In this document: one piece after another, positions 1 through 58,949 of the stretch | Numbering within the stretch: the first letter of the stretch is position 1 | How the letters are laid out: each line of letters opens with the position of its first letter | Origin: a virus | Taxonomy: Duplodnaviria > Caudoviricetes | IMG/VR virus record: IMGVR_UViG_3300032086_003047 | Span: 1-58,949 of that record | Direction: 5' to 3' (one strand) | Length of the DNA: 58,949 bases | The notes under the pieces: generated by a model | Seen by the model: the letters and a program-made list of their open reading frames with translations, nothing else | Told to the model about the DNA's origin: nothing | Databases searched by the model: none | Position numbers and translations under genes: made by a program

Positions 1-378
1 TTAGCTTTAAACAAGTTGGGGTTTGATGAGCCTTGTGTTGCAGTTTATTATGGGAATTATGATGAACGTGACTTTGAAAATGGTATAGCTTTAGAATATA
101 GGCAATCACAGTATTATGCTCAAAAAGGTTGGTCTAAAGGTTTGTTAGCACCACTATACCAACAAGCATTTAGATGGTTTAGGGAGGAGTATAAATTATT
201 TGGTGAAGTTTGTCTTACAACTAAACAAGAAGATTGTGAGGTATTTGAGTTTTTTGTGTTAAATATAAATGAACCTCTATTTGAATCAGATGATTATACT
301 GTTTATGAAAAAGCTAAACTTGCTTGTCTTAGAAAACTAATTGAAATAGTAAACCAAAACAAAGATGAAAACAATTAA
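1..378 (+). CDS. hypothetical phage protein, 5'-truncated by the window edge
   Basis: Frame is open from base 1 (LALNKLGFDEPC...) and ends across the AAACCAAAACAAAGATGA junction motif. Confidence 0.7.
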   Translation, partial: LALNKLGFDEPCVAVYYGNYDERDFENGIALEYRQSQYYAQKGWSKGLLAPLYQQAFRWFREEYKLFGEVCLTTKQEDCEVFEFFVLNINEPLFESDDYTVYEKAKLACLRKLIEIVNQNKDENN

Positions 379-523
379 AGCAGAGGAGAAGATGATTCCT
401 TTAAGTGAGATTAGACGTATTCTCATAAAATTCTATCAAGGGTTAAAAGGTTTGACAGAAGAGAAGGATAGAATGCATCTAACTTACGATGAATTAGACA
501 AATGGATTGAAGAAAACCTTTAA
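365..523 (+). CDS. 52-aa hypothetical protein (not in the ORF track)
   Basis: Hand translation MKTIKAEEKMIPLSEIRRILIKFYQGLKGLTEEKDRMHLTYDELDKWIEENL*; starts in one junction repeat and stops at the next. Confidence 0.7.
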   Translation: MKTIKAEEKMIPLSEIRRILIKFYQGLKGLTEEKDRMHLTYDELDKWIEENL

Positions 524-535
524 ACCAAAACAAAG

Positions 536-1369
536 ATGATAAAGCACCAGAAAACTAAAACTCTGGTCACCAAACCCAATAACAATAGTGCAAATTGTAT
601 AGCACCAAACTTAGTTTATGGTTGTTTTGGTGGCTGTATAGATACATACTGTTATATGTCTAGATACAATGGACATAGAGTATTTGTAAATGAAAACGTT
701 GATGATATATTTAACTCTGTTGTAGAGTGGGAGAAAACATTTACTAAGGAACCTGATCAACAGGATCCTATATACACAATGGTAGATATTGCTTGTAATA
801 CTGACTTAGTATTAATGCAGAAACATTTACCAGAACCCTTGATAGATTATCTTAAGAGATATGATAATCATCCACAGCTTAATACAACTATGGCTACTAA
901 GTATCCAAACCTATTAAACTTGGATGTAAGAGATTTTAATAAATCACCAAGAGTAAGAGTGAGTTTAATGCCTCAAAAGTTTGCTGATATACTTGAGCCT
1001 AAGATGCAAAAGATTGAAAGCAGGATACATGAGATAAACAGATTAAAAGATTTAGGATGGGAAGTTCATATAAACTATAGCCCATTGGTATTTACTAATG
1101 GTTGGAAAGATGAATATAGAGATCTATTTGAAGCTGTTAAAGAGATAGCAGGAGTTAATAAATGTGAAGTAATTGCATTAACTAATCATCACTATCAAAT
1201 GGAAAAAGCTTCACCAGAAGCACAGGAGTTAATGAAATATTCTTGTGAAGTGAAGAATAACTCAGGAGTAATGCGTTATCCACTCAAATGGAAAACAGGT
1301 TGGCTCAATGAGTTTAAGAAAGAATATGAGAAGTTCTTTCCATTAGATACAATTAGATACATATTTTAA
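536..1369 (+). CDS. splB: spore photoproduct lyase-family radical SAM protein
   Basis: GCFGGCIDTYCY Cys triad; DIACNTD (resembles the SplB ASCTSD segment with the H-donor Cys); ATKY, RVRVSL and INYSP segments in SplB order. Confidence 0.8.
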   Translation: MIKHQKTKTLVTKPNNNSANCIAPNLVYGCFGGCIDTYCYMSRYNGHRVFVNENVDDIFNSVVEWEKTFTKEPDQQDPIYTMVDIACNTDLVLMQKHLPEPLIDYLKRYDNHPQLNTTMATKYPNLLNLDVRDFNKSPRVRVSLMPQKFADILEPKMQKIESRIHEINRLKDLGWEVHINYSPLVFTNGWKDEYRDLFEAVKEIAGVNKCEVIALTNHHYQMEKASPEAQELMKYSCEVKNNSGVMRYPLKWKTGWLNEFKKEYEKFFPLDTIRYIF

Positions 1370-1380
1370 ACCAAAAGAAG

Positions 1381-1677
1381 ATGAAGATTAAACAAAAGGA
1401 CATAACAATTGATGATGTATTTCCTGAATATAAAAAAGCTCATGCTGGGGTAAAAAGACAAATGAGACATGTTTTTGCAAAAGAAAGCAGACCTTTATAC
1501 TGTCCCGTATGTCACAGAGAACATACGGGAAATGAGTTAAAGCTTAATGGTATGCAGTGTCATGGATATGGCATAGAACTAATAGTACCTGGATGGGGAT
1601 CACCTAGAATAATGCCTGACAAGGATGCTAGAGAACAACTTATTAAATTAATAACCCAAAACAAAGATGATTTCTAA
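1381..1677 (+). CDS. hypothetical protein, possible zinc-binding (CPVCH...C)
   Basis: ORF bounded by junction repeats; CxxC motif. Confidence 0.65.
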   Translation: MKIKQKDITIDDVFPEYKKAHAGVKRQMRHVFAKESRPLYCPVCHREHTGNELKLNGMQCHGYGIELIVPGWGSPRIMPDKDAREQLIKLITQNKDDF

Positions 1678-1786
1678 AATAGTTGAACGCATAGTAGATG
1701 CAATAGGTATAATAGTAATAATGCCAATTCTTGTAATAATAGGCACTATTGATATGTGGATAAACAAAAACAAAGAAGATGAATAG
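1667..1786 (+). CDS. 39-aa single-TM micro-protein (not in the ORF track)
   Basis: MISKIVERIVDAIGIIVIMPILVIIGTIDMWINKNKEDE*; bounded by junction repeats. Confidence 0.65.
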   Translation: MISKIVERIVDAIGIIVIMPILVIIGTIDMWINKNKEDE

Positions 1787-1985
1787 ATTAAAATATAAAC
1801 ATGAAATACCTTCCTATGAAGAAAAGGCAAAAGTTCTTAAAGAAAATGGTTGGGAAACTTGGTATGATGATGACAACTGGATAAAAACAGAATGGCGTGA
1901 CCAAGGTAAAAAGATTGATATGATGGGAAGGTCAACTGAATCAGCCTATAAAATTGTAAACCAAAACAAAGATGAGTTGGACTGA
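1779..1985 (+). CDS. hypothetical protein (Trp-rich)
   Basis: ORF bounded by junction repeats. Confidence 0.7.
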   Translation: MNRLKYKHEIPSYEEKAKVLKENGWETWYDDDNWIKTEWRDQGKKIDMMGRSTESAYKIVNQNKDELD

Positions 1986-2340
1986 TAAGGATATGCTACG
2001 TTTTGCACGTATTGCTAGTGGAGGTGCATACGGATTATATTCTGGGTGCAAATCACTAGAGAGTAAATTAAGTAGATACAAAAAACTAAGTAAAACTATG
2101 AGCAGGTATATTAAAGAATTAGAAAATGGAAAGACTGTAGCATATGGATATGATCATGTGTTAGGTTATTTCTTTGATGTGTTTGATGTTCCAGATGATG
2201 ATGGAGTAGAGAATCTATTAATAGAAGAATCATCACTATTAACTAAGATGAGCAATGGCAAAATGCTAGAGCTTATGAATGTTTATGAACTTCCAGAATC
2301 ACATATAGAACAAGTAGCAATGGATTTACCAATTAAATAA
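1972..2340 (+). CDS. hypothetical protein, possibly two fused small genes (internal ATG at 2098)
   Basis: Starts in a junction repeat; internal in-frame TAAAACTATG start context. Confidence 0.65.
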   Translation: MSWTDKDMLRFARIASGGAYGLYSGCKSLESKLSRYKKLSKTMSRYIKELENGKTVAYGYDHVLGYFFDVFDVPDDDGVENLLIEESSLLTKMSNGKMLELMNVYELPESHIEQVAMDLPIK

Positions 2341-2347
2341 GTAAGTT

Positions 2348-2530
2348 ATGAGATGTGTATTATGTAACTATGATATAAAAGGAGATGTGATTAATGGAGA
2401 GGCTAAAGTCTATGGTCATAACCCAGCTCCTTTAGCTGATGAAGGCAGATGTTGTGATCAATGCAACTATACTAAAGTAATTCAAGCTAGGATTAAACAG
2501 TTAAAAGATTCTAATAAAGAGAGTGCCTAG
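2348..2530 (+). CDS. small zinc-finger-like protein
   Basis: CVLC...GHNPAP...GRCCDQCN. Confidence 0.7.
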   Translation: MRCVLCNYDIKGDVINGEAKVYGHNPAPLADEGRCCDQCNYTKVIQARIKQLKDSNKESA

Positions 2531-2619
2531 CCATCAGCACCACCTGATTATATTGCAAAATTGCATGCAAGACACTCTCTCACCAGTATTAACTAAATAC
2601 AATATAAATCTAATAAATT

Positions 2620-2988
2620 ATGGGGAATAAACCGCCAAAACAAAATACAGAATGGACTGAGGAAATGAATCAGTACATAGTAAAGAATTATCTTTTAAAA
2701 GGTATAAGAGCAGTAGCTAAAGATTTAGGTAGAACTAAAGATGCTGTAAGAAGTCATATAAGCACGTTAAGAAATGAAGGTTACTTTGATAATATGTTTG
2801 ATGGCTTAAGTAGGGAAAAGCTGATATTTTATATACATACAATGCAAGAGTTCCATTATGATCTTCTAAATGATTTTAATAAAAGAGAAGAAGAGACTAA
2901 AAAGTGGATTGAAATGAATTTAGAAATGCATCATCTTATTTATAAGCAACTACTTAAAGATGTAATGGAAGAGAAAGAGAAAGTATAA
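2620..2988 (+). CDS. putative HTH DNA-binding protein
   Basis: WTEE...IRAVAKDLGRTKDAVRSH helix-turn-helix pattern. Confidence 0.55.
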   Translation: MGNKPPKQNTEWTEEMNQYIVKNYLLKGIRAVAKDLGRTKDAVRSHISTLRNEGYFDNMFDGLSREKLIFYIHTMQEFHYDLLNDFNKREEETKKWIEMNLEMHHLIYKQLLKDVMEEKEKV

Positions 2989-2989
2989 A

Positions 2990-3190
2990 ATGAAATTAGA
3001 TAGGTACAAAGAAAATCTAAAGATTGAAGACGATAAGGTAATAAGTTATGTTACACATGTCGCTACAATTGTAGATAATAAATATCTGGTAGTACATGGA
3101 TATTGGAGCAAAACAACATCAAAACATATCAATTATGTTGCAAAAGTGAAAAATTTAATCGTTACTAGTGATTTAGGAATTAAATCATGA
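2990..3190 (+). CDS. conserved small phage protein
   Basis: SYVTHVA...GYWSKTTSKHIN motif, recalled from many small phage proteins. Confidence 0.65.
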   Translation: MKLDRYKENLKIEDDKVISYVTHVATIVDNKYLVVHGYWSKTTSKHINYVAKVKNLIVTSDLGIKS

Positions 3191-3282
3191 TTGGACCGTT
3201 TATATTGTTTCTTATGCTAGTTGTATTCTTTGCTGCATTATCTATGCTAGATGATTTAAACAAAAAAGACAAGGAGGAATAA
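3187..3282 (+). CDS. 31-aa single-TM micro-protein (not in the ORF track)
   Basis: MIGPFILFLMLVVFFAALSMLDDLNKKDKEE*; ATGA overlap with the upstream stop; ends in the AAGGAGGAATAATTATG motif. Confidence 0.6.
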   Translation: MIGPFILFLMLVVFFAALSMLDDLNKKDKEE

Positions 3283-3284
3283 TT

Positions 3285-3665
3285 ATGGCACTAAATAAAA
3301 ACATAGCAAAAGCAATCAAGAGAAGACAGGAAAATGAATTGCGTGAGAATAACAAACTCATAGCAGAGTTTATGGGACTAATTATAAGAGATGAAGAAGG
3401 AGATCTACCTGTAAGCAGTCAACAACATAAACTATTCATAGAAGAAGAATGGGGTAAACTAGATATATGCAGCCCTTATAGTCCTAATGGAGTAGATTAC
3501 CACACCTCTTGGGATTACCTAATGCCTGTGGTAGAGAAGATAGGCAAAGAAGTTGCCCCTCACTTTGACGAAATTGTTGGCTTGGGTCTATTGAGTACAA
3601 GAAATCAGGTATATAGAGCAGTGGTAGAGTATATTAAAGAATATAACAAAAAGAAGGAGGACTAA
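3285..3665 (+). CDS. hypothetical protein, paralog 1 of tandem NNKLIAEFMG...SWDYLMPV family
   Basis: Motifs shared with the next two ORFs. Confidence 0.75.
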   Translation: MALNKNIAKAIKRRQENELRENNKLIAEFMGLIIRDEEGDLPVSSQQHKLFIEEEWGKLDICSPYSPNGVDYHTSWDYLMPVVEKIGKEVAPHFDEIVGLGLLSTRNQVYRAVVEYIKEYNKKKED

Positions 3666-3667
3666 TT

Positions 3668-3967
3668 ATGGACACAATAGAAAATAATAAACTTATAGCG
3701 GAGTTTATGGGATATGAATTGACTGTAACAGAAGCCATGGTACTGCCAGGTAGATCATATGGAGTTAACTTAAACCGCTTTGAAGAATCATGGGATTATC
3801 TGATGCCTGTAATAAAAGAGGTATCCGAATCTGAAGAAGCGTATGACATGGAATTAGACTTTCATGAGATTGCTTGTGAGATGCTTGATAATGATATTGA
3901 ACAAACTTACAAGTTGGTAGTACATACTATTAAACTAATTAATGAAAGCAGAGATAAGGAGGAATAA
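3668..3967 (+). CDS. hypothetical protein, paralog 2
   Basis: NNKLIAEFMG...SWDYLMPV. Confidence 0.75.
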   Translation: MDTIENNKLIAEFMGYELTVTEAMVLPGRSYGVNLNRFEESWDYLMPVIKEVSESEEAYDMELDFHEIACEMLDNDIEQTYKLVVHTIKLINESRDKEE

Positions 3968-3969
3968 TT

Positions 3970-4383
3970 ATGACAACAGATGAAAGAAACATATTAATGG
4001 CTGAATTTAAAGGCTGGAAATACAATGAAGAAACTGAAAAGTTTACAAAAGGATCATTGACTTTTCGTTTAGCATCATTTGAATATCACAAAAGCTGGAA
4101 TCAGCTAGTGCAAATCGTTAATCTTTGTAACAGAAGGGTTACTCTTATGGCAATTTGTCCTGAAGATCCACAATTTAAGTACTGGGATCAGCAAATAATG
4201 GAAAATCTTATTTTCGATTTCAATGATATGATTGAAGCTTATGGTTTAGCCTTTGTAAGTGATGATATAACACAAGCTCATAAAATAACAGCTGAGTGGA
4301 TTATTCAGTACATGGATGGCTATGAAGACGCTAGAAAGCAATATGAAGCTGATAAATATGAAGGCTATGAAAAAGATTATTAA
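3970..4383 (+). CDS. hypothetical protein, diverged paralog 3
   Basis: RNILMAEFKG...YHKSWNQLVQIV. Confidence 0.7.
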   Translation: MTTDERNILMAEFKGWKYNEETEKFTKGSLTFRLASFEYHKSWNQLVQIVNLCNRRVTLMAICPEDPQFKYWDQQIMENLIFDFNDMIEAYGLAFVSDDITQAHKITAEWIIQYMDGYEDARKQYEADKYEGYEKDY

Positions 4384-4459
4384 ATATTGGCGATTTATCC
4401 TTCTATTCGTAATACTAATTGGGTTACTAATCTATTCTAAATACATAATACATGTCTAA
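4367..4459 (+). CDS. 30-aa single-TM micro-protein (not in the ORF track)
   Basis: MKKIIKYWRFILLFVILIGLLIYSKYIIHV*; fills the gap between two genes and overlaps both. Confidence 0.5.
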   Translation: MKKIIKYWRFILLFVILIGLLIYSKYIIHV

Positions 4460-4793
4460 TCTTATAAAAGCTACTAAAGTTAAGATGAAAGAGGCGATAA
4501 AGATATTTAACGCTGGTGCAAGCAAACAGACTATTATGAATTTATTGGACATTGATGAGTTGGAGTACTACAAGTTCATTAAGATGATGTTAGGACTAAT
4601 TATTTATTACGAAGAGGGAGGTAAAAGGAAGCAATTTCCTTTGTATCAGAGATCTAAAACATTGCATTCTGTATTGAGAGATATGGACATGTATTTGATA
4701 GATGAAGACAGCTATGGTGGAGTGCAAGGTAAACTGCCTGAATATTCCATCTTAAGTGAAAGTGATGAAACGGTTGGGAATTATAAGCAATAA
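4452..4793 (+). CDS. hypothetical protein, possible N-terminal HTH
   Basis: EAIKIFNAGASKQTIMNLLDI pattern. Confidence 0.6.
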   Translation: MSNLIKATKVKMKEAIKIFNAGASKQTIMNLLDIDELEYYKFIKMMLGLIIYYEEGGKRKQFPLYQRSKTLHSVLRDMDMYLIDEDSYGGVQGKLPEYSILSESDETVGNYKQ

Positions 4794-4806
4794 TGTTGTA
4801 TATTAG
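4773..4806 (+). promoter_or_regulatory. candidate Bacteroidota-type promoter for the replication block
   Basis: GTTG-N22-TATATTAG resembles the Bacteroidota TTTG...TAnnTTTG consensus; same pattern at 21905 and 22306. Confidence 0.4.
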
Positions 4807-4827
4807 GGAGTTGCTGAAAAAAATGAC

Positions 4828-5730
4828 ATGTTAGTAGAGAATCAACCTAATGTGCATTCTTATCACCATGACTTAAAATCTATAAACGATAAGGTGCATA
4901 TTCTTATAGTTCCCGATATTCATTTCGACAATCCTAAATGTAGAAGGGACATCCTAAAAAAAGATCTTGATGAGGCGTTAGAAAAGAACGCAAGAATATT
5001 AATCCCAGGGGATTTGTTTTGTTTAATGCAAGGCAGATATGATCCAAGAAAATCAAAAGGTGATATTTTACCTCAACACAATGTAGATAACTACATTGAT
5101 GCTGTTGTGGAAGAAGCTGTAGAATGGTTTAAGCCATATGCTGAGAATATAGACGTAGTAGGTTACGGTAACCACGAGACAAATATTCTTAAACGTATAG
5201 AAACCAATGTCATAGAACGATTTGTATCTATGCTTAATTTTATAGCTAAACCAGAAAGTAAAGTATGTACTGGAGGTTATGGTGGATGGTATATTGTGAG
5301 AACTAAGAATCATGGTCGTAGTTTACCATATAACATTAAGTATTTTCACGGTAGTGGTGGTGGAGCTCCTGTAACTAAAGGAACCATTCAACACAACCGT
5401 ATGTCTACATACATACAAAATGCAGATGCTATTGTAATGGGACACGTACATAATGATTATGAAGTGACCTATTCGGTTGAGCTATTTGATAATAATCTCT
5501 CAAAAGTAAAGCATAAGGACGTTGTTATGTTACGATGCTCTACTTACAAGGATGAATATTTCAATCTTAAAGCAGGACCAGGATCATTAGGATGGCATAT
5601 TGAAAGAGGTGCTGCACCAAAGCCTATTGGGGGCAGATGGTTAGAACTTACTTACACTAGAGTTGAGACTGTCAACAAACCAGCTGTACATACTGTAAAA
5701 GGTAGATCTTACCGTACATCAAATTCTTAA
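4828..5730 (+). CDS. calcineurin-like metallophosphoesterase
   Basis: All five motifs present: DIHFD, GDLF, GNHE, FHG, GHVH. Confidence 0.88.
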   Translation: MLVENQPNVHSYHHDLKSINDKVHILIVPDIHFDNPKCRRDILKKDLDEALEKNARILIPGDLFCLMQGRYDPRKSKGDILPQHNVDNYIDAVVEEAVEWFKPYAENIDVVGYGNHETNILKRIETNVIERFVSMLNFIAKPESKVCTGGYGGWYIVRTKNHGRSLPYNIKYFHGSGGGAPVTKGTIQHNRMSTYIQNADAIVMGHVHNDYEVTYSVELFDNNLSKVKHKDVVMLRCSTYKDEYFNLKAGPGSLGWHIERGAAPKPIGGRWLELTYTRVETVNKPAVHTVKGRSYRTSNS

Positions 5731-5747
5731 ATTCAAATCAATTAATT

Positions 5748-5981
5748 ATGAAACACTATTCATTTGTGCTATTTTTAGCTACAGAGCTTATATCACTTTG
5801 GTGTATTTATCTAATATTCACTAATCCTGATCATGAGTTGTTAAAAAAGTTAGCGTTAAGTTTACTTACTGTTTTTTCACTTAACCTAGTATTATTTTTA
5901 ATCTACTTATTTATAGCATATGTCAAAGAAAAAACAACCCAAGACCAAAGTCACAAGCTGGCAGGACGAGATACTAAATAA
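5748..5981 (+). CDS. small two-TM membrane protein
   Basis: Two hydrophobic stretches; TTAATTATG start context. Confidence 0.6.
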   Translation: MKHYSFVLFLATELISLWCIYLIFTNPDHELLKKLALSLLTVFSLNLVLFLIYLFIAYVKEKTTQDQSHKLAGRDTK

Positions 5982-6345
5982 CGATGAGCAGCAATCAGGC
6001 TTTTTCAAAGAGATTGAAAACAGAAGAGTAGATCCTATTTTCGAAACACTAATAAGTGTATCAATGCTTTCAGAGCTGTTGATAGATGAAATGTGTAAGT
6101 TAAAGGGTACTGGATTATACAGAGATGATGTAAGAACACATGGAAAACAATTCCATTATTCCTTAATGAGTGCTACAATTGCATACATTCAGCAGTATGG
6201 TCCAGATGTAGCAAAGTATTTCGAAGAATTGGGAAGAGAAATGGCTGATGTATTTGATGTTATTATTCAGATGTCATCAGAACAACGTAAAGAATTACAC
6301 GATAACTTATTTAAAAAATACAATAATGGAAATTTTAGTGACTGA
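5920..6345 (+). CDS. hypothetical protein
   Basis: 141-aa ORF overlapping both neighbours. Confidence 0.65.
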   Translation: MSKKKQPKTKVTSWQDEILNNDEQQSGFFKEIENRRVDPIFETLISVSMLSELLIDEMCKLKGTGLYRDDVRTHGKQFHYSLMSATIAYIQQYGPDVAKYFEELGREMADVFDVIIQMSSEQRKELHDNLFKKYNNGNFSD

Positions 6346-8200
6346 CATTGAACAATTTAAAAATTTCCACTCCGCAGTATTTTACAACATTAAAACCAAA
6401 GAAACATTTGATTTCGTAGTGCACGAAAGCAGAAATGAATTCAAAGAGTATGTTGAATTCCTTGAAAGCTGTAAGAAGAATACAGGATTGATAGGATTTA
6501 ACATCATTGATTACGATTATCCTTTGTTTCACTATATACTTACTAATAAAAAACGACTACTAACACTAGACGTCACACATCTTGTTGCAGACCTGTTTAC
6601 TAAAAGTTGTCAGATCATTAATGATGAATTTAGTGCTGTCCCATATTGGAAGTGGAAAATCAAGCTATTGGACCTGTTCAGAATACACCACTTCAACAAT
6701 AAAGCACGACGTACATCACTGAAAGCTTTGCAGGTCGCAATGAGATGGCCAAAGGTACAGGACTTACCATTTCACTATACACATGTAGTTAAGGAATCAG
6801 AAATAGATGATATACAGAGCTATTGTAGAAATGATGTGATGAGTACATATCAGTTCTTTTGTGAAAGTAGTGATAAGATCAAGTTCAGGAAGAGGATGAA
6901 GAAAGAATACAAAGTAGACTTTGCAAACTTTCCTGATGTGAAGATAGGTGAAGAACTTTTGATAATTGAAAATGCTAAAGCATTGGATATGAGCATTAAA
7001 GAATTCAAAGAATTACGTACCCACCGTGGTATTATTCCTTTGAAAGATGTCATACTTCCATATATCAATTTCAAATCAAAGCATTTTAATGATGCGTTGA
7101 AGTATTTCAATAAGTCTGAAATAGATGCTAAGAATACAAAAGGTGCATTGGAGTATTCTGTTCTTTATGGTGGTGTTAAGTATGATTATGGTTTAGGTGG
7201 TATTCACGGTACTTGTGGAAGTGGAGTTTATAAGAGTGATGATAATGGAAATCTTATTCTTGTAGACGTAAGCTCTTATTATCCTAATCTGGCTATTCAA
7301 AATGAATTTTATCCAGCACATCTATCAAGCGTATTTTGTGACGTAGGTAGAGGTATGTATGAAAAACGTATGAAAGCAAGAGAGGAAGGAGATAAAGAGA
7401 TGGTAGATGCTATTAAGTTAGCATTGAATGGTGCATTGTTTGGTAAAAGCAATGATGAGTATAGTCCTATGTACGATACTAAGTTTATGTTGTCCATTAC
7501 AATAAATGGTCAGCTGTTGCTTACAATGCTTGCTGAACGAATATGTGATGCAGGTATAAAAATCATACAGATAAATACAGACGGTATCCTTGTAAAATGT
7601 GGAAAACATCAAAGAAAAACATTGGATAATCTCTGTGAAAAGTGGATGAAACTTACTAAATTAAAGCTTGATTACGATCATTTCAACGTAGTTGCACAGA
7701 GGGATGTAAACAACTATTTGGCACAATACACTAACGGTAAGATAAAGTACAAAGGTACTTTCGAGATCTATAAGCAATGGCATAAAGACCATTCTATGAG
7801 AATCGTATCTAAAGCCGTGAGTAATTATTTTGTAAATAGTACGCCTGTACGTGAAACTATAGAATCTTGTAATGATATCTATGACTTTTGTATTTCACAA
7901 AAGGTAGGTAGTCAGTTTATAACAGAACATCATCACATTGTAGATGGTAGAAAGCGTATAGATGAGCTACAGAAGATAAATAGATTCTTTGTTACAAAGA
8001 GTGGCGGAGCATTAATCAAACGAAAGAAAGAAACAGGTCAGATCAACAGACTTGTAGCAGGTAATCAAATAAAGCTGTTCAATGACTTCTATGAAGACAG
8101 TATGGACGGTTATAATGTACAGTATGATTTCTATGTAGCGGAAGCTAATAAGATAATCAATGCTGTATCGAGTGGACAGATGGATCTGTTCGATGTGTAA
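6326..8200 (+). CDS. polB: DNA polymerase family B with 3'-5' exonuclease
   Basis: Exo motifs TDIE, GFNIIDYD and YCRND; polymerase motifs DVSSYYP, KLALNGALFG and INTDG; likely start MEILVTDIE at 6326 (track start 6248). Confidence 0.93.
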   Translation: MEILVTDIEQFKNFHSAVFYNIKTKETFDFVVHESRNEFKEYVEFLESCKKNTGLIGFNIIDYDYPLFHYILTNKKRLLTLDVTHLVADLFTKSCQIINDEFSAVPYWKWKIKLLDLFRIHHFNNKARRTSLKALQVAMRWPKVQDLPFHYTHVVKESEIDDIQSYCRNDVMSTYQFFCESSDKIKFRKRMKKEYKVDFANFPDVKIGEELLIIENAKALDMSIKEFKELRTHRGIIPLKDVILPYINFKSKHFNDALKYFNKSEIDAKNTKGALEYSVLYGGVKYDYGLGGIHGTCGSGVYKSDDNGNLILVDVSSYYPNLAIQNEFYPAHLSSVFCDVGRGMYEKRMKAREEGDKEMVDAIKLALNGALFGKSNDEYSPMYDTKFMLSITINGQLLLTMLAERICDAGIKIIQINTDGILVKCGKHQRKTLDNLCEKWMKLTKLKLDYDHFNVVAQRDVNNYLAQYTNGKIKYKGTFEIYKQWHKDHSMRIVSKAVSNYFVNSTPVRETIESCNDIYDFCISQKVGSQFITEHHHIVDGRKRIDELQKINRFFVTKSGGALIKRKKETGQINRLVAGNQIKLFNDFYEDSMDGYNVQYDFYVAEANKIINAVSSGQMDLFDV

Positions 8201-8217
8201 TAATAAAATTAGAGATC

Positions 8218-9498
8218 ATGAATATCAATAAAAGAAAATCTGAATGTCAGAGCGAAGCATTGAATGCTTGGCACAAAAGAGGATGTCGTGGTACATTACA
8301 ACTTTGCACAGGAGCAGGTAAAACATATGCCGCACTAAGAGCCATTAAATGGGTTTTTGGTTTTAAACCTGATGCAAAAGTATTGATCATTTGTCCTACA
8401 GAAATAATACGAGATGATACATTTCCAAAGGAGTTTAAGAAATGGAAGATGACAGCTCTATTAAAGAAAGTAGAAATTGCATGTATACAAACGGTATACA
8501 AATACAAAGACGAACACTATGACCTCATCGTAGCAGATGAGTTTCATAATTATATTCCCGAAAAGGATGACTACAAGAGTAGACTATATGAATATCATAA
8601 ATTCTTTGAAAGAAATTCATTTGATAAGATCTTAGGTCTGTCAGCATGGATTCCAGATAAGAAGAAGATGGTAGTTCGTAAGATTGCTCCTGTTTGTTTT
8701 ACACTTACAACTGATGAAGGTGTACGTAAGGGAATAATCTCTCCATATATAGAATTCAACATTCCAGTAACATTGAATGAAGAAGAGAAATCTGCATATG
8801 CGAGGGTACAAATGGCTTATTTTAACCTTGAAAGACAGCTTGGTGGATTTAAAGCGTTTGATAATGCGAGTTACTTGATGAAGACTATAGGTGCTATAGC
8901 AGTTAAAGACAGAACCGAGAAACAAAGTCGTGATTATCAAACAGCGATTCAATTCTACAAGACGATGCATAAGCGTAAAACGTTGCTTTACAATGTAGCT
9001 TCTAAGGAAGATGCAGTAAAGGAATTGATTGACAAGCTTAAGATCGAGAAGTCTGTTATTTTCTCACAATCTACTTTATTTGCCGATAAGGTATGTTTCG
9101 GTAGAAATGACATTATACCTTATCATTCTAAGGTAAAAGATCGTGTTAAAGTAATGAAACGCTTTAATGATAAGCGAACCAAGATAAATCATCTATCTAC
9201 ATGTATGGCTGTAAACGAGGGTATGGATTTACCCAAGCTTCCAGTTATTATCATAGCTGCACGTACCAGTGGAGCTAAGAATCACATACAGCGTAGAGGT
9301 AGATGTCTTCGGTTTGAAGAAGGTAAGGTAAGCTATGTATTCAATTTGTATTTAAAAGATACTCAGGATGAGAAATGGCTTATGAAGTCACAATCAACTA
9401 CAGATCCTGATAATATAATTTTCGTTAATTCCGTTGATGAAGTTTTGGAGAAGGTGAATAATCTGAATAAGGAGTTAACAAGTCTTGATGTAGAATAA
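8218..9498 (+). CDS. superfamily 2 (DExH) helicase
   Basis: TGAGKT, DEFH, GLSA, NEGMDLP, QRRGRCLR. Confidence 0.9.
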   Translation: MNINKRKSECQSEALNAWHKRGCRGTLQLCTGAGKTYAALRAIKWVFGFKPDAKVLIICPTEIIRDDTFPKEFKKWKMTALLKKVEIACIQTVYKYKDEHYDLIVADEFHNYIPEKDDYKSRLYEYHKFFERNSFDKILGLSAWIPDKKKMVVRKIAPVCFTLTTDEGVRKGIISPYIEFNIPVTLNEEEKSAYARVQMAYFNLERQLGGFKAFDNASYLMKTIGAIAVKDRTEKQSRDYQTAIQFYKTMHKRKTLLYNVASKEDAVKELIDKLKIEKSVIFSQSTLFADKVCFGRNDIIPYHSKVKDRVKVMKRFNDKRTKINHLSTCMAVNEGMDLPKLPVIIIAARTSGAKNHIQRRGRCLRFEEGKVSYVFNLYLKDTQDEKWLMKSQSTTDPDNIIFVNSVDEVLEKVNNLNKELTSLDVE

Positions 9499-9606
9499 TA
9501 AATTGTCATTGGCAAGGGCGAGGCGAACGGATCCTGGGAACCTAGCAGTAAAAGATAGTGCCTTTAGGTAAGATTGCCCTACGTCAGGATTATAAATAGA
9601 ATAGAA

Positions 9607-9906
9607 ATGGAAAATCATTTAATAAAAAACAAAAAAGATGTATCAAAATATTCAAGAGACAGTCTTGGGTTAATGACTGATCTAGTGGAGAGTAAGTATC
9701 CTTCTGACGAGAGAGATACTTACTCGAAGCTAGTTAATTTGATAAACAAGGAATTCGATATGAATTTTACAGAAGATGACCTTGTGAATCAGAACATCTT
9801 AGGTATGGAAATAGAAGATAGAATACTAACTTATAAACACGCAACGGGGTACGATGGAAGTAGTTATCAATACCGAGATATTAATGGAGAGTCAGCTGAA
9901 GGCTGA
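9607..9906 (+). CDS. hypothetical protein
   Basis: Likely ATG at 9607; the track start at 9574 is a TTG inside a structured intergenic region. Confidence 0.6.
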   Translation: MENHLIKNKKDVSKYSRDSLGLMTDLVESKYPSDERDTYSKLVNLINKEFDMNFTEDDLVNQNILGMEIEDRILTYKHATGYDGSSYQYRDINGESAEG

Positions 9907-10411
9907 AGAATTTATAGCTCTCTATTTAATATGGAAAGAAGAACATGGATTGTGTCATGAAATGTATCCTGATATGGATTTTAAAAGCCTTGAAAAAAAA
10001 GGTTTTATGAAACGATTATCAGATGATATGACAGAATGGGTTGTCAGAGATAAATTTAAAGTTCTTGTTACTACAGATGATAGTCATATGTGGTATCAGT
10101 TCTGTAAAACAATGCCGTTTAAAGTTCCTAACGGATATGGCGGTAACAGAATACTAAGAGCTAAAGATCCTGACGCAGGTACAAATCTTAAGATAAAGAA
10201 GAAGTATCTGCAGATAGTATCTGGTAAACCTGCATTACACAAGACAATCTTGAAATGTATTGATATTCAATTACGTGAGATGAGGCATAGTATGCAATAT
10301 CTTCAAAATACGGATACCTGGTTAAATCAAAGAACATGGGAAAAATACGAACATTTAATAAACGAAGAACATGGACCTAGGCAGGATAGCTATGGAGCAA
10401 AGCTCATCTAA
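9854..10411 (+). CDS. putative replication initiator / helicase loader
   Basis: C-terminal YLQNTDTWLNQRTWE resembles the TWLNQxRW motif of phage replication organisers; directly upstream of DnaB. Confidence 0.5.
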   Translation: MEVVINTEILMESQLKAEEFIALYLIWKEEHGLCHEMYPDMDFKSLEKKGFMKRLSDDMTEWVVRDKFKVLVTTDDSHMWYQFCKTMPFKVPNGYGGNRILRAKDPDAGTNLKIKKKYLQIVSGKPALHKTILKCIDIQLREMRHSMQYLQNTDTWLNQRTWEKYEHLINEEHGPRQDSYGAKLI

Positions 10412-11378
10412 GAAGCTGAAGATCAAATCGATCAAACAAGCTGCTGCGGAAGAGCTTAAGTACATGAAAATGCGTAAGGAAGGTAAGATAACTTCCTTAA
10501 AGACTCGTTGGAATAAGTTCAATCAGGTTTCTATGAACGGTTTAGAATGGGGCAGTATTACCACTATCGCAGGAATGTCTGGTAGTGGTAAGACTGCTAT
10601 TCTAAATGAAATGGAAACATCATTGTTTGAGTTAAATCCTAAAGAGGACTTTGCTGTATTGTCATTTAACTTTGAGATGGTTGCAAGAAGATTGGTTGGT
10701 AGAAAGATATCAGCCAAGCTGAATAAGACTATGAAGCAATTGTATTCTGCAGATATGATGGATGTGCATTCTAATATTACAAATGAAGAATATGCAGAAG
10801 CTCAGAAATATGTAGAGTCAATTGAGAATATGGCAGTGAATTATGTTGATATGCCTGGTACTACTAAAGAGATAGAAGAAGCCATATATGCATTCAATGA
10901 AATGCCTGAAAACAGATACAAGGGTGTATTGGTTACATTAGACCACAGTATTCTTGTTAAGAAAATGGCACAGATGAATCAGCAGGAAACATTATATGAC
11001 CTAATGTTTCGTTTTAATAGGGTTAAGAAAAGAGTGAAGAGTTCCTTTGTAGTTGTTTCTCAGCTAAATAGGACTATAGAGACTGTAGATCGTATACAGA
11101 ATACAGATATGCATTATCCAATGAAGACAGATATCTTCGGTGCAGATGCATTGTATCAGTATTCAGATGTGGTATTGGTTAGTCATCGTCCAGAAATGCT
11201 TGGCATTAGGGAGTATGGACCTGATAAGCTACCAACTAAAGATCTCATTTACTGGCATTATCTAAAGGTACGTGACGGTGATCCTATTATTGCTCAGATG
11301 GTTAATAATTTGAAACATAATCAAGTCCTTGAAGTTGAACCAAAAAAGAAAGTTAAGTGGTCAACTGATGACTTTTAA
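10392..11378 (+). CDS. dnaB: DnaB-like replicative helicase (ATPase domain only)
   Basis: AGMSGSGKT Walker A, FNFEM, LDH Walker B, VSQLNR, LKVRDG. Confidence 0.9.
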   Translation: MEQSSSKKLKIKSIKQAAAEELKYMKMRKEGKITSLKTRWNKFNQVSMNGLEWGSITTIAGMSGSGKTAILNEMETSLFELNPKEDFAVLSFNFEMVARRLVGRKISAKLNKTMKQLYSADMMDVHSNITNEEYAEAQKYVESIENMAVNYVDMPGTTKEIEEAIYAFNEMPENRYKGVLVTLDHSILVKKMAQMNQQETLYDLMFRFNRVKKRVKSSFVVVSQLNRTIETVDRIQNTDMHYPMKTDIFGADALYQYSDVVLVSHRPEMLGIREYGPDKLPTKDLIYWHYLKVRDGDPIIAQMVNNLKHNQVLEVEPKKKVKWSTDDF

Positions 11379-11387
11379 AATTTGCAT

Positions 11388-11729
11388 ATGGCACGTAAAA
11401 TCACTAAATTTAAGGATATAGTTCTTGACATATTGGAAAATCACCCTAGGTCAAGAGACGACGACAACATTCTTTATTTTTATTTAGTTCAAGAGTTAGA
11501 CAAGAACAATCCACTTATGAATTATTTGGACTTGTCCCTGAAGGATTATCTTAAAGCAGTTGTAAAAGGAGAGCTTCCTTCTATTCCTGTGATATCCAGA
11601 GCTAGAAGATTGATTCAGGAGAAGGCTGCAAAAGATCCTGATAAAAAATATCTATGCGGCAATAGAAAAGTTAAAAAAGAATTAGCTGATGAGGTTTCAG
11701 CTGAAATTATAAATGAAAAAACAAAGTAG
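11388..11729 (+). CDS. hypothetical protein
   Basis: ILENHPRSRDDD...ISRARRLIQE; located in the replication operon. Confidence 0.65.
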   Translation: MARKITKFKDIVLDILENHPRSRDDDNILYFYLVQELDKNNPLMNYLDLSLKDYLKAVVKGELPSIPVISRARRLIQEKAAKDPDKKYLCGNRKVKKELADEVSAEIINEKTK

Positions 11730-11732
11730 AAC

Positions 11733-12524
11733 ATGGAGATTAAACTACCAACAAAAAAGATGACGGCAACGTATGTTGATCCACACATTATGCTTTTTTA
11801 TGGTCCCCCTAAAGTAGGTAAGACAACTGTGTTAAGTCAGTTGGATGATTGTTTGATAATAGACCTTGAAGACGGTACTAAGTATCTTGATTCAATGCGA
11901 GTTCAGGTAATAGGTTTGAAAAAACCTGTAGAATCTGATAAAGCTTTGGCTGAAAGGCAAGAGAAGAATCAATACTATCTGGATGAGATAGGTAAAGCTA
12001 TTCACGAAAAGGGTAAACCATATAAGTATGTGGCTATTGACACGGTTACCAAGTTGGAAGAATGGTGTGAGTGGGAAGGTACAAGTATGTACATGAGCTC
12101 AGTCCAGGGTAAGAATTTTAACAGAGATAATAAGGGTAATATTTTACCTAGAAGTAAATGGAACTCTGTTTTGACTTTACCAAACGGTGCAGGTTATATG
12201 TGGTTAAGATCAGCTATGAAAGATTGGCTTGATAAAATCTACACACTTGCTCCACATATTATTCTTGTAGGTCACTTGCTGGATAAGATGATCGAAAAGA
12301 AAGGTAAAGAAGTTAATGCAAAAGATTTAGATCTTACGGGTAAATTGAAACGTATTGTATGTGCACAAGCAGATGCTATAGGTTATCTTTATCGTACTGA
12401 TGAGAAACTGTATATTAATTTTCAATCTGCAGATGAGGTGAACTGTGGCTCCAGATGTGATCATTTGAGAGGACAGAACATTGAGTTTTCGTGGGAGAAA
12501 ATTTATACATCAACGAGTAAATAG
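11733..12524 (+). CDS. Sak4-like / AAA_24 ATPase (single-strand annealing)
   Basis: YGPPKVGKT, IDLEDG, AIDT, ILVGH, ADAIGY; adjacent to SSB. Confidence 0.8.
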   Translation: MEIKLPTKKMTATYVDPHIMLFYGPPKVGKTTVLSQLDDCLIIDLEDGTKYLDSMRVQVIGLKKPVESDKALAERQEKNQYYLDEIGKAIHEKGKPYKYVAIDTVTKLEEWCEWEGTSMYMSSVQGKNFNRDNKGNILPRSKWNSVLTLPNGAGYMWLRSAMKDWLDKIYTLAPHIILVGHLLDKMIEKKGKEVNAKDLDLTGKLKRIVCAQADAIGYLYRTDEKLYINFQSADEVNCGSRCDHLRGQNIEFSWEKIYTSTSK

Positions 12525-12551
12525 TAATTATTAATTTTTAAATTTGAATTT

Positions 12552-13118
12552 ATGTACACAACAGCTGGTACAGCAGAAAGAACGTTCGTAAGTAAATACA
12601 TCGAACCAGGAGTTCACAGAGTTAGAATTGCAGGTATTGAGGGTGTAGACTCAGATACAGGTGCTTCTTATGTTCAGATAACATTTGAAGATGTTAATGA
12701 GAGAACTGCACAGATCCGATTTTATATGAGTGAACGAGCTATGGCACGATCTATACAAAAGATCAAGCATCTTGCAACAAAGATGGTTACAGAAGAAAAG
12801 ATCGATGCAATTGAGGCAGATAATCTTGAAGACTATGGTTCAGCATTGGACACATTGCTTGGAGGTAAATCCTGTAGAGTTAAATTTACAGGTGAGGAAG
12901 TAGACGGCAACAAAGGTAGCTGGTGGAAAGCAGGTATTGGATTACCAACATTTGCAGAAGCTACTAAGGAAGGTGCGGAATACGATCCTGTAAGTGACGA
13001 AGACACTAAGCTAGTCTTAGATAAAACTAACAAGTATGATTGGAAGCCTCTTCCTACTGCTGATGTTGAGATCTCTGATGAGGTTGAAGAAGCAGCAGAA
13101 GATGATGCCCCTTTCTAA
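12552..13118 (+). CDS. ssb: single-stranded DNA-binding protein
   Basis: OB-like beta pattern (EPGVHRVRI); acidic tail ending DDAPF; between Sak4-like ATPase and primase. Confidence 0.7.
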   Translation: MYTTAGTAERTFVSKYIEPGVHRVRIAGIEGVDSDTGASYVQITFEDVNERTAQIRFYMSERAMARSIQKIKHLATKMVTEEKIDAIEADNLEDYGSALDTLLGGKSCRVKFTGEEVDGNKGSWWKAGIGLPTFAEATKEGAEYDPVSDEDTKLVLDKTNKYDWKPLPTADVEISDEVEEAAEDDAPF

Positions 13119-13137
13119 TTTTTACAGTTAATCAGCG

Positions 13138-13170
13138 AAAAGGGGAGAATTAGTGCTTCTCCCCTTTTTT
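13138..13170 (+). terminator. intrinsic terminator
   Basis: AAAAGGGGAGAA-loop-TTCTCCCCTTTTTT. Confidence 0.85.
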
Positions 13171-13182
13171 ATTTTCAATAAT

Positions 13183-14175
13183 ATGTATAGTACCAAAGAT
13201 GTAAAAGATCTTACTACTGTTGAAATATTGAAGCGGATATCGGAATACGATATCTTTAGCTATTATATAGGTAGTAAGTTTAAGATAGGTACTATATCAT
13301 CTCCATTCAGAAAAGATAAAAATCCATCGTTTGACATATTTTACAGTCCTAATACGATTCGTAAAATAATGTACAAAGACCACGGTACAGGCGAATCAGG
13401 TAGTTGTTTTGACCTTGTTATGAGACTGTATGCAGTTTCATTTGGACAATGTTTGAAGATCATAGATAATGATTTCCAGCTTGGTTTGAATCCAGATAAT
13501 TTTGAAAAGGATTTAACCAAGGGCTATGTGGGAGTAACTACGGGAGTAGATGCTTCAAAGCTACATGTTCCTTGTAAAATACGTGTGTGCAGAAGAAAGT
13601 GGAATTCAACAACAGACAGAGATTACTGGAAGCCATATGGTATTTCGGTGAGTATTCTTAATAAGTTTGGTGTTAGTCCTGTCTCTGCAGTAAATGTAAA
13701 TAATCGATGGTTCAGATATAGAAAAGATCATCCTGTATATTGTTACCATTTTGGGAACTATATGTACAAGATCTATCAGCCTTATTCTGAAGAATACAAA
13801 TGGCTTACCAATTGTTCTCAAAGTGTTATCCAGGGATGGGCACAACTGCCAGAGAACGGTGAGTTTGTAATTATAACAAAAAGCTTAAAAGACGTAATGG
13901 TCTATGATAGTTTAGGTGTTCCTGCTATTGCCCCACAGGCAGAAAGCGTAATACCAAACACAGAGATTATAGAACAGCTCTCTGAAAGATTCACGTATGT
14001 AATATCAAATTACGACTACGATCGCATGGGAATGTTATCTTCACAGAAGATGCGTAAGCTATATGGCATTCAGCCTATAATGTTTACGCCAGAGTATGGG
14101 TCTAAAGATGCAAGCGATTTTGTTAAAAACAATGGGATTGTAGAATTGAAAGAAATAATTGATTCAATAATATGA
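13183..14175 (+). CDS. dnaG: DNA primase (TOPRIM, crAss-like)
   Basis: SPFRKDKNPSF...KDHG (degenerate CHC2 finger), ITKSLKDVM, APQAE, YDYDRMG, KDASD; likely start at 13183. Confidence 0.85.
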   Translation: MYSTKDVKDLTTVEILKRISEYDIFSYYIGSKFKIGTISSPFRKDKNPSFDIFYSPNTIRKIMYKDHGTGESGSCFDLVMRLYAVSFGQCLKIIDNDFQLGLNPDNFEKDLTKGYVGVTTGVDASKLHVPCKIRVCRRKWNSTTDRDYWKPYGISVSILNKFGVSPVSAVNVNNRWFRYRKDHPVYCYHFGNYMYKIYQPYSEEYKWLTNCSQSVIQGWAQLPENGEFVIITKSLKDVMVYDSLGVPAIAPQAESVIPNTEIIEQLSERFTYVISNYDYDRMGMLSSQKMRKLYGIQPIMFTPEYGSKDASDFVKNNGIVELKEIIDSII

Positions 14176-14615
14176 AAGTACGGAATGCAATTTTCATTCC
14201 AGGTAATGTTCCATCATCTAAGAATTCCAAAATAAAAACCAAGCATGGGATATTTGCGTCAAAGACAGTTAAGAAGTATCTACACAGTCTAGGGATTCAG
14301 CGTTATTCAGTATCTAAAAAAGAAGTCATGGGTTATGCCAGACGAGATAATGAATTCGCAAAATTCAAAGACGAGTTTAAATCACTTGTTGATAAGTCCA
14401 AGGGCGATATGATTATATCTTTTCATTTTGTCAGAGCAACCAAGCATAAATTTGATTTCCATAATATGGTGCAAATTATTGCTGATCTGCTTGTGGCTCA
14501 TGATTTTATTAAGGATGATGATATGGACCATTTTATACCAATGCCTTTCAAAGTAAAAGGTGAGTGGTATACCTACGATAAGGAAAATCCTGGAGTATGG
14601 ATTAAAGTAAATTAA
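14172..14615 (+). CDS. rusA: RusA-like Holliday junction resolvase
   Basis: GNVPSSKN...FDFHN...DLL...IKDDD...PGVWI. Confidence 0.7.
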   Translation: MKVRNAIFIPGNVPSSKNSKIKTKHGIFASKTVKKYLHSLGIQRYSVSKKEVMGYARRDNEFAKFKDEFKSLVDKSKGDMIISFHFVRATKHKFDFHNMVQIIADLLVAHDFIKDDDMDHFIPMPFKVKGEWYTYDKENPGVWIKVN

Positions 14616-14631
14616 AAATAGAAAATCAAAA

Positions 14632-17289
14632 ATGGCAATACAGGAAATCGAAGTTAGTTCCGCACAGGGGACTAAAGGCTTTGCTAAGAAAATCGATTCT
14701 GGTGCAAAGCGTATGGTGTTTGATATCTTGCAGGCAACGCAATATCAAAAGCCAGAGGAAAGTACGGTTCGAGAGCTGGCTTCCAATGCAGTAGATTCTC
14801 AGCGTGAGAAGAACATTGCTATAGATATCTTGCGAGATAAAGCAAGTCCATCTAAATATTTTATCGAGAGAGACGGTGAAAAGTATAAGGATAGTAATTG
14901 GGATCCTACATACTATGACCTAAATCATCTTGATATGGAAAACAACCATGTTGAAATACAATACACAGAGAATGAAGGTGTGGGATTTTGTGATACACTC
15001 ACAATTAAAGATTTTGGTGTGGGTATTGGTGATTCAAGAATAGAAGGTGTTATCTCTTTAGGTTATTCAACCAAGAGAAATAACAAAGCTGTTCTTGGTG
15101 CATGGGGTTTAGGTGCAAAGGTTGCACTATCAATGAGATCTGACTATTATAAGATAGAAACTGTACACAATGGAAGAAAATTTATCTTCAATTGTTATGC
15201 ATATAAGACAGATTTTGCGATAGGTAAATTCAATCTAAACACAGGAGAGAATAATGAATACATCACACTTTCTGATGGTACTGAAGTGTATTATGAGAAT
15301 ACTGATGAAAAGAATTATACCAAAGTAACTGTCTTTTGTAAAAGACATCATAGAAGTAATATCAAGAATGCTGTAAGATCTCAGCTATTGTATTTCAATA
15401 ATGTTACATTTGACTATAGGTATGAAAATGAAGAAGCAAGTGAAAGTGTTGACTTTCTTGCAGATGTTATTTACAATTCTGACAATATCATTATCTCCAA
15501 CAATCATCAATTTAGTAAACCACACGTAGTTATTGTAAAAGGTGATGATTCATTTGATACTACGGGTGTATGTTACGGTTATATTGATTTTACTCAGCTT
15601 GAGATGGAGAATCTCAGGGGTAATATTGGTATCAAATGTCCTATACGTTCTACAGTTCGTGATGAAATCACTGGTGAGGAAACGGTTCTTATTGATGGTG
15701 TATCGGTTACTCCGTCAAGAGAGTCAGTGATATGGGATGATCATACAAGAGAATTCTTGTTGAAGAAACTACAGGACGTGGTTAATGAGGCAAGTATTCT
15801 TGTAGCTAAAGAGCTTGTAGAAGATGACTTTATTGAGTGGTTGGAAAAATGTAGAACTGTGATCAGTAATGTTGACAGGTCAAGTGTTATAGGTAGAATG
15901 TCTATGCTTATAGATAAGTCTAAACTAAAACCAGCATTTCAACCTGAACCTTTATTAAAGTATACCAACGTTAATGAATTGTTTTGGTCTTATAATATAA
16001 GACGAGTAAATTCTCACTTTGATAGAAGTAAGAAGAAAACAGTTGTAACAAGAGATGATGTTGAGTTTTGGCATGATCTTAATACTGAAAGGTTATTCTA
16101 TAAGAAGGGTCCGACAAGTAAGTACAAGGATGAATACATCATTCAAACTATGGGTCAATTTACTATGATTGAAATGGGAGAAATACCCAAGGAGTTCAAT
16201 GTAAAAGATCTTAGTGATGATGCAAACGATAGTGATATTGCTAAAATGAAAAAGCATTACATTAAACGTAGAGATCTTGTATATGAATATCTTGTTAAAT
16301 CAAAGCTCTATAAAGATTACGATAGTCTTGAAGTTCCTGAAGACTGGCAGAAAAAGATAGATGATCGTGATGAAGAAGAAGGTAAGCTTGCAGAACATGA
16401 GGAGCTAACTCCTGCAGAATTACGTAAGCTTGAGAATAAGATACCTGTAAAGTATATTGTACGTTATTGGAAGAATACTCAATGGAGTAAAGATGATTAT
16501 GATTCTAGATTTCATCATTGGAAAATGACAGACATCAAAATTCCAGAGCTACAACAGAGTGAAGACATAATTTATTATGGTCATAATGCAGATGATAAGA
16601 AGTTATGCTTTGCTGCTCATTTTGTAGTTAGAGGTAAGAGTCATTATGAATTTGAAAAATGGGATACATTTAAACCTAATACAGATTCTGAAAACCCATA
16701 CAAGTTTCTTAAAATAAGTAATATCAATAAGAAGTATTTGAATGAGTTTCTACATATTGATAGATTCTTTAAGATAATGATAAACGATACAATTACGATG
16801 GATAATAAATTAGTAAACTGGCATACTGCTAGATTGATATCCGATCAGTTGAAAAATCTTAGGATGTTTAGAAATTTTGAAGCATTCAATTCTGATCTTT
16901 CAGAAAAGTATGAGAAGCTAGTAAAGTTCTATGACCAACATCAGCATGCATTTGGATGGTATTCATATTCTACTACAGAAATGAAAGATGAACTAATGGA
17001 ATACTTTGACAAGGTTCTCAACTTTCAATTATTCGTAAAGGATAATCCAAATGATCCTGAAGCTATAGCAGAGAGATCAATGCAGTTATTCTCTATAGAT
17101 GATGCAAAGAATGCAATAGCTGTAGATATCGAAATGTATGATATTCTACAGGAGCTGTTGGAATATGCTGAAGAGGTAGGTCCATTATTGAATAATGTTG
17201 AATTTTTATTTCAAACTAAAGATATTTCTAATGAACAAGAAGTTCTTGTAAAAGACATTTTATTGTCTAAACGTTTGGAAATCAGTTAA
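14632..17289 (+). CDS. rIIA: rIIA-like protein with N-terminal GHKL ATPase fold
   Basis: RELASNAVDS, DFGVGI, GYSTK, GAWGLGAK, VTPSRE; paired with rIIB. Confidence 0.8.
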   Translation: MAIQEIEVSSAQGTKGFAKKIDSGAKRMVFDILQATQYQKPEESTVRELASNAVDSQREKNIAIDILRDKASPSKYFIERDGEKYKDSNWDPTYYDLNHLDMENNHVEIQYTENEGVGFCDTLTIKDFGVGIGDSRIEGVISLGYSTKRNNKAVLGAWGLGAKVALSMRSDYYKIETVHNGRKFIFNCYAYKTDFAIGKFNLNTGENNEYITLSDGTEVYYENTDEKNYTKVTVFCKRHHRSNIKNAVRSQLLYFNNVTFDYRYENEEASESVDFLADVIYNSDNIIISNNHQFSKPHVVIVKGDDSFDTTGVCYGYIDFTQLEMENLRGNIGIKCPIRSTVRDEITGEETVLIDGVSVTPSRESVIWDDHTREFLLKKLQDVVNEASILVAKELVEDDFIEWLEKCRTVISNVDRSSVIGRMSMLIDKSKLKPAFQPEPLLKYTNVNELFWSYNIRRVNSHFDRSKKKTVVTRDDVEFWHDLNTERLFYKKGPTSKYKDEYIIQTMGQFTMIEMGEIPKEFNVKDLSDDANDSDIAKMKKHYIKRRDLVYEYLVKSKLYKDYDSLEVPEDWQKKIDDRDEEEGKLAEHEELTPAELRKLENKIPVKYIVRYWKNTQWSKDDYDSRFHHWKMTDIKIPELQQSEDIIYYGHNADDKKLCFAAHFVVRGKSHYEFEKWDTFKPNTDSENPYKFLKISNINKKYLNEFLHIDRFFKIMINDTITMDNKLVNWHTARLISDQLKNLRMFRNFEAFNSDLSEKYEKLVKFYDQHQHAFGWYSYSTTEMKDELMEYFDKVLNFQLFVKDNPNDPEAIAERSMQLFSIDDAKNAIAVDIEMYDILQELLEYAEEVGPLLNNVEFLFQTKDISNEQEVLVKDILLSKRLEIS

Positions 17290-17324
17290 ATAAACCGTAA
17301 ATTAATAATAAATAAATATAAATC

Positions 17325-17624
17325 ATGAGTTCAAAAATTAAAACGATTGAAGTTACAAAAAGAGCATTGGCAACTTACAAAGGTCTAGGTCAGACTAATG
17401 CTCAAATCGCCAAGAGATTCGGAATTACATCATCTGAAGTTATGGATGGTTTAATTACTTTTGGAATGGTGAAAGGTAAGAGTTTAAAGAAAAACTACGA
17501 GGTGAAATACGTGGACGATCTTAATTTTGATACGGAAGAAGAAACTACTGAGGAAACATCAGAGTTTGAAACTGCCGATCAGGAAGAGGTTGAAGACGCA
17601 GAGTATGCATACGAAGAAAACTAA
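17325..17624 (+). CDS. small protein with HTH-like N-terminus and acidic tail
   Basis: GQTNAQIAKRFGITSSEV; E/D-rich C-terminus. Confidence 0.65.
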   Translation: MSSKIKTIEVTKRALATYKGLGQTNAQIAKRFGITSSEVMDGLITFGMVKGKSLKKNYEVKYVDDLNFDTEEETTEETSEFETADQEEVEDAEYAYEEN

Positions 17625-17630
17625 AACTAA

Positions 17631-18827
17631 ATGTCATATATTTCAATTAATCGAATTGGTGATTCCATAACAGGTAGTTATGGGAACACCAACTTCGGTG
17701 TTTCCTTTAATGAGGAACGCTGGAGTAAAATGCAGGAGCTGGAAGAAGCTTCTCTCAACGCATCAAGTGTTGATGAGATCAACCAGATTCTTGAGGATTT
17801 TGCAGAACTTGCAAAAGAAGACTTCAAAACTATTATTGAGTCTGAATACCCTAACATCTATGTGAATAAAGCAACAGGTCAATTTCATCTTAAGGTTGGT
17901 GATAAGGTAAGCTCCGTAGCTATGCCTAAGTCATTCGTCGAAAGAATAAAGGATTCTATCGATAAAGGTATCGATCCAGAGCCTTTGATAAAGTTCTGGA
18001 CCAGATGGCTAAGAAATCCTGTTCTTAGAAGAAAGAATACAGCTAGTCAGCTTGACTTCTCTGATAGAGTAGTGAATTATGTTAATGCATTGTTCATGGA
18101 CGATGAGGTGAAAGAACAGCTTGTAGAAGAACATGGTATAACACCAGATCTTGCTGAAGAAAGAGCAAAGGTTCTACAGGTAAAGATTACCAAAGAGGGA
18201 TTGTTATGTACTTACAAAGTATCTACAGAAGTTACCGAGAAGTTTGCATTGGATGAAGATGGTAATCCAATAACTGTTTCAAGATACAATAAAGTTATTG
18301 ATCCTGATACAGGTATTGTAAGCTATGATGAACCAGAGCATGTAGAAAAGCGAGTATTCAAGCCTGCTATTATGGGTAACAGCGGAGATGCATTCTATTG
18401 CGAAGGTGATAATGGTTATGAAGATCCAGGTCATTTTATCAAAGTAGGTTGTACACATAGATTACCAGATTGGTCTTATGTGAATACAAATAATGATGCT
18501 TCTTGTGTTAAAGGTTTGCATGTTGGTGGATTATCTTACATAAGGGGGTATCAGACTGGTGATAGAGTTACTCACAATGTATTCATAGATCCTATGCATA
18601 TTGGTGCTATTCCTAACTGTCATACTGATGGAGATGGAGCATTAAGATGTTTGCAATACTTTGTTCATTCTTCATTTGCTGGAGTTAATGGTTCTATTTA
18701 CCATTCTTCAGAATACGCTGCTTTAACTGATGCTCAGTGGATTAAGATGCGTGAAGAGATCATCAAAGAATTTGGTGAACTTGAAGAAGTGAGAGAAGAC
18801 GAGCTTAATGAGCTCAATGCATTGTAA
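17631..18827 (+). CDS. rIIB: rIIB-like protein
   Basis: FWTRWLRNP, ITKEG...YK, VNTNNDASCVKGLHVG...Y motifs of rIIB. Confidence 0.78.
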   Translation: MSYISINRIGDSITGSYGNTNFGVSFNEERWSKMQELEEASLNASSVDEINQILEDFAELAKEDFKTIIESEYPNIYVNKATGQFHLKVGDKVSSVAMPKSFVERIKDSIDKGIDPEPLIKFWTRWLRNPVLRRKNTASQLDFSDRVVNYVNALFMDDEVKEQLVEEHGITPDLAEERAKVLQVKITKEGLLCTYKVSTEVTEKFALDEDGNPITVSRYNKVIDPDTGIVSYDEPEHVEKRVFKPAIMGNSGDAFYCEGDNGYEDPGHFIKVGCTHRLPDWSYVNTNNDASCVKGLHVGGLSYIRGYQTGDRVTHNVFIDPMHIGAIPNCHTDGDGALRCLQYFVHSSFAGVNGSIYHSSEYAALTDAQWIKMREEIIKEFGELEEVREDELNELNAL

Positions 18828-18850
18828 TTTAATTATTAATTCTTAACTAT

Positions 18851-18875
18851 AGGGGAGTGTAATGCTCCCCTTTTT
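18851..18875 (+). terminator. intrinsic terminator
   Basis: AGGGGAGT-GTAAT-GCTCCCCT followed by TTTT. Confidence 0.85.
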
Positions 18876-18880
18876 ATATT

Positions 18881-20038
18881 ATGGCAAATAAAATGAAATT
18901 TCTAACATTTGAACAATTTCGAGAAACTGATGCAATTTCTGTTTCAAGACTGAATGACCTTTCTTATTCTCCGTTATTGTACAAACAAAACCTTGAGGCT
19001 GTAGAAAAAGAACCTACTGCAGCTATGAGATTCGGTAGTGCTGTAGATTGTATGATCACACAGGATTCCAGTGAGTTTCAAGAAAGGTATTATGTGAGTA
19101 GCATAAGCGAACCACCTTCAGAAACAATTCAAAAGATCGTTACTGGAGTATACAATGAAATTGATACAGCAGATTCTCTTCATGCTTTTTCAGAGCTCTC
19201 TGATTTTTCTAATGAGATATTAGAACATGCGGCTTATCAGCAGTATGGTCAATCCTGGAAACCTGAAACGCTTGTAAAGAAAGTTGTTGATGCAGGTAGC
19301 AGCTATTTCAATGAGCTATTTGATTCAAACGGTAAAGAGATTCTTAAACAAGAAGAGTTTGAATCTATAGTAGCTGTAGTTGAAAGTTTGAATAACAATG
19401 AGTTTACCAAAATCTTTATTAGTGGAGATGAGTATGAGAGATGGTGGCAATTGCCTATTGTATTTGACTACAAGGTAGATGATGAAACAATAACGTGTAA
19501 GGCGTTACTTGATCTTCTTATTATTGATCATAAGAATAAAGAGATTCGAGTATTTGATATCAAGACTACTGGACAAAGTGTTTATTCATTTAGCTCAAGC
19601 TATATGAAGTTTGGATACTTCCGTCAAGGTTCTTTCTATTTTCGTGCAGCAACTAATTTCCTAAGAAATGTATTTCCTGATTATACAGTGATGAATCCAG
19701 AATTCATTGTTGCAGAACAGGCTAATATAAATCCTCCTATGATCTACAAGATGTCCACACAGGATATTATGACAGGCGAGCATGGTGGAGTTACTACATT
19801 TGGTAAGGAAGTTAAGGGCTATCGTCAATTGATAAAGGATCTTATATGGCACAGAGAGACAGATAAGTGGGATTATCATCGTGAGGTATATCAAAATAAC
19901 GGTGTTACTGTTATTGATAATTTCAGAAATGATGGTACGAATGTAAATCTTCCAGTTCCAGCACAGGAAATGGTAGATGATCTGTTCGAGACTCTAGCTA
20001 ATATTACTAAACCCGATTCTAATAATTCTGCAAACTAA
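18881..20038 (+). CDS. PD-(D/E)XK exonuclease, RecE/ExoVIII-like
   Basis: ISVSRL, FGSAVDC, CKALLDLL, FDIKTT, YFRQGSFY. Confidence 0.82.
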   Translation: MANKMKFLTFEQFRETDAISVSRLNDLSYSPLLYKQNLEAVEKEPTAAMRFGSAVDCMITQDSSEFQERYYVSSISEPPSETIQKIVTGVYNEIDTADSLHAFSELSDFSNEILEHAAYQQYGQSWKPETLVKKVVDAGSSYFNELFDSNGKEILKQEEFESIVAVVESLNNNEFTKIFISGDEYERWWQLPIVFDYKVDDETITCKALLDLLIIDHKNKEIRVFDIKTTGQSVYSFSSSYMKFGYFRQGSFYFRAATNFLRNVFPDYTVMNPEFIVAEQANINPPMIYKMSTQDIMTGEHGGVTTFGKEVKGYRQLIKDLIWHRETDKWDYHREVYQNNGVTVIDNFRNDGTNVNLPVPAQEMVDDLFETLANITKPDSNNSAN

Positions 20039-20042
20039 TGTA

Positions 20043-20879
20043 ATGAAGAGAACTACACTAAAGACAGGGACAAATCAGTTTGTAATACTGACTCCACTTA
20101 ATGCAAGATCTGTTTCAGTTAGTTCTATGAGAATAAAACCTACAGCTCTTCTCAATGATAATGATGAGACTGTAAAGTTGATATATGACAAGTCATTTAT
20201 CTTAGAGAGGGGTAGTCAGGTTAGTCTTGGGAAAGAACCATTCAAAATTAGTTACATTGAAAATGCAGATCCTGATTTTTTATTACATGCATCGAAACTA
20301 ACTAAGGCTAGTTATTTTCTAATGCCGACTATAGGGGAAACCAGGAGTTATTTTATGTGGTCTAAGCACTTTGTTAATTGTTTTATTAGTACGGAGAGTG
20401 ATATATACCTGGATCACGGTTGTGATCTACCGTGTGTTTATTTATTGTATAGATTTTCTAAGAGCATGCAGTATAGTAATTTTGAGAAGAAGATACAGAA
20501 TAATGAATTATTCATTAAGATGTATGATGTAGATCCTTTTCATGTATTATATGTGCTCAAGATACCAGAACATCTATTTGATGAATATGAACATTTTATG
20601 AAAGGTAAGTATTCCAAATTCCATATTAAATACAAAGAGCAAATATTGACATTTCATAATGCTCCAAGAACATCTGATCTATATGGTATTCTGTGGAAGA
20701 CAAGACAGTTTCGGGAGAAGCTGGAAACGAAGCTTACAGGTATTGTAGAGAGGGAATCAGATATAATTAAGATCGATCCTGCTGCAGAGTTACATGATCC
20801 TCCATTATTTGAAGAAGAAATGTATCTGGAGAAGTATAAGATCAAAAAAATAATTAAACCAAATGTCGAATATGAATAA
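20043..20879 (+). CDS. hypothetical protein
   Basis: 278-aa ORF in the operon; FMKGKYSKF segment. Confidence 0.7.
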   Translation: MKRTTLKTGTNQFVILTPLNARSVSVSSMRIKPTALLNDNDETVKLIYDKSFILERGSQVSLGKEPFKISYIENADPDFLLHASKLTKASYFLMPTIGETRSYFMWSKHFVNCFISTESDIYLDHGCDLPCVYLLYRFSKSMQYSNFEKKIQNNELFIKMYDVDPFHVLYVLKIPEHLFDEYEHFMKGKYSKFHIKYKEQILTFHNAPRTSDLYGILWKTRQFREKLETKLTGIVERESDIIKIDPAAELHDPPLFEEEMYLEKYKIKKIIKPNVEYE

Positions 20880-21567
20880 AGAAGCATTTGAAAAAATAAT
20901 GGATAAGAAATGGCTAGAGTTACTCTGGCCTTTTCTATCCTCAGAGGAAATGGTAAATAATTTCAAAGCAATTAAGGGTAAGAAAACATTTAGTATTGTT
21001 TATCCTTCATTTGAAGATTGTTTTAGGGCGTTTAAGCTCACTCCATTTGATGAAGTAAGAGTTGTTATAGTAGGACAGGACCCGTATCACGATGGATCTG
21101 CAGATGGGTTAGCCTTTAGCGGTTCCCGTAATACAAAATGTCCTAAATCTCTTGCTAATATACTACTGGAGGTAGAAGATGATTGCTATAATGGCCTTAA
21201 TCTTGACAGAGCAAGTAACTATGACCTTTCAGGTTGGGCTAAACAGGGTGTGTTGTTGTTAAATACAGCATTCACTGTTGAAAAGAGAAAACCTGGTAGT
21301 CATAAGAAATACTGGCAAAGTTTTACTAAGGAAGTATTTCGTTTATTGCGTGAAGAGAAGCAAGGATTGATCTATTTATTATGGGGCAATCATGCTAAAG
21401 ACTACAAGCAATACATTTCCGAAAAGATGAACTATATTCTAGAGGCTGGACATCCCAGTCCCTTGAATACTACAACGCCATTTAGGGGTTGTAAACACTT
21501 TAGCAAAACCAATGATATAATTACCCAGAATAACGGGGCTGAAAGTTGTATTAATTGGGGTATATAA
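20863..21567 (+). CDS. ung: uracil-DNA glycosylase family 1
   Basis: VVIVGQDPYH, GLAFS, WAKQGVLLLN, LLWG, HPSPL, F.GCKHFS. Confidence 0.96.
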   Translation: MSNMNKEAFEKIMDKKWLELLWPFLSSEEMVNNFKAIKGKKTFSIVYPSFEDCFRAFKLTPFDEVRVVIVGQDPYHDGSADGLAFSGSRNTKCPKSLANILLEVEDDCYNGLNLDRASNYDLSGWAKQGVLLLNTAFTVEKRKPGSHKKYWQSFTKEVFRLLREEKQGLIYLLWGNHAKDYKQYISEKMNYILEAGHPSPLNTTTPFRGCKHFSKTNDIITQNNGAESCINWGI

Positions 21568-21697
21568 TTTAAAAAGAACAAGTTTAATGTCCATGAGACA
21601 TTGATTTCTGAATATAAGCAAAAATACAAACAAGAACATACGCATGCACTTAATCATGAAATGAGCAAGAATTTATCTAACTTTTAAAAAGAACAAG
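21568..21697 (+). repeat. 15-bp direct repeat TTTAAAAAGAACAAG
   Basis: At 21568-21582 and 21683-21697. Confidence 0.75.
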
Positions 21698-21904
21698 ATG
21701 GATTTATTTCGATGGTTATTAAGTAATCATGAAGCTTTCTACAGATTACTATTGCTTCACATAGTATGTTTAGGCGGAATAGTGTTGCTATTTCTTGTAA
21801 TCCTTCCATTATACTTTGAGATAGCAGTTGCTATGTCGTTTATGATAGTATTGATGAGACAGTGGTATGTTGTTGTAAAGCTTTATGAGAATGAGAAATC
21901 ATGA
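21698..21904 (+). CDS. small two-TM membrane protein
   Basis: Long hydrophobic segments. Confidence 0.6.
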   Translation: MDLFRWLLSNHEAFYRLLLLHIVCLGGIVLLFLVILPLYFEIAVAMSFMIVLMRQWYVVVKLYENEKS

Positions 21905-21938
21905 TTTGGATGTTGTCTTGTTCTTTTTTTTATATTAG
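21905..21938 (+). promoter_or_regulatory. candidate Bacteroidota-type promoter
   Basis: TTTG-N22-TATATTAG, just upstream of ATG 21943. Confidence 0.35.
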
Positions 21939-21942
21939 TGAT

Positions 21943-22146
21943 ATGTTTGAAAAAGAAACCGTTGTAGCAGATAAGCAATGTAGTGAAGCATTGGCTTATT
22001 TTCATATCATGGCTCAGATCAGAGAACGGGAGTATTCAGTTGAGATGTTGTGCAGTAAAGGATACGATACACTATGGTCCATCAATGACGATAATTGGTG
22101 TACATTCGTTGCATTTCCCACCGATGACCTGGAGTGCTTGAACTAA
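21943..22146 (+). CDS. hypothetical protein
   Basis: Track ORF 21901-22146; in-frame ATG at 21943 follows the promoter-like motif. Confidence 0.5.
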   Translation: MFEKETVVADKQCSEALAYFHIMAQIREREYSVEMLCSKGYDTLWSINDDNWCTFVAFPTDDLECLN

Positions 22147-22187
22147 TACGTTAGGGGCCGTTTACTTTTTTTTTATTTGCTATTTAA

Positions 22188-22218
22188 GAAAAAACCCCCT
22201 ACCTGGCGGTAGAGGGCT
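22188..22218 (-). terminator. intrinsic terminator on the minus strand
   Basis: Minus strand reads GCCCTCTACC-GCCA-GGTAGGGGG followed by TTTTTT. Confidence 0.8.
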
Positions 22219-22302
22219 TGCTAGATGAGCAATTATAAATCAAATCAAAACAATTAACAATCAGAAATTATTAATTATGAAAAACAGAAATTAGAAAATC
22301 GA
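22188..22302 (-). ncRNA. candidate U-rich small RNA of about 110 nt
   Basis: Lies between a promoter-like motif (22306-22337) and a terminator (22188-22218); no minus-strand ORF; complementary to start-codon contexts. Confidence 0.4.
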
Positions 22303-22305
22303 CTA

Positions 22306-22337
22306 CTAATGTAGGACAATATTATAAACTTTCCAAA
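22306..22337 (-). promoter_or_regulatory. candidate Bacteroidota-type promoter for the small RNA
   Basis: Minus strand TTTG-N20-TACATTAG. Confidence 0.45.
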
Positions 22338-25300
22338 TATTTTGCAACATCATATGGAGTAAGTATTCTTTCCAGCTGACTTGAGTATGGTATTAGCTTT
22401 TTAACTGCTACGCCTACTTTGGTTTTACCTTTATGTTTACCACGTTCATACCTTTCATATTCCATCCAGTCTTCTCCAAAGTTAAATGCTGGACCAAATG
22501 AAGTCTTGAATGCTTTTCCTACTGCTTCTATAGTACTCATAGCAGCTGAAGGAGATCGTAGTATTTCCATTGCTGATCCTGGATTTCTGTAGAAAGATAT
22601 TTCTGAATCAAGCCTGTGCAGCTGGTATACTAACATTGATCTCATCCAATCATCTTCATCATCACCTTCAAGACTTCCTAAAAGTGTAAGTAATAATAGT
22701 ACTGCTCCACCTATTGCGAATTCAGCTACTGTCTTTTTGATCTGTGATTTTTTCCATGCGGGTAACTTATTCCAGTTTTCTTTAAGCATACCCATTGCAA
22801 GCCCATGCTGTTTTACCTGCTTAACGTATTCACTTAAAAATCTATAGGTTACTACATAGTATCCTCCAGTTTTAGCACCCAGTCTTTGGTTGTATACTTC
22901 TCTGTTATCAAAGGTATCTTTACCCCATCTTCTTTTCCATCCAGGCATTAGCCACTTACGGAATAAAACAAGAAGTCTTCCCATTGCTTTTTGCTGTAAT
23001 GCAGCTGCATCATTTTTAGAATAGTTACCGTGTAGATATTGATAGACACCTTTGATCCGTTCTGTAAACTTGATCATTTCATTTTTAGTAACTCCTTCTG
23101 TCCATGACACACCATCTTTTACACCTATAGATTCTCTTACTGTCTTATAGCTTTCTTCAAATTCTTTTTTGCTTGCCTTAGTATCTGGTTTACTTGGGTT
23201 AGCTTCTAACCAGTCCTGATAGCTCATTATCTTTCCTTTAACGATTCTATGACTACGTGCCATAGCTACAGCAACTTCAGTTTGTATCATGTGCTCTCCA
23301 GAGCTTTGCATAATAAAGGTTACCTTACCTGCCATACGTTTAATAAAAGACTTTGATGGTATTCTGTTACCGTACTGATCAAACTCTTGAAAGATATCAT
23401 ACGAGTCCATCCATATACTTAGGTCATTCTCTGGAAACTCTGATACTGCATCTTTTACAAATCCATATATGTTCTTAGCGTAATCTGCTTTAGCTTGTCG
23501 TAAATGTTTTCTTTCATAGAACTGTCCACCAGCTCCTTCGATCATGTTCATTACATTTGCTACAGATACGTTGTTGATACCTGAATACAAGTTAAATGCA
23601 AGTGATCGTATGGATGTATATTTACCAAGCAGGTCAAGAGTTTTTGCTTTGTCTAATGAGTCGAATAATAAGTTACCTTCATCTTTCTTTCGCTCACCAA
23701 ACATTTGCATGTCAAGATATGTTTTCAATTGCTTGTACGCATTACTTGTAATCCCTGCTTCAGTAACTTCTTTTCTTTCTTCACCACCTATTAGCTTACT
23801 GACGCCAGTCACCATTTTTTTAGTTCCTTTCTTTTGAGTAACTCTTCTTTCAGCTACAAGATCTTGAACTATCATTAGCTCTGTTGCGACGTCTCTCATT
23901 CCTGAATAGTTCTTAGACATAGTCATAAACATTTCTAAGCTTTCCATTAAGTTTAGAGATATGTCTTCTGGATTAAGACCTTTATCCTTTTCTCTACTTA
24001 TTGTTGAGGTGTATTTTATTGGAATGAATTTAAATTCTCTACCTTGCTCATCTGTAGTAACTTCTACATAATCTTTTTCATCTTCTCTTCTTTTTACTAA
24101 GTCTCCCAATGTTTTACCTGCAGCATTAACTGCTGATGAAACTCCTTTTACATCTTGAAATGCTCTTTCACTTCCTGATTTTAGAATTGCTGGTAGTTGG
24201 TATCGTCTTTGAAATCCTGGAGGTAAATTCTTTTGATGCTCTTGATAGTTTTCATGAAACAGATCATAAAATGCTTTTTGAGCAGCGGTTAATCTTTTGT
24301 ATTTGGGTGAATCTTTTTCTAGGTAGTTTCCAGTGAGCCTTCCTTTGTCATCACGCTCTAACATAAAGTCGTAAAACTTTTCATGGTTATTTGAAGAAGC
24401 AGATTGTGTTTTTTCGAGATCTTTAATTGCTTTCTTCATTTTGGTATTCCTAAAGGTTACCATTGCAAAGTTTATATCTGCTTTCTTCTTTTTTATAACC
24501 TTATCAACTAGAGCCAGTACTTGATCGTTTGAATCAGCTAAAGAATCTGCCAGGTATGTTATAAATCCAACATCATCATGTACATGAGTGAGCATTCGCT
24601 CAATATCTTTTTTAGAAAGATCTGCATCACTGTTATATTCATTTAAGAAATCAGCTATTAACGGACGAGATAGCCTAATGTATTTACCATTTAACATGTT
24701 TATACTTCCCATTACAGGATCTACAAACTCTTTTCTTAATGCTTCTTCACTTAAATTTAAATTTGCAAGAGCTTCTCTATCTTTTATTGCTTCAACTATA
24801 TCGGTTACCATGCTAAATACTGAAGTATAATCTTTAGCGTTAGCTAATCTTCTCAGTATTATTTTCTTTTCTTTTTTGGTTCCTTTTGAGTTTTTAATAG
24901 ATTGCTCAATATCCAACATTCCTCTATCAACTGTTTCAATTGCAGTTTTAGCGAATTCCATGAACTTGTGCAATACAAGTAGATTTCTTTCTGGATCACT
25001 TAGTGCAGCTATGTCTAATGGGTCATTTGTACGCTTAAGTCCCCCTCTGATTCTTTTAAGTTCTTTTATTTGACCAGATAATGTTTCAACAAGATCACCA
25101 CCTCTTTTCTTTTTGTCTTTTTTCTCTTCTTTTCTTTTTATGATTTCAAGCTTTTTCTCAAGAGATTGTATTGTTGTAATTGCAAGCTTTTCTAATTCTT
25201 CATCTCTTGTTATCTCTTCTTCGCTTTTATCTACTTCAAGTTCTATTTCTTCTGCCTCTTCTTCTTTTGTGACTAATGTAACTCCTCTACCTGCACTTGC

Positions 25301-25915
25301 AAAATGTGCAACACTTTCATCATTTATTGTTGCAATTACATCATCAAATAAAGAAGTATCGTCATCTGTAATGGTTCCATCTTCTGTTGTTTTTATATTC
25401 AAAAAGATTGGAACAGTCTTTCCTTTTTTAACTACTGGTAACGTACCTTCGTAATCTTCAGGTGTTTCGTATAGTCCTGCTTTGTCAAGATCTGTTGTGA
25501 ATGTATTTTCACCTATCTGATAAAAAAGCAAGGGTTCTCCTTGACTATTAACGGTCTTTGCTACTGAGTCATCTGATGGCAATACGAGCTCTACGGTAAA
25601 CTCATCTCCATCTTTAACTACTACAGCACTACCGTCTCCGTAAATATTATTGATTCTTTCTACTTCTGACTTTGCTGTTTCTTCTGTATATGAATCCTTT
25701 AATTCTTTTTTCTGAATAGCATCAAAGTTATAATACAGTCTAAAGTTTCCAAACTCAGCTTTGAACTCATCACTATTTATTTTAGTGTATGCAATATCAG
25801 CAAGGTCTTCTTTACCTAATATTAGATCTAGATCCTTATAGAGCTTACTGTCTTCTCTTACGATATTACCTTTATCGTCTAAAGTCTCTACTTGAAATTT
25901 ACATGATATTGCCAT
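22322..25915 (-). CDS. large virion ejection / RNAP-associated protein (1197 aa)
   Basis: Last of three giant genes; helical; C-terminal hydrophobic segment FAIGGAVLLLLTLLG; single Cys at residue 5. Confidence 0.7.
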   Translation of the reverse strand: MAISCKFQVETLDDKGNIVREDSKLYKDLDLILGKEDLADIAYTKINSDEFKAEFGNFRLYYNFDAIQKKELKDSYTEETAKSEVERINNIYGDGSAVVVKDGDEFTVELVLPSDDSVAKTVNSQGEPLLFYQIGENTFTTDLDKAGLYETPEDYEGTLPVVKKGKTVPIFLNIKTTEDGTITDDDTSLFDDVIATINDESVAHFASAGRGVTLVTKEEEAEEIELEVDKSEEEITRDEELEKLAITTIQSLEKKLEIIKRKEEKKDKKKRGGDLVETLSGQIKELKRIRGGLKRTNDPLDIAALSDPERNLLVLHKFMEFAKTAIETVDRGMLDIEQSIKNSKGTKKEKKIILRRLANAKDYTSVFSMVTDIVEAIKDREALANLNLSEEALRKEFVDPVMGSINMLNGKYIRLSRPLIADFLNEYNSDADLSKKDIERMLTHVHDDVGFITYLADSLADSNDQVLALVDKVIKKKKADINFAMVTFRNTKMKKAIKDLEKTQSASSNNHEKFYDFMLERDDKGRLTGNYLEKDSPKYKRLTAAQKAFYDLFHENYQEHQKNLPPGFQRRYQLPAILKSGSERAFQDVKGVSSAVNAAGKTLGDLVKRREDEKDYVEVTTDEQGREFKFIPIKYTSTISREKDKGLNPEDISLNLMESLEMFMTMSKNYSGMRDVATELMIVQDLVAERRVTQKKGTKKMVTGVSKLIGGEERKEVTEAGITSNAYKQLKTYLDMQMFGERKKDEGNLLFDSLDKAKTLDLLGKYTSIRSLAFNLYSGINNVSVANVMNMIEGAGGQFYERKHLRQAKADYAKNIYGFVKDAVSEFPENDLSIWMDSYDIFQEFDQYGNRIPSKSFIKRMAGKVTFIMQSSGEHMIQTEVAVAMARSHRIVKGKIMSYQDWLEANPSKPDTKASKKEFEESYKTVRESIGVKDGVSWTEGVTKNEMIKFTERIKGVYQYLHGNYSKNDAAALQQKAMGRLLVLFRKWLMPGWKRRWGKDTFDNREVYNQRLGAKTGGYYVVTYRFLSEYVKQVKQHGLAMGMLKENWNKLPAWKKSQIKKTVAEFAIGGAVLLLLTLLGSLEGDDEDDWMRSMLVYQLHRLDSEISFYRNPGSAMEILRSPSAAMSTIEAVGKAFKTSFGPAFNFGEDWMEYERYERGKHKGKTKVGVAVKKLIPYSSQLERILTPYDVAKYLESL

Positions 25916-25927
25916 TGCTAGTTATAT

Positions 25928-28900
25928 TTAAAATGCACAGATAAATCTTTGATCCTGTTCGTCGTTTCTATCTTTATTAGATGTTAGTTTGGCTTTATCT
26001 TCCAAAGTTTCAATATTGTATCTTTGGAATCTCCACATGTCATTTGTTTTACCTCCAGTTGTTTTATTGTAAAGTTTATATCTAGCATCAGTTGTTTCTC
26101 CACTTGCACTAGACCTTACTAAAAGAACAAATTTACCTTCACTCATAGTTTTAACAAACTTAGGAAATACTCCTAATTGTTTTTTAAATACGTATGGTAA
26201 ACTTATTGAGCCATTTTGTTTAAGTTTTTCCATTTCACTTTTCTTGACTCTTACCTTTCTGATCATAAACGGAGTTGCACTTCTATGAACAATGAAGTTT
26301 TCAATAAAATTATCAAAAAACTTTGGATCCTTAAAGTAATCAAATTGGAACTCTCGTATGTATTCATTGAATGAAATTGGGTCCTGTACTAAGTTTCCTT
26401 CTTCATCTTTTTTATACAGTAGAGACATTCCTGGATCATTCCATACTTCATTTGGAATTATATCAACAAATGCATTTACACCATTATCAAATCCTCTAGA
26501 TAATATGTGGTAGTATACAAGGTTTTTTGCAAACTCTCTTACTTTTTCATTTTCATGAGTTAACATGTTCAGGAACCCCTGAGTCATTGCATCCTTCTCT
26601 TCTTTACTATATGCAAAACTTGAATCAAATGATAATGTTTTGTGTTCGTATCTGTCAACTTCTTTTATTTCTTGATTTTTTTCTATTTGTTTAGGATCTG
26701 TTACTTTGGAAATATTATACAAGTGCATTGATTTCTTTTTCCCTTTAGCATCAAGTTTGCCTTCAATGAAATTCTTTACTCCTTTAGTTGCTCTATACTT
26801 ATTGCCTTTGCTGTCTTCTACAATGTAAACGCGATTTTTACCAATGAAATTTACAGTTCTATCTCTTCTTGTTAGTGGTACTATTTGTTTAGGATCTACT
26901 TTTTTTAGTGCCAGCTTAGTAATTATATCATCTATTTTTGATCTTCCTTCTTTAGCTTTTATTGTATCAATTGTTTGATTACCAGCATAAGTAACTTTAA
27001 AAAATGCATTACCTACTTTAATTGTTTTTTGACTATCTATATTTGCAAACTCACTAGATTTTTTTGTTTTTAAGAATAATGTTTTAGGTCGTTTGATATT
27101 TCTCATCATTCTTTTTTCAGCACTTGTTATATGAAAAGTCTTCTTAAGCATAGTTCTCAAACCTTCTGCTGTAATTGAACTAGTTTTATCCTTTAATGAA
27201 TTATCTTCATTTTCATCAAGTTTACTAAAGAACTTATACTCTGCTTTTCCAGGCGTAACCAGATTTCGTATAGGATCTGTTAGGTCTGATTCATTTATCT
27301 CAGCCAATAAATTTCTAAACTGTACAGCAATGTTATTGTCTCCAGTTAATAGCTTGTCTTCCCATTGTTTTGAGAATAATGGAGCAAACGGAGATGGTAC
27401 ATATCCTTCCTGCTTTTGACTTACTAGGTGCATGAAAGAATCTTTATTCACTGCTTTTAGTTGATCTAAAGATAACGTCTCAACTCCAAGCTCGCTGGCA
27501 AGAGCAGTTTTTGTTGCTTCTAAACCAAACTCAAAGTAAGGGAAGAACTTTGACACTAACACTTTAGCTGTACCTATCATGTTAATGTAGGAATTTGCTA
27601 TAGGATAATCTCCTTCAAGTATACTTGAGATGTCATCAATACCACGAGTAGGTATGTATTTAACATCTGTTTTCATTTCTATTTTACCTTGCGGTCTAAC
27701 TATTCCAGATATGTTTTTATACATGTCTGATTCAGAGACTCCATCTTCAGCTAGCTTACCTGAAATAATGTTGTAAAGAATATTTGGTATTGATTCCTCA
27801 AGTTCTTCTGCACTATTAAATGGATTTTTACCTTGTTTAATTTCTTCTAGTGTGGCTTTAGCATCTTTTCCGTTTGCAATTCTATCTTTTATTGAAGTCT
27901 CTTCTTTTGACAATAAAGGAATTGATGTAAATTCAGATGCAAGCAATAACTTGTTTTCTTTTTTATTTATCCAACCAGGGTATATTGAGTTTATGTATTT
28001 TTCAATTTCTTTTGAAAAAGTAGTTTGTTTAGTTTCTTCAACTGCTCTAAGTCTTTCTGTAATTACTTTTTTTCTTTCGAAGTAATCTATAAGATCAAGA
28101 TGTGCTTCAATACCTGCAGGATTATTAAAGTCTTTGATTCTGTCACTATTTATTAGCGTGTTTGCTTTACTTAAATCACCTGCTGTTTGAGTAAACATTT
28201 GTACAAATAAACCAAGTACGTTTAATTGTGTTTCGTTAAAGTTTGCATCTTTATTGTCTAATGTTTTATCAAAGTGCTCTAAAAGATTTTCACTATTAAT
28301 AGGTATATCGTCTCTTAAAAATTCATCAAGAGTTTTATATCCTCTACTTCGCATTCTACTACCCATCTCTGAAGTTAAAACACTTTCGGCAATTTGTACT
28401 AGTTTCCCAGGACTACCTTCTTTATCTATATACTCTTCATATAGTTTTCTGATTATTGGCTGGTTCATAAAAAATGAAGCCCATACAATTGAATCACCTT
28501 TAGCTGACTTAAAAAGCTCACTATATTCTTTTGTATCAATTCCCTTTTCCTTTAATATTTTTTTAAGATTATCTCCTTTCATGCTCTCATGTGTAATTCC
28601 TAAAGACATGATTGTATTACGTACACCAGACGTAAAACCATTATCCATTAGGAAAAGCATTATAGGATCTTTTGCATTATCTACAGATATAGTAAGATGT
28701 TGTTGTAGTTGATAGCTTATGTCATTACCTTCTTTATCTTCAGTAATTGTTAAATCATCATACTTATTGCCATCAATGATATAAGGAATTCCTATTTTAA
28801 TTTTTGTAAACTGTCTTCCTGCTTGAGCTGTAGTTGCAGTTGCATAAATACCCACACCAGTTTTACCAGCTTTATTTCTTTCTTCTAGTTTTCTTTCTGC

Positions 28901-31900
28901 ATCAACATCATTGGGATCAATTACAGTTGCATATTCAGGTATATTCGTTTTAAAGAACTTAGCTAGTTCAGGTGCAAGATTTGAATCAATAGTCTTAAGT
29001 ACTTCATCTATGTGATATGGGCTTGTAAGCATTGCGTGTGCCATATCTATATATGCATTTTCAAGACCTTTTTTAGTAGCACTCTTAAGATCATTTATAT
29101 CGTATTGTACTTTAGATATGGTCCAGTCTTTAAGATTATTAAGTGCTCTTAATGTTTTCTTTTTAGCCTGCATTGCTGCACTTTGTACTGCAGTTTCTTC
29201 ATCTGCATCTAAACCATCGATTTCAAGGTAATACTCAGTATCTTCAAGCAACAATGATATCTGCTTGTCTGTTAGCTTGATGTCTTTAGGTAAGTTCTTT
29301 AGTAGCTCACTTTTATAAGTATCAAACCAATCAAACTTTTGTCCATCTTTCAATGTACCTTTTACCTTTAGATTAGGTATCATTGTGAATAGTTTATCAA
29401 TATCAAAGTCAGATCCCATTTGAGTAGTGATCTCTGCAGGAACCATTATCATTTTTGACATTGATTTAGGAAGTATCTTAACTATCTTTAACGGTAGCAT
29501 CGAGTTCTTACCTTGTGTAGGTATACGATATCCGATAAGCGTTAATACATCTTCAGGTACTGAACTAATATCATACTCACCATCTTTATTTTTTGGTAGA
29601 TTAAGACGCTCTGCAAACTCCCAAGGCATGGCAATCTCTGCACTAACTATTTTTTGAATTTTTATCTTATCGCCTCTTCTTTCTTTTACAGTCCAGTATT
29701 CATTATTATATTGTACAATCTTTTCATAGAAAGTTTCTTTCCCTGTTGCATCATCTACATCTTTAACGACATTTTTTACAGCACTAGTACTTACTGTTTC
29801 TTCTTTTCCTTTTATAAATTGAAGTCCTTCAGCACCATCCTCATCTGTTTTGATCTTACCTATCTCTGCTATTTGCACAAGACCTTGTCCATTAATGTTG
29901 ATTTTCATAAAGCCTCTTTTGGCTATAGAAGAAAATACGCTTTGGAATTTTTCTGCAAATGCAGGCATAGATAACGGGCTATTGAAGTCATAATCTTTTT
30001 CATTACTTTCTTCAACCTTTACAATGTTTAATGCTTTGATGTATGTGTCAGGAAGTTCTCTTTCTTCTATTGAATTGTTAAACACTTTACGTATGCTGTT
30101 TAACATTTTTAATGTTTCACTATCGTTTTTAAATAGATTGTCTACATTGTATAAGCCTTCTTGATTTTTAGGTATACCTAATTCTTCAAATACTTTTCGT
30201 ACACCCATCTCAAGCTGTAGGTTTATTACTTCACCGTATTTTTCATAAAGCTGCTGACCAGTAATAACGTTATTGCCTACAACATATGGATTAGTTAGAT
30301 TCTTTTTTAGGTTCGTAGTTAGTAACTTCATGAACTGTGAACCTATTCGTGATTCTTTTGCAGTGTCTGGAATTATCTGAGGCATTCTTAAGAAATGTGT
30401 ATCCAGCTCTATTCCCTGCATTTTAGATAGTGACTCTACTGAAGGATTACCATCATTATCCAATTCGAGATCTATGGCGTTGTGCAATCCTGACTTTATT
30501 GCAGAATCCATATTTATCTCATGTATAGGATTAAGACCTTTACCTTTAAATTCACCTGATACTTCCATTCGCATTCTGATATTGTCGAATCCTGTACCCT
30601 TTGTAAATTCAGCAAGCAATGGAAAGGTTGAGTGCTTAACCATTATTCTTACTTTCTTTTTTACTCCATTGCCAAAATCCTTTAGGTACAATCCATCAGA
30701 ATATGTTTTTAATGGTTTAAGCTTTACTTGCTTTCCTTTGTTATCTACAAATCTTCCTCCGTTTGTTTGGTAATTAGCATATGCTTCTTTTTGTAGATCT
30801 CCCCATGTACCAATACCTTCAGCAATATGCTTGTACCTATCAAGTGTTACCAGCCCCATAGCATCTGCTACATTTGAACCTTGTTTATCGTTTCCTTCTT
30901 TGTATGCGTCTAATACACTTTTGTCAGTTACTATCTTATCAAGTGATTCTAGAAGCTCTTTGTTTTTTCTAAAAATATCATTGATCACACCCATCTGATA
31001 AGTTGGAGTATTACCATATGAGTCAGGTGTATCTTGTATCCTAGTTTCGATTCCAGGAGTAGCTAAACTACCGTATCGTTTACTTTGATCTTCTACAGTG
31101 TTTATTTGTTCTTCATTACTTTTAAGACTATCCTTATATAAACCTGGATCACCTGAAGTTAACTTTTGAATTTCATTTTTAAAGATCATTGTATTTACTA
31201 CATAATCTCGAATAAGCATGTTTACTTTTTCATTTCTGCTTGGGTTAGTTTCAGGATCATCATACAATTTGTTTAATGTCTCATCTGAAATGTTTTTACC
31301 AACTGATTTAAATTCTGAAGTTTTTTCTTCTATTTGATTTTTAACATACTTGTTTATTTCACTTTGTACTTCTCCCATTAACTTATCTATATCTTCAGAA
31401 GCATTTGTAAGCTGGACATCTGGATTGGCAAGAGCATATTCCATTAATTTTTTGCCTGCTTCTGTTTCATTTAGAAAAGGAAGTTGTCTAAAGAATTTAT
31501 AGTTTTTACTATAGTTCTTTATTTTGATTTTCATCTTTTCACCGTTCTGTGCGTCTTTTAGATCTTGTATTACATAACGCATGAAAATTGGATAATCTCC
31601 AATATTGTCAGTTAGTCTTCTGGTATCTGTAAAATTATATCCACTAGTGTTACTAAAATTATGACTTAGTCTAGGTAAGGTCATCATTATCATTCTACCT
31701 CTGTCTGCAAGAGTAGGTATGACAATAAGCATTTCATTTTTGTTACCATTGTTACCAAAAGCATTTAGTCTGTGAATTAGTGATAAGTTAGGACTTAGTG
31801 AATCAAATGTATTTTTACTTACAAACTCATTTCTCTTTTTGTATGCATCAAAATCTGATATCTCAATTGTATTTCTAAGTACATTTGATTGACTATTCAA

Positions 31901-34900
31901 GATTTCACTTGCTAATAAGTCATCATATTCACTATTTTTTTTGTCTCCTTTACTTGGCATGTAAAGAGGATCTTCTTTAAATTCTCTTAACCATCTATCC
32001 CAGAATTCTGTAGATGTAGGATCATAAGTTTTTATGGCACTTATAGTTCTGTCTAATGTGGTAAATGTATTTATCGGATGAACAGATTTATTTGCTGCGT
32101 TTATAAATGATCCGTGAATGTCTTTTTCAAAAGAAGAAGTAACCAGTGCAAACTTCTTTATTACACTTAAGTATTCTACGTATGGGTCTTTTATGAATCC
32201 ATTACTGTCTTCTTTTATCATTGTTGCAACTGGACTTCCAATTGTCTTTTCTTCATATAGTGGTAATTTAAAAGGATCGGCTATTCTTGAATTACCACCT
32301 GTAAGATATCCGAAAAGATCATACCCCTTTACTTCTTTGTTGTCAATTATTATTCCGTTGTTAAAAGCCAACTCAAAAGTTTCTCTTGGTATGTCCATAC
32401 CTAATAGGTTTGCAAAGTCAGTTATTGCATCTATCTCTTCATCTGTAGGTATTCCACTTAATTTTAGGAATGGTCTTTCTCTTTTTCCATCTTTTTGAAT
32501 AGGTCCCTTATAGTAATTCATTAATACGTTACCTATTGAATCCTCAGATGAATCATTTAATTTTTCAAGAACTTCTTCGTTTGCAACAGTTTCATTTTCA
32601 TCAGAATTGATTAATAATCCTGTACCGTCACTTGATCTTGATTTGTTTTTCCATCTCTTAAGAAGCTTTTTCTCTGCTCTATTTAGATTTGAGTTATAAT
32701 ATGTTACTTTTACTCCTGCTACATTACCTTCTTTATCAACTAAAACTTCTTCAATAGCTCCAATAAAGTTGTTATAGGTATTTGCCATTGCAGCATAGAA
32801 CTTTGATTTAAACGCTTCGTCTTTTTGTTTTGATTTTAGCTCGTTAAGTACAGATTTTATTTCTGGAAAATTCTTACTTTTTTTCTCAAGCTTGCTAATC
32901 ATGTCATCATAGCTCTTACTTTCTGTAAGTGAGAAAGAAATATTACTGTATATTTCATCAAACGTGTAGTATACATCGTTACCAAATATTCCTATTTTCT
33001 TTCTAAAGACATTTTCATTTCCATCTTTTTCCAATTCTAACATAGGAATAAACGTCAGGAATTCTTTTATGTCTTTTGATAAAGTGTCTTTTCTACTTTC
33101 TTCTAAGTGTGACTTGTCGTATATTTTTTCTGCTACATCTTGATCTTCATAAATAGTTACCTCATCACCGTATACTTTGTATCCAAATCTTTGTAGTCCA
33201 ACTTTTGCTTTGTATAGAATACCACGATCTTTTACATTACCATATTCTGCTGAAGCATCTTCCCACAATGCGTCAACTAACAATAATGTATTTCCAATGT
33301 TTGTTCCATTTGCTCTTTCAGTAAATAGAAGATTATTGGTTCGCATATACTGCATAGCTTCCTCTGTCATATCCAGATTATCACTCATCAGCTCTGTAAT
33401 AGCATCTATGTGTTTTTGTAGTGTTTTAGAATCTGTTACTCTTTCATCAACTATTTTATTTTCTTTTTTTACAGGATCGTATTTCTCTACTCTTTTTACA
33501 AAGATGCCTTTTCTAAGTGCTCTTCTAATTGTAGCATATACTTGATTTGGTGTATCTGTAGGATATTGTTTACTACGCTTTATGAAAGCACTATTTATGT
33601 CATTTACAATATTTCTTATTGGTCCTTCGTCAAATCTGTTGTAAAGCTTACTATCGTTTCTATTGAAAGAAGCAGCTGCTCCTTTAGAAGCAAATCTCAT
33701 ATTGAGATTCTTTTTATTGATTCTACCTTTGTCAATATTGAAGAACAATCTGTCGATTGTCATTTTGTTTGAGAAGTAATACTTGATATACTTCAATAAG
33801 TCGTTGAAGAATTTCTGAATCTTTTCACTGGTTGATTTTACTTTTTGATTTGATATTACATAAGATCTGAATTGTTCAGCAAGTCTTTCTTCAAGAACTA
33901 ATCGTTCTAACTCTTCTCCAGTAATAATTGTAGGTTCGCCTTTTCCTTTTGCTTTTACATCAATGTTCTTATAGATCTTTCCATCATCCCCTATTCTAAA
34001 GTATCCTGCTTGTTCAAGCTCATCAAGTTCTTCCTGACTTACAGGTCGTTGCTTTTTAGATTCAGCAAGTATTGCATCTTGTTGCTCATCTGTAAGGAAC
34101 ATTCTAAACACTGCATGGAATGCTTCGTGATATTCTGTACCCTTAGTTGCATACTTAGATAAGTAGATAACACCTTCTGAGAATAATCCTTCTGTTCCAG
34201 ATGGCATTCCTTTGGCTATTTCAATAGTTTGTTCAGCCATATTAAAAGGAAGACCTCTTGCCTCAAGCCATTGTTTAGCGTCATCTAGATCTATCTGATT
34301 AGGATTTAACGAACCAAACTTTGTGTACTTACGTCCCTTATCTCGCATTGCTTGTACATTTGGTGCGTAAGGAGACTTGTATTGTATTATACCTTCATAT
34401 CCTTTCTCTAATGCTTTCCTTTGTACAATAGCACCTATATCTTCAGCAGGGGACATGGGTGACATTTGCTTGTATGTATCACTTGTAACGTAATCGTACT
34501 CATACTTAGCTTCTCTCAGTATCTGTTCGTAAACAAGCATATCATTAGTAGCTATCCCACTTTCTTGAGCTTGTGTAATATCAAGTGTTCTTGAAGGATC
34601 AATTACGAGTTCTATTTCAGTAGGCTTACCTTTTGGTTTTTTATCCAGGTCATATTCTTTCTGACCATCTTTAGTCTTTGAAGTTCTAAATGCTTTTATT
34701 GGTTTTGCTGTTTTAGCTTCAGCGGTAGGTATACTAACAGCAGTATCTGCAGGTACATAGTCTAATGTTGTAATTTCTAGTTCATCAGCTGAAGCAGGAA
34801 ACTCATCTAGCTCACGCTTATTACGATCTTGCCAAGACTTTATTTTAGCAGCTAAAATATGCTCGTTAAGCCCTGTTTGTTTTTTGAGATCTATGAATTC

Positions 34901-34933
34901 AGGGGATAATACGTTTATACAACCTAATGCCAT
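25928..34933 (-). CDS. virion-packaged two-barrel DNA-dependent RNA polymerase (crAss-like, phi14:2 gp66-like) with N-terminal zincin domain
   Basis: GSDFDIDKL catalytic motif (nt 29396-29410), GYRIPTQG, VKHS; HEAFH (34115-34129) with downstream EERLAEQF. Confidence 0.9.
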   Translation of the reverse strand: MALGCINVLSPEFIDLKKQTGLNEHILAAKIKSWQDRNKRELDEFPASADELEITTLDYVPADTAVSIPTAEAKTAKPIKAFRTSKTKDGQKEYDLDKKPKGKPTEIELVIDPSRTLDITQAQESGIATNDMLVYEQILREAKYEYDYVTSDTYKQMSPMSPAEDIGAIVQRKALEKGYEGIIQYKSPYAPNVQAMRDKGRKYTKFGSLNPNQIDLDDAKQWLEARGLPFNMAEQTIEIAKGMPSGTEGLFSEGVIYLSKYATKGTEYHEAFHAVFRMFLTDEQQDAILAESKKQRPVSQEELDELEQAGYFRIGDDGKIYKNIDVKAKGKGEPTIITGEELERLVLEERLAEQFRSYVISNQKVKSTSEKIQKFFNDLLKYIKYYFSNKMTIDRLFFNIDKGRINKKNLNMRFASKGAAASFNRNDSKLYNRFDEGPIRNIVNDINSAFIKRSKQYPTDTPNQVYATIRRALRKGIFVKRVEKYDPVKKENKIVDERVTDSKTLQKHIDAITELMSDNLDMTEEAMQYMRTNNLLFTERANGTNIGNTLLLVDALWEDASAEYGNVKDRGILYKAKVGLQRFGYKVYGDEVTIYEDQDVAEKIYDKSHLEESRKDTLSKDIKEFLTFIPMLELEKDGNENVFRKKIGIFGNDVYYTFDEIYSNISFSLTESKSYDDMISKLEKKSKNFPEIKSVLNELKSKQKDEAFKSKFYAAMANTYNNFIGAIEEVLVDKEGNVAGVKVTYYNSNLNRAEKKLLKRWKNKSRSSDGTGLLINSDENETVANEEVLEKLNDSSEDSIGNVLMNYYKGPIQKDGKRERPFLKLSGIPTDEEIDAITDFANLLGMDIPRETFELAFNNGIIIDNKEVKGYDLFGYLTGGNSRIADPFKLPLYEEKTIGSPVATMIKEDSNGFIKDPYVEYLSVIKKFALVTSSFEKDIHGSFINAANKSVHPINTFTTLDRTISAIKTYDPTSTEFWDRWLREFKEDPLYMPSKGDKKNSEYDDLLASEILNSQSNVLRNTIEISDFDAYKKRNEFVSKNTFDSLSPNLSLIHRLNAFGNNGNKNEMLIVIPTLADRGRMIMMTLPRLSHNFSNTSGYNFTDTRRLTDNIGDYPIFMRYVIQDLKDAQNGEKMKIKIKNYSKNYKFFRQLPFLNETEAGKKLMEYALANPDVQLTNASEDIDKLMGEVQSEINKYVKNQIEEKTSEFKSVGKNISDETLNKLYDDPETNPSRNEKVNMLIRDYVVNTMIFKNEIQKLTSGDPGLYKDSLKSNEEQINTVEDQSKRYGSLATPGIETRIQDTPDSYGNTPTYQMGVINDIFRKNKELLESLDKIVTDKSVLDAYKEGNDKQGSNVADAMGLVTLDRYKHIAEGIGTWGDLQKEAYANYQTNGGRFVDNKGKQVKLKPLKTYSDGLYLKDFGNGVKKKVRIMVKHSTFPLLAEFTKGTGFDNIRMRMEVSGEFKGKGLNPIHEINMDSAIKSGLHNAIDLELDNDGNPSVESLSKMQGIELDTHFLRMPQIIPDTAKESRIGSQFMKLLTTNLKKNLTNPYVVGNNVITGQQLYEKYGEVINLQLEMGVRKVFEELGIPKNQEGLYNVDNLFKNDSETLKMLNSIRKVFNNSIEERELPDTYIKALNIVKVEESNEKDYDFNSPLSMPAFAEKFQSVFSSIAKRGFMKININGQGLVQIAEIGKIKTDEDGAEGLQFIKGKEETVSTSAVKNVVKDVDDATGKETFYEKIVQYNNEYWTVKERRGDKIKIQKIVSAEIAMPWEFAERLNLPKNKDGEYDISSVPEDVLTLIGYRIPTQGKNSMLPLKIVKILPKSMSKMIMVPAEITTQMGSDFDIDKLFTMIPNLKVKGTLKDGQKFDWFDTYKSELLKNLPKDIKLTDKQISLLLEDTEYYLEIDGLDADEETAVQSAAMQAKKKTLRALNNLKDWTISKVQYDINDLKSATKKGLENAYIDMAHAMLTSPYHIDEVLKTIDSNLAPELAKFFKTNIPEYATVIDPNDVDAERKLEERNKAGKTGVGIYATATTAQAGRQFTKIKIGIPYIIDGNKYDDLTITEDKEGNDISYQLQQHLTISVDNAKDPIMLFLMDNGFTSGVRNTIMSLGITHESMKGDNLKKILKEKGIDTKEYSELFKSAKGDSIVWASFFMNQPIIRKLYEEYIDKEGSPGKLVQIAESVLTSEMGSRMRSRGYKTLDEFLRDDIPINSENLLEHFDKTLDNKDANFNETQLNVLGLFVQMFTQTAGDLSKANTLINSDRIKDFNNPAGIEAHLDLIDYFERKKVITERLRAVEETKQTTFSKEIEKYINSIYPGWINKKENKLLLASEFTSIPLLSKEETSIKDRIANGKDAKATLEEIKQGKNPFNSAEELEESIPNILYNIISGKLAEDGVSESDMYKNISGIVRPQGKIEMKTDVKYIPTRGIDDISSILEGDYPIANSYINMIGTAKVLVSKFFPYFEFGLEATKTALASELGVETLSLDQLKAVNKDSFMHLVSQKQEGYVPSPFAPLFSKQWEDKLLTGDNNIAVQFRNLLAEINESDLTDPIRNLVTPGKAEYKFFSKLDENEDNSLKDKTSSITAEGLRTMLKKTFHITSAEKRMMRNIKRPKTLFLKTKKSSEFANIDSQKTIKVGNAFFKVTYAGNQTIDTIKAKEGRSKIDDIITKLALKKVDPKQIVPLTRRDRTVNFIGKNRVYIVEDSKGNKYRATKGVKNFIEGKLDAKGKKKSMHLYNISKVTDPKQIEKNQEIKEVDRYEHKTLSFDSSFAYSKEEKDAMTQGFLNMLTHENEKVREFAKNLVYYHILSRGFDNGVNAFVDIIPNEVWNDPGMSLLYKKDEEGNLVQDPISFNEYIREFQFDYFKDPKFFDNFIENFIVHRSATPFMIRKVRVKKSEMEKLKQNGSISLPYVFKKQLGVFPKFVKTMSEGKFVLLVRSSASGETTDARYKLYNKTTGGKTNDMWRFQRYNIETLEDKAKLTSNKDRNDEQDQRFICAF

Positions 34934-37900
34934 TAGTTACAATTTATAATGTTTTCTTTCTCTTTACGTGGAAGAGTTGCCCATTGAATAGGAGTTATTC
35001 CAAGCTGGAATATTGTTCTTCCAGTTCTAGTACGTGTAGTTTGATAAGGGTAATCCGTCTTAATTGGTTTTACTCTACTCAATTTCAATTTAAAGTTAGG
35101 ATTATTTGATGGACTGTTGTTCTTTACTAATGCTTTTTTTGCTGATGGATCATACAGATACAATGATCCATTAGTAGATACTCTTCCTTCTAGTCCAAAT
35201 ACTTTAGCTTCATTTTTAAACTGCTGTGTTATTTGTGATACCTTTCCTGGTTTCATCGAGCTAAACCCTGATAGTTGAATATTGAATTTGTTAAGGAACA
35301 TATTGAATCTTCCTAGAGGTGACATTGAAGGTATGCCTCCTATAGTTCCAAGTGGATCCGTAGATGCCTGTACATCTGGGAACATGTCAAAGTCGTCCTT
35401 GTCTTCATCAATCTCTTCTTTCTCAGCAACTTCTTTCTCAACTTTGGAATCTTCTTCTTGAAATCTTTGTTCTCCGATTTCAATTTGTAGTTGTGAATCA
35501 TAGAAATAATTTCCTCCATCTGATGGCTGGACATCGGTTTGTAGAATGGATCCTCCTGCAAATTCTGTGTTTTCATTTCCGTTTATATCTGGTCTTCCAA
35601 TTAAGTAGTCGTTATAAGTATTGTATTCTTTATTCGTAATAGGACTTGTGTATTGTGTACCTGCTTTTGTATTTAACTTATCTCCTTGAACGTTGTATTT
35701 CTTATTTGCTATAATTTTAGAAATTATGGCTAAAGGTGAAATTCCATTAAAATCATTAGCTAAAATTTGATCTATTGTAACAGAATCATCTACTGTAATT
35801 TTTTGGTTTCCTACTGGTCCTTCAATTTTCTTTCTTGCAATATTAGGTCGTTCTTTATTTAATTCTGATATGTTTAAAGAGTAGATCTTTTTATTATGTA
35901 TGAATTGAATGTATGGTTGATTAGTTTTTGTATTTAATAGTATCTGAATAACAGGATCAATTGTTTTTGTTTTTTCATCAGTACTTATTAATAGATCCAT
36001 TTTCTCTATTAGTTCATCATTTGAATATTGAACGTAAATGATTTCCTGTATACGTTTTAAATCTTTTTCTGTAAACTTTTCACTTGTTAATAAACCTGTT
36101 ATAGTTTCTTGTGCATTAAGATCTATGTTAGAAGTTGATAGTTTTACAGGAACATAATCTCCATTACCATTTAATACGAATCCATATATCTGTCCAGCTT
36201 GTCCAGAATCAACTTTTGTATTCTTAGCTGCAGTTTCTAGTAATACATCTGCCGCAGGAACATTTAGTGTAGGAGCTGCTTCTTTTGGTCTTGTTACATA
36301 TCCAAACTTAAACTCTATGTCTTCATTTTTACGCAGTACAATGTTACCAGAGTCATCGTATTGATACATTGCTTTCCATCTATCTGCTATAGGTTTAAGT
36401 ACAGATTTAGCAGGGCGAATTATTTGCTGATCCCAATCTAAATCCATTGCTTCACGATCTTTTACTGTTCTAAGGTTAGGACCACGATTAAATCCTACTA
36501 GGGTTCCATTATCATTAAGTGTAAGATTACCTACCGTATATCCACTTTTGTTATTGTTTTTCCAGTTATCGTATATTGCTTTACGAATGTTACGTTCTTC
36601 TTCTTCAAGTAGACTAGCTAGACCTGTTTCTATTACTCCTACAGCTTCTTTTTCACCATTTTCATTTTCAAGATATACTATTATTGGAATCGTTAAAAAG
36701 TACCCTGTTTCAGATTTATATTCGTTTTTTATATACTTTTTTGTAAACCAATCATTTTCAAGAGGCTGTAGATATAGTTTACCTCCTTCTTTTATTAGAT
36801 TAGGATTTGCTAGCAAGTCATCATTAATTTCTACTCCTATTGATTCTTTTCGTATTGGGTTATCATTTGAGTCAAAATCTAAAACTATTTGAGTTGCAGT
36901 GGCAAGAGTTCGATATAAATATGTTGATGTTGATATACTTCCATCAACTCTATCTGTGTTCTGTTGAGTAGATCTTGATCTTCTACTATCTTCTGCAGGC
37001 TCAGTACTTTCTAGTTCAAATGATGGTTCAGTATCTTCAACTTCCAATGTAGAAGGAGGAACATCAGTAGTACCTGTAAAGACAGCACTTCTTTTTCTTT
37101 CTATTTCAACATCTCCAATTTCAACATCTTCATCTATTAATACAGTAGATTCTCTTTTAAGTTTTTCTTCTGCTTCTAGTTGAGCTTTAATTGCTTCATC
37201 TTTTATTGTAGCAAATTCTGTTTTTACTTTACTTATAAAGTCTTTGATTCTTATAATATCAGCTTCTAGTTGATCTCTTTCTTCAGCATTTAGTGATGAC
37301 TCAGTAGCACCTTCCATTGGTGTAACAGTCTCAAATGTATTTATTTCATCACCCTCTACTACAGCTACAGTTTCCACTGTACCTCTAACCTCATCTGGAA
37401 TTATTATACTTCCATCTTCAGCTACTCCTTCTTTAAGAACATTAGCACTACCTGCAAGCTCTTGTTGTTTTTCATTCAATAGTCCTTCTAGATCCTCAAT
37501 AGATTGAGCATCTTTAAGTTCTTCAGTTAGTTTTGATGCACTTGGTTCAATGTCCTCAAATACTTTACTGATAGCTTTAGTCTGGAGTTCAGCGTCTGAT
37601 ATATCTGGATCAGTAAATTGATCTGTTATTTCTTCCTCTGTTTTAGGATTTTTCGTACTCTCTCTCTTGGGTTTAGTTTCATCAGGTTTCTTTTTGTCTG
37701 TTGGTCCTCCAGGAGGTTCAGTAGGTACGTCTTCGGTGTCTGTGACTTCTTCATTTTGTTCTTTTAATATCCATTTATTAGTTCCTTTAATTGCATATCT
37801 GGATTTTTCTGCTAGTTCAGCTTTACGTTGCTCATCTTCTTTTTGTTGTTGTCTTTCTTGACTAATTTTTTCTAATGTTGCTGTTCTTTCAGCTTCAGAT

Positions 37901-40900
37901 ATATTTGGATCTTCTAATCTCTTCTGTAGTTTTACTATTTCATTCTCTCTATTTTTTACGCTTATTCCACGAGTATCTCCAGTTCTTAATGCGTATTCTT
38001 CTTTTGTTTCTCCTTTTCGTTTTGCTAATGGTCCTTCTCCTCTTTCTATATACTCACGTACAGTTTCTCTTTCTTTTTGAATTCTTGGAGCAAACTCTAC
38101 ATCGCCTTCAGTATATCCTACAATATCTTTAGCTAACTGTTCTCTGAATTGACCAGTAATTTCATTTAAGATACGACCTTTTTTATTATGACTCCCGTCT
38201 TTATTGTAAATGTTTCTTTTACCTGGCAATACTTCTTCGGTCATAAGTATCTCACCTTTCTCATCCCGCAAAACTTCAAATACTTTAGATTGCATTGGAT
38301 TAGTTGCATTAAAGTCTACCTGATACTCTTTACCACCTGACGTAAATGTTTGGTCTTTACCTAAGAATTGTTCTATTGCCAGTTGATATACAAGTAACAT
38401 ATCAGCTACTTCATACATTAAAATCTCACCAGTTATTTCAACTTCTTCGCCTTTACCATTAATAAGTGTTACAGATTTTAGATTACCTGCCTCATCATAG
38501 TTTAATGATTCTTGCGGCATGGTTCCAATATGACTGAGCTCACTATCACCTATCCATATACTTGCATTATCACCTGATAAACCAAAGCTAGTATAATTTT
38601 CAGCAGTAGAAATTGATGCTATGATTTCACCAGTTTCTTCATCTTTTACTAACTTCTTTTTACCGTTTATTACAAAGTCTACAGGAAAATATGAATCTTT
38701 TAATACACCTAGATTTAGATTTGATACAGTGTCTTCAAGACTACCGCTGACTATGAATTCTTCACCAGAGCTTGATGATTGGAATACTAGTTCAGCTGTA
38801 TCATCACTTTTGTATAGTATTCCTCTTTCACCATTATGGAATACTGGAAGCACATCTGTATTCTTAAAGAATAGCTCTCCTAGCGGAGTATCATCATATG
38901 CATGATCTATCATTGCATATTGATCATATGCTAATGCTACTTCTGTAGCAATCTCTTTAGTTATCCTACCTTTTGCTGCAGCATTTAATCTCTTTATTTT
39001 ATTTAGCCTCTTATTCTCTAATTCTTGTAATGCTTTTGCTTTTCTTGCTTCTTGTCTTTGGAATCTGGATATACCGTCTCTTACGACTGTTTCCATTTCC
39101 TCAATCATCTTAGCAATATTCTCTCTATCCTTTTCATCAGTAGTTCTTGCTAAGATCTCTTTAGCCTCATCGATTGCAGCCTGCTTTTCTTTAGGTGTGA
39201 GCTCTACTTCATATCGTTGAGTTAGTTCTTCTGCATTTTCCCAATCTTCAGATTCTTCTTTTATAGGTTTACCATCTTCATCAAAACCTATTGTTTTACG
39301 CTTACCTAATATTTCTTCTTTAGCACCTTTGTATATCTGAGTGTATAGATCCTGTACTCGTCTAAAGTCTTCTCTTCCTTTGTCAAGATTAGCTTTATGT
39401 TTTGCAGCTTCTTTTATTATCTCACGGTTAGTAAGCTTATTAAGCCTCATAATATGAGCATCTATGAGCTGATCTTGCCAAGATAATTTTTCCATATTAG
39501 AAACTGTTTCACCTATGATTGCATCATTGTTCAACAGCTTTAATATTTCTTTATCTGAATCAGGTAACGTAATACTATCATCGGATTCAATTGCACTTAC
39601 TTCTGCATTTCCTGCAGCAATAATTGCTTCTTGTTGATTTATGTATTCCTGAATTCTTTCTTTTTGCTCTTCTGTAAGTTTTCTGCTTTTATCAGCTAAT
39701 ATCTTCTTTGCATGCTCTACACCTTTCTCTGCAGACTTTATTTTTAGTTTTGCATCAAATACATTTCTACCATCAGCACTTAACTCATTGTATCTGTGGA
39801 TACTATTTCTATCCTCATTTATTTGATTGATTAATTTACCTCGATCATTATCAAGTTTTGATATGATAAATTTACTTTGAACAACTTGTGGTAGTATAGA
39901 TGGATCAAATCTTCTATTGTTCTTATTCCATATTGTTTCTATTGCTTTAGCATCAGATATTAATCGATCTATATTTTCAGTGAATGTTTCATCAACACCC
40001 ATTTTTTCTCTTGTCTCAGCATCTGCAGTTTTTAATCCTTCAAGTTGTTTTATATAGTGTCCAAGATTTTCTTCTCTTGCTGCAGTTACTGCCATGTCAG
40101 TTGATGCATCAAGCATAGCTTGTTCATATACATCAGGTAGTCCACTTTCTGCTGCAGCTCTTAATTTCTTATTATGGTATGCAAACTTAGCTCCTCTTTC
40201 TTCAAGTTCTTTTATTCTACTGTCTTCTGTTGTTTTACCTCGTATTTTATCAAATACTGGTTTTGTTCCCTGCATTACTCCTGCACCTATAGCACCAAAG
40301 AAACCTGATGTCCAGAATTCACCATCACTTACATACTCTCCAAACCTTGATGTGAAGTTACTATCTTCAGCAATTCCAGCCATTACATCACCGAAATGCA
40401 TAGCTTCTTCACCTATAACAAACTGATAAGCTTCTTCACCAAATTCACTTGCCATATCTGCTATATATCTTCCAGCAGATTGCATTGCACCTTTTGTTCC
40501 TGATTCACCTGCAGCAAGCATTTGTGCACGACCATTAAAAGCTTTTGTTGCTTTCATTCCTCTACCTAGTAGAAAATATTGAGGAATATCTTGCAGAAGC
40601 ATTATTGAATTACCTCTGTATGAAAATGCTGCAGCTTCTGATGCGGCTAATTTTGCTTTTAACTCATCACCAGTTTCAGCAAGTACTTTATCATATTCTT
40701 CTTTGTATACTCCAGACGCTTCCATATTTGATTCAATATGTCTGGAAACAATACCTTGGTGTACAGCATTTAAAGCTCTACTTCTTGTTGCTTGATCATA
40801 GATCTTAGAAAACTTATTTCTATATGCCATTCCTGCTCTTACAGCATCATCTATATTATTAAGACCGCCAAGTCCTTTTGCAGCCTTACCTGCTCTTGCT

Positions 40901-41568
40901 GTATAGTTTAGTGCTCTTACTCCTTTTGCAGCAGCTGCACCTAATTTTCCTGCCATCCCAACACCTCTTGCCCATCCAGCTACAGGAATCATAATTGATA
41001 CAGCACTCGCTACAGATGGTGTATTAGAAAACCACCATTCAGTAGACCATGGTGCAAATTTACCTTCTGTTTCAGGATCAACATGTATAGGTGTAACCTC
41101 TCTTGTCCAATCTTTAATTGCTGTACCTACATTAGAAAACCAATTACCTTCCCCAAAAGTACCATCAGTCATGGATTGAAAATCAAGTAAGTACCCTATA
41201 CCTTCAATTGTACCACCTACTATTTCTGCTGCAGCTTGTGTAATTGCTCCACCAATTTCTCCTGCCAGTCCTTGTTCTTCAGCTTTTTGTTTTGCTAGAC
41301 TTATTTCATGATTCTTTTGAGCAATTTTATACATTTCCTGAAAGTCAGGTCTATCAGGTCTAAAATCTGTACCCATTATCTCCCTACCTTTAAAAGGGTC
41401 TAATGTGTAAGTTTTAGTTTCAATAAAATCATCATTGGGAGCTGACAGCTTTCTTGATTTCTCGAATAGATCAAGTCGTGAACCAGATTTTGGCTCAGAG
41501 TCATCGCCTGCTACTTCATTGGAATCCAGTAACTCATCGTTATCTATAACTTCTTCTTCGTCTGCCAT
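34933..41568 (-). CDS. giant virion ejection protein (2211 aa)
   Basis: N-terminal Gly/Ala-rich amphipathic region, coiled coils; TAATG-coupled to the RNAP gene; only Cys is penultimate. Confidence 0.7.
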   Translation of the reverse strand: MADEEEVIDNDELLDSNEVAGDDSEPKSGSRLDLFEKSRKLSAPNDDFIETKTYTLDPFKGREIMGTDFRPDRPDFQEMYKIAQKNHEISLAKQKAEEQGLAGEIGGAITQAAAEIVGGTIEGIGYLLDFQSMTDGTFGEGNWFSNVGTAIKDWTREVTPIHVDPETEGKFAPWSTEWWFSNTPSVASAVSIMIPVAGWARGVGMAGKLGAAAAKGVRALNYTARAGKAAKGLGGLNNIDDAVRAGMAYRNKFSKIYDQATRSRALNAVHQGIVSRHIESNMEASGVYKEEYDKVLAETGDELKAKLAASEAAAFSYRGNSIMLLQDIPQYFLLGRGMKATKAFNGRAQMLAAGESGTKGAMQSAGRYIADMASEFGEEAYQFVIGEEAMHFGDVMAGIAEDSNFTSRFGEYVSDGEFWTSGFFGAIGAGVMQGTKPVFDKIRGKTTEDSRIKELEERGAKFAYHNKKLRAAAESGLPDVYEQAMLDASTDMAVTAAREENLGHYIKQLEGLKTADAETREKMGVDETFTENIDRLISDAKAIETIWNKNNRRFDPSILPQVVQSKFIISKLDNDRGKLINQINEDRNSIHRYNELSADGRNVFDAKLKIKSAEKGVEHAKKILADKSRKLTEEQKERIQEYINQQEAIIAAGNAEVSAIESDDSITLPDSDKEILKLLNNDAIIGETVSNMEKLSWQDQLIDAHIMRLNKLTNREIIKEAAKHKANLDKGREDFRRVQDLYTQIYKGAKEEILGKRKTIGFDEDGKPIKEESEDWENAEELTQRYEVELTPKEKQAAIDEAKEILARTTDEKDRENIAKMIEEMETVVRDGISRFQRQEARKAKALQELENKRLNKIKRLNAAAKGRITKEIATEVALAYDQYAMIDHAYDDTPLGELFFKNTDVLPVFHNGERGILYKSDDTAELVFQSSSSGEEFIVSGSLEDTVSNLNLGVLKDSYFPVDFVINGKKKLVKDEETGEIIASISTAENYTSFGLSGDNASIWIGDSELSHIGTMPQESLNYDEAGNLKSVTLINGKGEEVEITGEILMYEVADMLLVYQLAIEQFLGKDQTFTSGGKEYQVDFNATNPMQSKVFEVLRDEKGEILMTEEVLPGKRNIYNKDGSHNKKGRILNEITGQFREQLAKDIVGYTEGDVEFAPRIQKERETVREYIERGEGPLAKRKGETKEEYALRTGDTRGISVKNRENEIVKLQKRLEDPNISEAERTATLEKISQERQQQKEDEQRKAELAEKSRYAIKGTNKWILKEQNEEVTDTEDVPTEPPGGPTDKKKPDETKPKRESTKNPKTEEEITDQFTDPDISDAELQTKAISKVFEDIEPSASKLTEELKDAQSIEDLEGLLNEKQQELAGSANVLKEGVAEDGSIIIPDEVRGTVETVAVVEGDEINTFETVTPMEGATESSLNAEERDQLEADIIRIKDFISKVKTEFATIKDEAIKAQLEAEEKLKRESTVLIDEDVEIGDVEIERKRSAVFTGTTDVPPSTLEVEDTEPSFELESTEPAEDSRRSRSTQQNTDRVDGSISTSTYLYRTLATATQIVLDFDSNDNPIRKESIGVEINDDLLANPNLIKEGGKLYLQPLENDWFTKKYIKNEYKSETGYFLTIPIIVYLENENGEKEAVGVIETGLASLLEEEERNIRKAIYDNWKNNNKSGYTVGNLTLNDNGTLVGFNRGPNLRTVKDREAMDLDWDQQIIRPAKSVLKPIADRWKAMYQYDDSGNIVLRKNEDIEFKFGYVTRPKEAAPTLNVPAADVLLETAAKNTKVDSGQAGQIYGFVLNGNGDYVPVKLSTSNIDLNAQETITGLLTSEKFTEKDLKRIQEIIYVQYSNDELIEKMDLLISTDEKTKTIDPVIQILLNTKTNQPYIQFIHNKKIYSLNISELNKERPNIARKKIEGPVGNQKITVDDSVTIDQILANDFNGISPLAIISKIIANKKYNVQGDKLNTKAGTQYTSPITNKEYNTYNDYLIGRPDINGNENTEFAGGSILQTDVQPSDGGNYFYDSQLQIEIGEQRFQEEDSKVEKEVAEKEEIDEDKDDFDMFPDVQASTDPLGTIGGIPSMSPLGRFNMFLNKFNIQLSGFSSMKPGKVSQITQQFKNEAKVFGLEGRVSTNGSLYLYDPSAKKALVKNNSPSNNPNFKLKLSRVKPIKTDYPYQTTRTRTGRTIFQLGITPIQWATLPRKEKENIINCN

Positions 41569-41577
41569 TTTATCTAG

Positions 41578-44544
41578 TTATTGATATTCTTCGTATTCTT
41601 CAGATATTTGATCCATTAATTCAATTGATCTATCAGAATCAGTTTCTCTACCTAATATTATAGAGCTTTCATCTTCTCTTATTAGTCTTCTATAATTGTA
41701 GATTTCATTCATTGCTATAGCATAATTGTCATATGGACCATATGTTTTTGATACAGCTTCAGTTGTTTCTCCGTCTTCATTTATTGATATACTTTTAAAA
41801 GTAAGATTAAATAAGCCATCATTATCTCTCTTAATTTCAAAAACTTCATTTGCTTCACCTCCTTCTATAACACTAGACATCTGTATTCTTTGAGGTTTAT
41901 CAGGACTTACTGACATAGTTTGCTTTAAGTTAGACATCTGACGATAAAATACAGGATCATCAAGTCTGGCTATCTCAAGACTGTTTTCATTTTGGAAGTT
42001 TACTTTTGCTTCTAGTAAGTTTAATCTTTCTCTATCAGTTTTTGCATCTTTGTAAGATTTTCTGAAATCTTTTTCATATTCAGCATTATCTTGAATTTTT
42101 CTAGAAATTAAATTATCAACATATGTTTGAGTCTTTATATTTTGTCCAGTTGAAATATTTACTGGTCCTGAATTAAAGTCATATTTTTGAGTTTTTCCAT
42201 CGGCATCAATATAACTTACATTAAAATCAATAGTGCCATCAAATCTTATATCTGAGTATACATCAGGGTTAAGAAGTCGTTTATTCCAATTTGTTTTATT
42301 AGAAGTGAGAGATACTATTTTTGAAGGATCTATACCTATGTTATTTGCTATTTGAGCCTTTAAGTTTTCTTCAGTTATTACTTCACCGTTTTTATCTCTA
42401 ACTACAGCATCAGTAAGTATGCTTTTTGGTGGAAACAATTTATTTAAATCTTCTTCTTCACCTGAGTATAATACTTCAGCATATTGTACATCTGTTCCAG
42501 TAACAACTGCATTAAATGTTTCTCGATATGTGTCAGTGAATTTTCCAACCCCACTAGCAGAATCTTCTGGTTTTTCTTCCCATTTAAGATCATCAACTTT
42601 ATCGTCTAATCTAATTTGTTTAGATACCGTGTTATATTCATCTGCCTTGCTTTGTAGATCTTCCCATGAAGTATTACCTTTTGCATCATATAGATTGCTA
42701 ATTACTTGCCTTGCTTGATTTATTGTCTCTTCACTGTATTTAGACTTATCTGCAAATACTCTGTCAAATGCGTTTAAAACCTGTTCTTTATTATCATATT
42801 GATTTAATGTATTGTTAGTTTTAAAGTCTGCAAGTATTGCATTTCGTGTCCATATTGAATTTTCTCCTGGACTATACTCTTCCCCTATAGTAACTATACC
42901 ATCTTCGTATTGATAATTGCTAGCATCTAAATATGCATTTAACTGATTAGCTTTAGTTAATACTTTACCTTCGCCTTTATAACTTTCTGCTAATTGTTCT
43001 TTAACAGAATTGCCAATCATTAGTTCAGTCATCATTTCAGACATTGGTCCAGTTGGAAGCCACCCTAAACCTTTTTCTATAATAGATATTGCATTAATTA
43101 CCCCATCATAAGTTACTCCACCTTCTGCCCCTAATGCTTCAACTACTTTGTTTCTCATCTGCTCACGTTGTTTTCCTGCAGGCATTCTTTCAATAGCTTT
43201 ATCAATTTCTGTTTTTATAACATCGAGTTCTTCAGTTGTATAAAGCTTATTTAGATCTGTATTTAGTTCGTTAGCATATTCTCCATTTTCTAAAGTTAGT
43301 TTGGAGTCTGTATGAACTTTATCCCATTCTTCTTTATTGCTAACTACTTTTTGTTGTACAGCAAATTCTTTTGTAGTTTGTCTTACTCTTGTATTAAGAT
43401 TATCTACTTGAGTTTTCATTTGAGTAATAGCATCACTTGCAACCTCTAATTCTCTTTGCTGTGCCTTTGTTCTTTCATCTACTGGAATTGCTTCTAACTC
43501 TTTTTTCTTTTCTTTTAAACTACGAAACTGTCTTTGAAGGTCTCTATTAGTTATTGATTTTTCAGCAGCTGAAACACCAACAGTTGCTGCTACATTAGTT
43601 CCTCCAGCGTCTCCAATTTTTACAAATGAGTCTTTACCTTTAGTACCATCGTCAGCATCTTCTACTTTTACTCCAACTCTTTGCAATCCTGTATTTCTAA
43701 AGATATCGTATACATATTGTTTTTTACCCAATAGATACTTATCGTATTCACTATACATAATTGGGTTTCCTTCCGCATCTTTAACTGCATTTCCGTTTTG
43801 ATCTAAACGTACTTCATTTTTTTCTCTACTTAGATTAGCAATACTTCCTGCCCATTGTTCTTGTTCAGCATCATATCTTTTCATTAGTTGCTGACCTGCA
43901 GCATCACCTAAAAACAGATTAAACATTCTTTGAGCTTCTCCATCTATTCTATCAACAGATATTCCCCATCCTTGAGGATCCTGTGTACTATTTTTTGCTA
44001 CATTTTCAAAAAACTTTTGAGTTCTATCAATTACATCTACTCCAGGACTAATATCACCTACACCTAAAAGTCTTACATCTCCTTTATATCCTTTTCCTTG
44101 AATGTATTCTTTTAGTCTTCTGTCTGCTTCATACCATACTTCAGGCATAGATTCTAAAGTCTTACCTTCTGCAATCCAGTCTTCCTTCATTTTTTGAAGC
44201 TCTTGTTGTTTGGCATATGCAGATTGTACTGCAGCAAGGTCTTTGTCTTTTTTAATTTCTCTTTCTAGTGCTGTAAACTCACGGGCAAATTCAGAAGATC
44301 CTATATCTCTACCTACAGAAGCATCTACAAAGTCATCTATTTTTTTCTTTACTGCTTGGGCTTTTTTTGTATCCTCACCCTGTAATGCGTTGAACTCTTT
44401 ATCGGATAATTGATCCATTGCCAATTGTGTAGCATCCCATTTAGCTTGCTTGGACTCTAATGCTTTTTGCATAAAGTCTAAGGGCATAGGAACATATTGA
44501 CTTTGGTATTGAGTTGCTCTAGGTTGATAATATAAATCTGCCAT
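41578..44544 (-). CDS. virion cargo / ejection protein (988 aa)
   Basis: N-terminal YQSQYVPMP motif, coiled coils, Cys-free, located in the cargo block. Confidence 0.6.
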   Translation of the reverse strand: MADLYYQPRATQYQSQYVPMPLDFMQKALESKQAKWDATQLAMDQLSDKEFNALQGEDTKKAQAVKKKIDDFVDASVGRDIGSSEFAREFTALEREIKKDKDLAAVQSAYAKQQELQKMKEDWIAEGKTLESMPEVWYEADRRLKEYIQGKGYKGDVRLLGVGDISPGVDVIDRTQKFFENVAKNSTQDPQGWGISVDRIDGEAQRMFNLFLGDAAGQQLMKRYDAEQEQWAGSIANLSREKNEVRLDQNGNAVKDAEGNPIMYSEYDKYLLGKKQYVYDIFRNTGLQRVGVKVEDADDGTKGKDSFVKIGDAGGTNVAATVGVSAAEKSITNRDLQRQFRSLKEKKKELEAIPVDERTKAQQRELEVASDAITQMKTQVDNLNTRVRQTTKEFAVQQKVVSNKEEWDKVHTDSKLTLENGEYANELNTDLNKLYTTEELDVIKTEIDKAIERMPAGKQREQMRNKVVEALGAEGGVTYDGVINAISIIEKGLGWLPTGPMSEMMTELMIGNSVKEQLAESYKGEGKVLTKANQLNAYLDASNYQYEDGIVTIGEEYSPGENSIWTRNAILADFKTNNTLNQYDNKEQVLNAFDRVFADKSKYSEETINQARQVISNLYDAKGNTSWEDLQSKADEYNTVSKQIRLDDKVDDLKWEEKPEDSASGVGKFTDTYRETFNAVVTGTDVQYAEVLYSGEEEDLNKLFPPKSILTDAVVRDKNGEVITEENLKAQIANNIGIDPSKIVSLTSNKTNWNKRLLNPDVYSDIRFDGTIDFNVSYIDADGKTQKYDFNSGPVNISTGQNIKTQTYVDNLISRKIQDNAEYEKDFRKSYKDAKTDRERLNLLEAKVNFQNENSLEIARLDDPVFYRQMSNLKQTMSVSPDKPQRIQMSSVIEGGEANEVFEIKRDNDGLFNLTFKSISINEDGETTEAVSKTYGPYDNYAIAMNEIYNYRRLIREDESSIILGRETDSDRSIELMDQISEEYEEYQ

Positions 44545-44553
44545 GACTAGTTG

Positions 44554-46227
44554 TTAAATTTTTGGAACAATTGTTATGCTTCCGTCAGCATTTCTTTTGA
44601 ATGTATAGTTTTCAGTACCTAGCATGTTTGCAATCTGAGCTTCCATTGCCATGGTTTTCTTATCTCTTCTCATGCCAGCATATGTACCACCTAAATTTGT
44701 AAGATGTGTACTAATTGCCATTTGTCGCATATCTTCTGCTTGACGATCCATTTCTTGAGCTCTTAGGTTGTATCGTTCAGCTTCTGCTTCTGATGTAGCA
44801 TTTGCCGCATCTATTCTGAATTTCTGTGCTGCTTTTTCATTTGCTATTGCAGTTCTCATTGCAGTGCTTGATGCAATCTGTGCAGATAGTGAAGCATTAG
44901 GATTAGCTCTGGATAGTGCTCTTGTAGCAAGATCTCCTTGTGCGATTGCTTTATCGTATATAGTAGGATCAAATTCTAAAGTTCTTGCAGTAACTGTACC
45001 TCTTGGAGCAGGTTTTTTCATAGCGTATGCTAATCCAGATATATCACCTGCTGATTGAGCCAAACCTCCCATTATATCACCAGCACTTAGTTTTCCTTCG
45101 AATGTATCTCCTTCAGGATCTGTAGGGTCTTTAGGTTCCAGCCCTTCTTCTTCTGTTTTTTCTGCGTCTTGATAAGCTTTAAGAAAATCAAGTTCTTCTT
45201 GAGTAGTAAAATTATTTGCATTTAGAAAATAGTTATCTTCAAGATTAGCATCAAGAGAATAATCTTCTTCATTTATTGGACCATATGGTTGAAACGTTCT
45301 AGGTACATATCCATATGGTGCTGGGATGTCTGGTGCATTAAGTTCTATATCAAATTCTCCACCATTATAGTATCTCTTCCTCATGTCTCCACCATATTTC
45401 ATTTCATTCATGTCTCCACCGTATCCCCAAGTAGCCCTAGCATATGCTCTGAAATGAGGATTATTTTTTAGGTTTTGTGCATGCCTTGAATAAAATGCAT
45501 CTTTAGCATCTTTGTCTTTAGGTTTGTTTTTTAAATTAGGATCACCAAAATATTTTACTGTACCATCAGGTCCAGTTACTTTATGAGTTTTACCTTTTCG
45601 TTCATTTGATTTTGTAACTACATAACCTCCTTTTCCATACATGTATCCTCCATCCATGTAACTATTTACATACTCATCAGCAGCTTCTTTAGACATATGA
45701 GATTCTGCTCTAGCTCTTAAAACTTCTTTTGGTATCTTACCTCCATACGCATACATATCTCCACCATACCCCATACTAGAATTATCCATCATTCCTCCAT
45801 ATGCGTTTTTAGATCTTTCTAACGCTTCATCTGTAGGAGCACCTTTACTACCAGGACTTCTCATTGTCTCTCCTGAACCAGCTGCTATTCTTTTTCTTTT
45901 TGCGTGTATGTTTGCCCACAATCCTCCGTTTTTATATTCTGTAGTATCACCGTGGTACGCACCAGGCATCATAGAACCATCTGGCATTTGATGCATTGGC
46001 ATTTGATCTCCCATCATTTCAGGAGCTTGTGGCTCATTATATCCTAAAGAATTTAATGTGTCCATTGCATCTCTAGCCATTTGTTCACGTTCCATTTCTT
46101 GCTGTTCTTTTAAAGCTTGTAGCTCTCTATTCATAGCTGTTTTAGAAGCATTGTCATCTGGACGATTCCCATACTTTTTGATTATTGCTTTTGCTTGATC
46201 TGCAAACGATGTAACTCTTTTAGCCAT
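44554..46227 (-). CDS. cargo protein with xxGG-delimited modules (557 aa)
   Basis: Nine hydrophobic/aromatic-x-x-GG-type motifs; Ala/Gln-rich C-terminus; Cys-free. Confidence 0.65.
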   Translation of the reverse strand: MAKRVTSFADQAKAIIKKYGNRPDDNASKTAMNRELQALKEQQEMEREQMARDAMDTLNSLGYNEPQAPEMMGDQMPMHQMPDGSMMPGAYHGDTTEYKNGGLWANIHAKRKRIAAGSGETMRSPGSKGAPTDEALERSKNAYGGMMDNSSMGYGGDMYAYGGKIPKEVLRARAESHMSKEAADEYVNSYMDGGYMYGKGGYVVTKSNERKGKTHKVTGPDGTVKYFGDPNLKNKPKDKDAKDAFYSRHAQNLKNNPHFRAYARATWGYGGDMNEMKYGGDMRKRYYNGGEFDIELNAPDIPAPYGYVPRTFQPYGPINEEDYSLDANLEDNYFLNANNFTTQEELDFLKAYQDAEKTEEEGLEPKDPTDPEGDTFEGKLSAGDIMGGLAQSAGDISGLAYAMKKPAPRGTVTARTLEFDPTIYDKAIAQGDLATRALSRANPNASLSAQIASSTAMRTAIANEKAAQKFRIDAANATSEAEAERYNLRAQEMDRQAEDMRQMAISTHLTNLGGTYAGMRRDKKTMAMEAQIANMLGTENYTFKRNADGSITIVPKI

Positions 46228-46229
46228 AA

Positions 46230-48935
46230 TTACTTCTTTTTAGAATTTATGTAAGGTATTCTATCTGAGAATATGTAAGATTCGCCATCGGGTGTATCCC
46301 ATCTTATTTCACCATCCTCTACTTCATTGTTTGTATCTCCTAGTGGAATTCCGCCCGTTTCATGTCTATTGCCATTGTACTCTGTTAAGTCTCCTCCTGC
46401 TTGATACATTTTATCCATTTTACCACCATAGGCAAAACCAGAACTATATCGTCCACCTTCAGCTTCAATTTTTCTTGTTTTTGTAAACATGTCGCCTAAC
46501 GGATTAATGAATTTTCTTTCACCTGTAGTTAGATTTGTTCGAGTAGATCTTCCTGCATTTCTTTGAGGATTGTATACTCTTTCCATGTATCCTTGTAAAT
46601 ATTCTGGATCATAGTTTACATGTGACTGTACCCCAGGTGTATTTACTGGTAAAGGTTGAGGAGCCATCATTGGCATTTGTTTTAATGGATCTCCATAGTA
46701 ATCCATATCTCCACCATAAGCCATTTGAATGTTGGGTATAATACCCGTGCTTTCTGATTCTGGAATATACATTTCAGGTGCAGGAGGTGTTTTTCGAGGA
46801 GTAATCATAACTGGAGGTAACTCTTGAGTTTGAAATCCAGGATACTTAGACATATCAACGTATTTTCTTTTTTCTTTATACGCATCAAATTCTGATTCAA
46901 TCTGAGATAATTTCTCTGGATTTATATCAGGTGATAGTTCTTTGTATTTTTTCTTGAATTCAAAATGATGATGAGGTGCAGTTCCTTTACTTCCTACTTT
47001 CTTTCTTTTTGCTGCAGATGTTTCATCTAAGTACTTTACACCAAAATCACTCATCCATTTTTTACCTTGATCAGTATTTACCCAATCTATAAATCCTTTA
47101 CTATCTTCTTTAGCAGATACGTCAAAAGCTTTACCTACATTATGCTTAGATCCTTTTTTGTATACTTTATCTTTTTTTCCTCTAAGCATTGAAGTTAATA
47201 CAGCTGGATCTCCCTGATAACCATAATCTCCAATTGAACTTAAAGCCGTAAATGCTTCTTTTCCTAAGTAAGGTTTACTTACACCTCTAAGCTTCATGCC
47301 TAATATGAAATCTCTGATTCGTCCTGGATTTTCATTCATAGGTCCACCATTTGCATATAGATTGCCTCCATATGCACCATAGTTAAATTGTGTTGTATCT
47401 GTAGGCATTGGTATATCTTTTCCTTTGTCTTTGTATAATCCATAGAAGTCATCTCCTGCACCTGCCCATCCTAAAGCAAGATTGCTTGCTAGACCCATAG
47501 CTTTGTCACCTGCTGTTTTTCTTGGATCTGAAACTACTTCCATTTTCCCTGCCATTGGATCAGCTATATACGATAAAGCGTCACCAGCTGGTCCTCCCAT
47601 TTGTTCTCCTGCTTTTTTAGCTCCTTTTCCAATAGCAGCAAATCCTTGTACAGCTTGACCCCAACCAGGAATTGCTCCCATTGCACTAACTACTGCATCT
47701 TTACCTGCTTCATACTGACTCATTGTTTTTCGTTGTTCTTCAGTAAGATCAGTTCTTTGTTGTTCAGGTAGTGCACTTGACGCTATATTTGCAGCCATCG
47801 CACCATATCCTAATGCATCGCTTCCTGACATTTTATTTTCGTCTGTGTTACCATAATCGTCAGCATAATAACTCATATCAAGTTCTGGTGCTTCACCATA
47901 ATTTGTGGCAAGTGTACCAGTTGGTGTTTGATAATAATTTGTAGGAATAGCAGTTAGTTCGCCACCGTATGCATTCCACTTAGATGCATTGCGTGCAAAG
48001 TTTGCTTGTTTTCTTGTAGCAGGTGAATAAGTTCCTTCTTTAGCACTAAGAACTTTAGATGCAAATTCTTGAACTCCCATTCCTGCCGCATTAGCTTTAG
48101 CTGTAAACTTACCACGATTCTCAGGCTTAATACGTATCTTTCCACCATATGCAAATGGTGATTGATCCATTAGTACTTTATCAGCCCATTGTTGTTTTGG
48201 TGCAGTCATTTCATCTACTGTTGTTGCACCTTGAACTTCTTCAGCTGCTTCAATATCATATCTTTCAGGATCTCCAGCAACTGCACCTCTTTGTTCTGCA
48301 ACACCTTGTTCCCAAGGAATAGTAATCCTACCTTCATCAAAAGCTTTCTTATATGCATCATATGCTATTTGACCGCTTTGTCTGTAATCAAACATGCCAG
48401 GTCTTCCAGGTACTGGAAATTGCATTTCGAATGTTCTTCTACCTGTTCGATCTATATCTACTTTTTCAGGTGACCATTCAAAGCTACCATATCTTGTTGA
48501 TGCATGCTGTGGACCTAATAATTGTTGTCTTAGTGGCGTACTCAAACCTTCTTTAGCTCCTGCTAATCCTATTTGAAAATCATTAAGGTTTTTTGTTAGT
48601 GGTGCAACATTTTCACTCATCCATTCTAAAGACGTGTAGTAATCTTCAGGATCATATCCTTCTCTTTCAGCAAAGCTTGCAAATTCTTCAGGTGTTAGTT
48701 CTGTGTCTCTTTTTCCTACCTGATAATACGGAAGCCCTGTGTTTTCAATACCTGCCTGCTCATACAATCCCAAGTTCTGTATTTCTTGCCCTCTTTTGAT
48801 TATATCCATTCTTCTTTGATATTCATCATAATCAAAGTCTTCTGGTGCTGCTATTTGAGCAGTTCTATAATCAGTTATACTATCTGGTTGATAAGCACTT
48901 AAGGAGAGTATTCTATATTTATCGTTCTCAGGCAT
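46230..48935 (-). CDS. cargo protein with AYGG repeats and embedded M15-like peptidase (901 aa)
   Basis: AYGG repeats; Gly/Ala-rich membrane-like helices; SKHNVGKAFD...PHHH; C-terminal HETGG...EVEDGE...IFSDR. Confidence 0.65.
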   Translation of the reverse strand: MPENDKYRILSLSAYQPDSITDYRTAQIAAPEDFDYDEYQRRMDIIKRGQEIQNLGLYEQAGIENTGLPYYQVGKRDTELTPEEFASFAEREGYDPEDYYTSLEWMSENVAPLTKNLNDFQIGLAGAKEGLSTPLRQQLLGPQHASTRYGSFEWSPEKVDIDRTGRRTFEMQFPVPGRPGMFDYRQSGQIAYDAYKKAFDEGRITIPWEQGVAEQRGAVAGDPERYDIEAAEEVQGATTVDEMTAPKQQWADKVLMDQSPFAYGGKIRIKPENRGKFTAKANAAGMGVQEFASKVLSAKEGTYSPATRKQANFARNASKWNAYGGELTAIPTNYYQTPTGTLATNYGEAPELDMSYYADDYGNTDENKMSGSDALGYGAMAANIASSALPEQQRTDLTEEQRKTMSQYEAGKDAVVSAMGAIPGWGQAVQGFAAIGKGAKKAGEQMGGPAGDALSYIADPMAGKMEVVSDPRKTAGDKAMGLASNLALGWAGAGDDFYGLYKDKGKDIPMPTDTTQFNYGAYGGNLYANGGPMNENPGRIRDFILGMKLRGVSKPYLGKEAFTALSSIGDYGYQGDPAVLTSMLRGKKDKVYKKGSKHNVGKAFDVSAKEDSKGFIDWVNTDQGKKWMSDFGVKYLDETSAAKRKKVGSKGTAPHHHFEFKKKYKELSPDINPEKLSQIESEFDAYKEKRKYVDMSKYPGFQTQELPPVMITPRKTPPAPEMYIPESESTGIIPNIQMAYGGDMDYYGDPLKQMPMMAPQPLPVNTPGVQSHVNYDPEYLQGYMERVYNPQRNAGRSTRTNLTTGERKFINPLGDMFTKTRKIEAEGGRYSSGFAYGGKMDKMYQAGGDLTEYNGNRHETGGIPLGDTNNEVEDGEIRWDTPDGESYIFSDRIPYINSKKK

Positions 48936-48994
48936 GGCTATAATTTTATAAAAATAATTGATAATCTAACATCGTTCAAATAATTTATCTAACG

Positions 48995-51900
48995 TTACAT
49001 ATTAGCTGGTCTAAAACTTACTTCAATATCGTGTAATACGAGTCTTCTATTATTCGCATTATTCTCAAACTCAAGCTCTAAGAATATGTACGAATCTCTC
49101 ATTCTTGGCTTTGGAGATGCAGCTGGGTCTGTTGCATCTCTAGGTATAGTTGATCTGTACTTACGCATTCTTCGTATTACATTTGTTCCAAGCGTAAGTG
49201 GTATTATTCCAGTATCTTGATAGTCATTGTAGAATCGCATTTGTTTTAATGCTTCATTTGGTGCATCAATGTCATCTATTGATATCTCTGCATTGTACTC
49301 TATGTTATCGAATACTTTGATAATGTCAGCTCCAGGTGCAAGTATTAAAGTTATTTTCGAGTTGTAATAGTCATTATAGAACTTTCCATAATCATCTACA
49401 TCGTGTTCAAATACTTCACCGTCGTTTGTGAATGAGTTTACAGATAATAATCTCCTGCCCGTGTGCAGGTAGATATTTGGTTTGTAATCATGAAAGGATT
49501 CAAATGCATTCATCATTTCATTGTACGATAGAGTAAATCCATTTAGGAATGTATTGTTTCCAAATTTATCTACAATAGGTTGGAGATTAGGATCAGTTGA
49601 TGGAACTAATGGAGGATCTGGAGCAGTAAATGCTGTAGTTACTCTGTAGTATATTCCACCAAAGAATATGATATCTCCTACTTCATATGTTTTATTGGCT
49701 ATGGTTGAATCATAGATTTTATAGTTCAGGAATGTCATTAGCACTCTATTGTGCCTTCTATCGTACATTCCATGTACGCCTAGATTCTTAAGTGTAACAT
49801 CATTCTCTTCAAGACTCCCGTCTATTTTACCAAAGAATGCAGATAGTCCTTTTATGTCACTTATTGGTTGCATTCCTTCAGAAAGTCTGAACATTTTCTT
49901 TAATCTATCATCGTAGTGGTAAATACTTCCGCCAGATGTAACTACTGAATGTTGATGTATACTTCCAGTCTCCGTAGTCATGTAGCTGTAATCACTTATT
50001 ACTTCACCTGTACCCAATACGATTTCTACTCCTGATTCGGATACCTGAGTTACACGATCGTTTATTGCAGCAACACCTACAGCTGAATCCTGGTAGAAGA
50101 AAACATTACTTCTTAGGTTGACTATTTTATTGATTTGACCATGAATTCCTTCTACAGGTAGTTCATTTAACGGCAAGAATATTTTCCAGTTATCTATTAG
50201 CTCACCATCTACTTTTGCGTTAGATACCTTAATAGTAAATCTTTGTTCTTCTGAAAGATTGACTAATGCGTCTTTTGCAAAGAATTGAGTCTTTACGTTA
50301 TTTTCTTGATTGTAAGCATAGAGTATCTTATAATCTTCAAATTGATATGCTCCCATATCAGGCGTAACATTATCTCTATCTGTAGAAAAATGCTTCCCAA
50401 ATCGTAATTCAGTATTGATGCTACTTTCACACGGATACATAAGACCAACTGCAAGTTTTGAATTAGCAGGACCATCATATGGATTTACTTGACTCCAGTA
50501 TTGAGTTATGTATTCTTCATCGTAATAGGTTACGAACATGTCTCCACCAAATACTTTGAAGGTAAAATTAGAACCAAGGCTTGATACTTCAGCTGTTGCT
50601 TGGAAATGACCTGTAGATATGTATACAGATTTACTTCTATCTATGTACGCATCCCCACCATATTGCTTTAGTAGAAATCTGTTATAAGATGCTTCTTTAA
50701 ACTTTAGAAAGTTATCACTTCTTCCTGCAGTAGTACCACCTGTTAGATTAAGAAATTCTTGTTTTCCGTCAATTGGAAGACTTGCTCCAGCTGTATCATA
50801 GAACATTCCTGATACAGAACCTGTTGGATATTGTGCAGCATCCCACCAATTATCAGGAATAAGACCTGTACTACTACCATCAGTATTCAATACTAATAAT
50901 TGTTTAGTGTTACCCATCCCCAAAGGAACATTAGTTCCAGAACCAGATTTTCTTGAATATGATGCATTGATCAGAAAGTTCTGACCATTTACTCTACCTC
51001 CAGCATTATCAAATGCGGGATTAGTTGTTCCAATTGATTGAGCTGCAGTCATTTGTATTTCTGCGTCAATTAAGAATTTTTGATAACCGTCTGGATTATT
51101 TGTTGGATATACAGCACTATTTATTAATGTAGCTGGGGCATATTCTCTCATCTTATACCATGCTCCCATACTTTTATTACCAAAATCATCATAGAATACT
51201 TCTGCGTATCCATTATAATAACCCGTAGTTTGTATGTAATCTCTTCTTCTAAATTTATAGTTTGAAGCTAATCTAAATGGACCAAGTGGAGAACAGAATG
51301 TAGCAAGTGATCTACTATGACTGTCATCGCTTAAAGGTGTTCCTGCTGAATGCCAATCTGTAAATCCAGGTCTATCCATTAATGTAATACAAGGTTCACC
51401 ACTACCGTCTATATCAATATTGGTTGATTTAACATCTTGACTGTATTGTGCATTAAATACACTTGTTAATGAATTACCATTGTCTTCATGATTAAAATGC
51501 ATTACCAATCCAGTACCCAATCTTGTTTTATCTTCCTCTTCTCTTTGAACTCGTACAATAGAGAACCCAGATATCTTATCAGCAATGCTTGATATGTCTA
51601 CTGAAAACTCTATCCCTAATGAAAATAGATTAGATACTCCCGAATTAAAGTTTATAAGCTTATAAGTATTTGTTATCCCTGATGTAGCATCATCTGTAGT
51701 ATCAAATATTTCAGGGAACTTAATATCACCTATCCATTTTACAAAGCTTGGATTACCTTTGAGATCATAGAACGTAATTCCAAATCTATATACTTCACCA
51801 CGAGCGTATCCTCTTAAGACTCCATTTATTTTTGCAGAAGCCATGTTTTTAATTTCTCCCCCTCTTGGATACTCTACATTACTTCCATCTAAGTTTTTAT

Positions 51901-53623
51901 CTCCTAATAATAATGGAGAATCTGATGCTAGATATCTATCTACTTTAGTAAATGGTCTGTATACAGGTGTAGGATTAGCATATAGGTCATTGCCTGAATA
52001 ACCTTGAGTAACAAACTTGTAGCTTACATTTGGACCTTCACCACCAAGATAACTTTGACCTGGAGCATATTTATATTGATCTGCAGTTGCCCAATCAGCA
52101 TTTACATCTGGGTCTTGTTGATTGTAAGGATTTATTGCATCGTGTTCTTCTGGAATTGTATCCCAGTTTCCAGTATTGTATGAATTAGATGTACCATCGC
52201 TATTATAAATATCAAATGATGTACCTCCTGCAACTTTACTTCGATAAGCCCTTGCATCAAAATCAATATCAAATATGGGTTCTTTGATATTTGCCGCAAC
52301 TAATCTATCATCTTTGGATGTTAATGTTTTGGCTACTAATGGATTGGTTAATGCGTTGTATTCTACTGTTGTTATTGGAAGATCGTCTTCTGATCCATCA
52401 TGTATTACAGTAAGTGTTCCATTACTTGGTACAAATTCTTCTTTGAACTTATATACTACTGGATTGTCTCTTGTGCTCCATAGTATGTAGTAATGCTCAA
52501 TTACATCGTAGTCAGTATCAATTCCTTCGATCGTATATGTAACTGGTCCACCAGATGCATTGTTTATACTATCTGCTCCTATAAATGCTGTACCACCACC
52601 TGCTCCGTGATGAGTTGTCGAAGGTGAATCATTTTTTGTAAGCGTAACTAATGTTGATGCAGGTGAGAATATTGTAGTATTTCCTTGGGTTTGATTGATA
52701 AGTCTGTATGCATATTGTACAGTAGAACCTGCAGGAATAGATCCTGTTCCAACACCCAATGATTGTATTACAGGTTTTGATAAACTTACATCTGATACTA
52801 TGTCCAGGTTTCCAGGAGGTAGTATCCATAAGTTATCATCGAATATATTTATCGATCTAAGCGGATTGTAATTATCAGTGAAATATACACGTCCTATCTT
52901 ATCTGTTTCATACCGTGTAATTGGTTCTTCTATACGATGATGAGTGGATAATCTTAGTTGATTGTTATAGATGAGGTGTGTAGATGGTACAAGTAATCCA
53001 CCTACTACGCCTTCAACTGTATTTGAATACTCATTGTATTTAAGCTTCCATATCTGATCTCCCGTACTTGATGTAGGATTTTCTGCAGTTTCAGATGTTG
53101 TAAATACAACTATCCATTGATCCAGATATCCCATTCCACATATCTTGAGATTGCTTTGAGCTTCAGCTACAGTTGTCAATGTACAGTCTGTACCTACTAC
53201 AGTTACAGTGAGTGGTGAATTTAATCCGATGAAGTATACAAAGTTATCATCTTCTATCAGCTTAAGTGTATTTGCTGTAATCAATGCTTGTATAGTAGCA
53301 TTAGCATTCAGGAATGCAAATAGGTCTGCATTTGTTAGAATATTATCTGAAGCTGTATACGATATTGGTGTTCCAAGAACATCTATTGTTTCACTACCAG
53401 CTACTGCATCTACATCAGTTCGTCTTAGCTTATACGATCTGGATGTACTAGGAATCTTAAATGTCAGTTTGTTACCTCTTTCATTTTCAAGAGCTCCTGT
53501 AGAAGAACCGTCCTCAGTAACTACTTTAAAGTTATGTGCTTCAAAGTAAGAAGTTTGTTTGTATTTCAGTTTAGACGTGTCCTGATCAATACCACCTATA
53601 TATGTTTGTTTTGCTTTAGGCAT
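48995..53623 (-). CDS. tail stabilisation / muzzle protein (crAss-like, P22 gp10-related)
   Basis: N-terminal GGIDQDTS...GALENERGN, YFTDNY.PLR, RGEVYRFGI, FGGD; beta-rich; position between ring and cargo genes. Confidence 0.75.
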   Translation of the reverse strand: MPKAKQTYIGGIDQDTSKLKYKQTSYFEAHNFKVVTEDGSSTGALENERGNKLTFKIPSTSRSYKLRRTDVDAVAGSETIDVLGTPISYTASDNILTNADLFAFLNANATIQALITANTLKLIEDDNFVYFIGLNSPLTVTVVGTDCTLTTVAEAQSNLKICGMGYLDQWIVVFTTSETAENPTSSTGDQIWKLKYNEYSNTVEGVVGGLLVPSTHLIYNNQLRLSTHHRIEEPITRYETDKIGRVYFTDNYNPLRSINIFDDNLWILPPGNLDIVSDVSLSKPVIQSLGVGTGSIPAGSTVQYAYRLINQTQGNTTIFSPASTLVTLTKNDSPSTTHHGAGGGTAFIGADSINNASGGPVTYTIEGIDTDYDVIEHYYILWSTRDNPVVYKFKEEFVPSNGTLTVIHDGSEDDLPITTVEYNALTNPLVAKTLTSKDDRLVAANIKEPIFDIDFDARAYRSKVAGGTSFDIYNSDGTSNSYNTGNWDTIPEEHDAINPYNQQDPDVNADWATADQYKYAPGQSYLGGEGPNVSYKFVTQGYSGNDLYANPTPVYRPFTKVDRYLASDSPLLLGDKNLDGSNVEYPRGGEIKNMASAKINGVLRGYARGEVYRFGITFYDLKGNPSFVKWIGDIKFPEIFDTTDDATSGITNTYKLINFNSGVSNLFSLGIEFSVDISSIADKISGFSIVRVQREEEDKTRLGTGLVMHFNHEDNGNSLTSVFNAQYSQDVKSTNIDIDGSGEPCITLMDRPGFTDWHSAGTPLSDDSHSRSLATFCSPLGPFRLASNYKFRRRDYIQTTGYYNGYAEVFYDDFGNKSMGAWYKMREYAPATLINSAVYPTNNPDGYQKFLIDAEIQMTAAQSIGTTNPAFDNAGGRVNGQNFLINASYSRKSGSGTNVPLGMGNTKQLLVLNTDGSSTGLIPDNWWDAAQYPTGSVSGMFYDTAGASLPIDGKQEFLNLTGGTTAGRSDNFLKFKEASYNRFLLKQYGGDAYIDRSKSVYISTGHFQATAEVSSLGSNFTFKVFGGDMFVTYYDEEYITQYWSQVNPYDGPANSKLAVGLMYPCESSINTELRFGKHFSTDRDNVTPDMGAYQFEDYKILYAYNQENNVKTQFFAKDALVNLSEEQRFTIKVSNAKVDGELIDNWKIFLPLNELPVEGIHGQINKIVNLRSNVFFYQDSAVGVAAINDRVTQVSESGVEIVLGTGEVISDYSYMTTETGSIHQHSVVTSGGSIYHYDDRLKKMFRLSEGMQPISDIKGLSAFFGKIDGSLEENDVTLKNLGVHGMYDRRHNRVLMTFLNYKIYDSTIANKTYEVGDIIFFGGIYYRVTTAFTAPDPPLVPSTDPNLQPIVDKFGNNTFLNGFTLSYNEMMNAFESFHDYKPNIYLHTGRRLLSVNSFTNDGEVFEHDVDDYGKFYNDYYNSKITLILAPGADIIKVFDNIEYNAEISIDDIDAPNEALKQMRFYNDYQDTGIIPLTLGTNVIRRMRKYRSTIPRDATDPAASPKPRMRDSYIFLELEFENNANNRRLVLHDIEVSFRPANM

Positions 53624-54531
53624 TATCTTGCATTATATATTCTACGTTCTTCACCTTCATTAAGGCTTCTAAATCCACTTCTATGTTCTTCAATGTTTGG
53701 TATAGTTCTAAGCCATTGGTTCTTTAATGCTTCCATTTGATCAATGGATGGAATTCTAGCTTTGATATTTGCAGATGCACAATAGAACAACCATTCCTGT
53801 TCTAGCTTATCAGCTATTGCTCCAGGCAATCTTCCTTGTATTGAAAGCTTTAAGGATATTCTATGTGCAAGATAATTCTTGCATGCTTCCTGATATCTTG
53901 TATCTGCAGGTATAAGCGGTAAGCCGTTTTCTGCAGTAGGTACTGCCCAGTATGCCATTTCTACCTGACCTTCTTTAAATGATGTGAAGATCTTACCTCC
54001 ATTTACTGTGTAGCTCAATTCCTTGTTATAATCTATTGTTTGCACTGATGGTTGATTCGCACCAAATGCTGTATTAGATGTAGGATTAGGATTGAAGTTG
54101 AAAAACGGATTACAATGTTTATTGTCATCTATTTCCGTTGATGGAGAAGCATCAATTACTTTATCTACACATCCACTACTAGTTGTGCAGTTGACCGTGT
54201 CTGGAGAATTCGAGATGTACAATCCCGCATGAAAATTATCTGTATTATGCAGCATTGGTATCTTAGAACAGAACTCTCTTGTTTGTACAATTACATGTAG
54301 GTCACAAGGAAGATCTCCTCTATGATTTTTTATTACAATAGGATCAGGATTACCAAGTGCAGTAGAACCATCTGTTACTTTTGGCATATATGCTCGTGGA
54401 GCTCCTATGAGATCTAATGCATCTGCAACCCATTCGATTGCATCATTCCAATCAAAATCTTCTTCAAATCCATAATCCCTGTATACTCTTTCTATAATCC
54501 CTTCTATGGGTACATATCTACCATTTAACAT
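53623..54531 (-). CDS. tail ring / tubular structural protein
   Basis: IEWVADALDLIG, LPCD, IFTSFKEG, ENGLPLIP, EQEW motifs recalled from crAss ring proteins. Confidence 0.65.
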   Translation of the reverse strand: MLNGRYVPIEGIIERVYRDYGFEEDFDWNDAIEWVADALDLIGAPRAYMPKVTDGSTALGNPDPIVIKNHRGDLPCDLHVIVQTREFCSKIPMLHNTDNFHAGLYISNSPDTVNCTTSSGCVDKVIDASPSTEIDDNKHCNPFFNFNPNPTSNTAFGANQPSVQTIDYNKELSYTVNGGKIFTSFKEGQVEMAYWAVPTAENGLPLIPADTRYQEACKNYLAHRISLKLSIQGRLPGAIADKLEQEWLFYCASANIKARIPSIDQMEALKNQWLRTIPNIEEHRSGFRSLNEGEERRIYNAR

Positions 54532-54541
54532 AACTTACGTT

Positions 54542-54859
54542 TTAATACATTGAATCACCTCCGCCAAGGTTATTAAATATTCCTTTTAAACTATCAATTG
54601 GTCCTTTCTCTTCTTTCTCTTCTTTTTCATCGTCAGCTAATGGATTTTCTGTAGATATCCATTCTTCTTGTTCGCTGAAGTATTCACCATCTTCTTTAGA
54701 ACCGTATTTGGTTTTACATATAATAAAGCCATTCGACACTTCCCTTACTTCTATCGAAGTACAGACACCGTCTTTTTCAGTTTTTACGGACCAAGACTTT
54801 TTTTTGTCTTTGTTTCCTTTCATCATACCATGCATAATTATCATATTATTATTATTCAA
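54542..54859 (-). CDS. hypothetical protein
   Basis: 105-aa ORF overlapping the upstream gene. Confidence 0.6.
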   Translation of the reverse strand: MNNNNMIIMHGMMKGNKDKKKSWSVKTEKDGVCTSIEVREVSNGFIICKTKYGSKEDGEYFSEQEEWISTENPLADDEKEEKEEKGPIDSLKGIFNNLGGGDSMY

Positions 54860-55343
54860 AAAAATCTATTTCAATATCTTCATCCTTAAGAGCTTTAGCT
54901 AAAGTTCTCTTGTTGAATCTAGACGGTATAAAACAATACGCAGAATGATTAGGAATGTTTGATGTTCTTTTTTCCCAGAACCATCTGTGCTGGTATCCGT
55001 TCGTATGATCGTTCAGATGAAATACTAGTTTCTTATTTTCTTTGGCTTCTTCGTTAGTAGACCATAGTTTCTTAGTACTTGCATAATCAATAAATAACCT
55101 GCTTTTATCTATAGTACCATCCGCATTTACTTTGATTTTTGGTTTGTATTTTCTTATGCGAAGTCTTCCTAACCTGTAAGGCATTCTGAATTCAAACGTG
55201 TTGAATATTATCATGTTTGAAATCTCTTTATAGAATTCCTTAATGATCTGTGTGAAGACACTATAACTAATAGGATTATCACTTGTATCTTCATAATACA
55301 AGTAAGCATCCTTTATTCCAAAATGTGTTTTATGCTTGGACAT
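54852..55343 (-). CDS. IHF/HU-like DNA-binding protein (crAss-like)
   Basis: Basic; FRMPYRLGRLRIRK...F.PSR.NKR.LAK HU/IHF-like pattern; ATG at 55343. Confidence 0.65.
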   Translation of the reverse strand: MSKHKTHFGIKDAYLYYEDTSDNPISYSVFTQIIKEFYKEISNMIIFNTFEFRMPYRLGRLRIRKYKPKIKVNADGTIDKSRLFIDYASTKKLWSTNEEAKENKKLVFHLNDHTNGYQHRWFWEKRTSNIPNHSAYCFIPSRFNKRTLAKALKDEDIEIDFFE

Positions 55344-56034
55344 TACCAACTACTTTACCGTCTCCATCATTTACGCTATCGCTTGGAGCCATTAATTTAA
55401 ATCTTAAATCACTTTTTACTATCTCAGCTTTCATGTAGTTTACCATACTTCTACTTACTGGATATTTTGAATCTTTTGAGTAACATACGTTTCCGTTCTC
55501 ATCTGTAAATGCTGCTACTTCTGTTGGATCTTCAAATACTCCTCTGATATTTACATGTGTGAGTAGTTTTGCTAATTCGTTATCTGTATTGAATTTTAAA
55601 TGAATTCTATCATTGAGTAAGAATGCATATACAGTACTTTGTGACAATCTGCCGTTTCCTGAGAAGATGGCTCGATTGTATGGTACAAAAGAGAATGGTC
55701 GTTGAGTTCTATTTACTGGACCTACTCTGGTAATTGCAGACGTATGATGCAGATCTATAGTATCAGGTATAGTTTTCTTTGTTCTAAGAATGCTACATCC
55801 TACAGGAAAATCTGTACAGCTTGATGCATCTGCTAATTCTAATTCAACACAACCCAGGTCTTGTACAAGATCATCATCTATAGATCTGAAACGATTCATT
55901 TCATTCTTTAACCATAATGCTCTTTGATTGTGTATCCAGTATTCTATCTGTCTTAAGTCCAATTCATCATCATCGGTTATATTACCTCTGATGAGCTCAA
56001 GCAAATCGTATGTGAGTTTATTTAGTGTAATCAT
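55330..56034 (-). CDS. tail ring / structural protein
   Basis: QRALW, QDLGCVEL, C.ILRT..IP, RGVFEDP, YP motifs recalled from crAss structural ring proteins. Confidence 0.65.
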   Translation of the reverse strand: MITLNKLTYDLLELIRGNITDDDELDLRQIEYWIHNQRALWLKNEMNRFRSIDDDLVQDLGCVELELADASSCTDFPVGCSILRTKKTIPDTIDLHHTSAITRVGPVNRTQRPFSFVPYNRAIFSGNGRLSQSTVYAFLLNDRIHLKFNTDNELAKLLTHVNIRGVFEDPTEVAAFTDENGNVCYSKDSKYPVSRSMVNYMKAEIVKSDLRFKLMAPSDSVNDGDGKVVGNVQA

Positions 56035-56633
56035 TTCTTAAACGGGTTTGTTATCTTAAAAGATACGCCAATATTATGAGTATTCAGTATAACATCATAC
56101 CTATAGTTGTATAGGATATCTTTTTTGGTTTTTAAACTGATCTTAGGACCTATTGAGAAGGTATTCATGTTTCCACCTACCTCTGCACCAACAAATACTT
56201 TATTACGTATTTGTTCTTTGATAGTTTCTTTATCAACTATCAACGTATCAACTCTTGTTATGTATTTTGGAAACTTTGGTGTGTAATCGAAATTCTGATC
56301 TATAATAGTACATTTAGGAAGCTCGATTGTCGTACTCAGGTCCCCTGAAATTAAAGAATCGTCTATTTCTGAATGATAGATTCTTACAGATAGATTGTCT
56401 TCTGTTGTAGTATCAATGTACTTGTATTTTACTATCTGTGTTGAGATAGTATCTGTGAATCGAATAGTATCTGTTTTACCTTTTCTGAATACTGTGTCTA
56501 CAGTGTGTATTACAAAATGACCATCAGTGCCATCTGGTTTAGGTTCGGATGAGCATTTTTCAAGTAGAAATAATATGAACATTCCTACTAGCATTGCCAG
56601 GAATAATATTCTTTCTCTTTTTCTTGCAATCAT
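56031..56633 (-). CDS. membrane-anchored / lipoprotein lysis accessory (spanin candidate)
   Basis: N-terminal TM followed by Cys; DT-rich middle; C-terminal amphipathic beta strands; next to the endolysin. Confidence 0.45.
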   Translation of the reverse strand: MIARKRERILFLAMLVGMFILFLLEKCSSEPKPDGTDGHFVIHTVDTVFRKGKTDTIRFTDTISTQIVKYKYIDTTTEDNLSVRIYHSEIDDSLISGDLSTTIELPKCTIIDQNFDYTPKFPKYITRVDTLIVDKETIKEQIRNKVFVGAEVGGNMNTFSIGPKISLKTKKDILYNYRYDVILNTHNIGVSFKITNPFKK

Positions 56634-56658
56634 CCATATACAGATTATTAAATTGAAA

Positions 56659-57126
56659 TTAGTCTTCCCAATTTAAATATTTAGTTCTTCCATTTATTTT
56701 ACACGCCTTCAATATGTTTTTTCTATTTCCTTCTTCTTTGTATGATACATGTATCCAGTTTGGATTATCATCAGTACCAAACTCCCAGATTAGCTGATCA
56801 AAATCCAGATTGTCCTTAATATAGTGAAACATTTGTGCATTAGTCTTATGACCATAGGTATCATCCAAGTCCATAGCCGCACCATTGTTTGCCATATGTT
56901 GTGACGATTTTGATCCACCAATACGTGTGTTAAGTTCTTCACTTCTAAAGCAACTATTAATTTTTATAGGTCCGCCAACCCATTCTCTTAATGGCTCAAA
57001 CAAATTGTTAGCCAAAAGAATGATCCTATCCATTTGACTTCGGTTAGGATCATTCTTTATGTCATTTCTTATAGCCGTTTGGCTATATGTAACTTCTTTA
57101 TAACTTACGTGGTTACTAACCTTCAT
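56659..57126 (-). CDS. endolysin, peptidase M15A family
   Basis: INSCFRS, SQHMANNGAAMD, DQLIWE, WIHVS. Confidence 0.88.
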   Translation of the reverse strand: MKVSNHVSYKEVTYSQTAIRNDIKNDPNRSQMDRIILLANNLFEPLREWVGGPIKINSCFRSEELNTRIGGSKSSQHMANNGAAMDLDDTYGHKTNAQMFHYIKDNLDFDQLIWEFGTDDNPNWIHVSYKEEGNRKNILKACKINGRTKYLNWED

Positions 57127-57313
57127 CTCCTTCTTTCTTAGGAGTTAGTCCAATTAAAGAATCTTTAGATCTCAAAAAGATCAAAGCTACTGCTCCAAGC
57201 TCCGCTGCTTCCATCTTTGTATGTTCTTTCGACATATACAAATAGACAGTGCCAGCTAATAGCAATACACCAATAATTGTAGTTATTAATCCACTTTTAA
57301 ATAATCGTTCCAT
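57116..57313 (-). CDS. putative holin
   Basis: 65 aa, two hydrophobic helices, charged tail, overlaps the endolysin start. Confidence 0.55.
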   Translation of the reverse strand: MERLFKSGLITTIIGVLLLAGTVYLYMSKEHTKMEAAELGAVALIFLRSKDSLIGLTPKKEGDEG

Positions 57314-57335
57314 GATTTTTAGTTTAATTAATCCT

Positions 57336-57644
57336 TCATAAAGTTAATAGATATTCTTCGAATTCCAGTATAACTTTATGTTTGAATCTCCAAGGTTGCT
57401 TGGAACATTCAACAATTTTTTTTATTTCAGCCTCTTCAAACTCTATTATTTCATCTGCTTTTGCTGCTTCAACTTTCTCTTCAATCTTTATACGAGATCT
57501 CATTTCAGAAGTTGTCCAGGCTCCATTTGCAGGTGGAGTATTCATACAGATCACTACTAGATCTCCATAAGTCATTTGTTTTAAATCTTGGTCATTTTCG
57601 CCTGCCATGACCAGCTCCGTAGATTTATTTTTGAATTTTACCAT
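57336..57644 (-). CDS. hypothetical protein
   Basis: 102-aa ORF. Confidence 0.6.
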   Translation of the reverse strand: MVKFKNKSTELVMAGENDQDLKQMTYGDLVVICMNTPPANGAWTTSEMRSRIKIEEKVEAAKADEIIEFEEAEIKKIVECSKQPWRFKHKVILEFEEYLLTL

Positions 57645-57648
57645 TTTA

Positions 57649-58092
57649 TTAATTTTGACTTTTATTCATTAAAATTTGTACCATTCCCTTAATCTCAGAC
57701 GTATCAGTCTTGATTGCGGTGATTTGGTCGTTAATGTTCTTTATCTCAGTAGCGTTTTCTTTTTGAAACTCCTTTAGGTCGGTCTTTACTATGTCTACCC
57801 TTTTGTTCATAAGTTCAGTCAAATCTTTCATCTCTTCTTGAAGCTGCTTTCTTATACCAACCCTGCTGTGTTTAGCTGCTAACTGTTCTTCTTTAGCATC
57901 TGCTTGACAAGTATCAATATGTTTGTCAACCACTACCATTCTGTCTTTTAGCTTTTCTACAGAACCTTTCAGAGTAAACCAACCAGCTAATGCACTAACT
58001 AATAGCGTAACAATATAAATGACATCCTTCATGTTGAAATGAACATCATCCATTCCATTAACAACTTCTCCTGTAGCCTGTAGTAAATCCAT
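57649..58092 (-). CDS. TM plus coiled-coil protein (holin/spanin-like candidate)
   Basis: Single TM (VIYIVTLLVSALAGWFTL) then a long coiled coil. Confidence 0.5.
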   Translation of the reverse strand: MDLLQATGEVVNGMDDVHFNMKDVIYIVTLLVSALAGWFTLKGSVEKLKDRMVVVDKHIDTCQADAKEEQLAAKHSRVGIRKQLQEEMKDLTELMNKRVDIVKTDLKEFQKENATEIKNINDQITAIKTDTSEIKGMVQILMNKSQN

Positions 58093-58310
58093 TATTCTTC
58101 TTCTTCAGAAAATAAACATTCAGCAGACCATTCAGTGAACAGTATTATTTGTTCAGGTATCCATATTTCGGGGTCTGCTATACCCAATACTGTTACCATA
58201 CACTCCAATATTTTTGTCCAATTGTGTTTGGTAATTCCGTCAACACATTGCTCTACTTCAGAGCCATAGTGATTGACTATCTTCTTTTGCATGCACTTAG
58301 TCCAACTCAT
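58092..58310 (-). CDS. hypothetical protein
   Basis: 72 aa, four Cys, TAATG-coupled to the next gene. Confidence 0.55.
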   Translation of the reverse strand: MSWTKCMQKKIVNHYGSEVEQCVDGITKHNWTKILECMVTVLGIADPEIWIPEQIILFTEWSAECLFSEEEE

Positions 58311-58313
58311 ATC

Positions 58314-58700
58314 TTACAACAATACTGTACTTGGGATGATTGCTATATCATCATCAGTCAAGTACCCATTAGAATTAGCTACTATTTCATCTTTAAGCCA
58401 TCCCTCTACTTTAGAGAATGCTCCAGCTTCTGCTTCAAGAGATGCTTGTTCTTCAACAGTCATTTCTCTAAAATAAGCAGATAACATATCTTTTATCTGG
58501 CCTGACATTGTTGGTTCAGGTGCTCCCTCTACTCCATTCCAGTAGTCATCTCTATCTGAAGGAGATAGAAAAACAAATAGAGGTCTGAACTCTATTCTTC
58601 TGCTACCAGCTATGAAACAAGTAGTCCAAGATATTGCAGCTCCTGATGGTATTGTTAAGCCATCAGTTCTGTTTAATTGTTTATTTATTTGTAATCCCAT
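58314..58700 (-). CDS. hypothetical protein, possible tail-fibre accessory
   Basis: 128-aa ORF downstream of a beta-rich gene. Confidence 0.6.
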   Translation of the reverse strand: MGLQINKQLNRTDGLTIPSGAAISWTTCFIAGSRRIEFRPLFVFLSPSDRDDYWNGVEGAPEPTMSGQIKDMLSAYFREMTVEEQASLEAEAGAFSKVEGWLKDEIVANSNGYLTDDDIAIIPSTVLL

Positions 58701-58714
58701 TTTATTATTTATTT

Positions 58715-58948
58715 TTAAAACTGATACCCATTTAATACTAAGTCAGTAACTGTTACATCACTTGCAGTGCTACTTTCAAATTCTATATCAAATACATCTC
58801 CTTGTGATGCAACTCCTAAAACACTAAATGATAATACCTGAGAATTACCAGATCTAATTTCAACTACTCCTACAGGAGCAGATATAGGTACACCATTAGC
58901 TCTTAACCTGCAAGTAATAAAAGCATTACCTATTTGAAGTACAGTTGC
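58715..58948 (-). CDS. C-terminus of a beta-sandwich protein (tail fibre/spike-like), truncated by the window
   Basis: Hand translation ATVLQIGNAFITCRLRANGVP...GDVFDIEFESSTASDVTVTDLVLNGYQF*. Confidence 0.55.
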   Translation of the reverse strand, partial: ATVLQIGNAFITCRLRANGVPISAPVGVVEIRSGNSQVLSFSVLGVASQGDVFDIEFESSTASDVTVTDLVLNGYQF

Positions 58949-58949
58949 A

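Follow-up and report, generated by a model that had tools for sequence, protein, structure and literature searches.

CrAss-like phages rank with the most abundant phages infecting Bacteroidota. The systems closest to the locus described here are short RNAs that come from the ends of transcription units. In phage lambda, the short OOP RNA is made from a promoter of its own, ends at an intrinsic terminator and lies between converging transcription units; it overlaps the end of cII and acts on cII in cis as an antisense RNA. In enterobacteria, DapZ and MicL are 3′ UTR small RNAs whose promoters lie inside the gene end. For Bacteroides thetaiotaomicron, the part of PMC7366714 concerned with small RNA classes defines a 3′ UTR-derived class that shares the terminator of the parental transcript. 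The Bacteroidota primary-sigma promoter consensus, TTTG near −33 together with TAnnTTTG, is given in the promoter sections of PMC7366714 and PMC9723704, and the latter places the −7 box at −12 to −5. Temporal control in crAss-like phages is known in outline only (10.1101/2020.03.07.982082), with a virion polymerase transcribing early genes and the host polymerase transcribing middle and late genes. For Cellulophaga phage phi14:2, the corresponding passages of that study report transcription of middle and late genes by the host polymerase, a tripartite motif, mapped by primer extension, upstream of g070, g075, g108 and g110, and abundant long non-coding RNAs from the g004–g005 and g005–g006 intergenic regions. 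Among titles and abstracts in the literature we found no report of a small RNA at the corresponding position in a crAss-like phage, and the crAss001 preprint makes no mention of non-coding, intergenic, antisense or small RNA, or of a terminator.

The window analysed here, a whole record of 58,949 bases, is a genome fragment of a marine crAss-like phage, and its completeness is estimated at 66%. A rightward gene block occupies 1–22146 and a leftward block extends from 58949 down to 22322, and the two face each other across a gap of 175 nt (22147–22321) between the plus block and the last minus-strand gene. The ORF that converges on the gap from the plus side encodes 81 aa (21901–22146, plus strand) and has no PHROG family, and the last leftward gene is a 1197-aa RNA-polymerase-associated gene (22322–25915, minus strand) whose TAA stop codon, read from the ORF list and the sequence, lies at 22322–22324. 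By tblastn this gene shares 26–29% identity with crAss-like ‘putative RNA-polymerase subunit’ genes (73 records, all below 60%), and upstream of it on the minus strand lie ORFs of 3001 and 2211 aa. Phi14:2 has the same arrangement, with g064 rightward followed by g065–g067 leftward. The best explanation of the gap is that it forms the termination zone of two converging gene blocks in a marine crAss-like phage. A tRNA scan found none in the whole window or in the loci of six relatives, Rfam at gathering thresholds gave no matches across the whole window, and the top sub-threshold match in 22100–22400 was MicC, at 21.1 bits against a threshold of 90 (E 0.61). Small coding ORFs in the gap were considered and rejected. 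By our own reading, the minus strand contains no ATG and its TTG-led frames span 3–14 codons, and on the plus strand the ATGAGC-led frames span 10, 46, 22 and 3 codons across lineages and have no frame in common. A frame-shifted extension of the 1197-aa protein was also rejected, as a 1-nt indel between the window and the relative L009 alters the frame while the GATTTT motif stays.

Our main reading, to which we give a probability of roughly 45%, is that a U-rich RNA of ~113 nt is made from the minus strand of this gap and shares the terminator of the late mRNA. By its position, the segment from 22321 to 22188 on the minus strand is the 3′ UTR of the last late gene, that of the 1197-aa RNA-polymerase-associated virion protein, and it ends at a conserved intrinsic terminator. 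A host promoter of the Bacteroidota type may overlap the last codons of this gene, composed of an A-rich block, TTTG, 20 nt and TACATTAG. This promoter would most likely fire independently near 22301 and yield a U-rich RNA of ~113 nt that uses the terminator of the mRNA, so that the product would be a ‘3′ UTR-type’ small RNA of the middle or late phase. Beyond the layout itself, we infer an active promoter, the accumulation of a discrete RNA and a function for that RNA. Our leading guess at the function, a tentative one, is that the U-rich single-stranded parts might pair with the A-rich translation starts of early genes, and host targets would be equally possible.

Set beside the known systems, the candidate resembles lambda OOP in being a short phage RNA with a predicted promoter and a terminator between converging units, but unlike OOP it overlaps no gene on the opposite strand. 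Like 3′ UTR-derived small RNAs, it has a predicted start just past a stop codon, a putative promoter over the last codons of the gene, a terminator in common with the mRNA, a length of about 110 nt and a single-stranded 5′ part, and this arrangement agrees with the layout criteria set out in the class definition of PMC7366714. It differs from that class in being phage-encoded, in having a start that is predicted only, and in having a body that is 57% U and poorly conserved. With the phi14:2 RNAs from g004–g006 it would share the property of being a non-coding RNA in a crAss-like phage, the one in the window being a candidate. Those RNAs, as the relevant part of the study describes them, are long, early and rightward, and lie in the early region and not in the convergent gap (10.1101/2020.03.07.982082).

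The promoter-like element lies within a conserved 57-nt block (22304–22360, minus strand) that takes in the final 12 codons of the 1197-aa gene together with its stop codon and 21 nt more. Its −33-like TTTG (22334–22337, minus strand), preceded by the A-rich GCAAAATA, falls inside the end of the gene because the stop codon TAA is at 22324–22322. From TTTG (22337–22334), a spacing of 20 nt leads to the −7-like box TACATTAG (22313–22306, minus strand), which matches TAnnTTTG at five of the six specified positions and departs from it by a T to A change at position 7, giving TTAG for TTTG. The TTTG is invariant in six sequences (the window, L001, L009, L014, L010 and L013), and all six carry TAnATTAG, the sole change in the box falling at an n position. 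Differences within the block fall in the spacer and on that one n position of the −7 box. When the window is compared with L009, these 12 codons have 34 of their 36 bases in common, the highest identity among 1139 twelve-codon windows, and when it is compared with L013, 32 of 36 are identical, among the top 7 of 523 windows. Other twelve-codon windows of the 1197-aa gene reach up to 32–33 identical bases of 36, so the block stands at an extreme without being unique. Between the window and L009, the third positions of identical residues are the same at 11/11 sites in the last 12 codons versus 343/567 gene-wide, and four-fold sites are identical at 98/194 in the 1197-aa gene and at 29/64 in the 234-aa gene. 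In the 21 nt past the stop codon, 17 positions are identical. In L010, an inverted duplication shifts the stop codon upstream and shortens the protein, and an intact copy of the element is retained downstream. The exact 32-nt pattern was found at 13 of 21 loci, which correspond to four lineages; L003, one of these loci, is the window itself.

By frequency alone the element would not stand out. The pattern TTTG-N19–21-TAnnTTnG occurs five times genome-wide against 4.8 expected, which is chance frequency, and a sigma-70-type scan returned 17 sites against 16.6 expected. The sequence TTGGAA-N17-TACATT was rejected as a sigma-70-type site, matching at 8 of 12 positions by our own count and falling below the scan cut-off. 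As a control, two perfect TAnnTTTG matches that lie nearby, inside coding sequence, have no strict-pattern match on the gene strand of L009, as judged by pattern and not by aligned position. The sole intergenic gap within the minus block contains AAATTATTTG-N20-TATTTTTA, which ends 13 nt before the next ATG. By our reading of the sequences, the regions upstream of g070 and g075 contain AAAACTTG-N20-TATATTTG or TACTTTTG, of the TAnnTTTG form, and the element in the window, AAAATATTTG-N20-TACATTAG, has the same TTG-N20 spacing. Thus an A-rich block, TTG, 20 nt and a TAnnTTTG-type box are common to the two phages, both of which are marine and crAss-like and have the same gene layout around the RNA polymerase module. 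Unlike the phi14:2 middle promoters, the window box TACATTAG carries one mismatch and has no protein-coding gene downstream. The promoter-like site of the original prediction thus gains a conserved block and a phi14:2-like architecture, set against a pattern at chance frequency and a mismatched box, and as a putative promoter it is better supported by conservation and analogy than by its genome-wide frequency. It is because the element sits in this unusually conserved block and has the layout of phi14:2 middle promoters that we regard the ~113-nt RNA as plausible.

The relatives used for these comparisons come from marine samples. A protein search gave 20 homologues, from an alignment of 14 of which we retrieved eight metagenome loci and six viral loci, and at the 10 distinct relatives' loci with gene ends that we examined, converging genes follow across gaps of ~0 to 294 nt. 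L001 and L002 are 99.97% identical to each other and 98–99% identical to the window over the plus block and the gap, and are therefore uninformative on constraint within the gap. Within the 1197-aa gene, from ~22300, their identity to the window falls to 53–96%. Contigs of DNA run X4 break at 22313–22373, at the onset of strain variation, in agreement with this identity cliff. Of the succession of promoter, U-rich stretch and terminator expected in relatives, the promoter-like element and the GC hairpin are both present in L001, L009, L014 and L010, and the element without the GC hairpin in L013; the arrangement is absent from more distant relatives and from phi14:2. Specifically, the promoter-like element is absent from L011/L018, L012/L019/L020, L015, L021 and phi14:2, and the more distant relatives have UTRs of 55–75 nt with a terminator and without a promoter-like motif. 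DNA-pattern scans of viral contigs returned either L001/L002 only or 12 unrelated A-rich chance matches, a pattern scan of genome contigs gave no matches, and neither did blastn against the phage collection.

An intrinsic terminator occupies 22188–22219 on the minus strand, with a stem of 12 pairs (22219–22192), six of them G-C, a 4-nt GCCA loop and, on the same strand, a T run that would be a U run in the transcript. In the interval 20000–24000, four terminator-like sites were found against 1.9 expected, and the hairpin at 22219–22188 is the only strong one on the minus strand. It lies ~100 nt from the stop codon of the 1197-aa gene and is the first terminator past it, with no ORF in between, so the terminator is common to the parental mRNA. 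The hairpin is retained in L009, L014 and L010. In a consensus fold of four sequences, both partners of the stem pairs 89/112 and 94/107 have changed without loss of pairing, which makes two compensatory pairs, and no stem pair is broken between columns 87 and 114. L011, L012 and L019 have non-homologous GC hairpins at the terminator position, L013 lacks a GC hairpin and has a weak A-U hairpin only, and there is no gap in L015. The GC hairpin is a genuine intrinsic terminator whose structure is kept in relatives, and the succession of promoter-like site, U-rich body and terminator that was originally described is likewise real. In lying between converging blocks the hairpin resembles bidirectional terminators, and in L009 and L014 A5 and T5 flank it. 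It differs from them in that the U run of the window hairpin is on the minus-strand side only.

Two further motifs accompany the terminator. TTGCTCAT (22225–22232, minus strand) adjoins it on the upstream side and is conserved, the form T(T/C)GCTCAT being common to the window, L001, L009, L010, L014, L012 and L019, with the variants CACTCAT in L013 and CGCTAAT in L011 at the same position. Between the terminator and the end of the plus block lies a T9 run (22166–22174, plus strand; a AAGTAAAAAAAAA-type motif on the minus strand), which is kept in the window, L001, L009, L010, L014, L011, L012 and L019 and is interrupted in L013. With up to two mismatches, this T9 motif has 13 matches across the window against 9.42 expected, and the copy in the gap alone is exact. 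TTGCTCAT and the A9 run, which on the minus strand lies past the terminator, also occur in the group with 41–44% identity.

Placing the −7 box at −12 to −5, as in the promoter section of PMC9723704, puts the predicted start near 22301 and gives a candidate RNA of ~113 nt to the terminator. Its body (22300–22225) is 57% U as RNA (plus-strand A 0.566). The candidate folds at −29 kcal/mol with a z score of −4.45, and the predicted fold begins with a free U-rich 5′ arm of 23 nt, followed by a hairpin of 13 A-U/G-U pairs; a U-rich linker and a second, small hairpin then lead to the terminator. The arm (22279–22301, minus strand) starts at the predicted 5′ end and stays unpaired in this fold. Its GAUUUU..AUUU(U)CUG sequence is kept in L009, L010 and L013, and complements of this conserved arm number four in the window, one of them the arm itself, against 2.58 expected, with none beyond chance. 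The predicted 13-bp hairpin (22250–22278, minus strand) takes in the TAATTATG complement and a portion of the AAATCAAAACAA complement. The sequence of this hairpin is not conserved, and L009 and L010 have a different short hairpin there. A 23-nt stretch (22262–22284, plus strand), found in the window and L001 only and absent from L009, L010, L014 and L013, carries TTAATTATGAAA and is flanked by the repeat AATTTCTG on the minus strand. The body is 87 nt long in the window versus 62–65 nt in relatives, and we read the 23-nt stretch as a probable insertion in the lineage of the window. With it subtracted, the lengths compare as 58 versus 57 nt and, by our own reading, the first ~27 nt line up with the relatives. 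From box to terminator the body is not significantly alignable between lineages (z 1.35–1.96; 0.04–0.10 of shuffles reach the score). TTGGANNGTTTAT has a second copy at 3191, and with up to one mismatch its five matches against 2.34 expected are not significant.

RNA-labelled runs with contigs over the record numbered three of 24 and were available as contigs only; they covered 14, 10 and 5 of 30 bins at a depth of 2–6 and are uninformative either way. On 20500–24000 their contigs amount to 7, 4 and 2 short low-depth pieces, none of them on 22223–22507. One piece from run X19 ends at 22222.

The alternative that survives best, and one that we consider possible at rather less than even odds, is that nothing more than a plain 3′ UTR is present. 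On this account the late mRNA runs ~100 nt past the stop codon to the first terminator, the promoter match is a product of chance in AT-rich sequence, the conserved block serves some other role, such as that of an RNA element at the mRNA end or of a constraint at the codon level, and the body is drifting low-complexity sequence. The original prediction had itself raised the caveat of a 3′ UTR of the late operon, which is true by layout in any case, the hairpin being the first terminator after the gene. The frequency of the promoter pattern, equal to chance, fits this account, as does a body that changes through slippage of its GATT/TTCTG units, carries 8-nt and 23-nt indels and cannot be significantly aligned. 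So do the distant relatives, whose UTRs of 55–75 nt end in a terminator with no promoter-like motif, and the 59-nt convergent gap of phi14:2, which contains a bidirectional terminator only. The account nevertheless leaves several observations unexplained: the nucleotide-level conservation of the last 12 codons and the 21 nt beyond, the exact TTG-N20-TAnnTTnG layout in common with the phi14:2 sites, the copy of the element retained in L010, and a resemblance of the body to early-gene start regions that is reached by 1 of 1000 shuffles.

This last resemblance figures in the original prediction, which read the plus strand of the body as concatenated start contexts and proposed an RNA that masks the starts of early genes. 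All of its motif coordinates are correct for a minus-strand RNA: AAATCAAAACAA lies at 22242–22253, TAATTATG at 22272–22279 and TTAATTATGAAA at 22271–22282, and the partners of these gap motifs are present at 3280, 3663, 3965 and 5742. With regard to the accompanying caveat, that AT-rich matches can arise by chance, the single motifs give a mixed picture and are mostly near chance. TAATTATG has eight matches in the window against 6.7 expected, but the 12-mer TTAATTATGAAA has two against 0.07, a number reached by 1 of 100 shuffles. Allowing one mismatch, AAACCAAAACAA has 11 matches against 1.05 expected, six of which are the early cassette itself. The 16-mer around TTAATTATGAAA aligns with gene 5748 with one mismatch and has two matches, one of them the gap copy, against 0.33 expected, which is marginal.

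For start-region tests we called 33 rightward and 18 leftward genes and took −30 to +20 around each start. For the 14 early genes, whose starts lie below 6 kb, the longest word shared with the plus-strand text of the body averages 8.36 versus 7.18 ± 0.30, a value reached by 1 of 1000 dinucleotide shuffles, although this and the related p-values are optimistic because the pattern had been picked by eye beforehand. The early-start signal is present in each half of the body (8/500 and 6/500 shuffles reach it), persists without the insertion (3/500) and is reached by 0/500 under a second-order Markov null. Over all plus-block starts, the mean longest complementary word is 7.69 versus 7.16 ± 0.23 (reached by 1.7% of 300 shuffles), and none of 42 composition-matched natural windows, which are few and mutually overlapping, reaches that value. 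The 18 later plus-block genes show no excess in the word test (0.315 of shuffles reach the observed value), and the 18 minus-block genes show none in duplex energy (0.57 of shuffles do as well); the mean shared word of the minus-block genes, a figure that stands on its own with no shuffle comparison, is 6.50. Duplex energies over 32 plus-block starts average −15.33 versus −14.14 ± 0.59, reached by 2 of 100 dinucleotide shuffles, but duplexes of −12 or −14 kcal/mol or lower are no more numerous at plus-block starts than with shuffles (0.51 and 0.31 of which reach the observed counts), and the best duplexes are long and patchy. The claimed likeness of the body to early start contexts thus exceeds shuffles in both halves and under the Markov null, and the pairing tests give a mixed result, with an excess in early-gene words and in mean energy for the plus block and none in strong-duplex counts, later genes or minus-block genes.

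Contributions to the signal come from 8-mers shared with TAAACCAAAACAAAGATG and AAGGAGGAATAATTATG, both of them repeated junction families; gene 365 adds an 11-mer and gene 5748 a 13-mer. A full regulator model, nested in our main reading, would have the ~113-nt RNA block translation of early genes in trans as an early-to-late switch, by pairing with junction and start motifs that these genes share, namely those of the TAAACCAAAACAAAGATG and GGAGGAATAATTATG families and of gene 5748. We regard this model as unlikely. In its favour, along with the word excess at early starts, the lack of excess at later genes and the mean duplex energy, are the positions of the matches close to the start codon (−10 to −3, −5 to +4 and −7 to +6), and the concatenated start regions of later genes, which match early starts less well than the body does (mean 6.97, maximum 8.00). 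The promoter type would also fit middle or late timing. Against it, strong duplexes are not enriched and the matches are 7–13 nt long and nearly all A-U. Seven of the eight bases of CAUAAUUA are inside the stem of the predicted 13-bp hairpin, and the part complementary to TAATTATG lies within the lineage-specific 23-nt insertion. Against the early starts of the window, no significant excess is seen for the bodies of L009, L010 and L013 (0.225, 0.22 and 0.105), complements of the 5′ arm are at chance, and the post hoc choice of the pattern makes its p-value optimistic. Masking of early starts, as originally proposed, thus retains a real but modest statistical signal, in the form of a resemblance above shuffles, which lacks comparative support in the relatives; we regard it as improbable. 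We can also imagine a more specific ‘anti-leader’ RNA, U-rich and made in the middle or late phase from a host-type promoter in the codons at the gene end, which would silence early starts devoid of Shine-Dalgarno sequences and gain specificities through antisense insertions such as 22262–22284, but we hold this elaboration to be a long shot.

The weakest alternative, that the A-rich plus-strand text consists of decayed early-type junctions remaining from a small gene that once closed the plus block and has since been lost, or that the conserved block is a module-boundary sequence where strains recombine, would fit the two start-like contexts on the plus strand followed by ORFs of 10 and 5 codons (our own reading), the identity cliff at ~22300 between the window and L001 (98–99% on the plus-block and gap side versus 53–96% beyond) and the breaks of the X4 contigs at 22313–22373, but is very improbable, since the ATGAGC-led ORFs of 10, 46, 22 and 3 codons have no frame common to the lineages and the conservation of the block and of the terminator-proximal motifs across lineages with four-fold sites ~50% identical is left unexplained.

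The U-rich ~113-nt RNA of our main reading is a reasonable candidate for a bench test and not a demonstrated regulator. If the segment is only a 3′ UTR, the result is a smaller one, namely a conserved terminator zone, a conserved promoter-like block and two motifs that have no explanation. If the regulatory proposal is true, a phage small RNA that shuts off early genes would be a new regulatory layer for crAss-like phages, and the locus would offer a compact test case for RNA-based control of A-rich leaders without Shine-Dalgarno sequences.

The gap between the converging plus-strand block and the last minus-strand gene, which encodes a 1197-aa RNA-polymerase-associated protein, contains a run of nine T residues (T9) at 22166-22174 on the plus strand. 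Every relative with a gap at this gene end has the run as well (L009, L010, L014, L011, L012 and L019; in L013 it is interrupted), and its conservation extends to relatives with only 41-44% identity in the neighboring protein. Read on the opposite strand, the motif is AAATAAAAAAAAAGT in the window, and the relatives have (C)AAGTAAAAAAAAA(T/G)T. Two separate terminator hairpins flank the T9 motif in L012 and L019, and it is therefore not simply a terminator tail.

A second motif, T(T/C)GCTCAT, is common to both groups of relatives and lies at 22225-22232 on the minus strand of the window, on the upstream side of the terminator and, across loci, at a distance of 0-25 nt from it. In L011, L012 and L019, this motif is located within a hairpin loop closed by a conserved CGAAC/GTTCG stem. 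Its complement on the opposite strand reads ATGAGC, and the ORFs that would begin with this sequence share no common frame. In the relative L010, the gene end is duplicated in inverted orientation (3040-3110), and the two arms, TATTTGGAA and TTCCAAATA, form a perfect hairpin; the duplication alters the C-terminus of the protein to KYLEGLSK, and the original gene-end sequence is retained downstream. This arrangement could be an assembly artefact of the 4.2-kb scaffold.

Elsewhere in the window, the sole intergenic gap within the minus-strand block contains AAATTATTTG-N20-TATTTTTA (48939-48979, minus strand), which ends 13 nt upstream of the ATG of a 901-aa gene and is likely a promoter of the host type, from which the leader would be very short. 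Within the plus-strand block there are two canonical intrinsic terminators (13119-13182 and 18828-18880, plus strand), each consisting of GGGGAG...CTCCCC followed by a T run; these may be partial terminators, because just ~10-20 nt remain to the following ATG in each case.

The early region contains repeated gene junctions at 335-1979 and 3267-3985 that fall into two families. Junctions of the TAAACCAAAACAAAGATG family (5 copies) place the stop codon 12 nt ahead of the ATG of the following gene, and those of the AAGGAGGAATAATTATG family (3 copies) each carry a Shine-Dalgarno-like GGAGG, which is unexpected in a Bacteroidota phage. Immediately 3′ of the stop codon of the ORF at 2990-3190 lies TTGGACCGTTTAT (3191-3203, plus strand), whose likeness to TTGGAAAGTTTAT of the conserved block at the end of the 1197-aa gene was not significant (5 matches vs 2.34 expected with at most one mismatch). 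Further along the plus strand, a TTTAAAAAGAACAAG repeat bounds both ends of a 130-nt gap (21568-21697) that separates 234-aa and 68-aa ORFs, with the second copy directly abutting the ATG.

The window also shows a sharp mosaic boundary at ~22300-22345. Its nearest contigs, L001 and L002, are 98-99% identical to it across 16300-22300 and 53-96% identical past that point, and the contigs of DNA run X4 break at 22313-22373. The strains have their replication genes in common and diverge in the virion and RNA-polymerase genes.

Follow-up and report, generated by a model that had tools for sequence, protein, structure and literature searches.

Three huge proteins make up the crassvirus virion RNA polymerase (RNAP) module, and the question is how they are packed, kept in ratio and passed through the tail; the cryo-EM atlas of crAss001 could not resolve them. 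The module belongs to Crassvirales, the human gut's most abundant phages. The window analysed here, the whole 58,949-nucleotide stretch of IMG/VR record IMGVR_UViG_3300032086_003047, encodes on its minus strand six cargo proteins, including this module (A, B and C):

46230..48935, minus strand: cargo gene, 901 aa, no Cys
44554..46227, minus strand: cargo gene, 557 aa, no Cys
41578..44544, minus strand: cargo gene, 988 aa, no Cys
34933..41568, minus strand: gene A, 2211-aa cargo protein, single Cys at residue 2210
34939..34941, minus strand: codon for Cys2210 of A, C-terminal position −2 (..IINCN*)
25928..34933, minus strand: gene B, virion RNA polymerase, 3001 aa, two Cys (5 and 2999), each terminal
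34919..34921, minus strand: codon for Cys5 of B (MALGC)
34115..34129, minus strand: HEAFH (HExxH, zincin-like) motif, B residues 269-273
25937..25939, minus strand: codon for Cys2999 of B, C-terminal position −3 (..FICAF*), the same in every sequence of alignments A3 and A4
22322..25915, minus strand: gene C, 1197-aa RNAP-associated protein, single Cys at residue 5
25901..25903, minus strand: codon for Cys5 of C (MAISC), invariant in 14/14 homologues

The six cargo proteins, 8,855 aa in total, hold four cysteines (A −2, B 5 and −3, C 5) and none elsewhere, against the approximately 80 expected at a background frequency of 0.906%. For four randomly placed cysteines, the probability of all falling within the four windows of 5 residues that flank the two junctions is ~2.6e-11, and within any of the 12 terminal windows ~2e-9. 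The initial annotation of this locus had drawn attention to the pattern. All four codon positions that it gave were correct on rechecking, a recount of the open reading frames (ORFs) gave no further cysteine, and the ORFs also bear out that A, the first protein of the trio, has no N-terminal cysteine and C, the last, no C-terminal one. The stop codon of A and the start codon of B share one base (TAATG). In an AlphaFold2 model of C, pLDDT is below 50 at residues 1-4, and the first strand comprises residues 8-12.

By homology, B is the Crassvirales virion RNAP, of the gp66-like DFDxD single-chain two-barrel type. Its residues 1842-1846 (29396..29410, minus strand) read DFDID, the RNAP catalytic motif, and a DFDxD-type catalytic motif of the RNAP is named in the abstract of preprint 10.1101/2020.03.07.982082. 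B matches the solved RNAP of phi14:2, gp66 (PDB 6vr4_A; phmmer E 2.2e-20, query residues 1790-2139), and a profile built from B covers residues 32-2124 of phi14:2 g066. Its counterpart in crAss001 is gp50. In the tail/cargo gene block it is flanked by A, homologous to crAss001 gp47 and phi14:2 gp67, and by C, homologous to crAss001 gp49 and phi14:2 gp65. The available parts of PMC10172136 place the three module proteins in virions; virion packaging and host delivery of the module are known for phi14:2 and crAss001 only. The conserved HEAFH motif is found in B in the window and in gp47, that is, in piece A, in crAss001, which means that the A/B break is placed differently in the two lineages. 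In certain phages the module's three proteins form one fused polyprotein, which the preprint, in its available text, describes and assumes to be cleaved. An ancestral giant virion RNAP protein gave rise to A, B and C as its pieces, and it persists as one chain of 4,400-7,000 aa in some Crassvirales.

We surveyed 305 A-, B- and C-type proteins of Crassvirales, variously split or fused, and took one representative from each of 228 clusters. Among the representatives, a C-terminal cysteine is present at 59/61 break ends versus 0/167 true chain C-ends (Fisher p 7e-53), and an N-terminal cysteine at 155/173 break starts versus 0/50 true chain N-ends (Fisher p 6e-35). The corresponding counts for background ORFs are 21/171 (C-terminal) and 9/171 (N-terminal). 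Interior cysteines account for 148 of 527,649 residues, or 0.028%, in the 228 representatives, compared with 0.906% in the 171 background ORFs; measured against the phage proteome, the module proteins are very poor in cysteine. At the level of predicted proteins, the survey shows that the association between terminal cysteine and break holds across Crassvirales.

The positions of these cysteines follow a consistent scheme. On the N side the cysteine is at residue 3-5 in 142/155 representatives, and in the homologues of C it is there in 14/14, at identities down to 22%, with no other cysteine in ten of them. The N-terminus of C-type proteins carries a conserved motif, M-x(1-3)-C-P-N-[KI]-[NS]-x-P-[DE]-W-K-x-L, in sequence logos. 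The cysteine of the upstream piece usually closes an acidic tail, and in 16/17 homologues of A it is found at −1 to −3. Overall, the distance of the cysteine from the terminus is 3-8 on the N side and, for the C side, varies between −1 and −14, leaving 2-7 residues before the N-side cysteine (median 3) and 0-13 after the C-side cysteine (median 1).

The initial annotation had suggested a comparison across orthologues, in which each C-terminal cysteine should be matched by an N-terminal cysteine in the next piece, also in genomes with other splits or fusions of these genes. This is what we found. In 22 lineages with DNA context, a cysteine is present on each of the two sides of 32/32 protein-level breaks, a set that takes in breaks at non-homologous positions as well as crAss001, whose A does not adjoin B. 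Two of the N-ends in this set use reassigned start codons (crAss002 gp33, at Met33, and the C gene of bajarodcaudo). Breaks at non-homologous positions, as judged from the placement of HEAFH and from locus L014, are still paired; in L014 the break lies within the RNAP itself and the pair there is ..VHCK* / MSINC. Fused junctions are without both cysteines, as the interpretation predicts: 18/18 fully fused representatives have no terminal cysteine and 13/18 have no cysteine at all, and in loci L007-L011 the reading frame runs on for more than 4,195 aa without a single Cys. Where the break is at the RNA level, in the form of a group I intron within the DFDxD motif, there is no cysteine pair and no N-side cysteine. 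On the RNAP tree each break state changed at least 11 times, and in independent contrasts across the tree the cysteine followed the change in 9/9 cases on the C side and 6-7/8 on the N side, with none in the opposite direction. For the encoded proteins, these contrasts show that terminal cysteines at breaks evolved repeatedly and independently.

A few proteins depart from the scheme. The 18/173 break N-ends that have no cysteine look, as judged from the proteins, like truncated gene calls of cysteine-free fused forms. One A-only protein (P0151) has its sole cysteine 62 residues from the end, and another protein (P0068) has one at −14. In IAS virus (gp055/gp056) and in P0020, the data suggest a break near position 760 of the B profile with a downstream piece that has no N-terminal cysteine, the IAS virus junction falling in a run of ambiguous bases; one or two genuine exceptions, namely these, are possible. 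Depletion of cysteine is relaxed in IAS, cr116_1 and P0067, which a strict logic of avoiding mispairing does not predict.

Cysteines that are matched at every break and absent at fusions support the idea that cysteine pairs replace continuity of the chain, in the order A-B-C. Of the original proposal that the terminal cysteines link the three proteins covalently, it is this part, paired cysteines that appear to stand in for chain continuity, that has held up. As to the rest, we infer, now as then, that the two cysteines of a break bond with each other and that the bond is a disulfide, and the same applies to its timing and purpose. On balance we lean, with modest confidence, towards a reading of the gene and protein sequences in which A, B and C are joined end to end by disulfides for ordered delivery. 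At each break, the upstream piece ends in a cysteine and the downstream piece begins with one at residue 3-5; in the finished virion, each pair would form an intermolecular disulfide in place of a peptide bond. The product would be a nearly unbranched chain, A-SS-B-SS-C, which would be carried, and driven through the tail, as one unit with a fixed order and a 1:1:1 ratio, and which would come apart once the host cytoplasm reduced the disulfides. The short stubs around the cysteines fit a chain that threads a narrow channel. The loss of the remaining cysteines, shared with other ejected phage proteins, would prevent wrong pairs. On this reading, the 988-, 557- and 901-aa cargo proteins lie outside the tethered chain.

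Against a disulfide stands that synthesis of the pieces takes place in a reducing cytoplasm and that the gut in which many hosts live is anoxic, which would leave only a late stage, if any, for its formation. A shared metal ion (Zn, Cu or Fe), or another covalent link made by an enzyme, would work in the reducing cytoplasm before packaging, and a metal bridge would have no need to oxidize thiols there or in the gut. The same comparative evidence applies to such links, as it shows that the pair matters and is silent on the bond, and a histidine adjoins the cysteine in some tails (..NHCKGK, ..VHCK, ..IHCIKS). However, lineages with a single break have only two cysteines in total, the logos show no further conserved ligand-type residue around the cysteine, and the variable distance from the terminus is more in keeping with a flexible tether than with a defined metal site. 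The module has no known link to a modifying enzyme. We regard these links as improbable. Much the same small weight goes to the view that each terminal cysteine acts alone, either chemically modified or bound to some third partner, for instance a component of the capsid, portal or membrane. The motif around the N-terminal cysteine of C-type proteins does resemble a recognition element, but the true chain ends, the N-end of A and the C-end of C, are also free and never carry a cysteine, and the cysteines of a break appear and vanish jointly. In lipobox lipoproteins a signal peptide of some 15-25 residues precedes the cysteine, and lipoprotein modification is ruled out here by the 2-4 residues available, which leave no space for one.

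Two further explanations fare worse against these data. Bonds between like pieces (A-A, C-C, or chains or rings of B) could build multimers from the copies in a virion, for which Bayfield et al., in the available text of PMC10172136, estimate room for ~6 copies of each RNAP-associated protein, and homodimers are possible for the single-cysteine proteins. Such bonds leave unexplained both the loss of the two cysteines upon fusion and their occurrence at break ends only, never at chain ends, and we consider them quite unlikely. Chance, an annotation artefact, or a constraint on junction DNA (overlapping stop and start codons, ribosome loading) that happens to encode cysteine has practically no probability left. 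The junctions of the window and of L003 do both read ..CN*-M..C with the overlapping TAATG. Junction sequence, spacing and cysteine codon context nevertheless vary among lineages, and in genomes of the crAss001 type A lies on the opposite strand, apart from B, and its cysteine is kept, which excludes a signal at the DNA level. With p values below 1e-34 and conservation persisting down to 22% identity, this group of explanations is refuted as far as the sequence data allow. End-to-end disulfides would account for the joint gain and loss of the partner cysteines (32/32 breaks paired, 0/18 fused forms with a terminal cysteine).

Split inteins likewise restore the continuity of a protein encoded by two genes through protein trans-splicing with a cysteine at the junction, and their halves add about 100 and 35 residues there. 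With only 2-7 and 0-13 residues beyond the cysteines, a split intein is ruled out, and a Pfam scan of A, B and C found no intein family. Two-chain toxins are held by one interchain disulfide, which is reduced upon entry into the cytosol; the function would be alike, with a disulfide that keeps the parts joined while they are translocated and that a reducing target compartment cuts. The toxins, however, arise from one nicked precursor with its chains side by side, whereas the crassvirus pieces come from separate genes and would be joined end to end, and there is no sequence relation.

Among phages, there is a close likeness to the ejected proteins of N4-like Schitoviridae (gp50/gp71, gp51/gp72 and gp52/gp73), which also comprise a giant RNAP with co-ejected proteins and are near cysteine-free, as the available text of PMC11445570 describes. 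The same text backs the initial remark that the N4 virion RNAP is Cys-free, attributes the suppression of cysteine to passage through the periplasm, and takes cysteines near the ends of predicted ejection proteins as signs of truncation. The N4-type enzyme consists of a single chain and belongs to another polymerase family (PMC13434306, available text), and it is reported without terminal cysteines, whereas the crassvirus pieces retain exactly those that flank breaks. Inter-subunit disulfides do occur in the same phage order: crAss001 virions have them in the tail and at the portal vertex (the gp57 dimer, tail hub and ring proteins; PMC10172136, available text). Those are fixed links of folded structural subunits and are visible by cryo-EM; the proposed module bonds would lie at flexible cargo ends that the maps leave unresolved. 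In the available text of PMC10172136 disulfides are mentioned for the tail and gp57 only, not for the module proteins, and the word 'cysteine' occurs 0 times in the available text of that paper and of the preprint. Our literature searches found no description of the terminal-cysteine rule, which is a new property of the Crassvirales virion RNAP module.

A simple rule, one cysteine per side of each protein-level break and none elsewhere, turns the question of how the module is delivered into a concrete, testable hypothesis. The rule aids annotation, in the choice of start codons, the distinction of true breaks from introns and the detection of truncated calls. It accounts for the free splitting and fusing of the module during evolution, and it gives the known avoidance of cysteine in ejected phage proteins a functional exception. 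More tentatively, at a little under even confidence, crassviruses may stitch separately encoded giant proteins by disulfides into a threadable pseudo-polyprotein of up to ~700 kDa, with the disulfide as a reversible substitute for the peptide bond. Fission and fusion of the ejected RNAP module would then be nearly neutral, which would explain why this occurred at least 11 times at each junction. If this is true, other phages with ejected proteins may use disulfide stitching too.

The initial annotation counted only four cysteines, all at protein termini, in six large cargo proteins of the window. A script count agrees with both the number and the positions, and the codon coordinates reported there are all exact. 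The six proteins are encoded by consecutive open reading frames (ORFs) on the minus strand.

Cargo ORFs of the window and their cysteines.
Minus strand, cargo protein of 901 residues, 0 Cys
Minus strand, cargo protein of 557 residues, 0 Cys
Minus strand, cargo protein of 988 residues, 0 Cys
34933..41568, minus strand, A, 2,211 residues, Cys at residue 2210 (..IINCN, stop)
25928..34933, minus strand, B (virion RNA polymerase, RNAP), 3,001 residues, Cys at residue 5 (MALGC) and residue 2999 (..FICAF, stop)
22322..25915, minus strand, C, 1,197 residues, Cys at residue 5 (MAISC)

Based on the background Cys content of 0.906% (measured on 171 ORFs outside the module, in the window and in related loci), ~80 cysteines would be expected in these 8,855 residues, versus the 4 counted; the remaining ORFs of the window contain 0.5-2.5% Cys. 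The probability that four randomly placed cysteines would all land in the four 5-residue junction windows is ~2.6e-11.

Searches of phage records with tblastn returned matches to C in Crassvirales only (87 records), and on this basis the window is placed in Crassvirales; megablast of the region against phage records gave no match. The matched genes, such as crAss001 gp49 and phi14:2 g065, bear the annotation RNA-polymerase subunit or RNAP-associated protein. B carries a DFDID motif and matches the solved phi14:2 RNAP (6vr4_A, E 2.2e-20). From these matches and the motif, A, B and C are identified by sequence as the counterparts of crAss001 gp47, gp50 and gp49 and of phi14:2 gp67, gp66 and gp65, respectively, all of which occur in virions according to the available text of PMC10172136. 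The masses given there for gp47, gp50 and gp49 are 262.5, 276.9 and 154.5 kDa, respectively, ~694 kDa in sum. The accessible part of a preprint on gp66 (10.1101/2020.03.07.982082) describes the RNAP module proteins as delivered into the host and, in some phages, as one fused polyprotein. Scanning the cargo proteins against PHROGs and Pfam yielded only one 50-residue PHROG of unknown function and two sub-threshold Pfam matches. Precomputed helicase-type Pfam domains (PF13538, PF05970, PF13604, PF13245) are present on some homologous module pieces, i.e., the A homologues P0143-P0145, and P0027, so additional enzymatic domains can form part of the cargo chain. In close relatives (proteins P0016, P0017 and P0019 and locus L001; 70-77% identity) the RNAP has ~3,680 residues and the same MALGC start, compared with 3,001 residues for B of the window (compared region, window 32700-34933); residues 1-72 of B do not align to the L001 relative, whose ORF extends further on that side.

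The terminal cysteines are conserved among homologues. In a word-indexed search, all 14 homologues of C, down to 22% identity, have Cys at residue 3-5 (10 of them without any further Cys), and 16 of 17 A homologues have Cys at -1 to -3. The phi14:2 proteins read ..NTIC at the end of g067, MAC....QECK for g066 and MSC at the start of g065, with no further Cys in their 5,398 residues. In crAss001, gp47 ends ..LRCNS, gp50 reads MSKRC....ICGANTLYEL and gp49 starts MAKKC. The crAss001 gp47 gene is located on the opposite strand to gp50 and is not adjacent to it, so the pattern belongs to the proteins and not to the DNA at a gene junction. A DNA-level junction signal (..CN, stop, then M..C, with TAATG and a short palindrome) is ruled out, as crAss001-type genomes keep the cysteines on non-adjacent, opposite-strand genes.

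For counts over the family, profiles of A, B and C obtained in three rounds of HMM search were mapped on 305 proteins (the homologous module proteins P0001-P0296 and those of the window, crAss001 and phi14:2), compared with 5,841 representatives in the family as a whole. With a slash marking a break, i.e., a point where the ancestral giant protein is divided into separate genes, and a plus marking a fusion, the arrangements found were A/B/C, A+B/C, A/B+C, A+B1/B2/C and A+B+C. Clustering at >=60% identity gave 228 clusters, each represented by its longest member.

Terminal cysteines at breaks and at chain ends among the cluster representatives. N-terminal counts leave out 5 representatives whose first residue is not M.
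C-end at a break (protein ends in A or B), last 12 residues: 59/61 (Fisher p 7e-53 versus chain C-ends)
C-end of the chain (protein ends in the C module): 0/167
N-end at a break (protein starts in B or C), residues 2-10: 155/173 (Fisher p 6e-35 versus chain N-ends)
N-end of the chain (protein starts with A or a long A-like extension): 0/50

The result is independent of the size of the terminal stretch that is counted. Among background ORFs, Cys occurs in the N-terminal stretch of 9/171 and in the C-terminal stretch of 21/171. Module interiors contain 148 Cys in 527,649 residues (0.028%), with the interior entirely Cys-free in 165 of the 228 representatives. Terminal Cys are missing from all 18 fully fused representatives (4,432-6,953 aa), 13 of which lack Cys altogether. 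The two C-side exceptions have Cys at -14 (P0068) and -62 (P0151). The N-side exceptions number 18, of which 17 lack any Cys and one has a single interior Cys; most of them start inside a profile, as expected of truncated calls of Cys-free fused proteins, which they probably are. Many interior cysteines are tolerated in IAS virus, cr116_1 and P0067.

When both sides of each break were read on the DNA in 22 lineages (8 taken from viral or metagenomic contigs, the other 14 being named phage records), Cys was present on both sides in all 32 protein-level breaks. Two starts were moved for this count: crAss002 gp33, whose annotated start puts the Cys at residue 35, was counted from Met33 (MSC), and C of bajarodcaudo virus 1, whose annotated start overlaps the upstream gene, was counted from the first ATG past the upstream stop (MAKSC). 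Both annotated starts are probably too far upstream (L021 17243-17341 and L029 15823-15876 in the respective phage records), and the moved starts yield the usual N-terminus of the family; the Cys rule is thus usable as a check on start codons. The cr4_1 and cr113_1 genes were read with TAG as Q. Their two module genes contain 38+18 (L022 2960-21848) and 73+38 (L026 4650-21794) in-frame TAG codons, respectively, and stay open only if TAG encodes an amino acid (stop-codon recoding); these genes obey the Cys rule as well. At loci L007-L011, a single ORF remains open for >4,195 residues over A, B and C and contains 0 Cys. A single Zn(Cys)4 site formed from all four termini is ruled out as a general model, since one-break lineages have just two Cys.

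The breaks themselves are neither fixed in place nor of single origin. The conserved motif GT-x-YHEAFHAVF is found at residue 269 of B in the window versus residue 2156 of the 2,341-residue gp47 (piece A) in crAss001, and the A/B break is therefore not at one place. The motif is of the HExxH, zincin-like type (window 34115-34129, B residues 269-273; L012, gp47 residue 2156). The gp66 preprint (10.1101/2020.03.07.982082), in its available part, assigns a zincin-like domain to gp65 (the C piece), and no such domain was seen in C of the window. Locus L014 has no A/B break and is instead broken inside the RNAP near profile position 1600, where ..VHCK and a stop are directly followed by MSINC. On a FastTree phylogeny of the RNAP core, built from 74 of the 79 representatives that contain B (the other 5, with only partial coverage, were left out), at least 11 changes are seen in the B/C break state and 12 in the C-terminal Cys, and the Cys follows the break in the same direction in 9/9 independent contrasts on supported branches (sign test p ~0.004). 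The A/B break changes 11 times, with 6-7 of 8 contrasts in the same direction and 0 in the opposite one (p 0.016-0.03). FastTree support values call for caution, and the counts do not depend on single branches. A further RNAP break may exist near B-profile position 760, with a downstream piece perhaps lacking the N-side Cys, which would be an exception to the rule. There, IAS virus gp055 ends ..LILCNGD and gp056 starts MVTDK.., in different frames and within a run of ambiguous bases (L018 6540-6600), and the sequence of protein P0020 opens with MDIPRE.. at profile position 758; a search for the contig encoding P0020 gave weak unrelated matches only.

Interruptions at the DFDxD motif are of another kind. 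In cr116_1, bajarodcaudo virus 1 and the P0111 group, the RNAP ORF ends a few codons past DFD and is followed by an endonuclease gene and then by a second ORF, MVDK.., without Cys; joining the exons (..DFD + VDK..) restores DFDVD. In bajarodcaudo virus 1 (L029) the intervening DNA matches the group I intron family RF00028 to either side of the endonuclease gene (47 bits, E 1.3e-10; 32 bits, E 3e-6), both matches being below the gathering score of 50, and no interrupting DNA at DFDxD reached the gathering threshold. The restored motif and the RF00028 matches indicate interruptions at the RNA level, and these sites are ruled out as breaks without a proper pair. The protein is predicted to be continuous across them, and no Cys pair is expected there. 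Intron and endonuclease gene thus lie exactly inside the catalytic motif (L029 12186-13079; L023 14751-15590 in cr116_1; P0111-P0134), and gene callers give two ORFs and a false C-terminus for such genes (..VKVKLC, ..VEIKMC or ..LSMLK before the stop).

The cysteines are located at the very ends of the proteins: 142 of the 155 N-side cases fall on residues 3-5 and 42 of the 59 C-side cases on -1 or -2, with a median stub of 3 residues ahead of the N-side Cys and 1 residue past the C-side Cys. Break C-ends frequently read K-x-C-K-stop, and D+E make up 20% of their last 30 residues versus 11% at chain ends. Stand-alone C proteins (P0152-P0296) frequently start M-x(1-3)-C-P-N-[KI]-[NS]-x-P-[DE]-W-K-x-L; C of the window (MAISCKFQ) is without the C-P-N motif, which a regex search did not find at junctions inside fused proteins. 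In an AlphaFold2 model of this protein (mean pLDDT 60.5, moderate confidence), pLDDT stays below 50 at residues 1-4, and residues 8-12 form the first strand of an N-terminal domain modelled with fair confidence; the model thus places the Cys at the flexible edge of that domain. Folding of B 2560-3001 with C 1-450 without alignments gave a complex score of 0.00, which is neither for nor against binding. Lipobox and split-intein readings of the ends were ruled out, as the stubs beyond the cysteines (2-7 residues on the N side, 0-13 on the C side) are too short for a signal peptide or for intein halves, and a Pfam scan of A, B and C gave no intein family.

Together, the sequence data show that selection maintains a single Cys at either side of each protein-level break and purges Cys elsewhere; the pair arises when a break does and disappears on fusion. 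The simplest interpretation is a bond between the two thiols that re-establishes the continuity of the chain, as in the end-to-end A-SS-B-SS-C tether proposed in the initial annotation. A disulfide is the simplest chemistry for the pair because no conserved ligand accompanies the two Cys, their spacing varies, and disulfides are documented elsewhere in crAss001 virions (PMC10172136, available text). Because the cytoplasm is reducing, the bond would form only in the finished particle, which points to a role at ejection rather than packaging. There, one nearly unbranched chain would be threaded in fixed order and ratio through constrictions, given as <50 Å in the accessible part of PMC10172136, and the pieces would be released by reduction in the new host. 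Against this, many hosts live without oxygen and the lineages named above tolerate many interior Cys (IAS virus, cr116_1 and P0067), and we give the whole disulfide-tether reading, including ejection as one chain and release by reduction, a little better than an even chance.

A metal bridge or other thiol chemistry would make equal use of a Cys on either side of a break; with no other conserved ligand at the pair, we regard it as unlikely. Independent roles for each Cys would require no partner across the break and are weakened by the Cys-free true chain ends, which makes them similarly improbable. Homotypic bonds, in which like pieces would join each other, seem more doubtful still. An artefact is hardly credible.

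Cys avoidance in ejected proteins is already known for N4-like phages (PMC11445570, in its available text), as are splitting and fusion of the crassvirus RNAP module (10.1101/2020.03.07.982082, accessible part). The word 'cysteine' does not occur in the available text of PMC10172136, the gp66 preprint (10.1101/2020.03.07.982082) or PMC13434306, and a full-text literature search, covering few subscription journals and no supplements, found no paper linking terminal cysteines or disulfides to crassvirus RNAP proteins. In the accessible part of a Schitoviridae survey (PMC11445570), the few cysteines of gp72 homologues are described as lying outside conserved regions or close to the termini of predictions that look truncated; the latter may be the same phenomenon, i.e., real split proteins with terminal Cys. 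To a known cargo module, the present analysis adds a strongly supported sequence rule for terminal cysteines and a proposed way of joining proteins.
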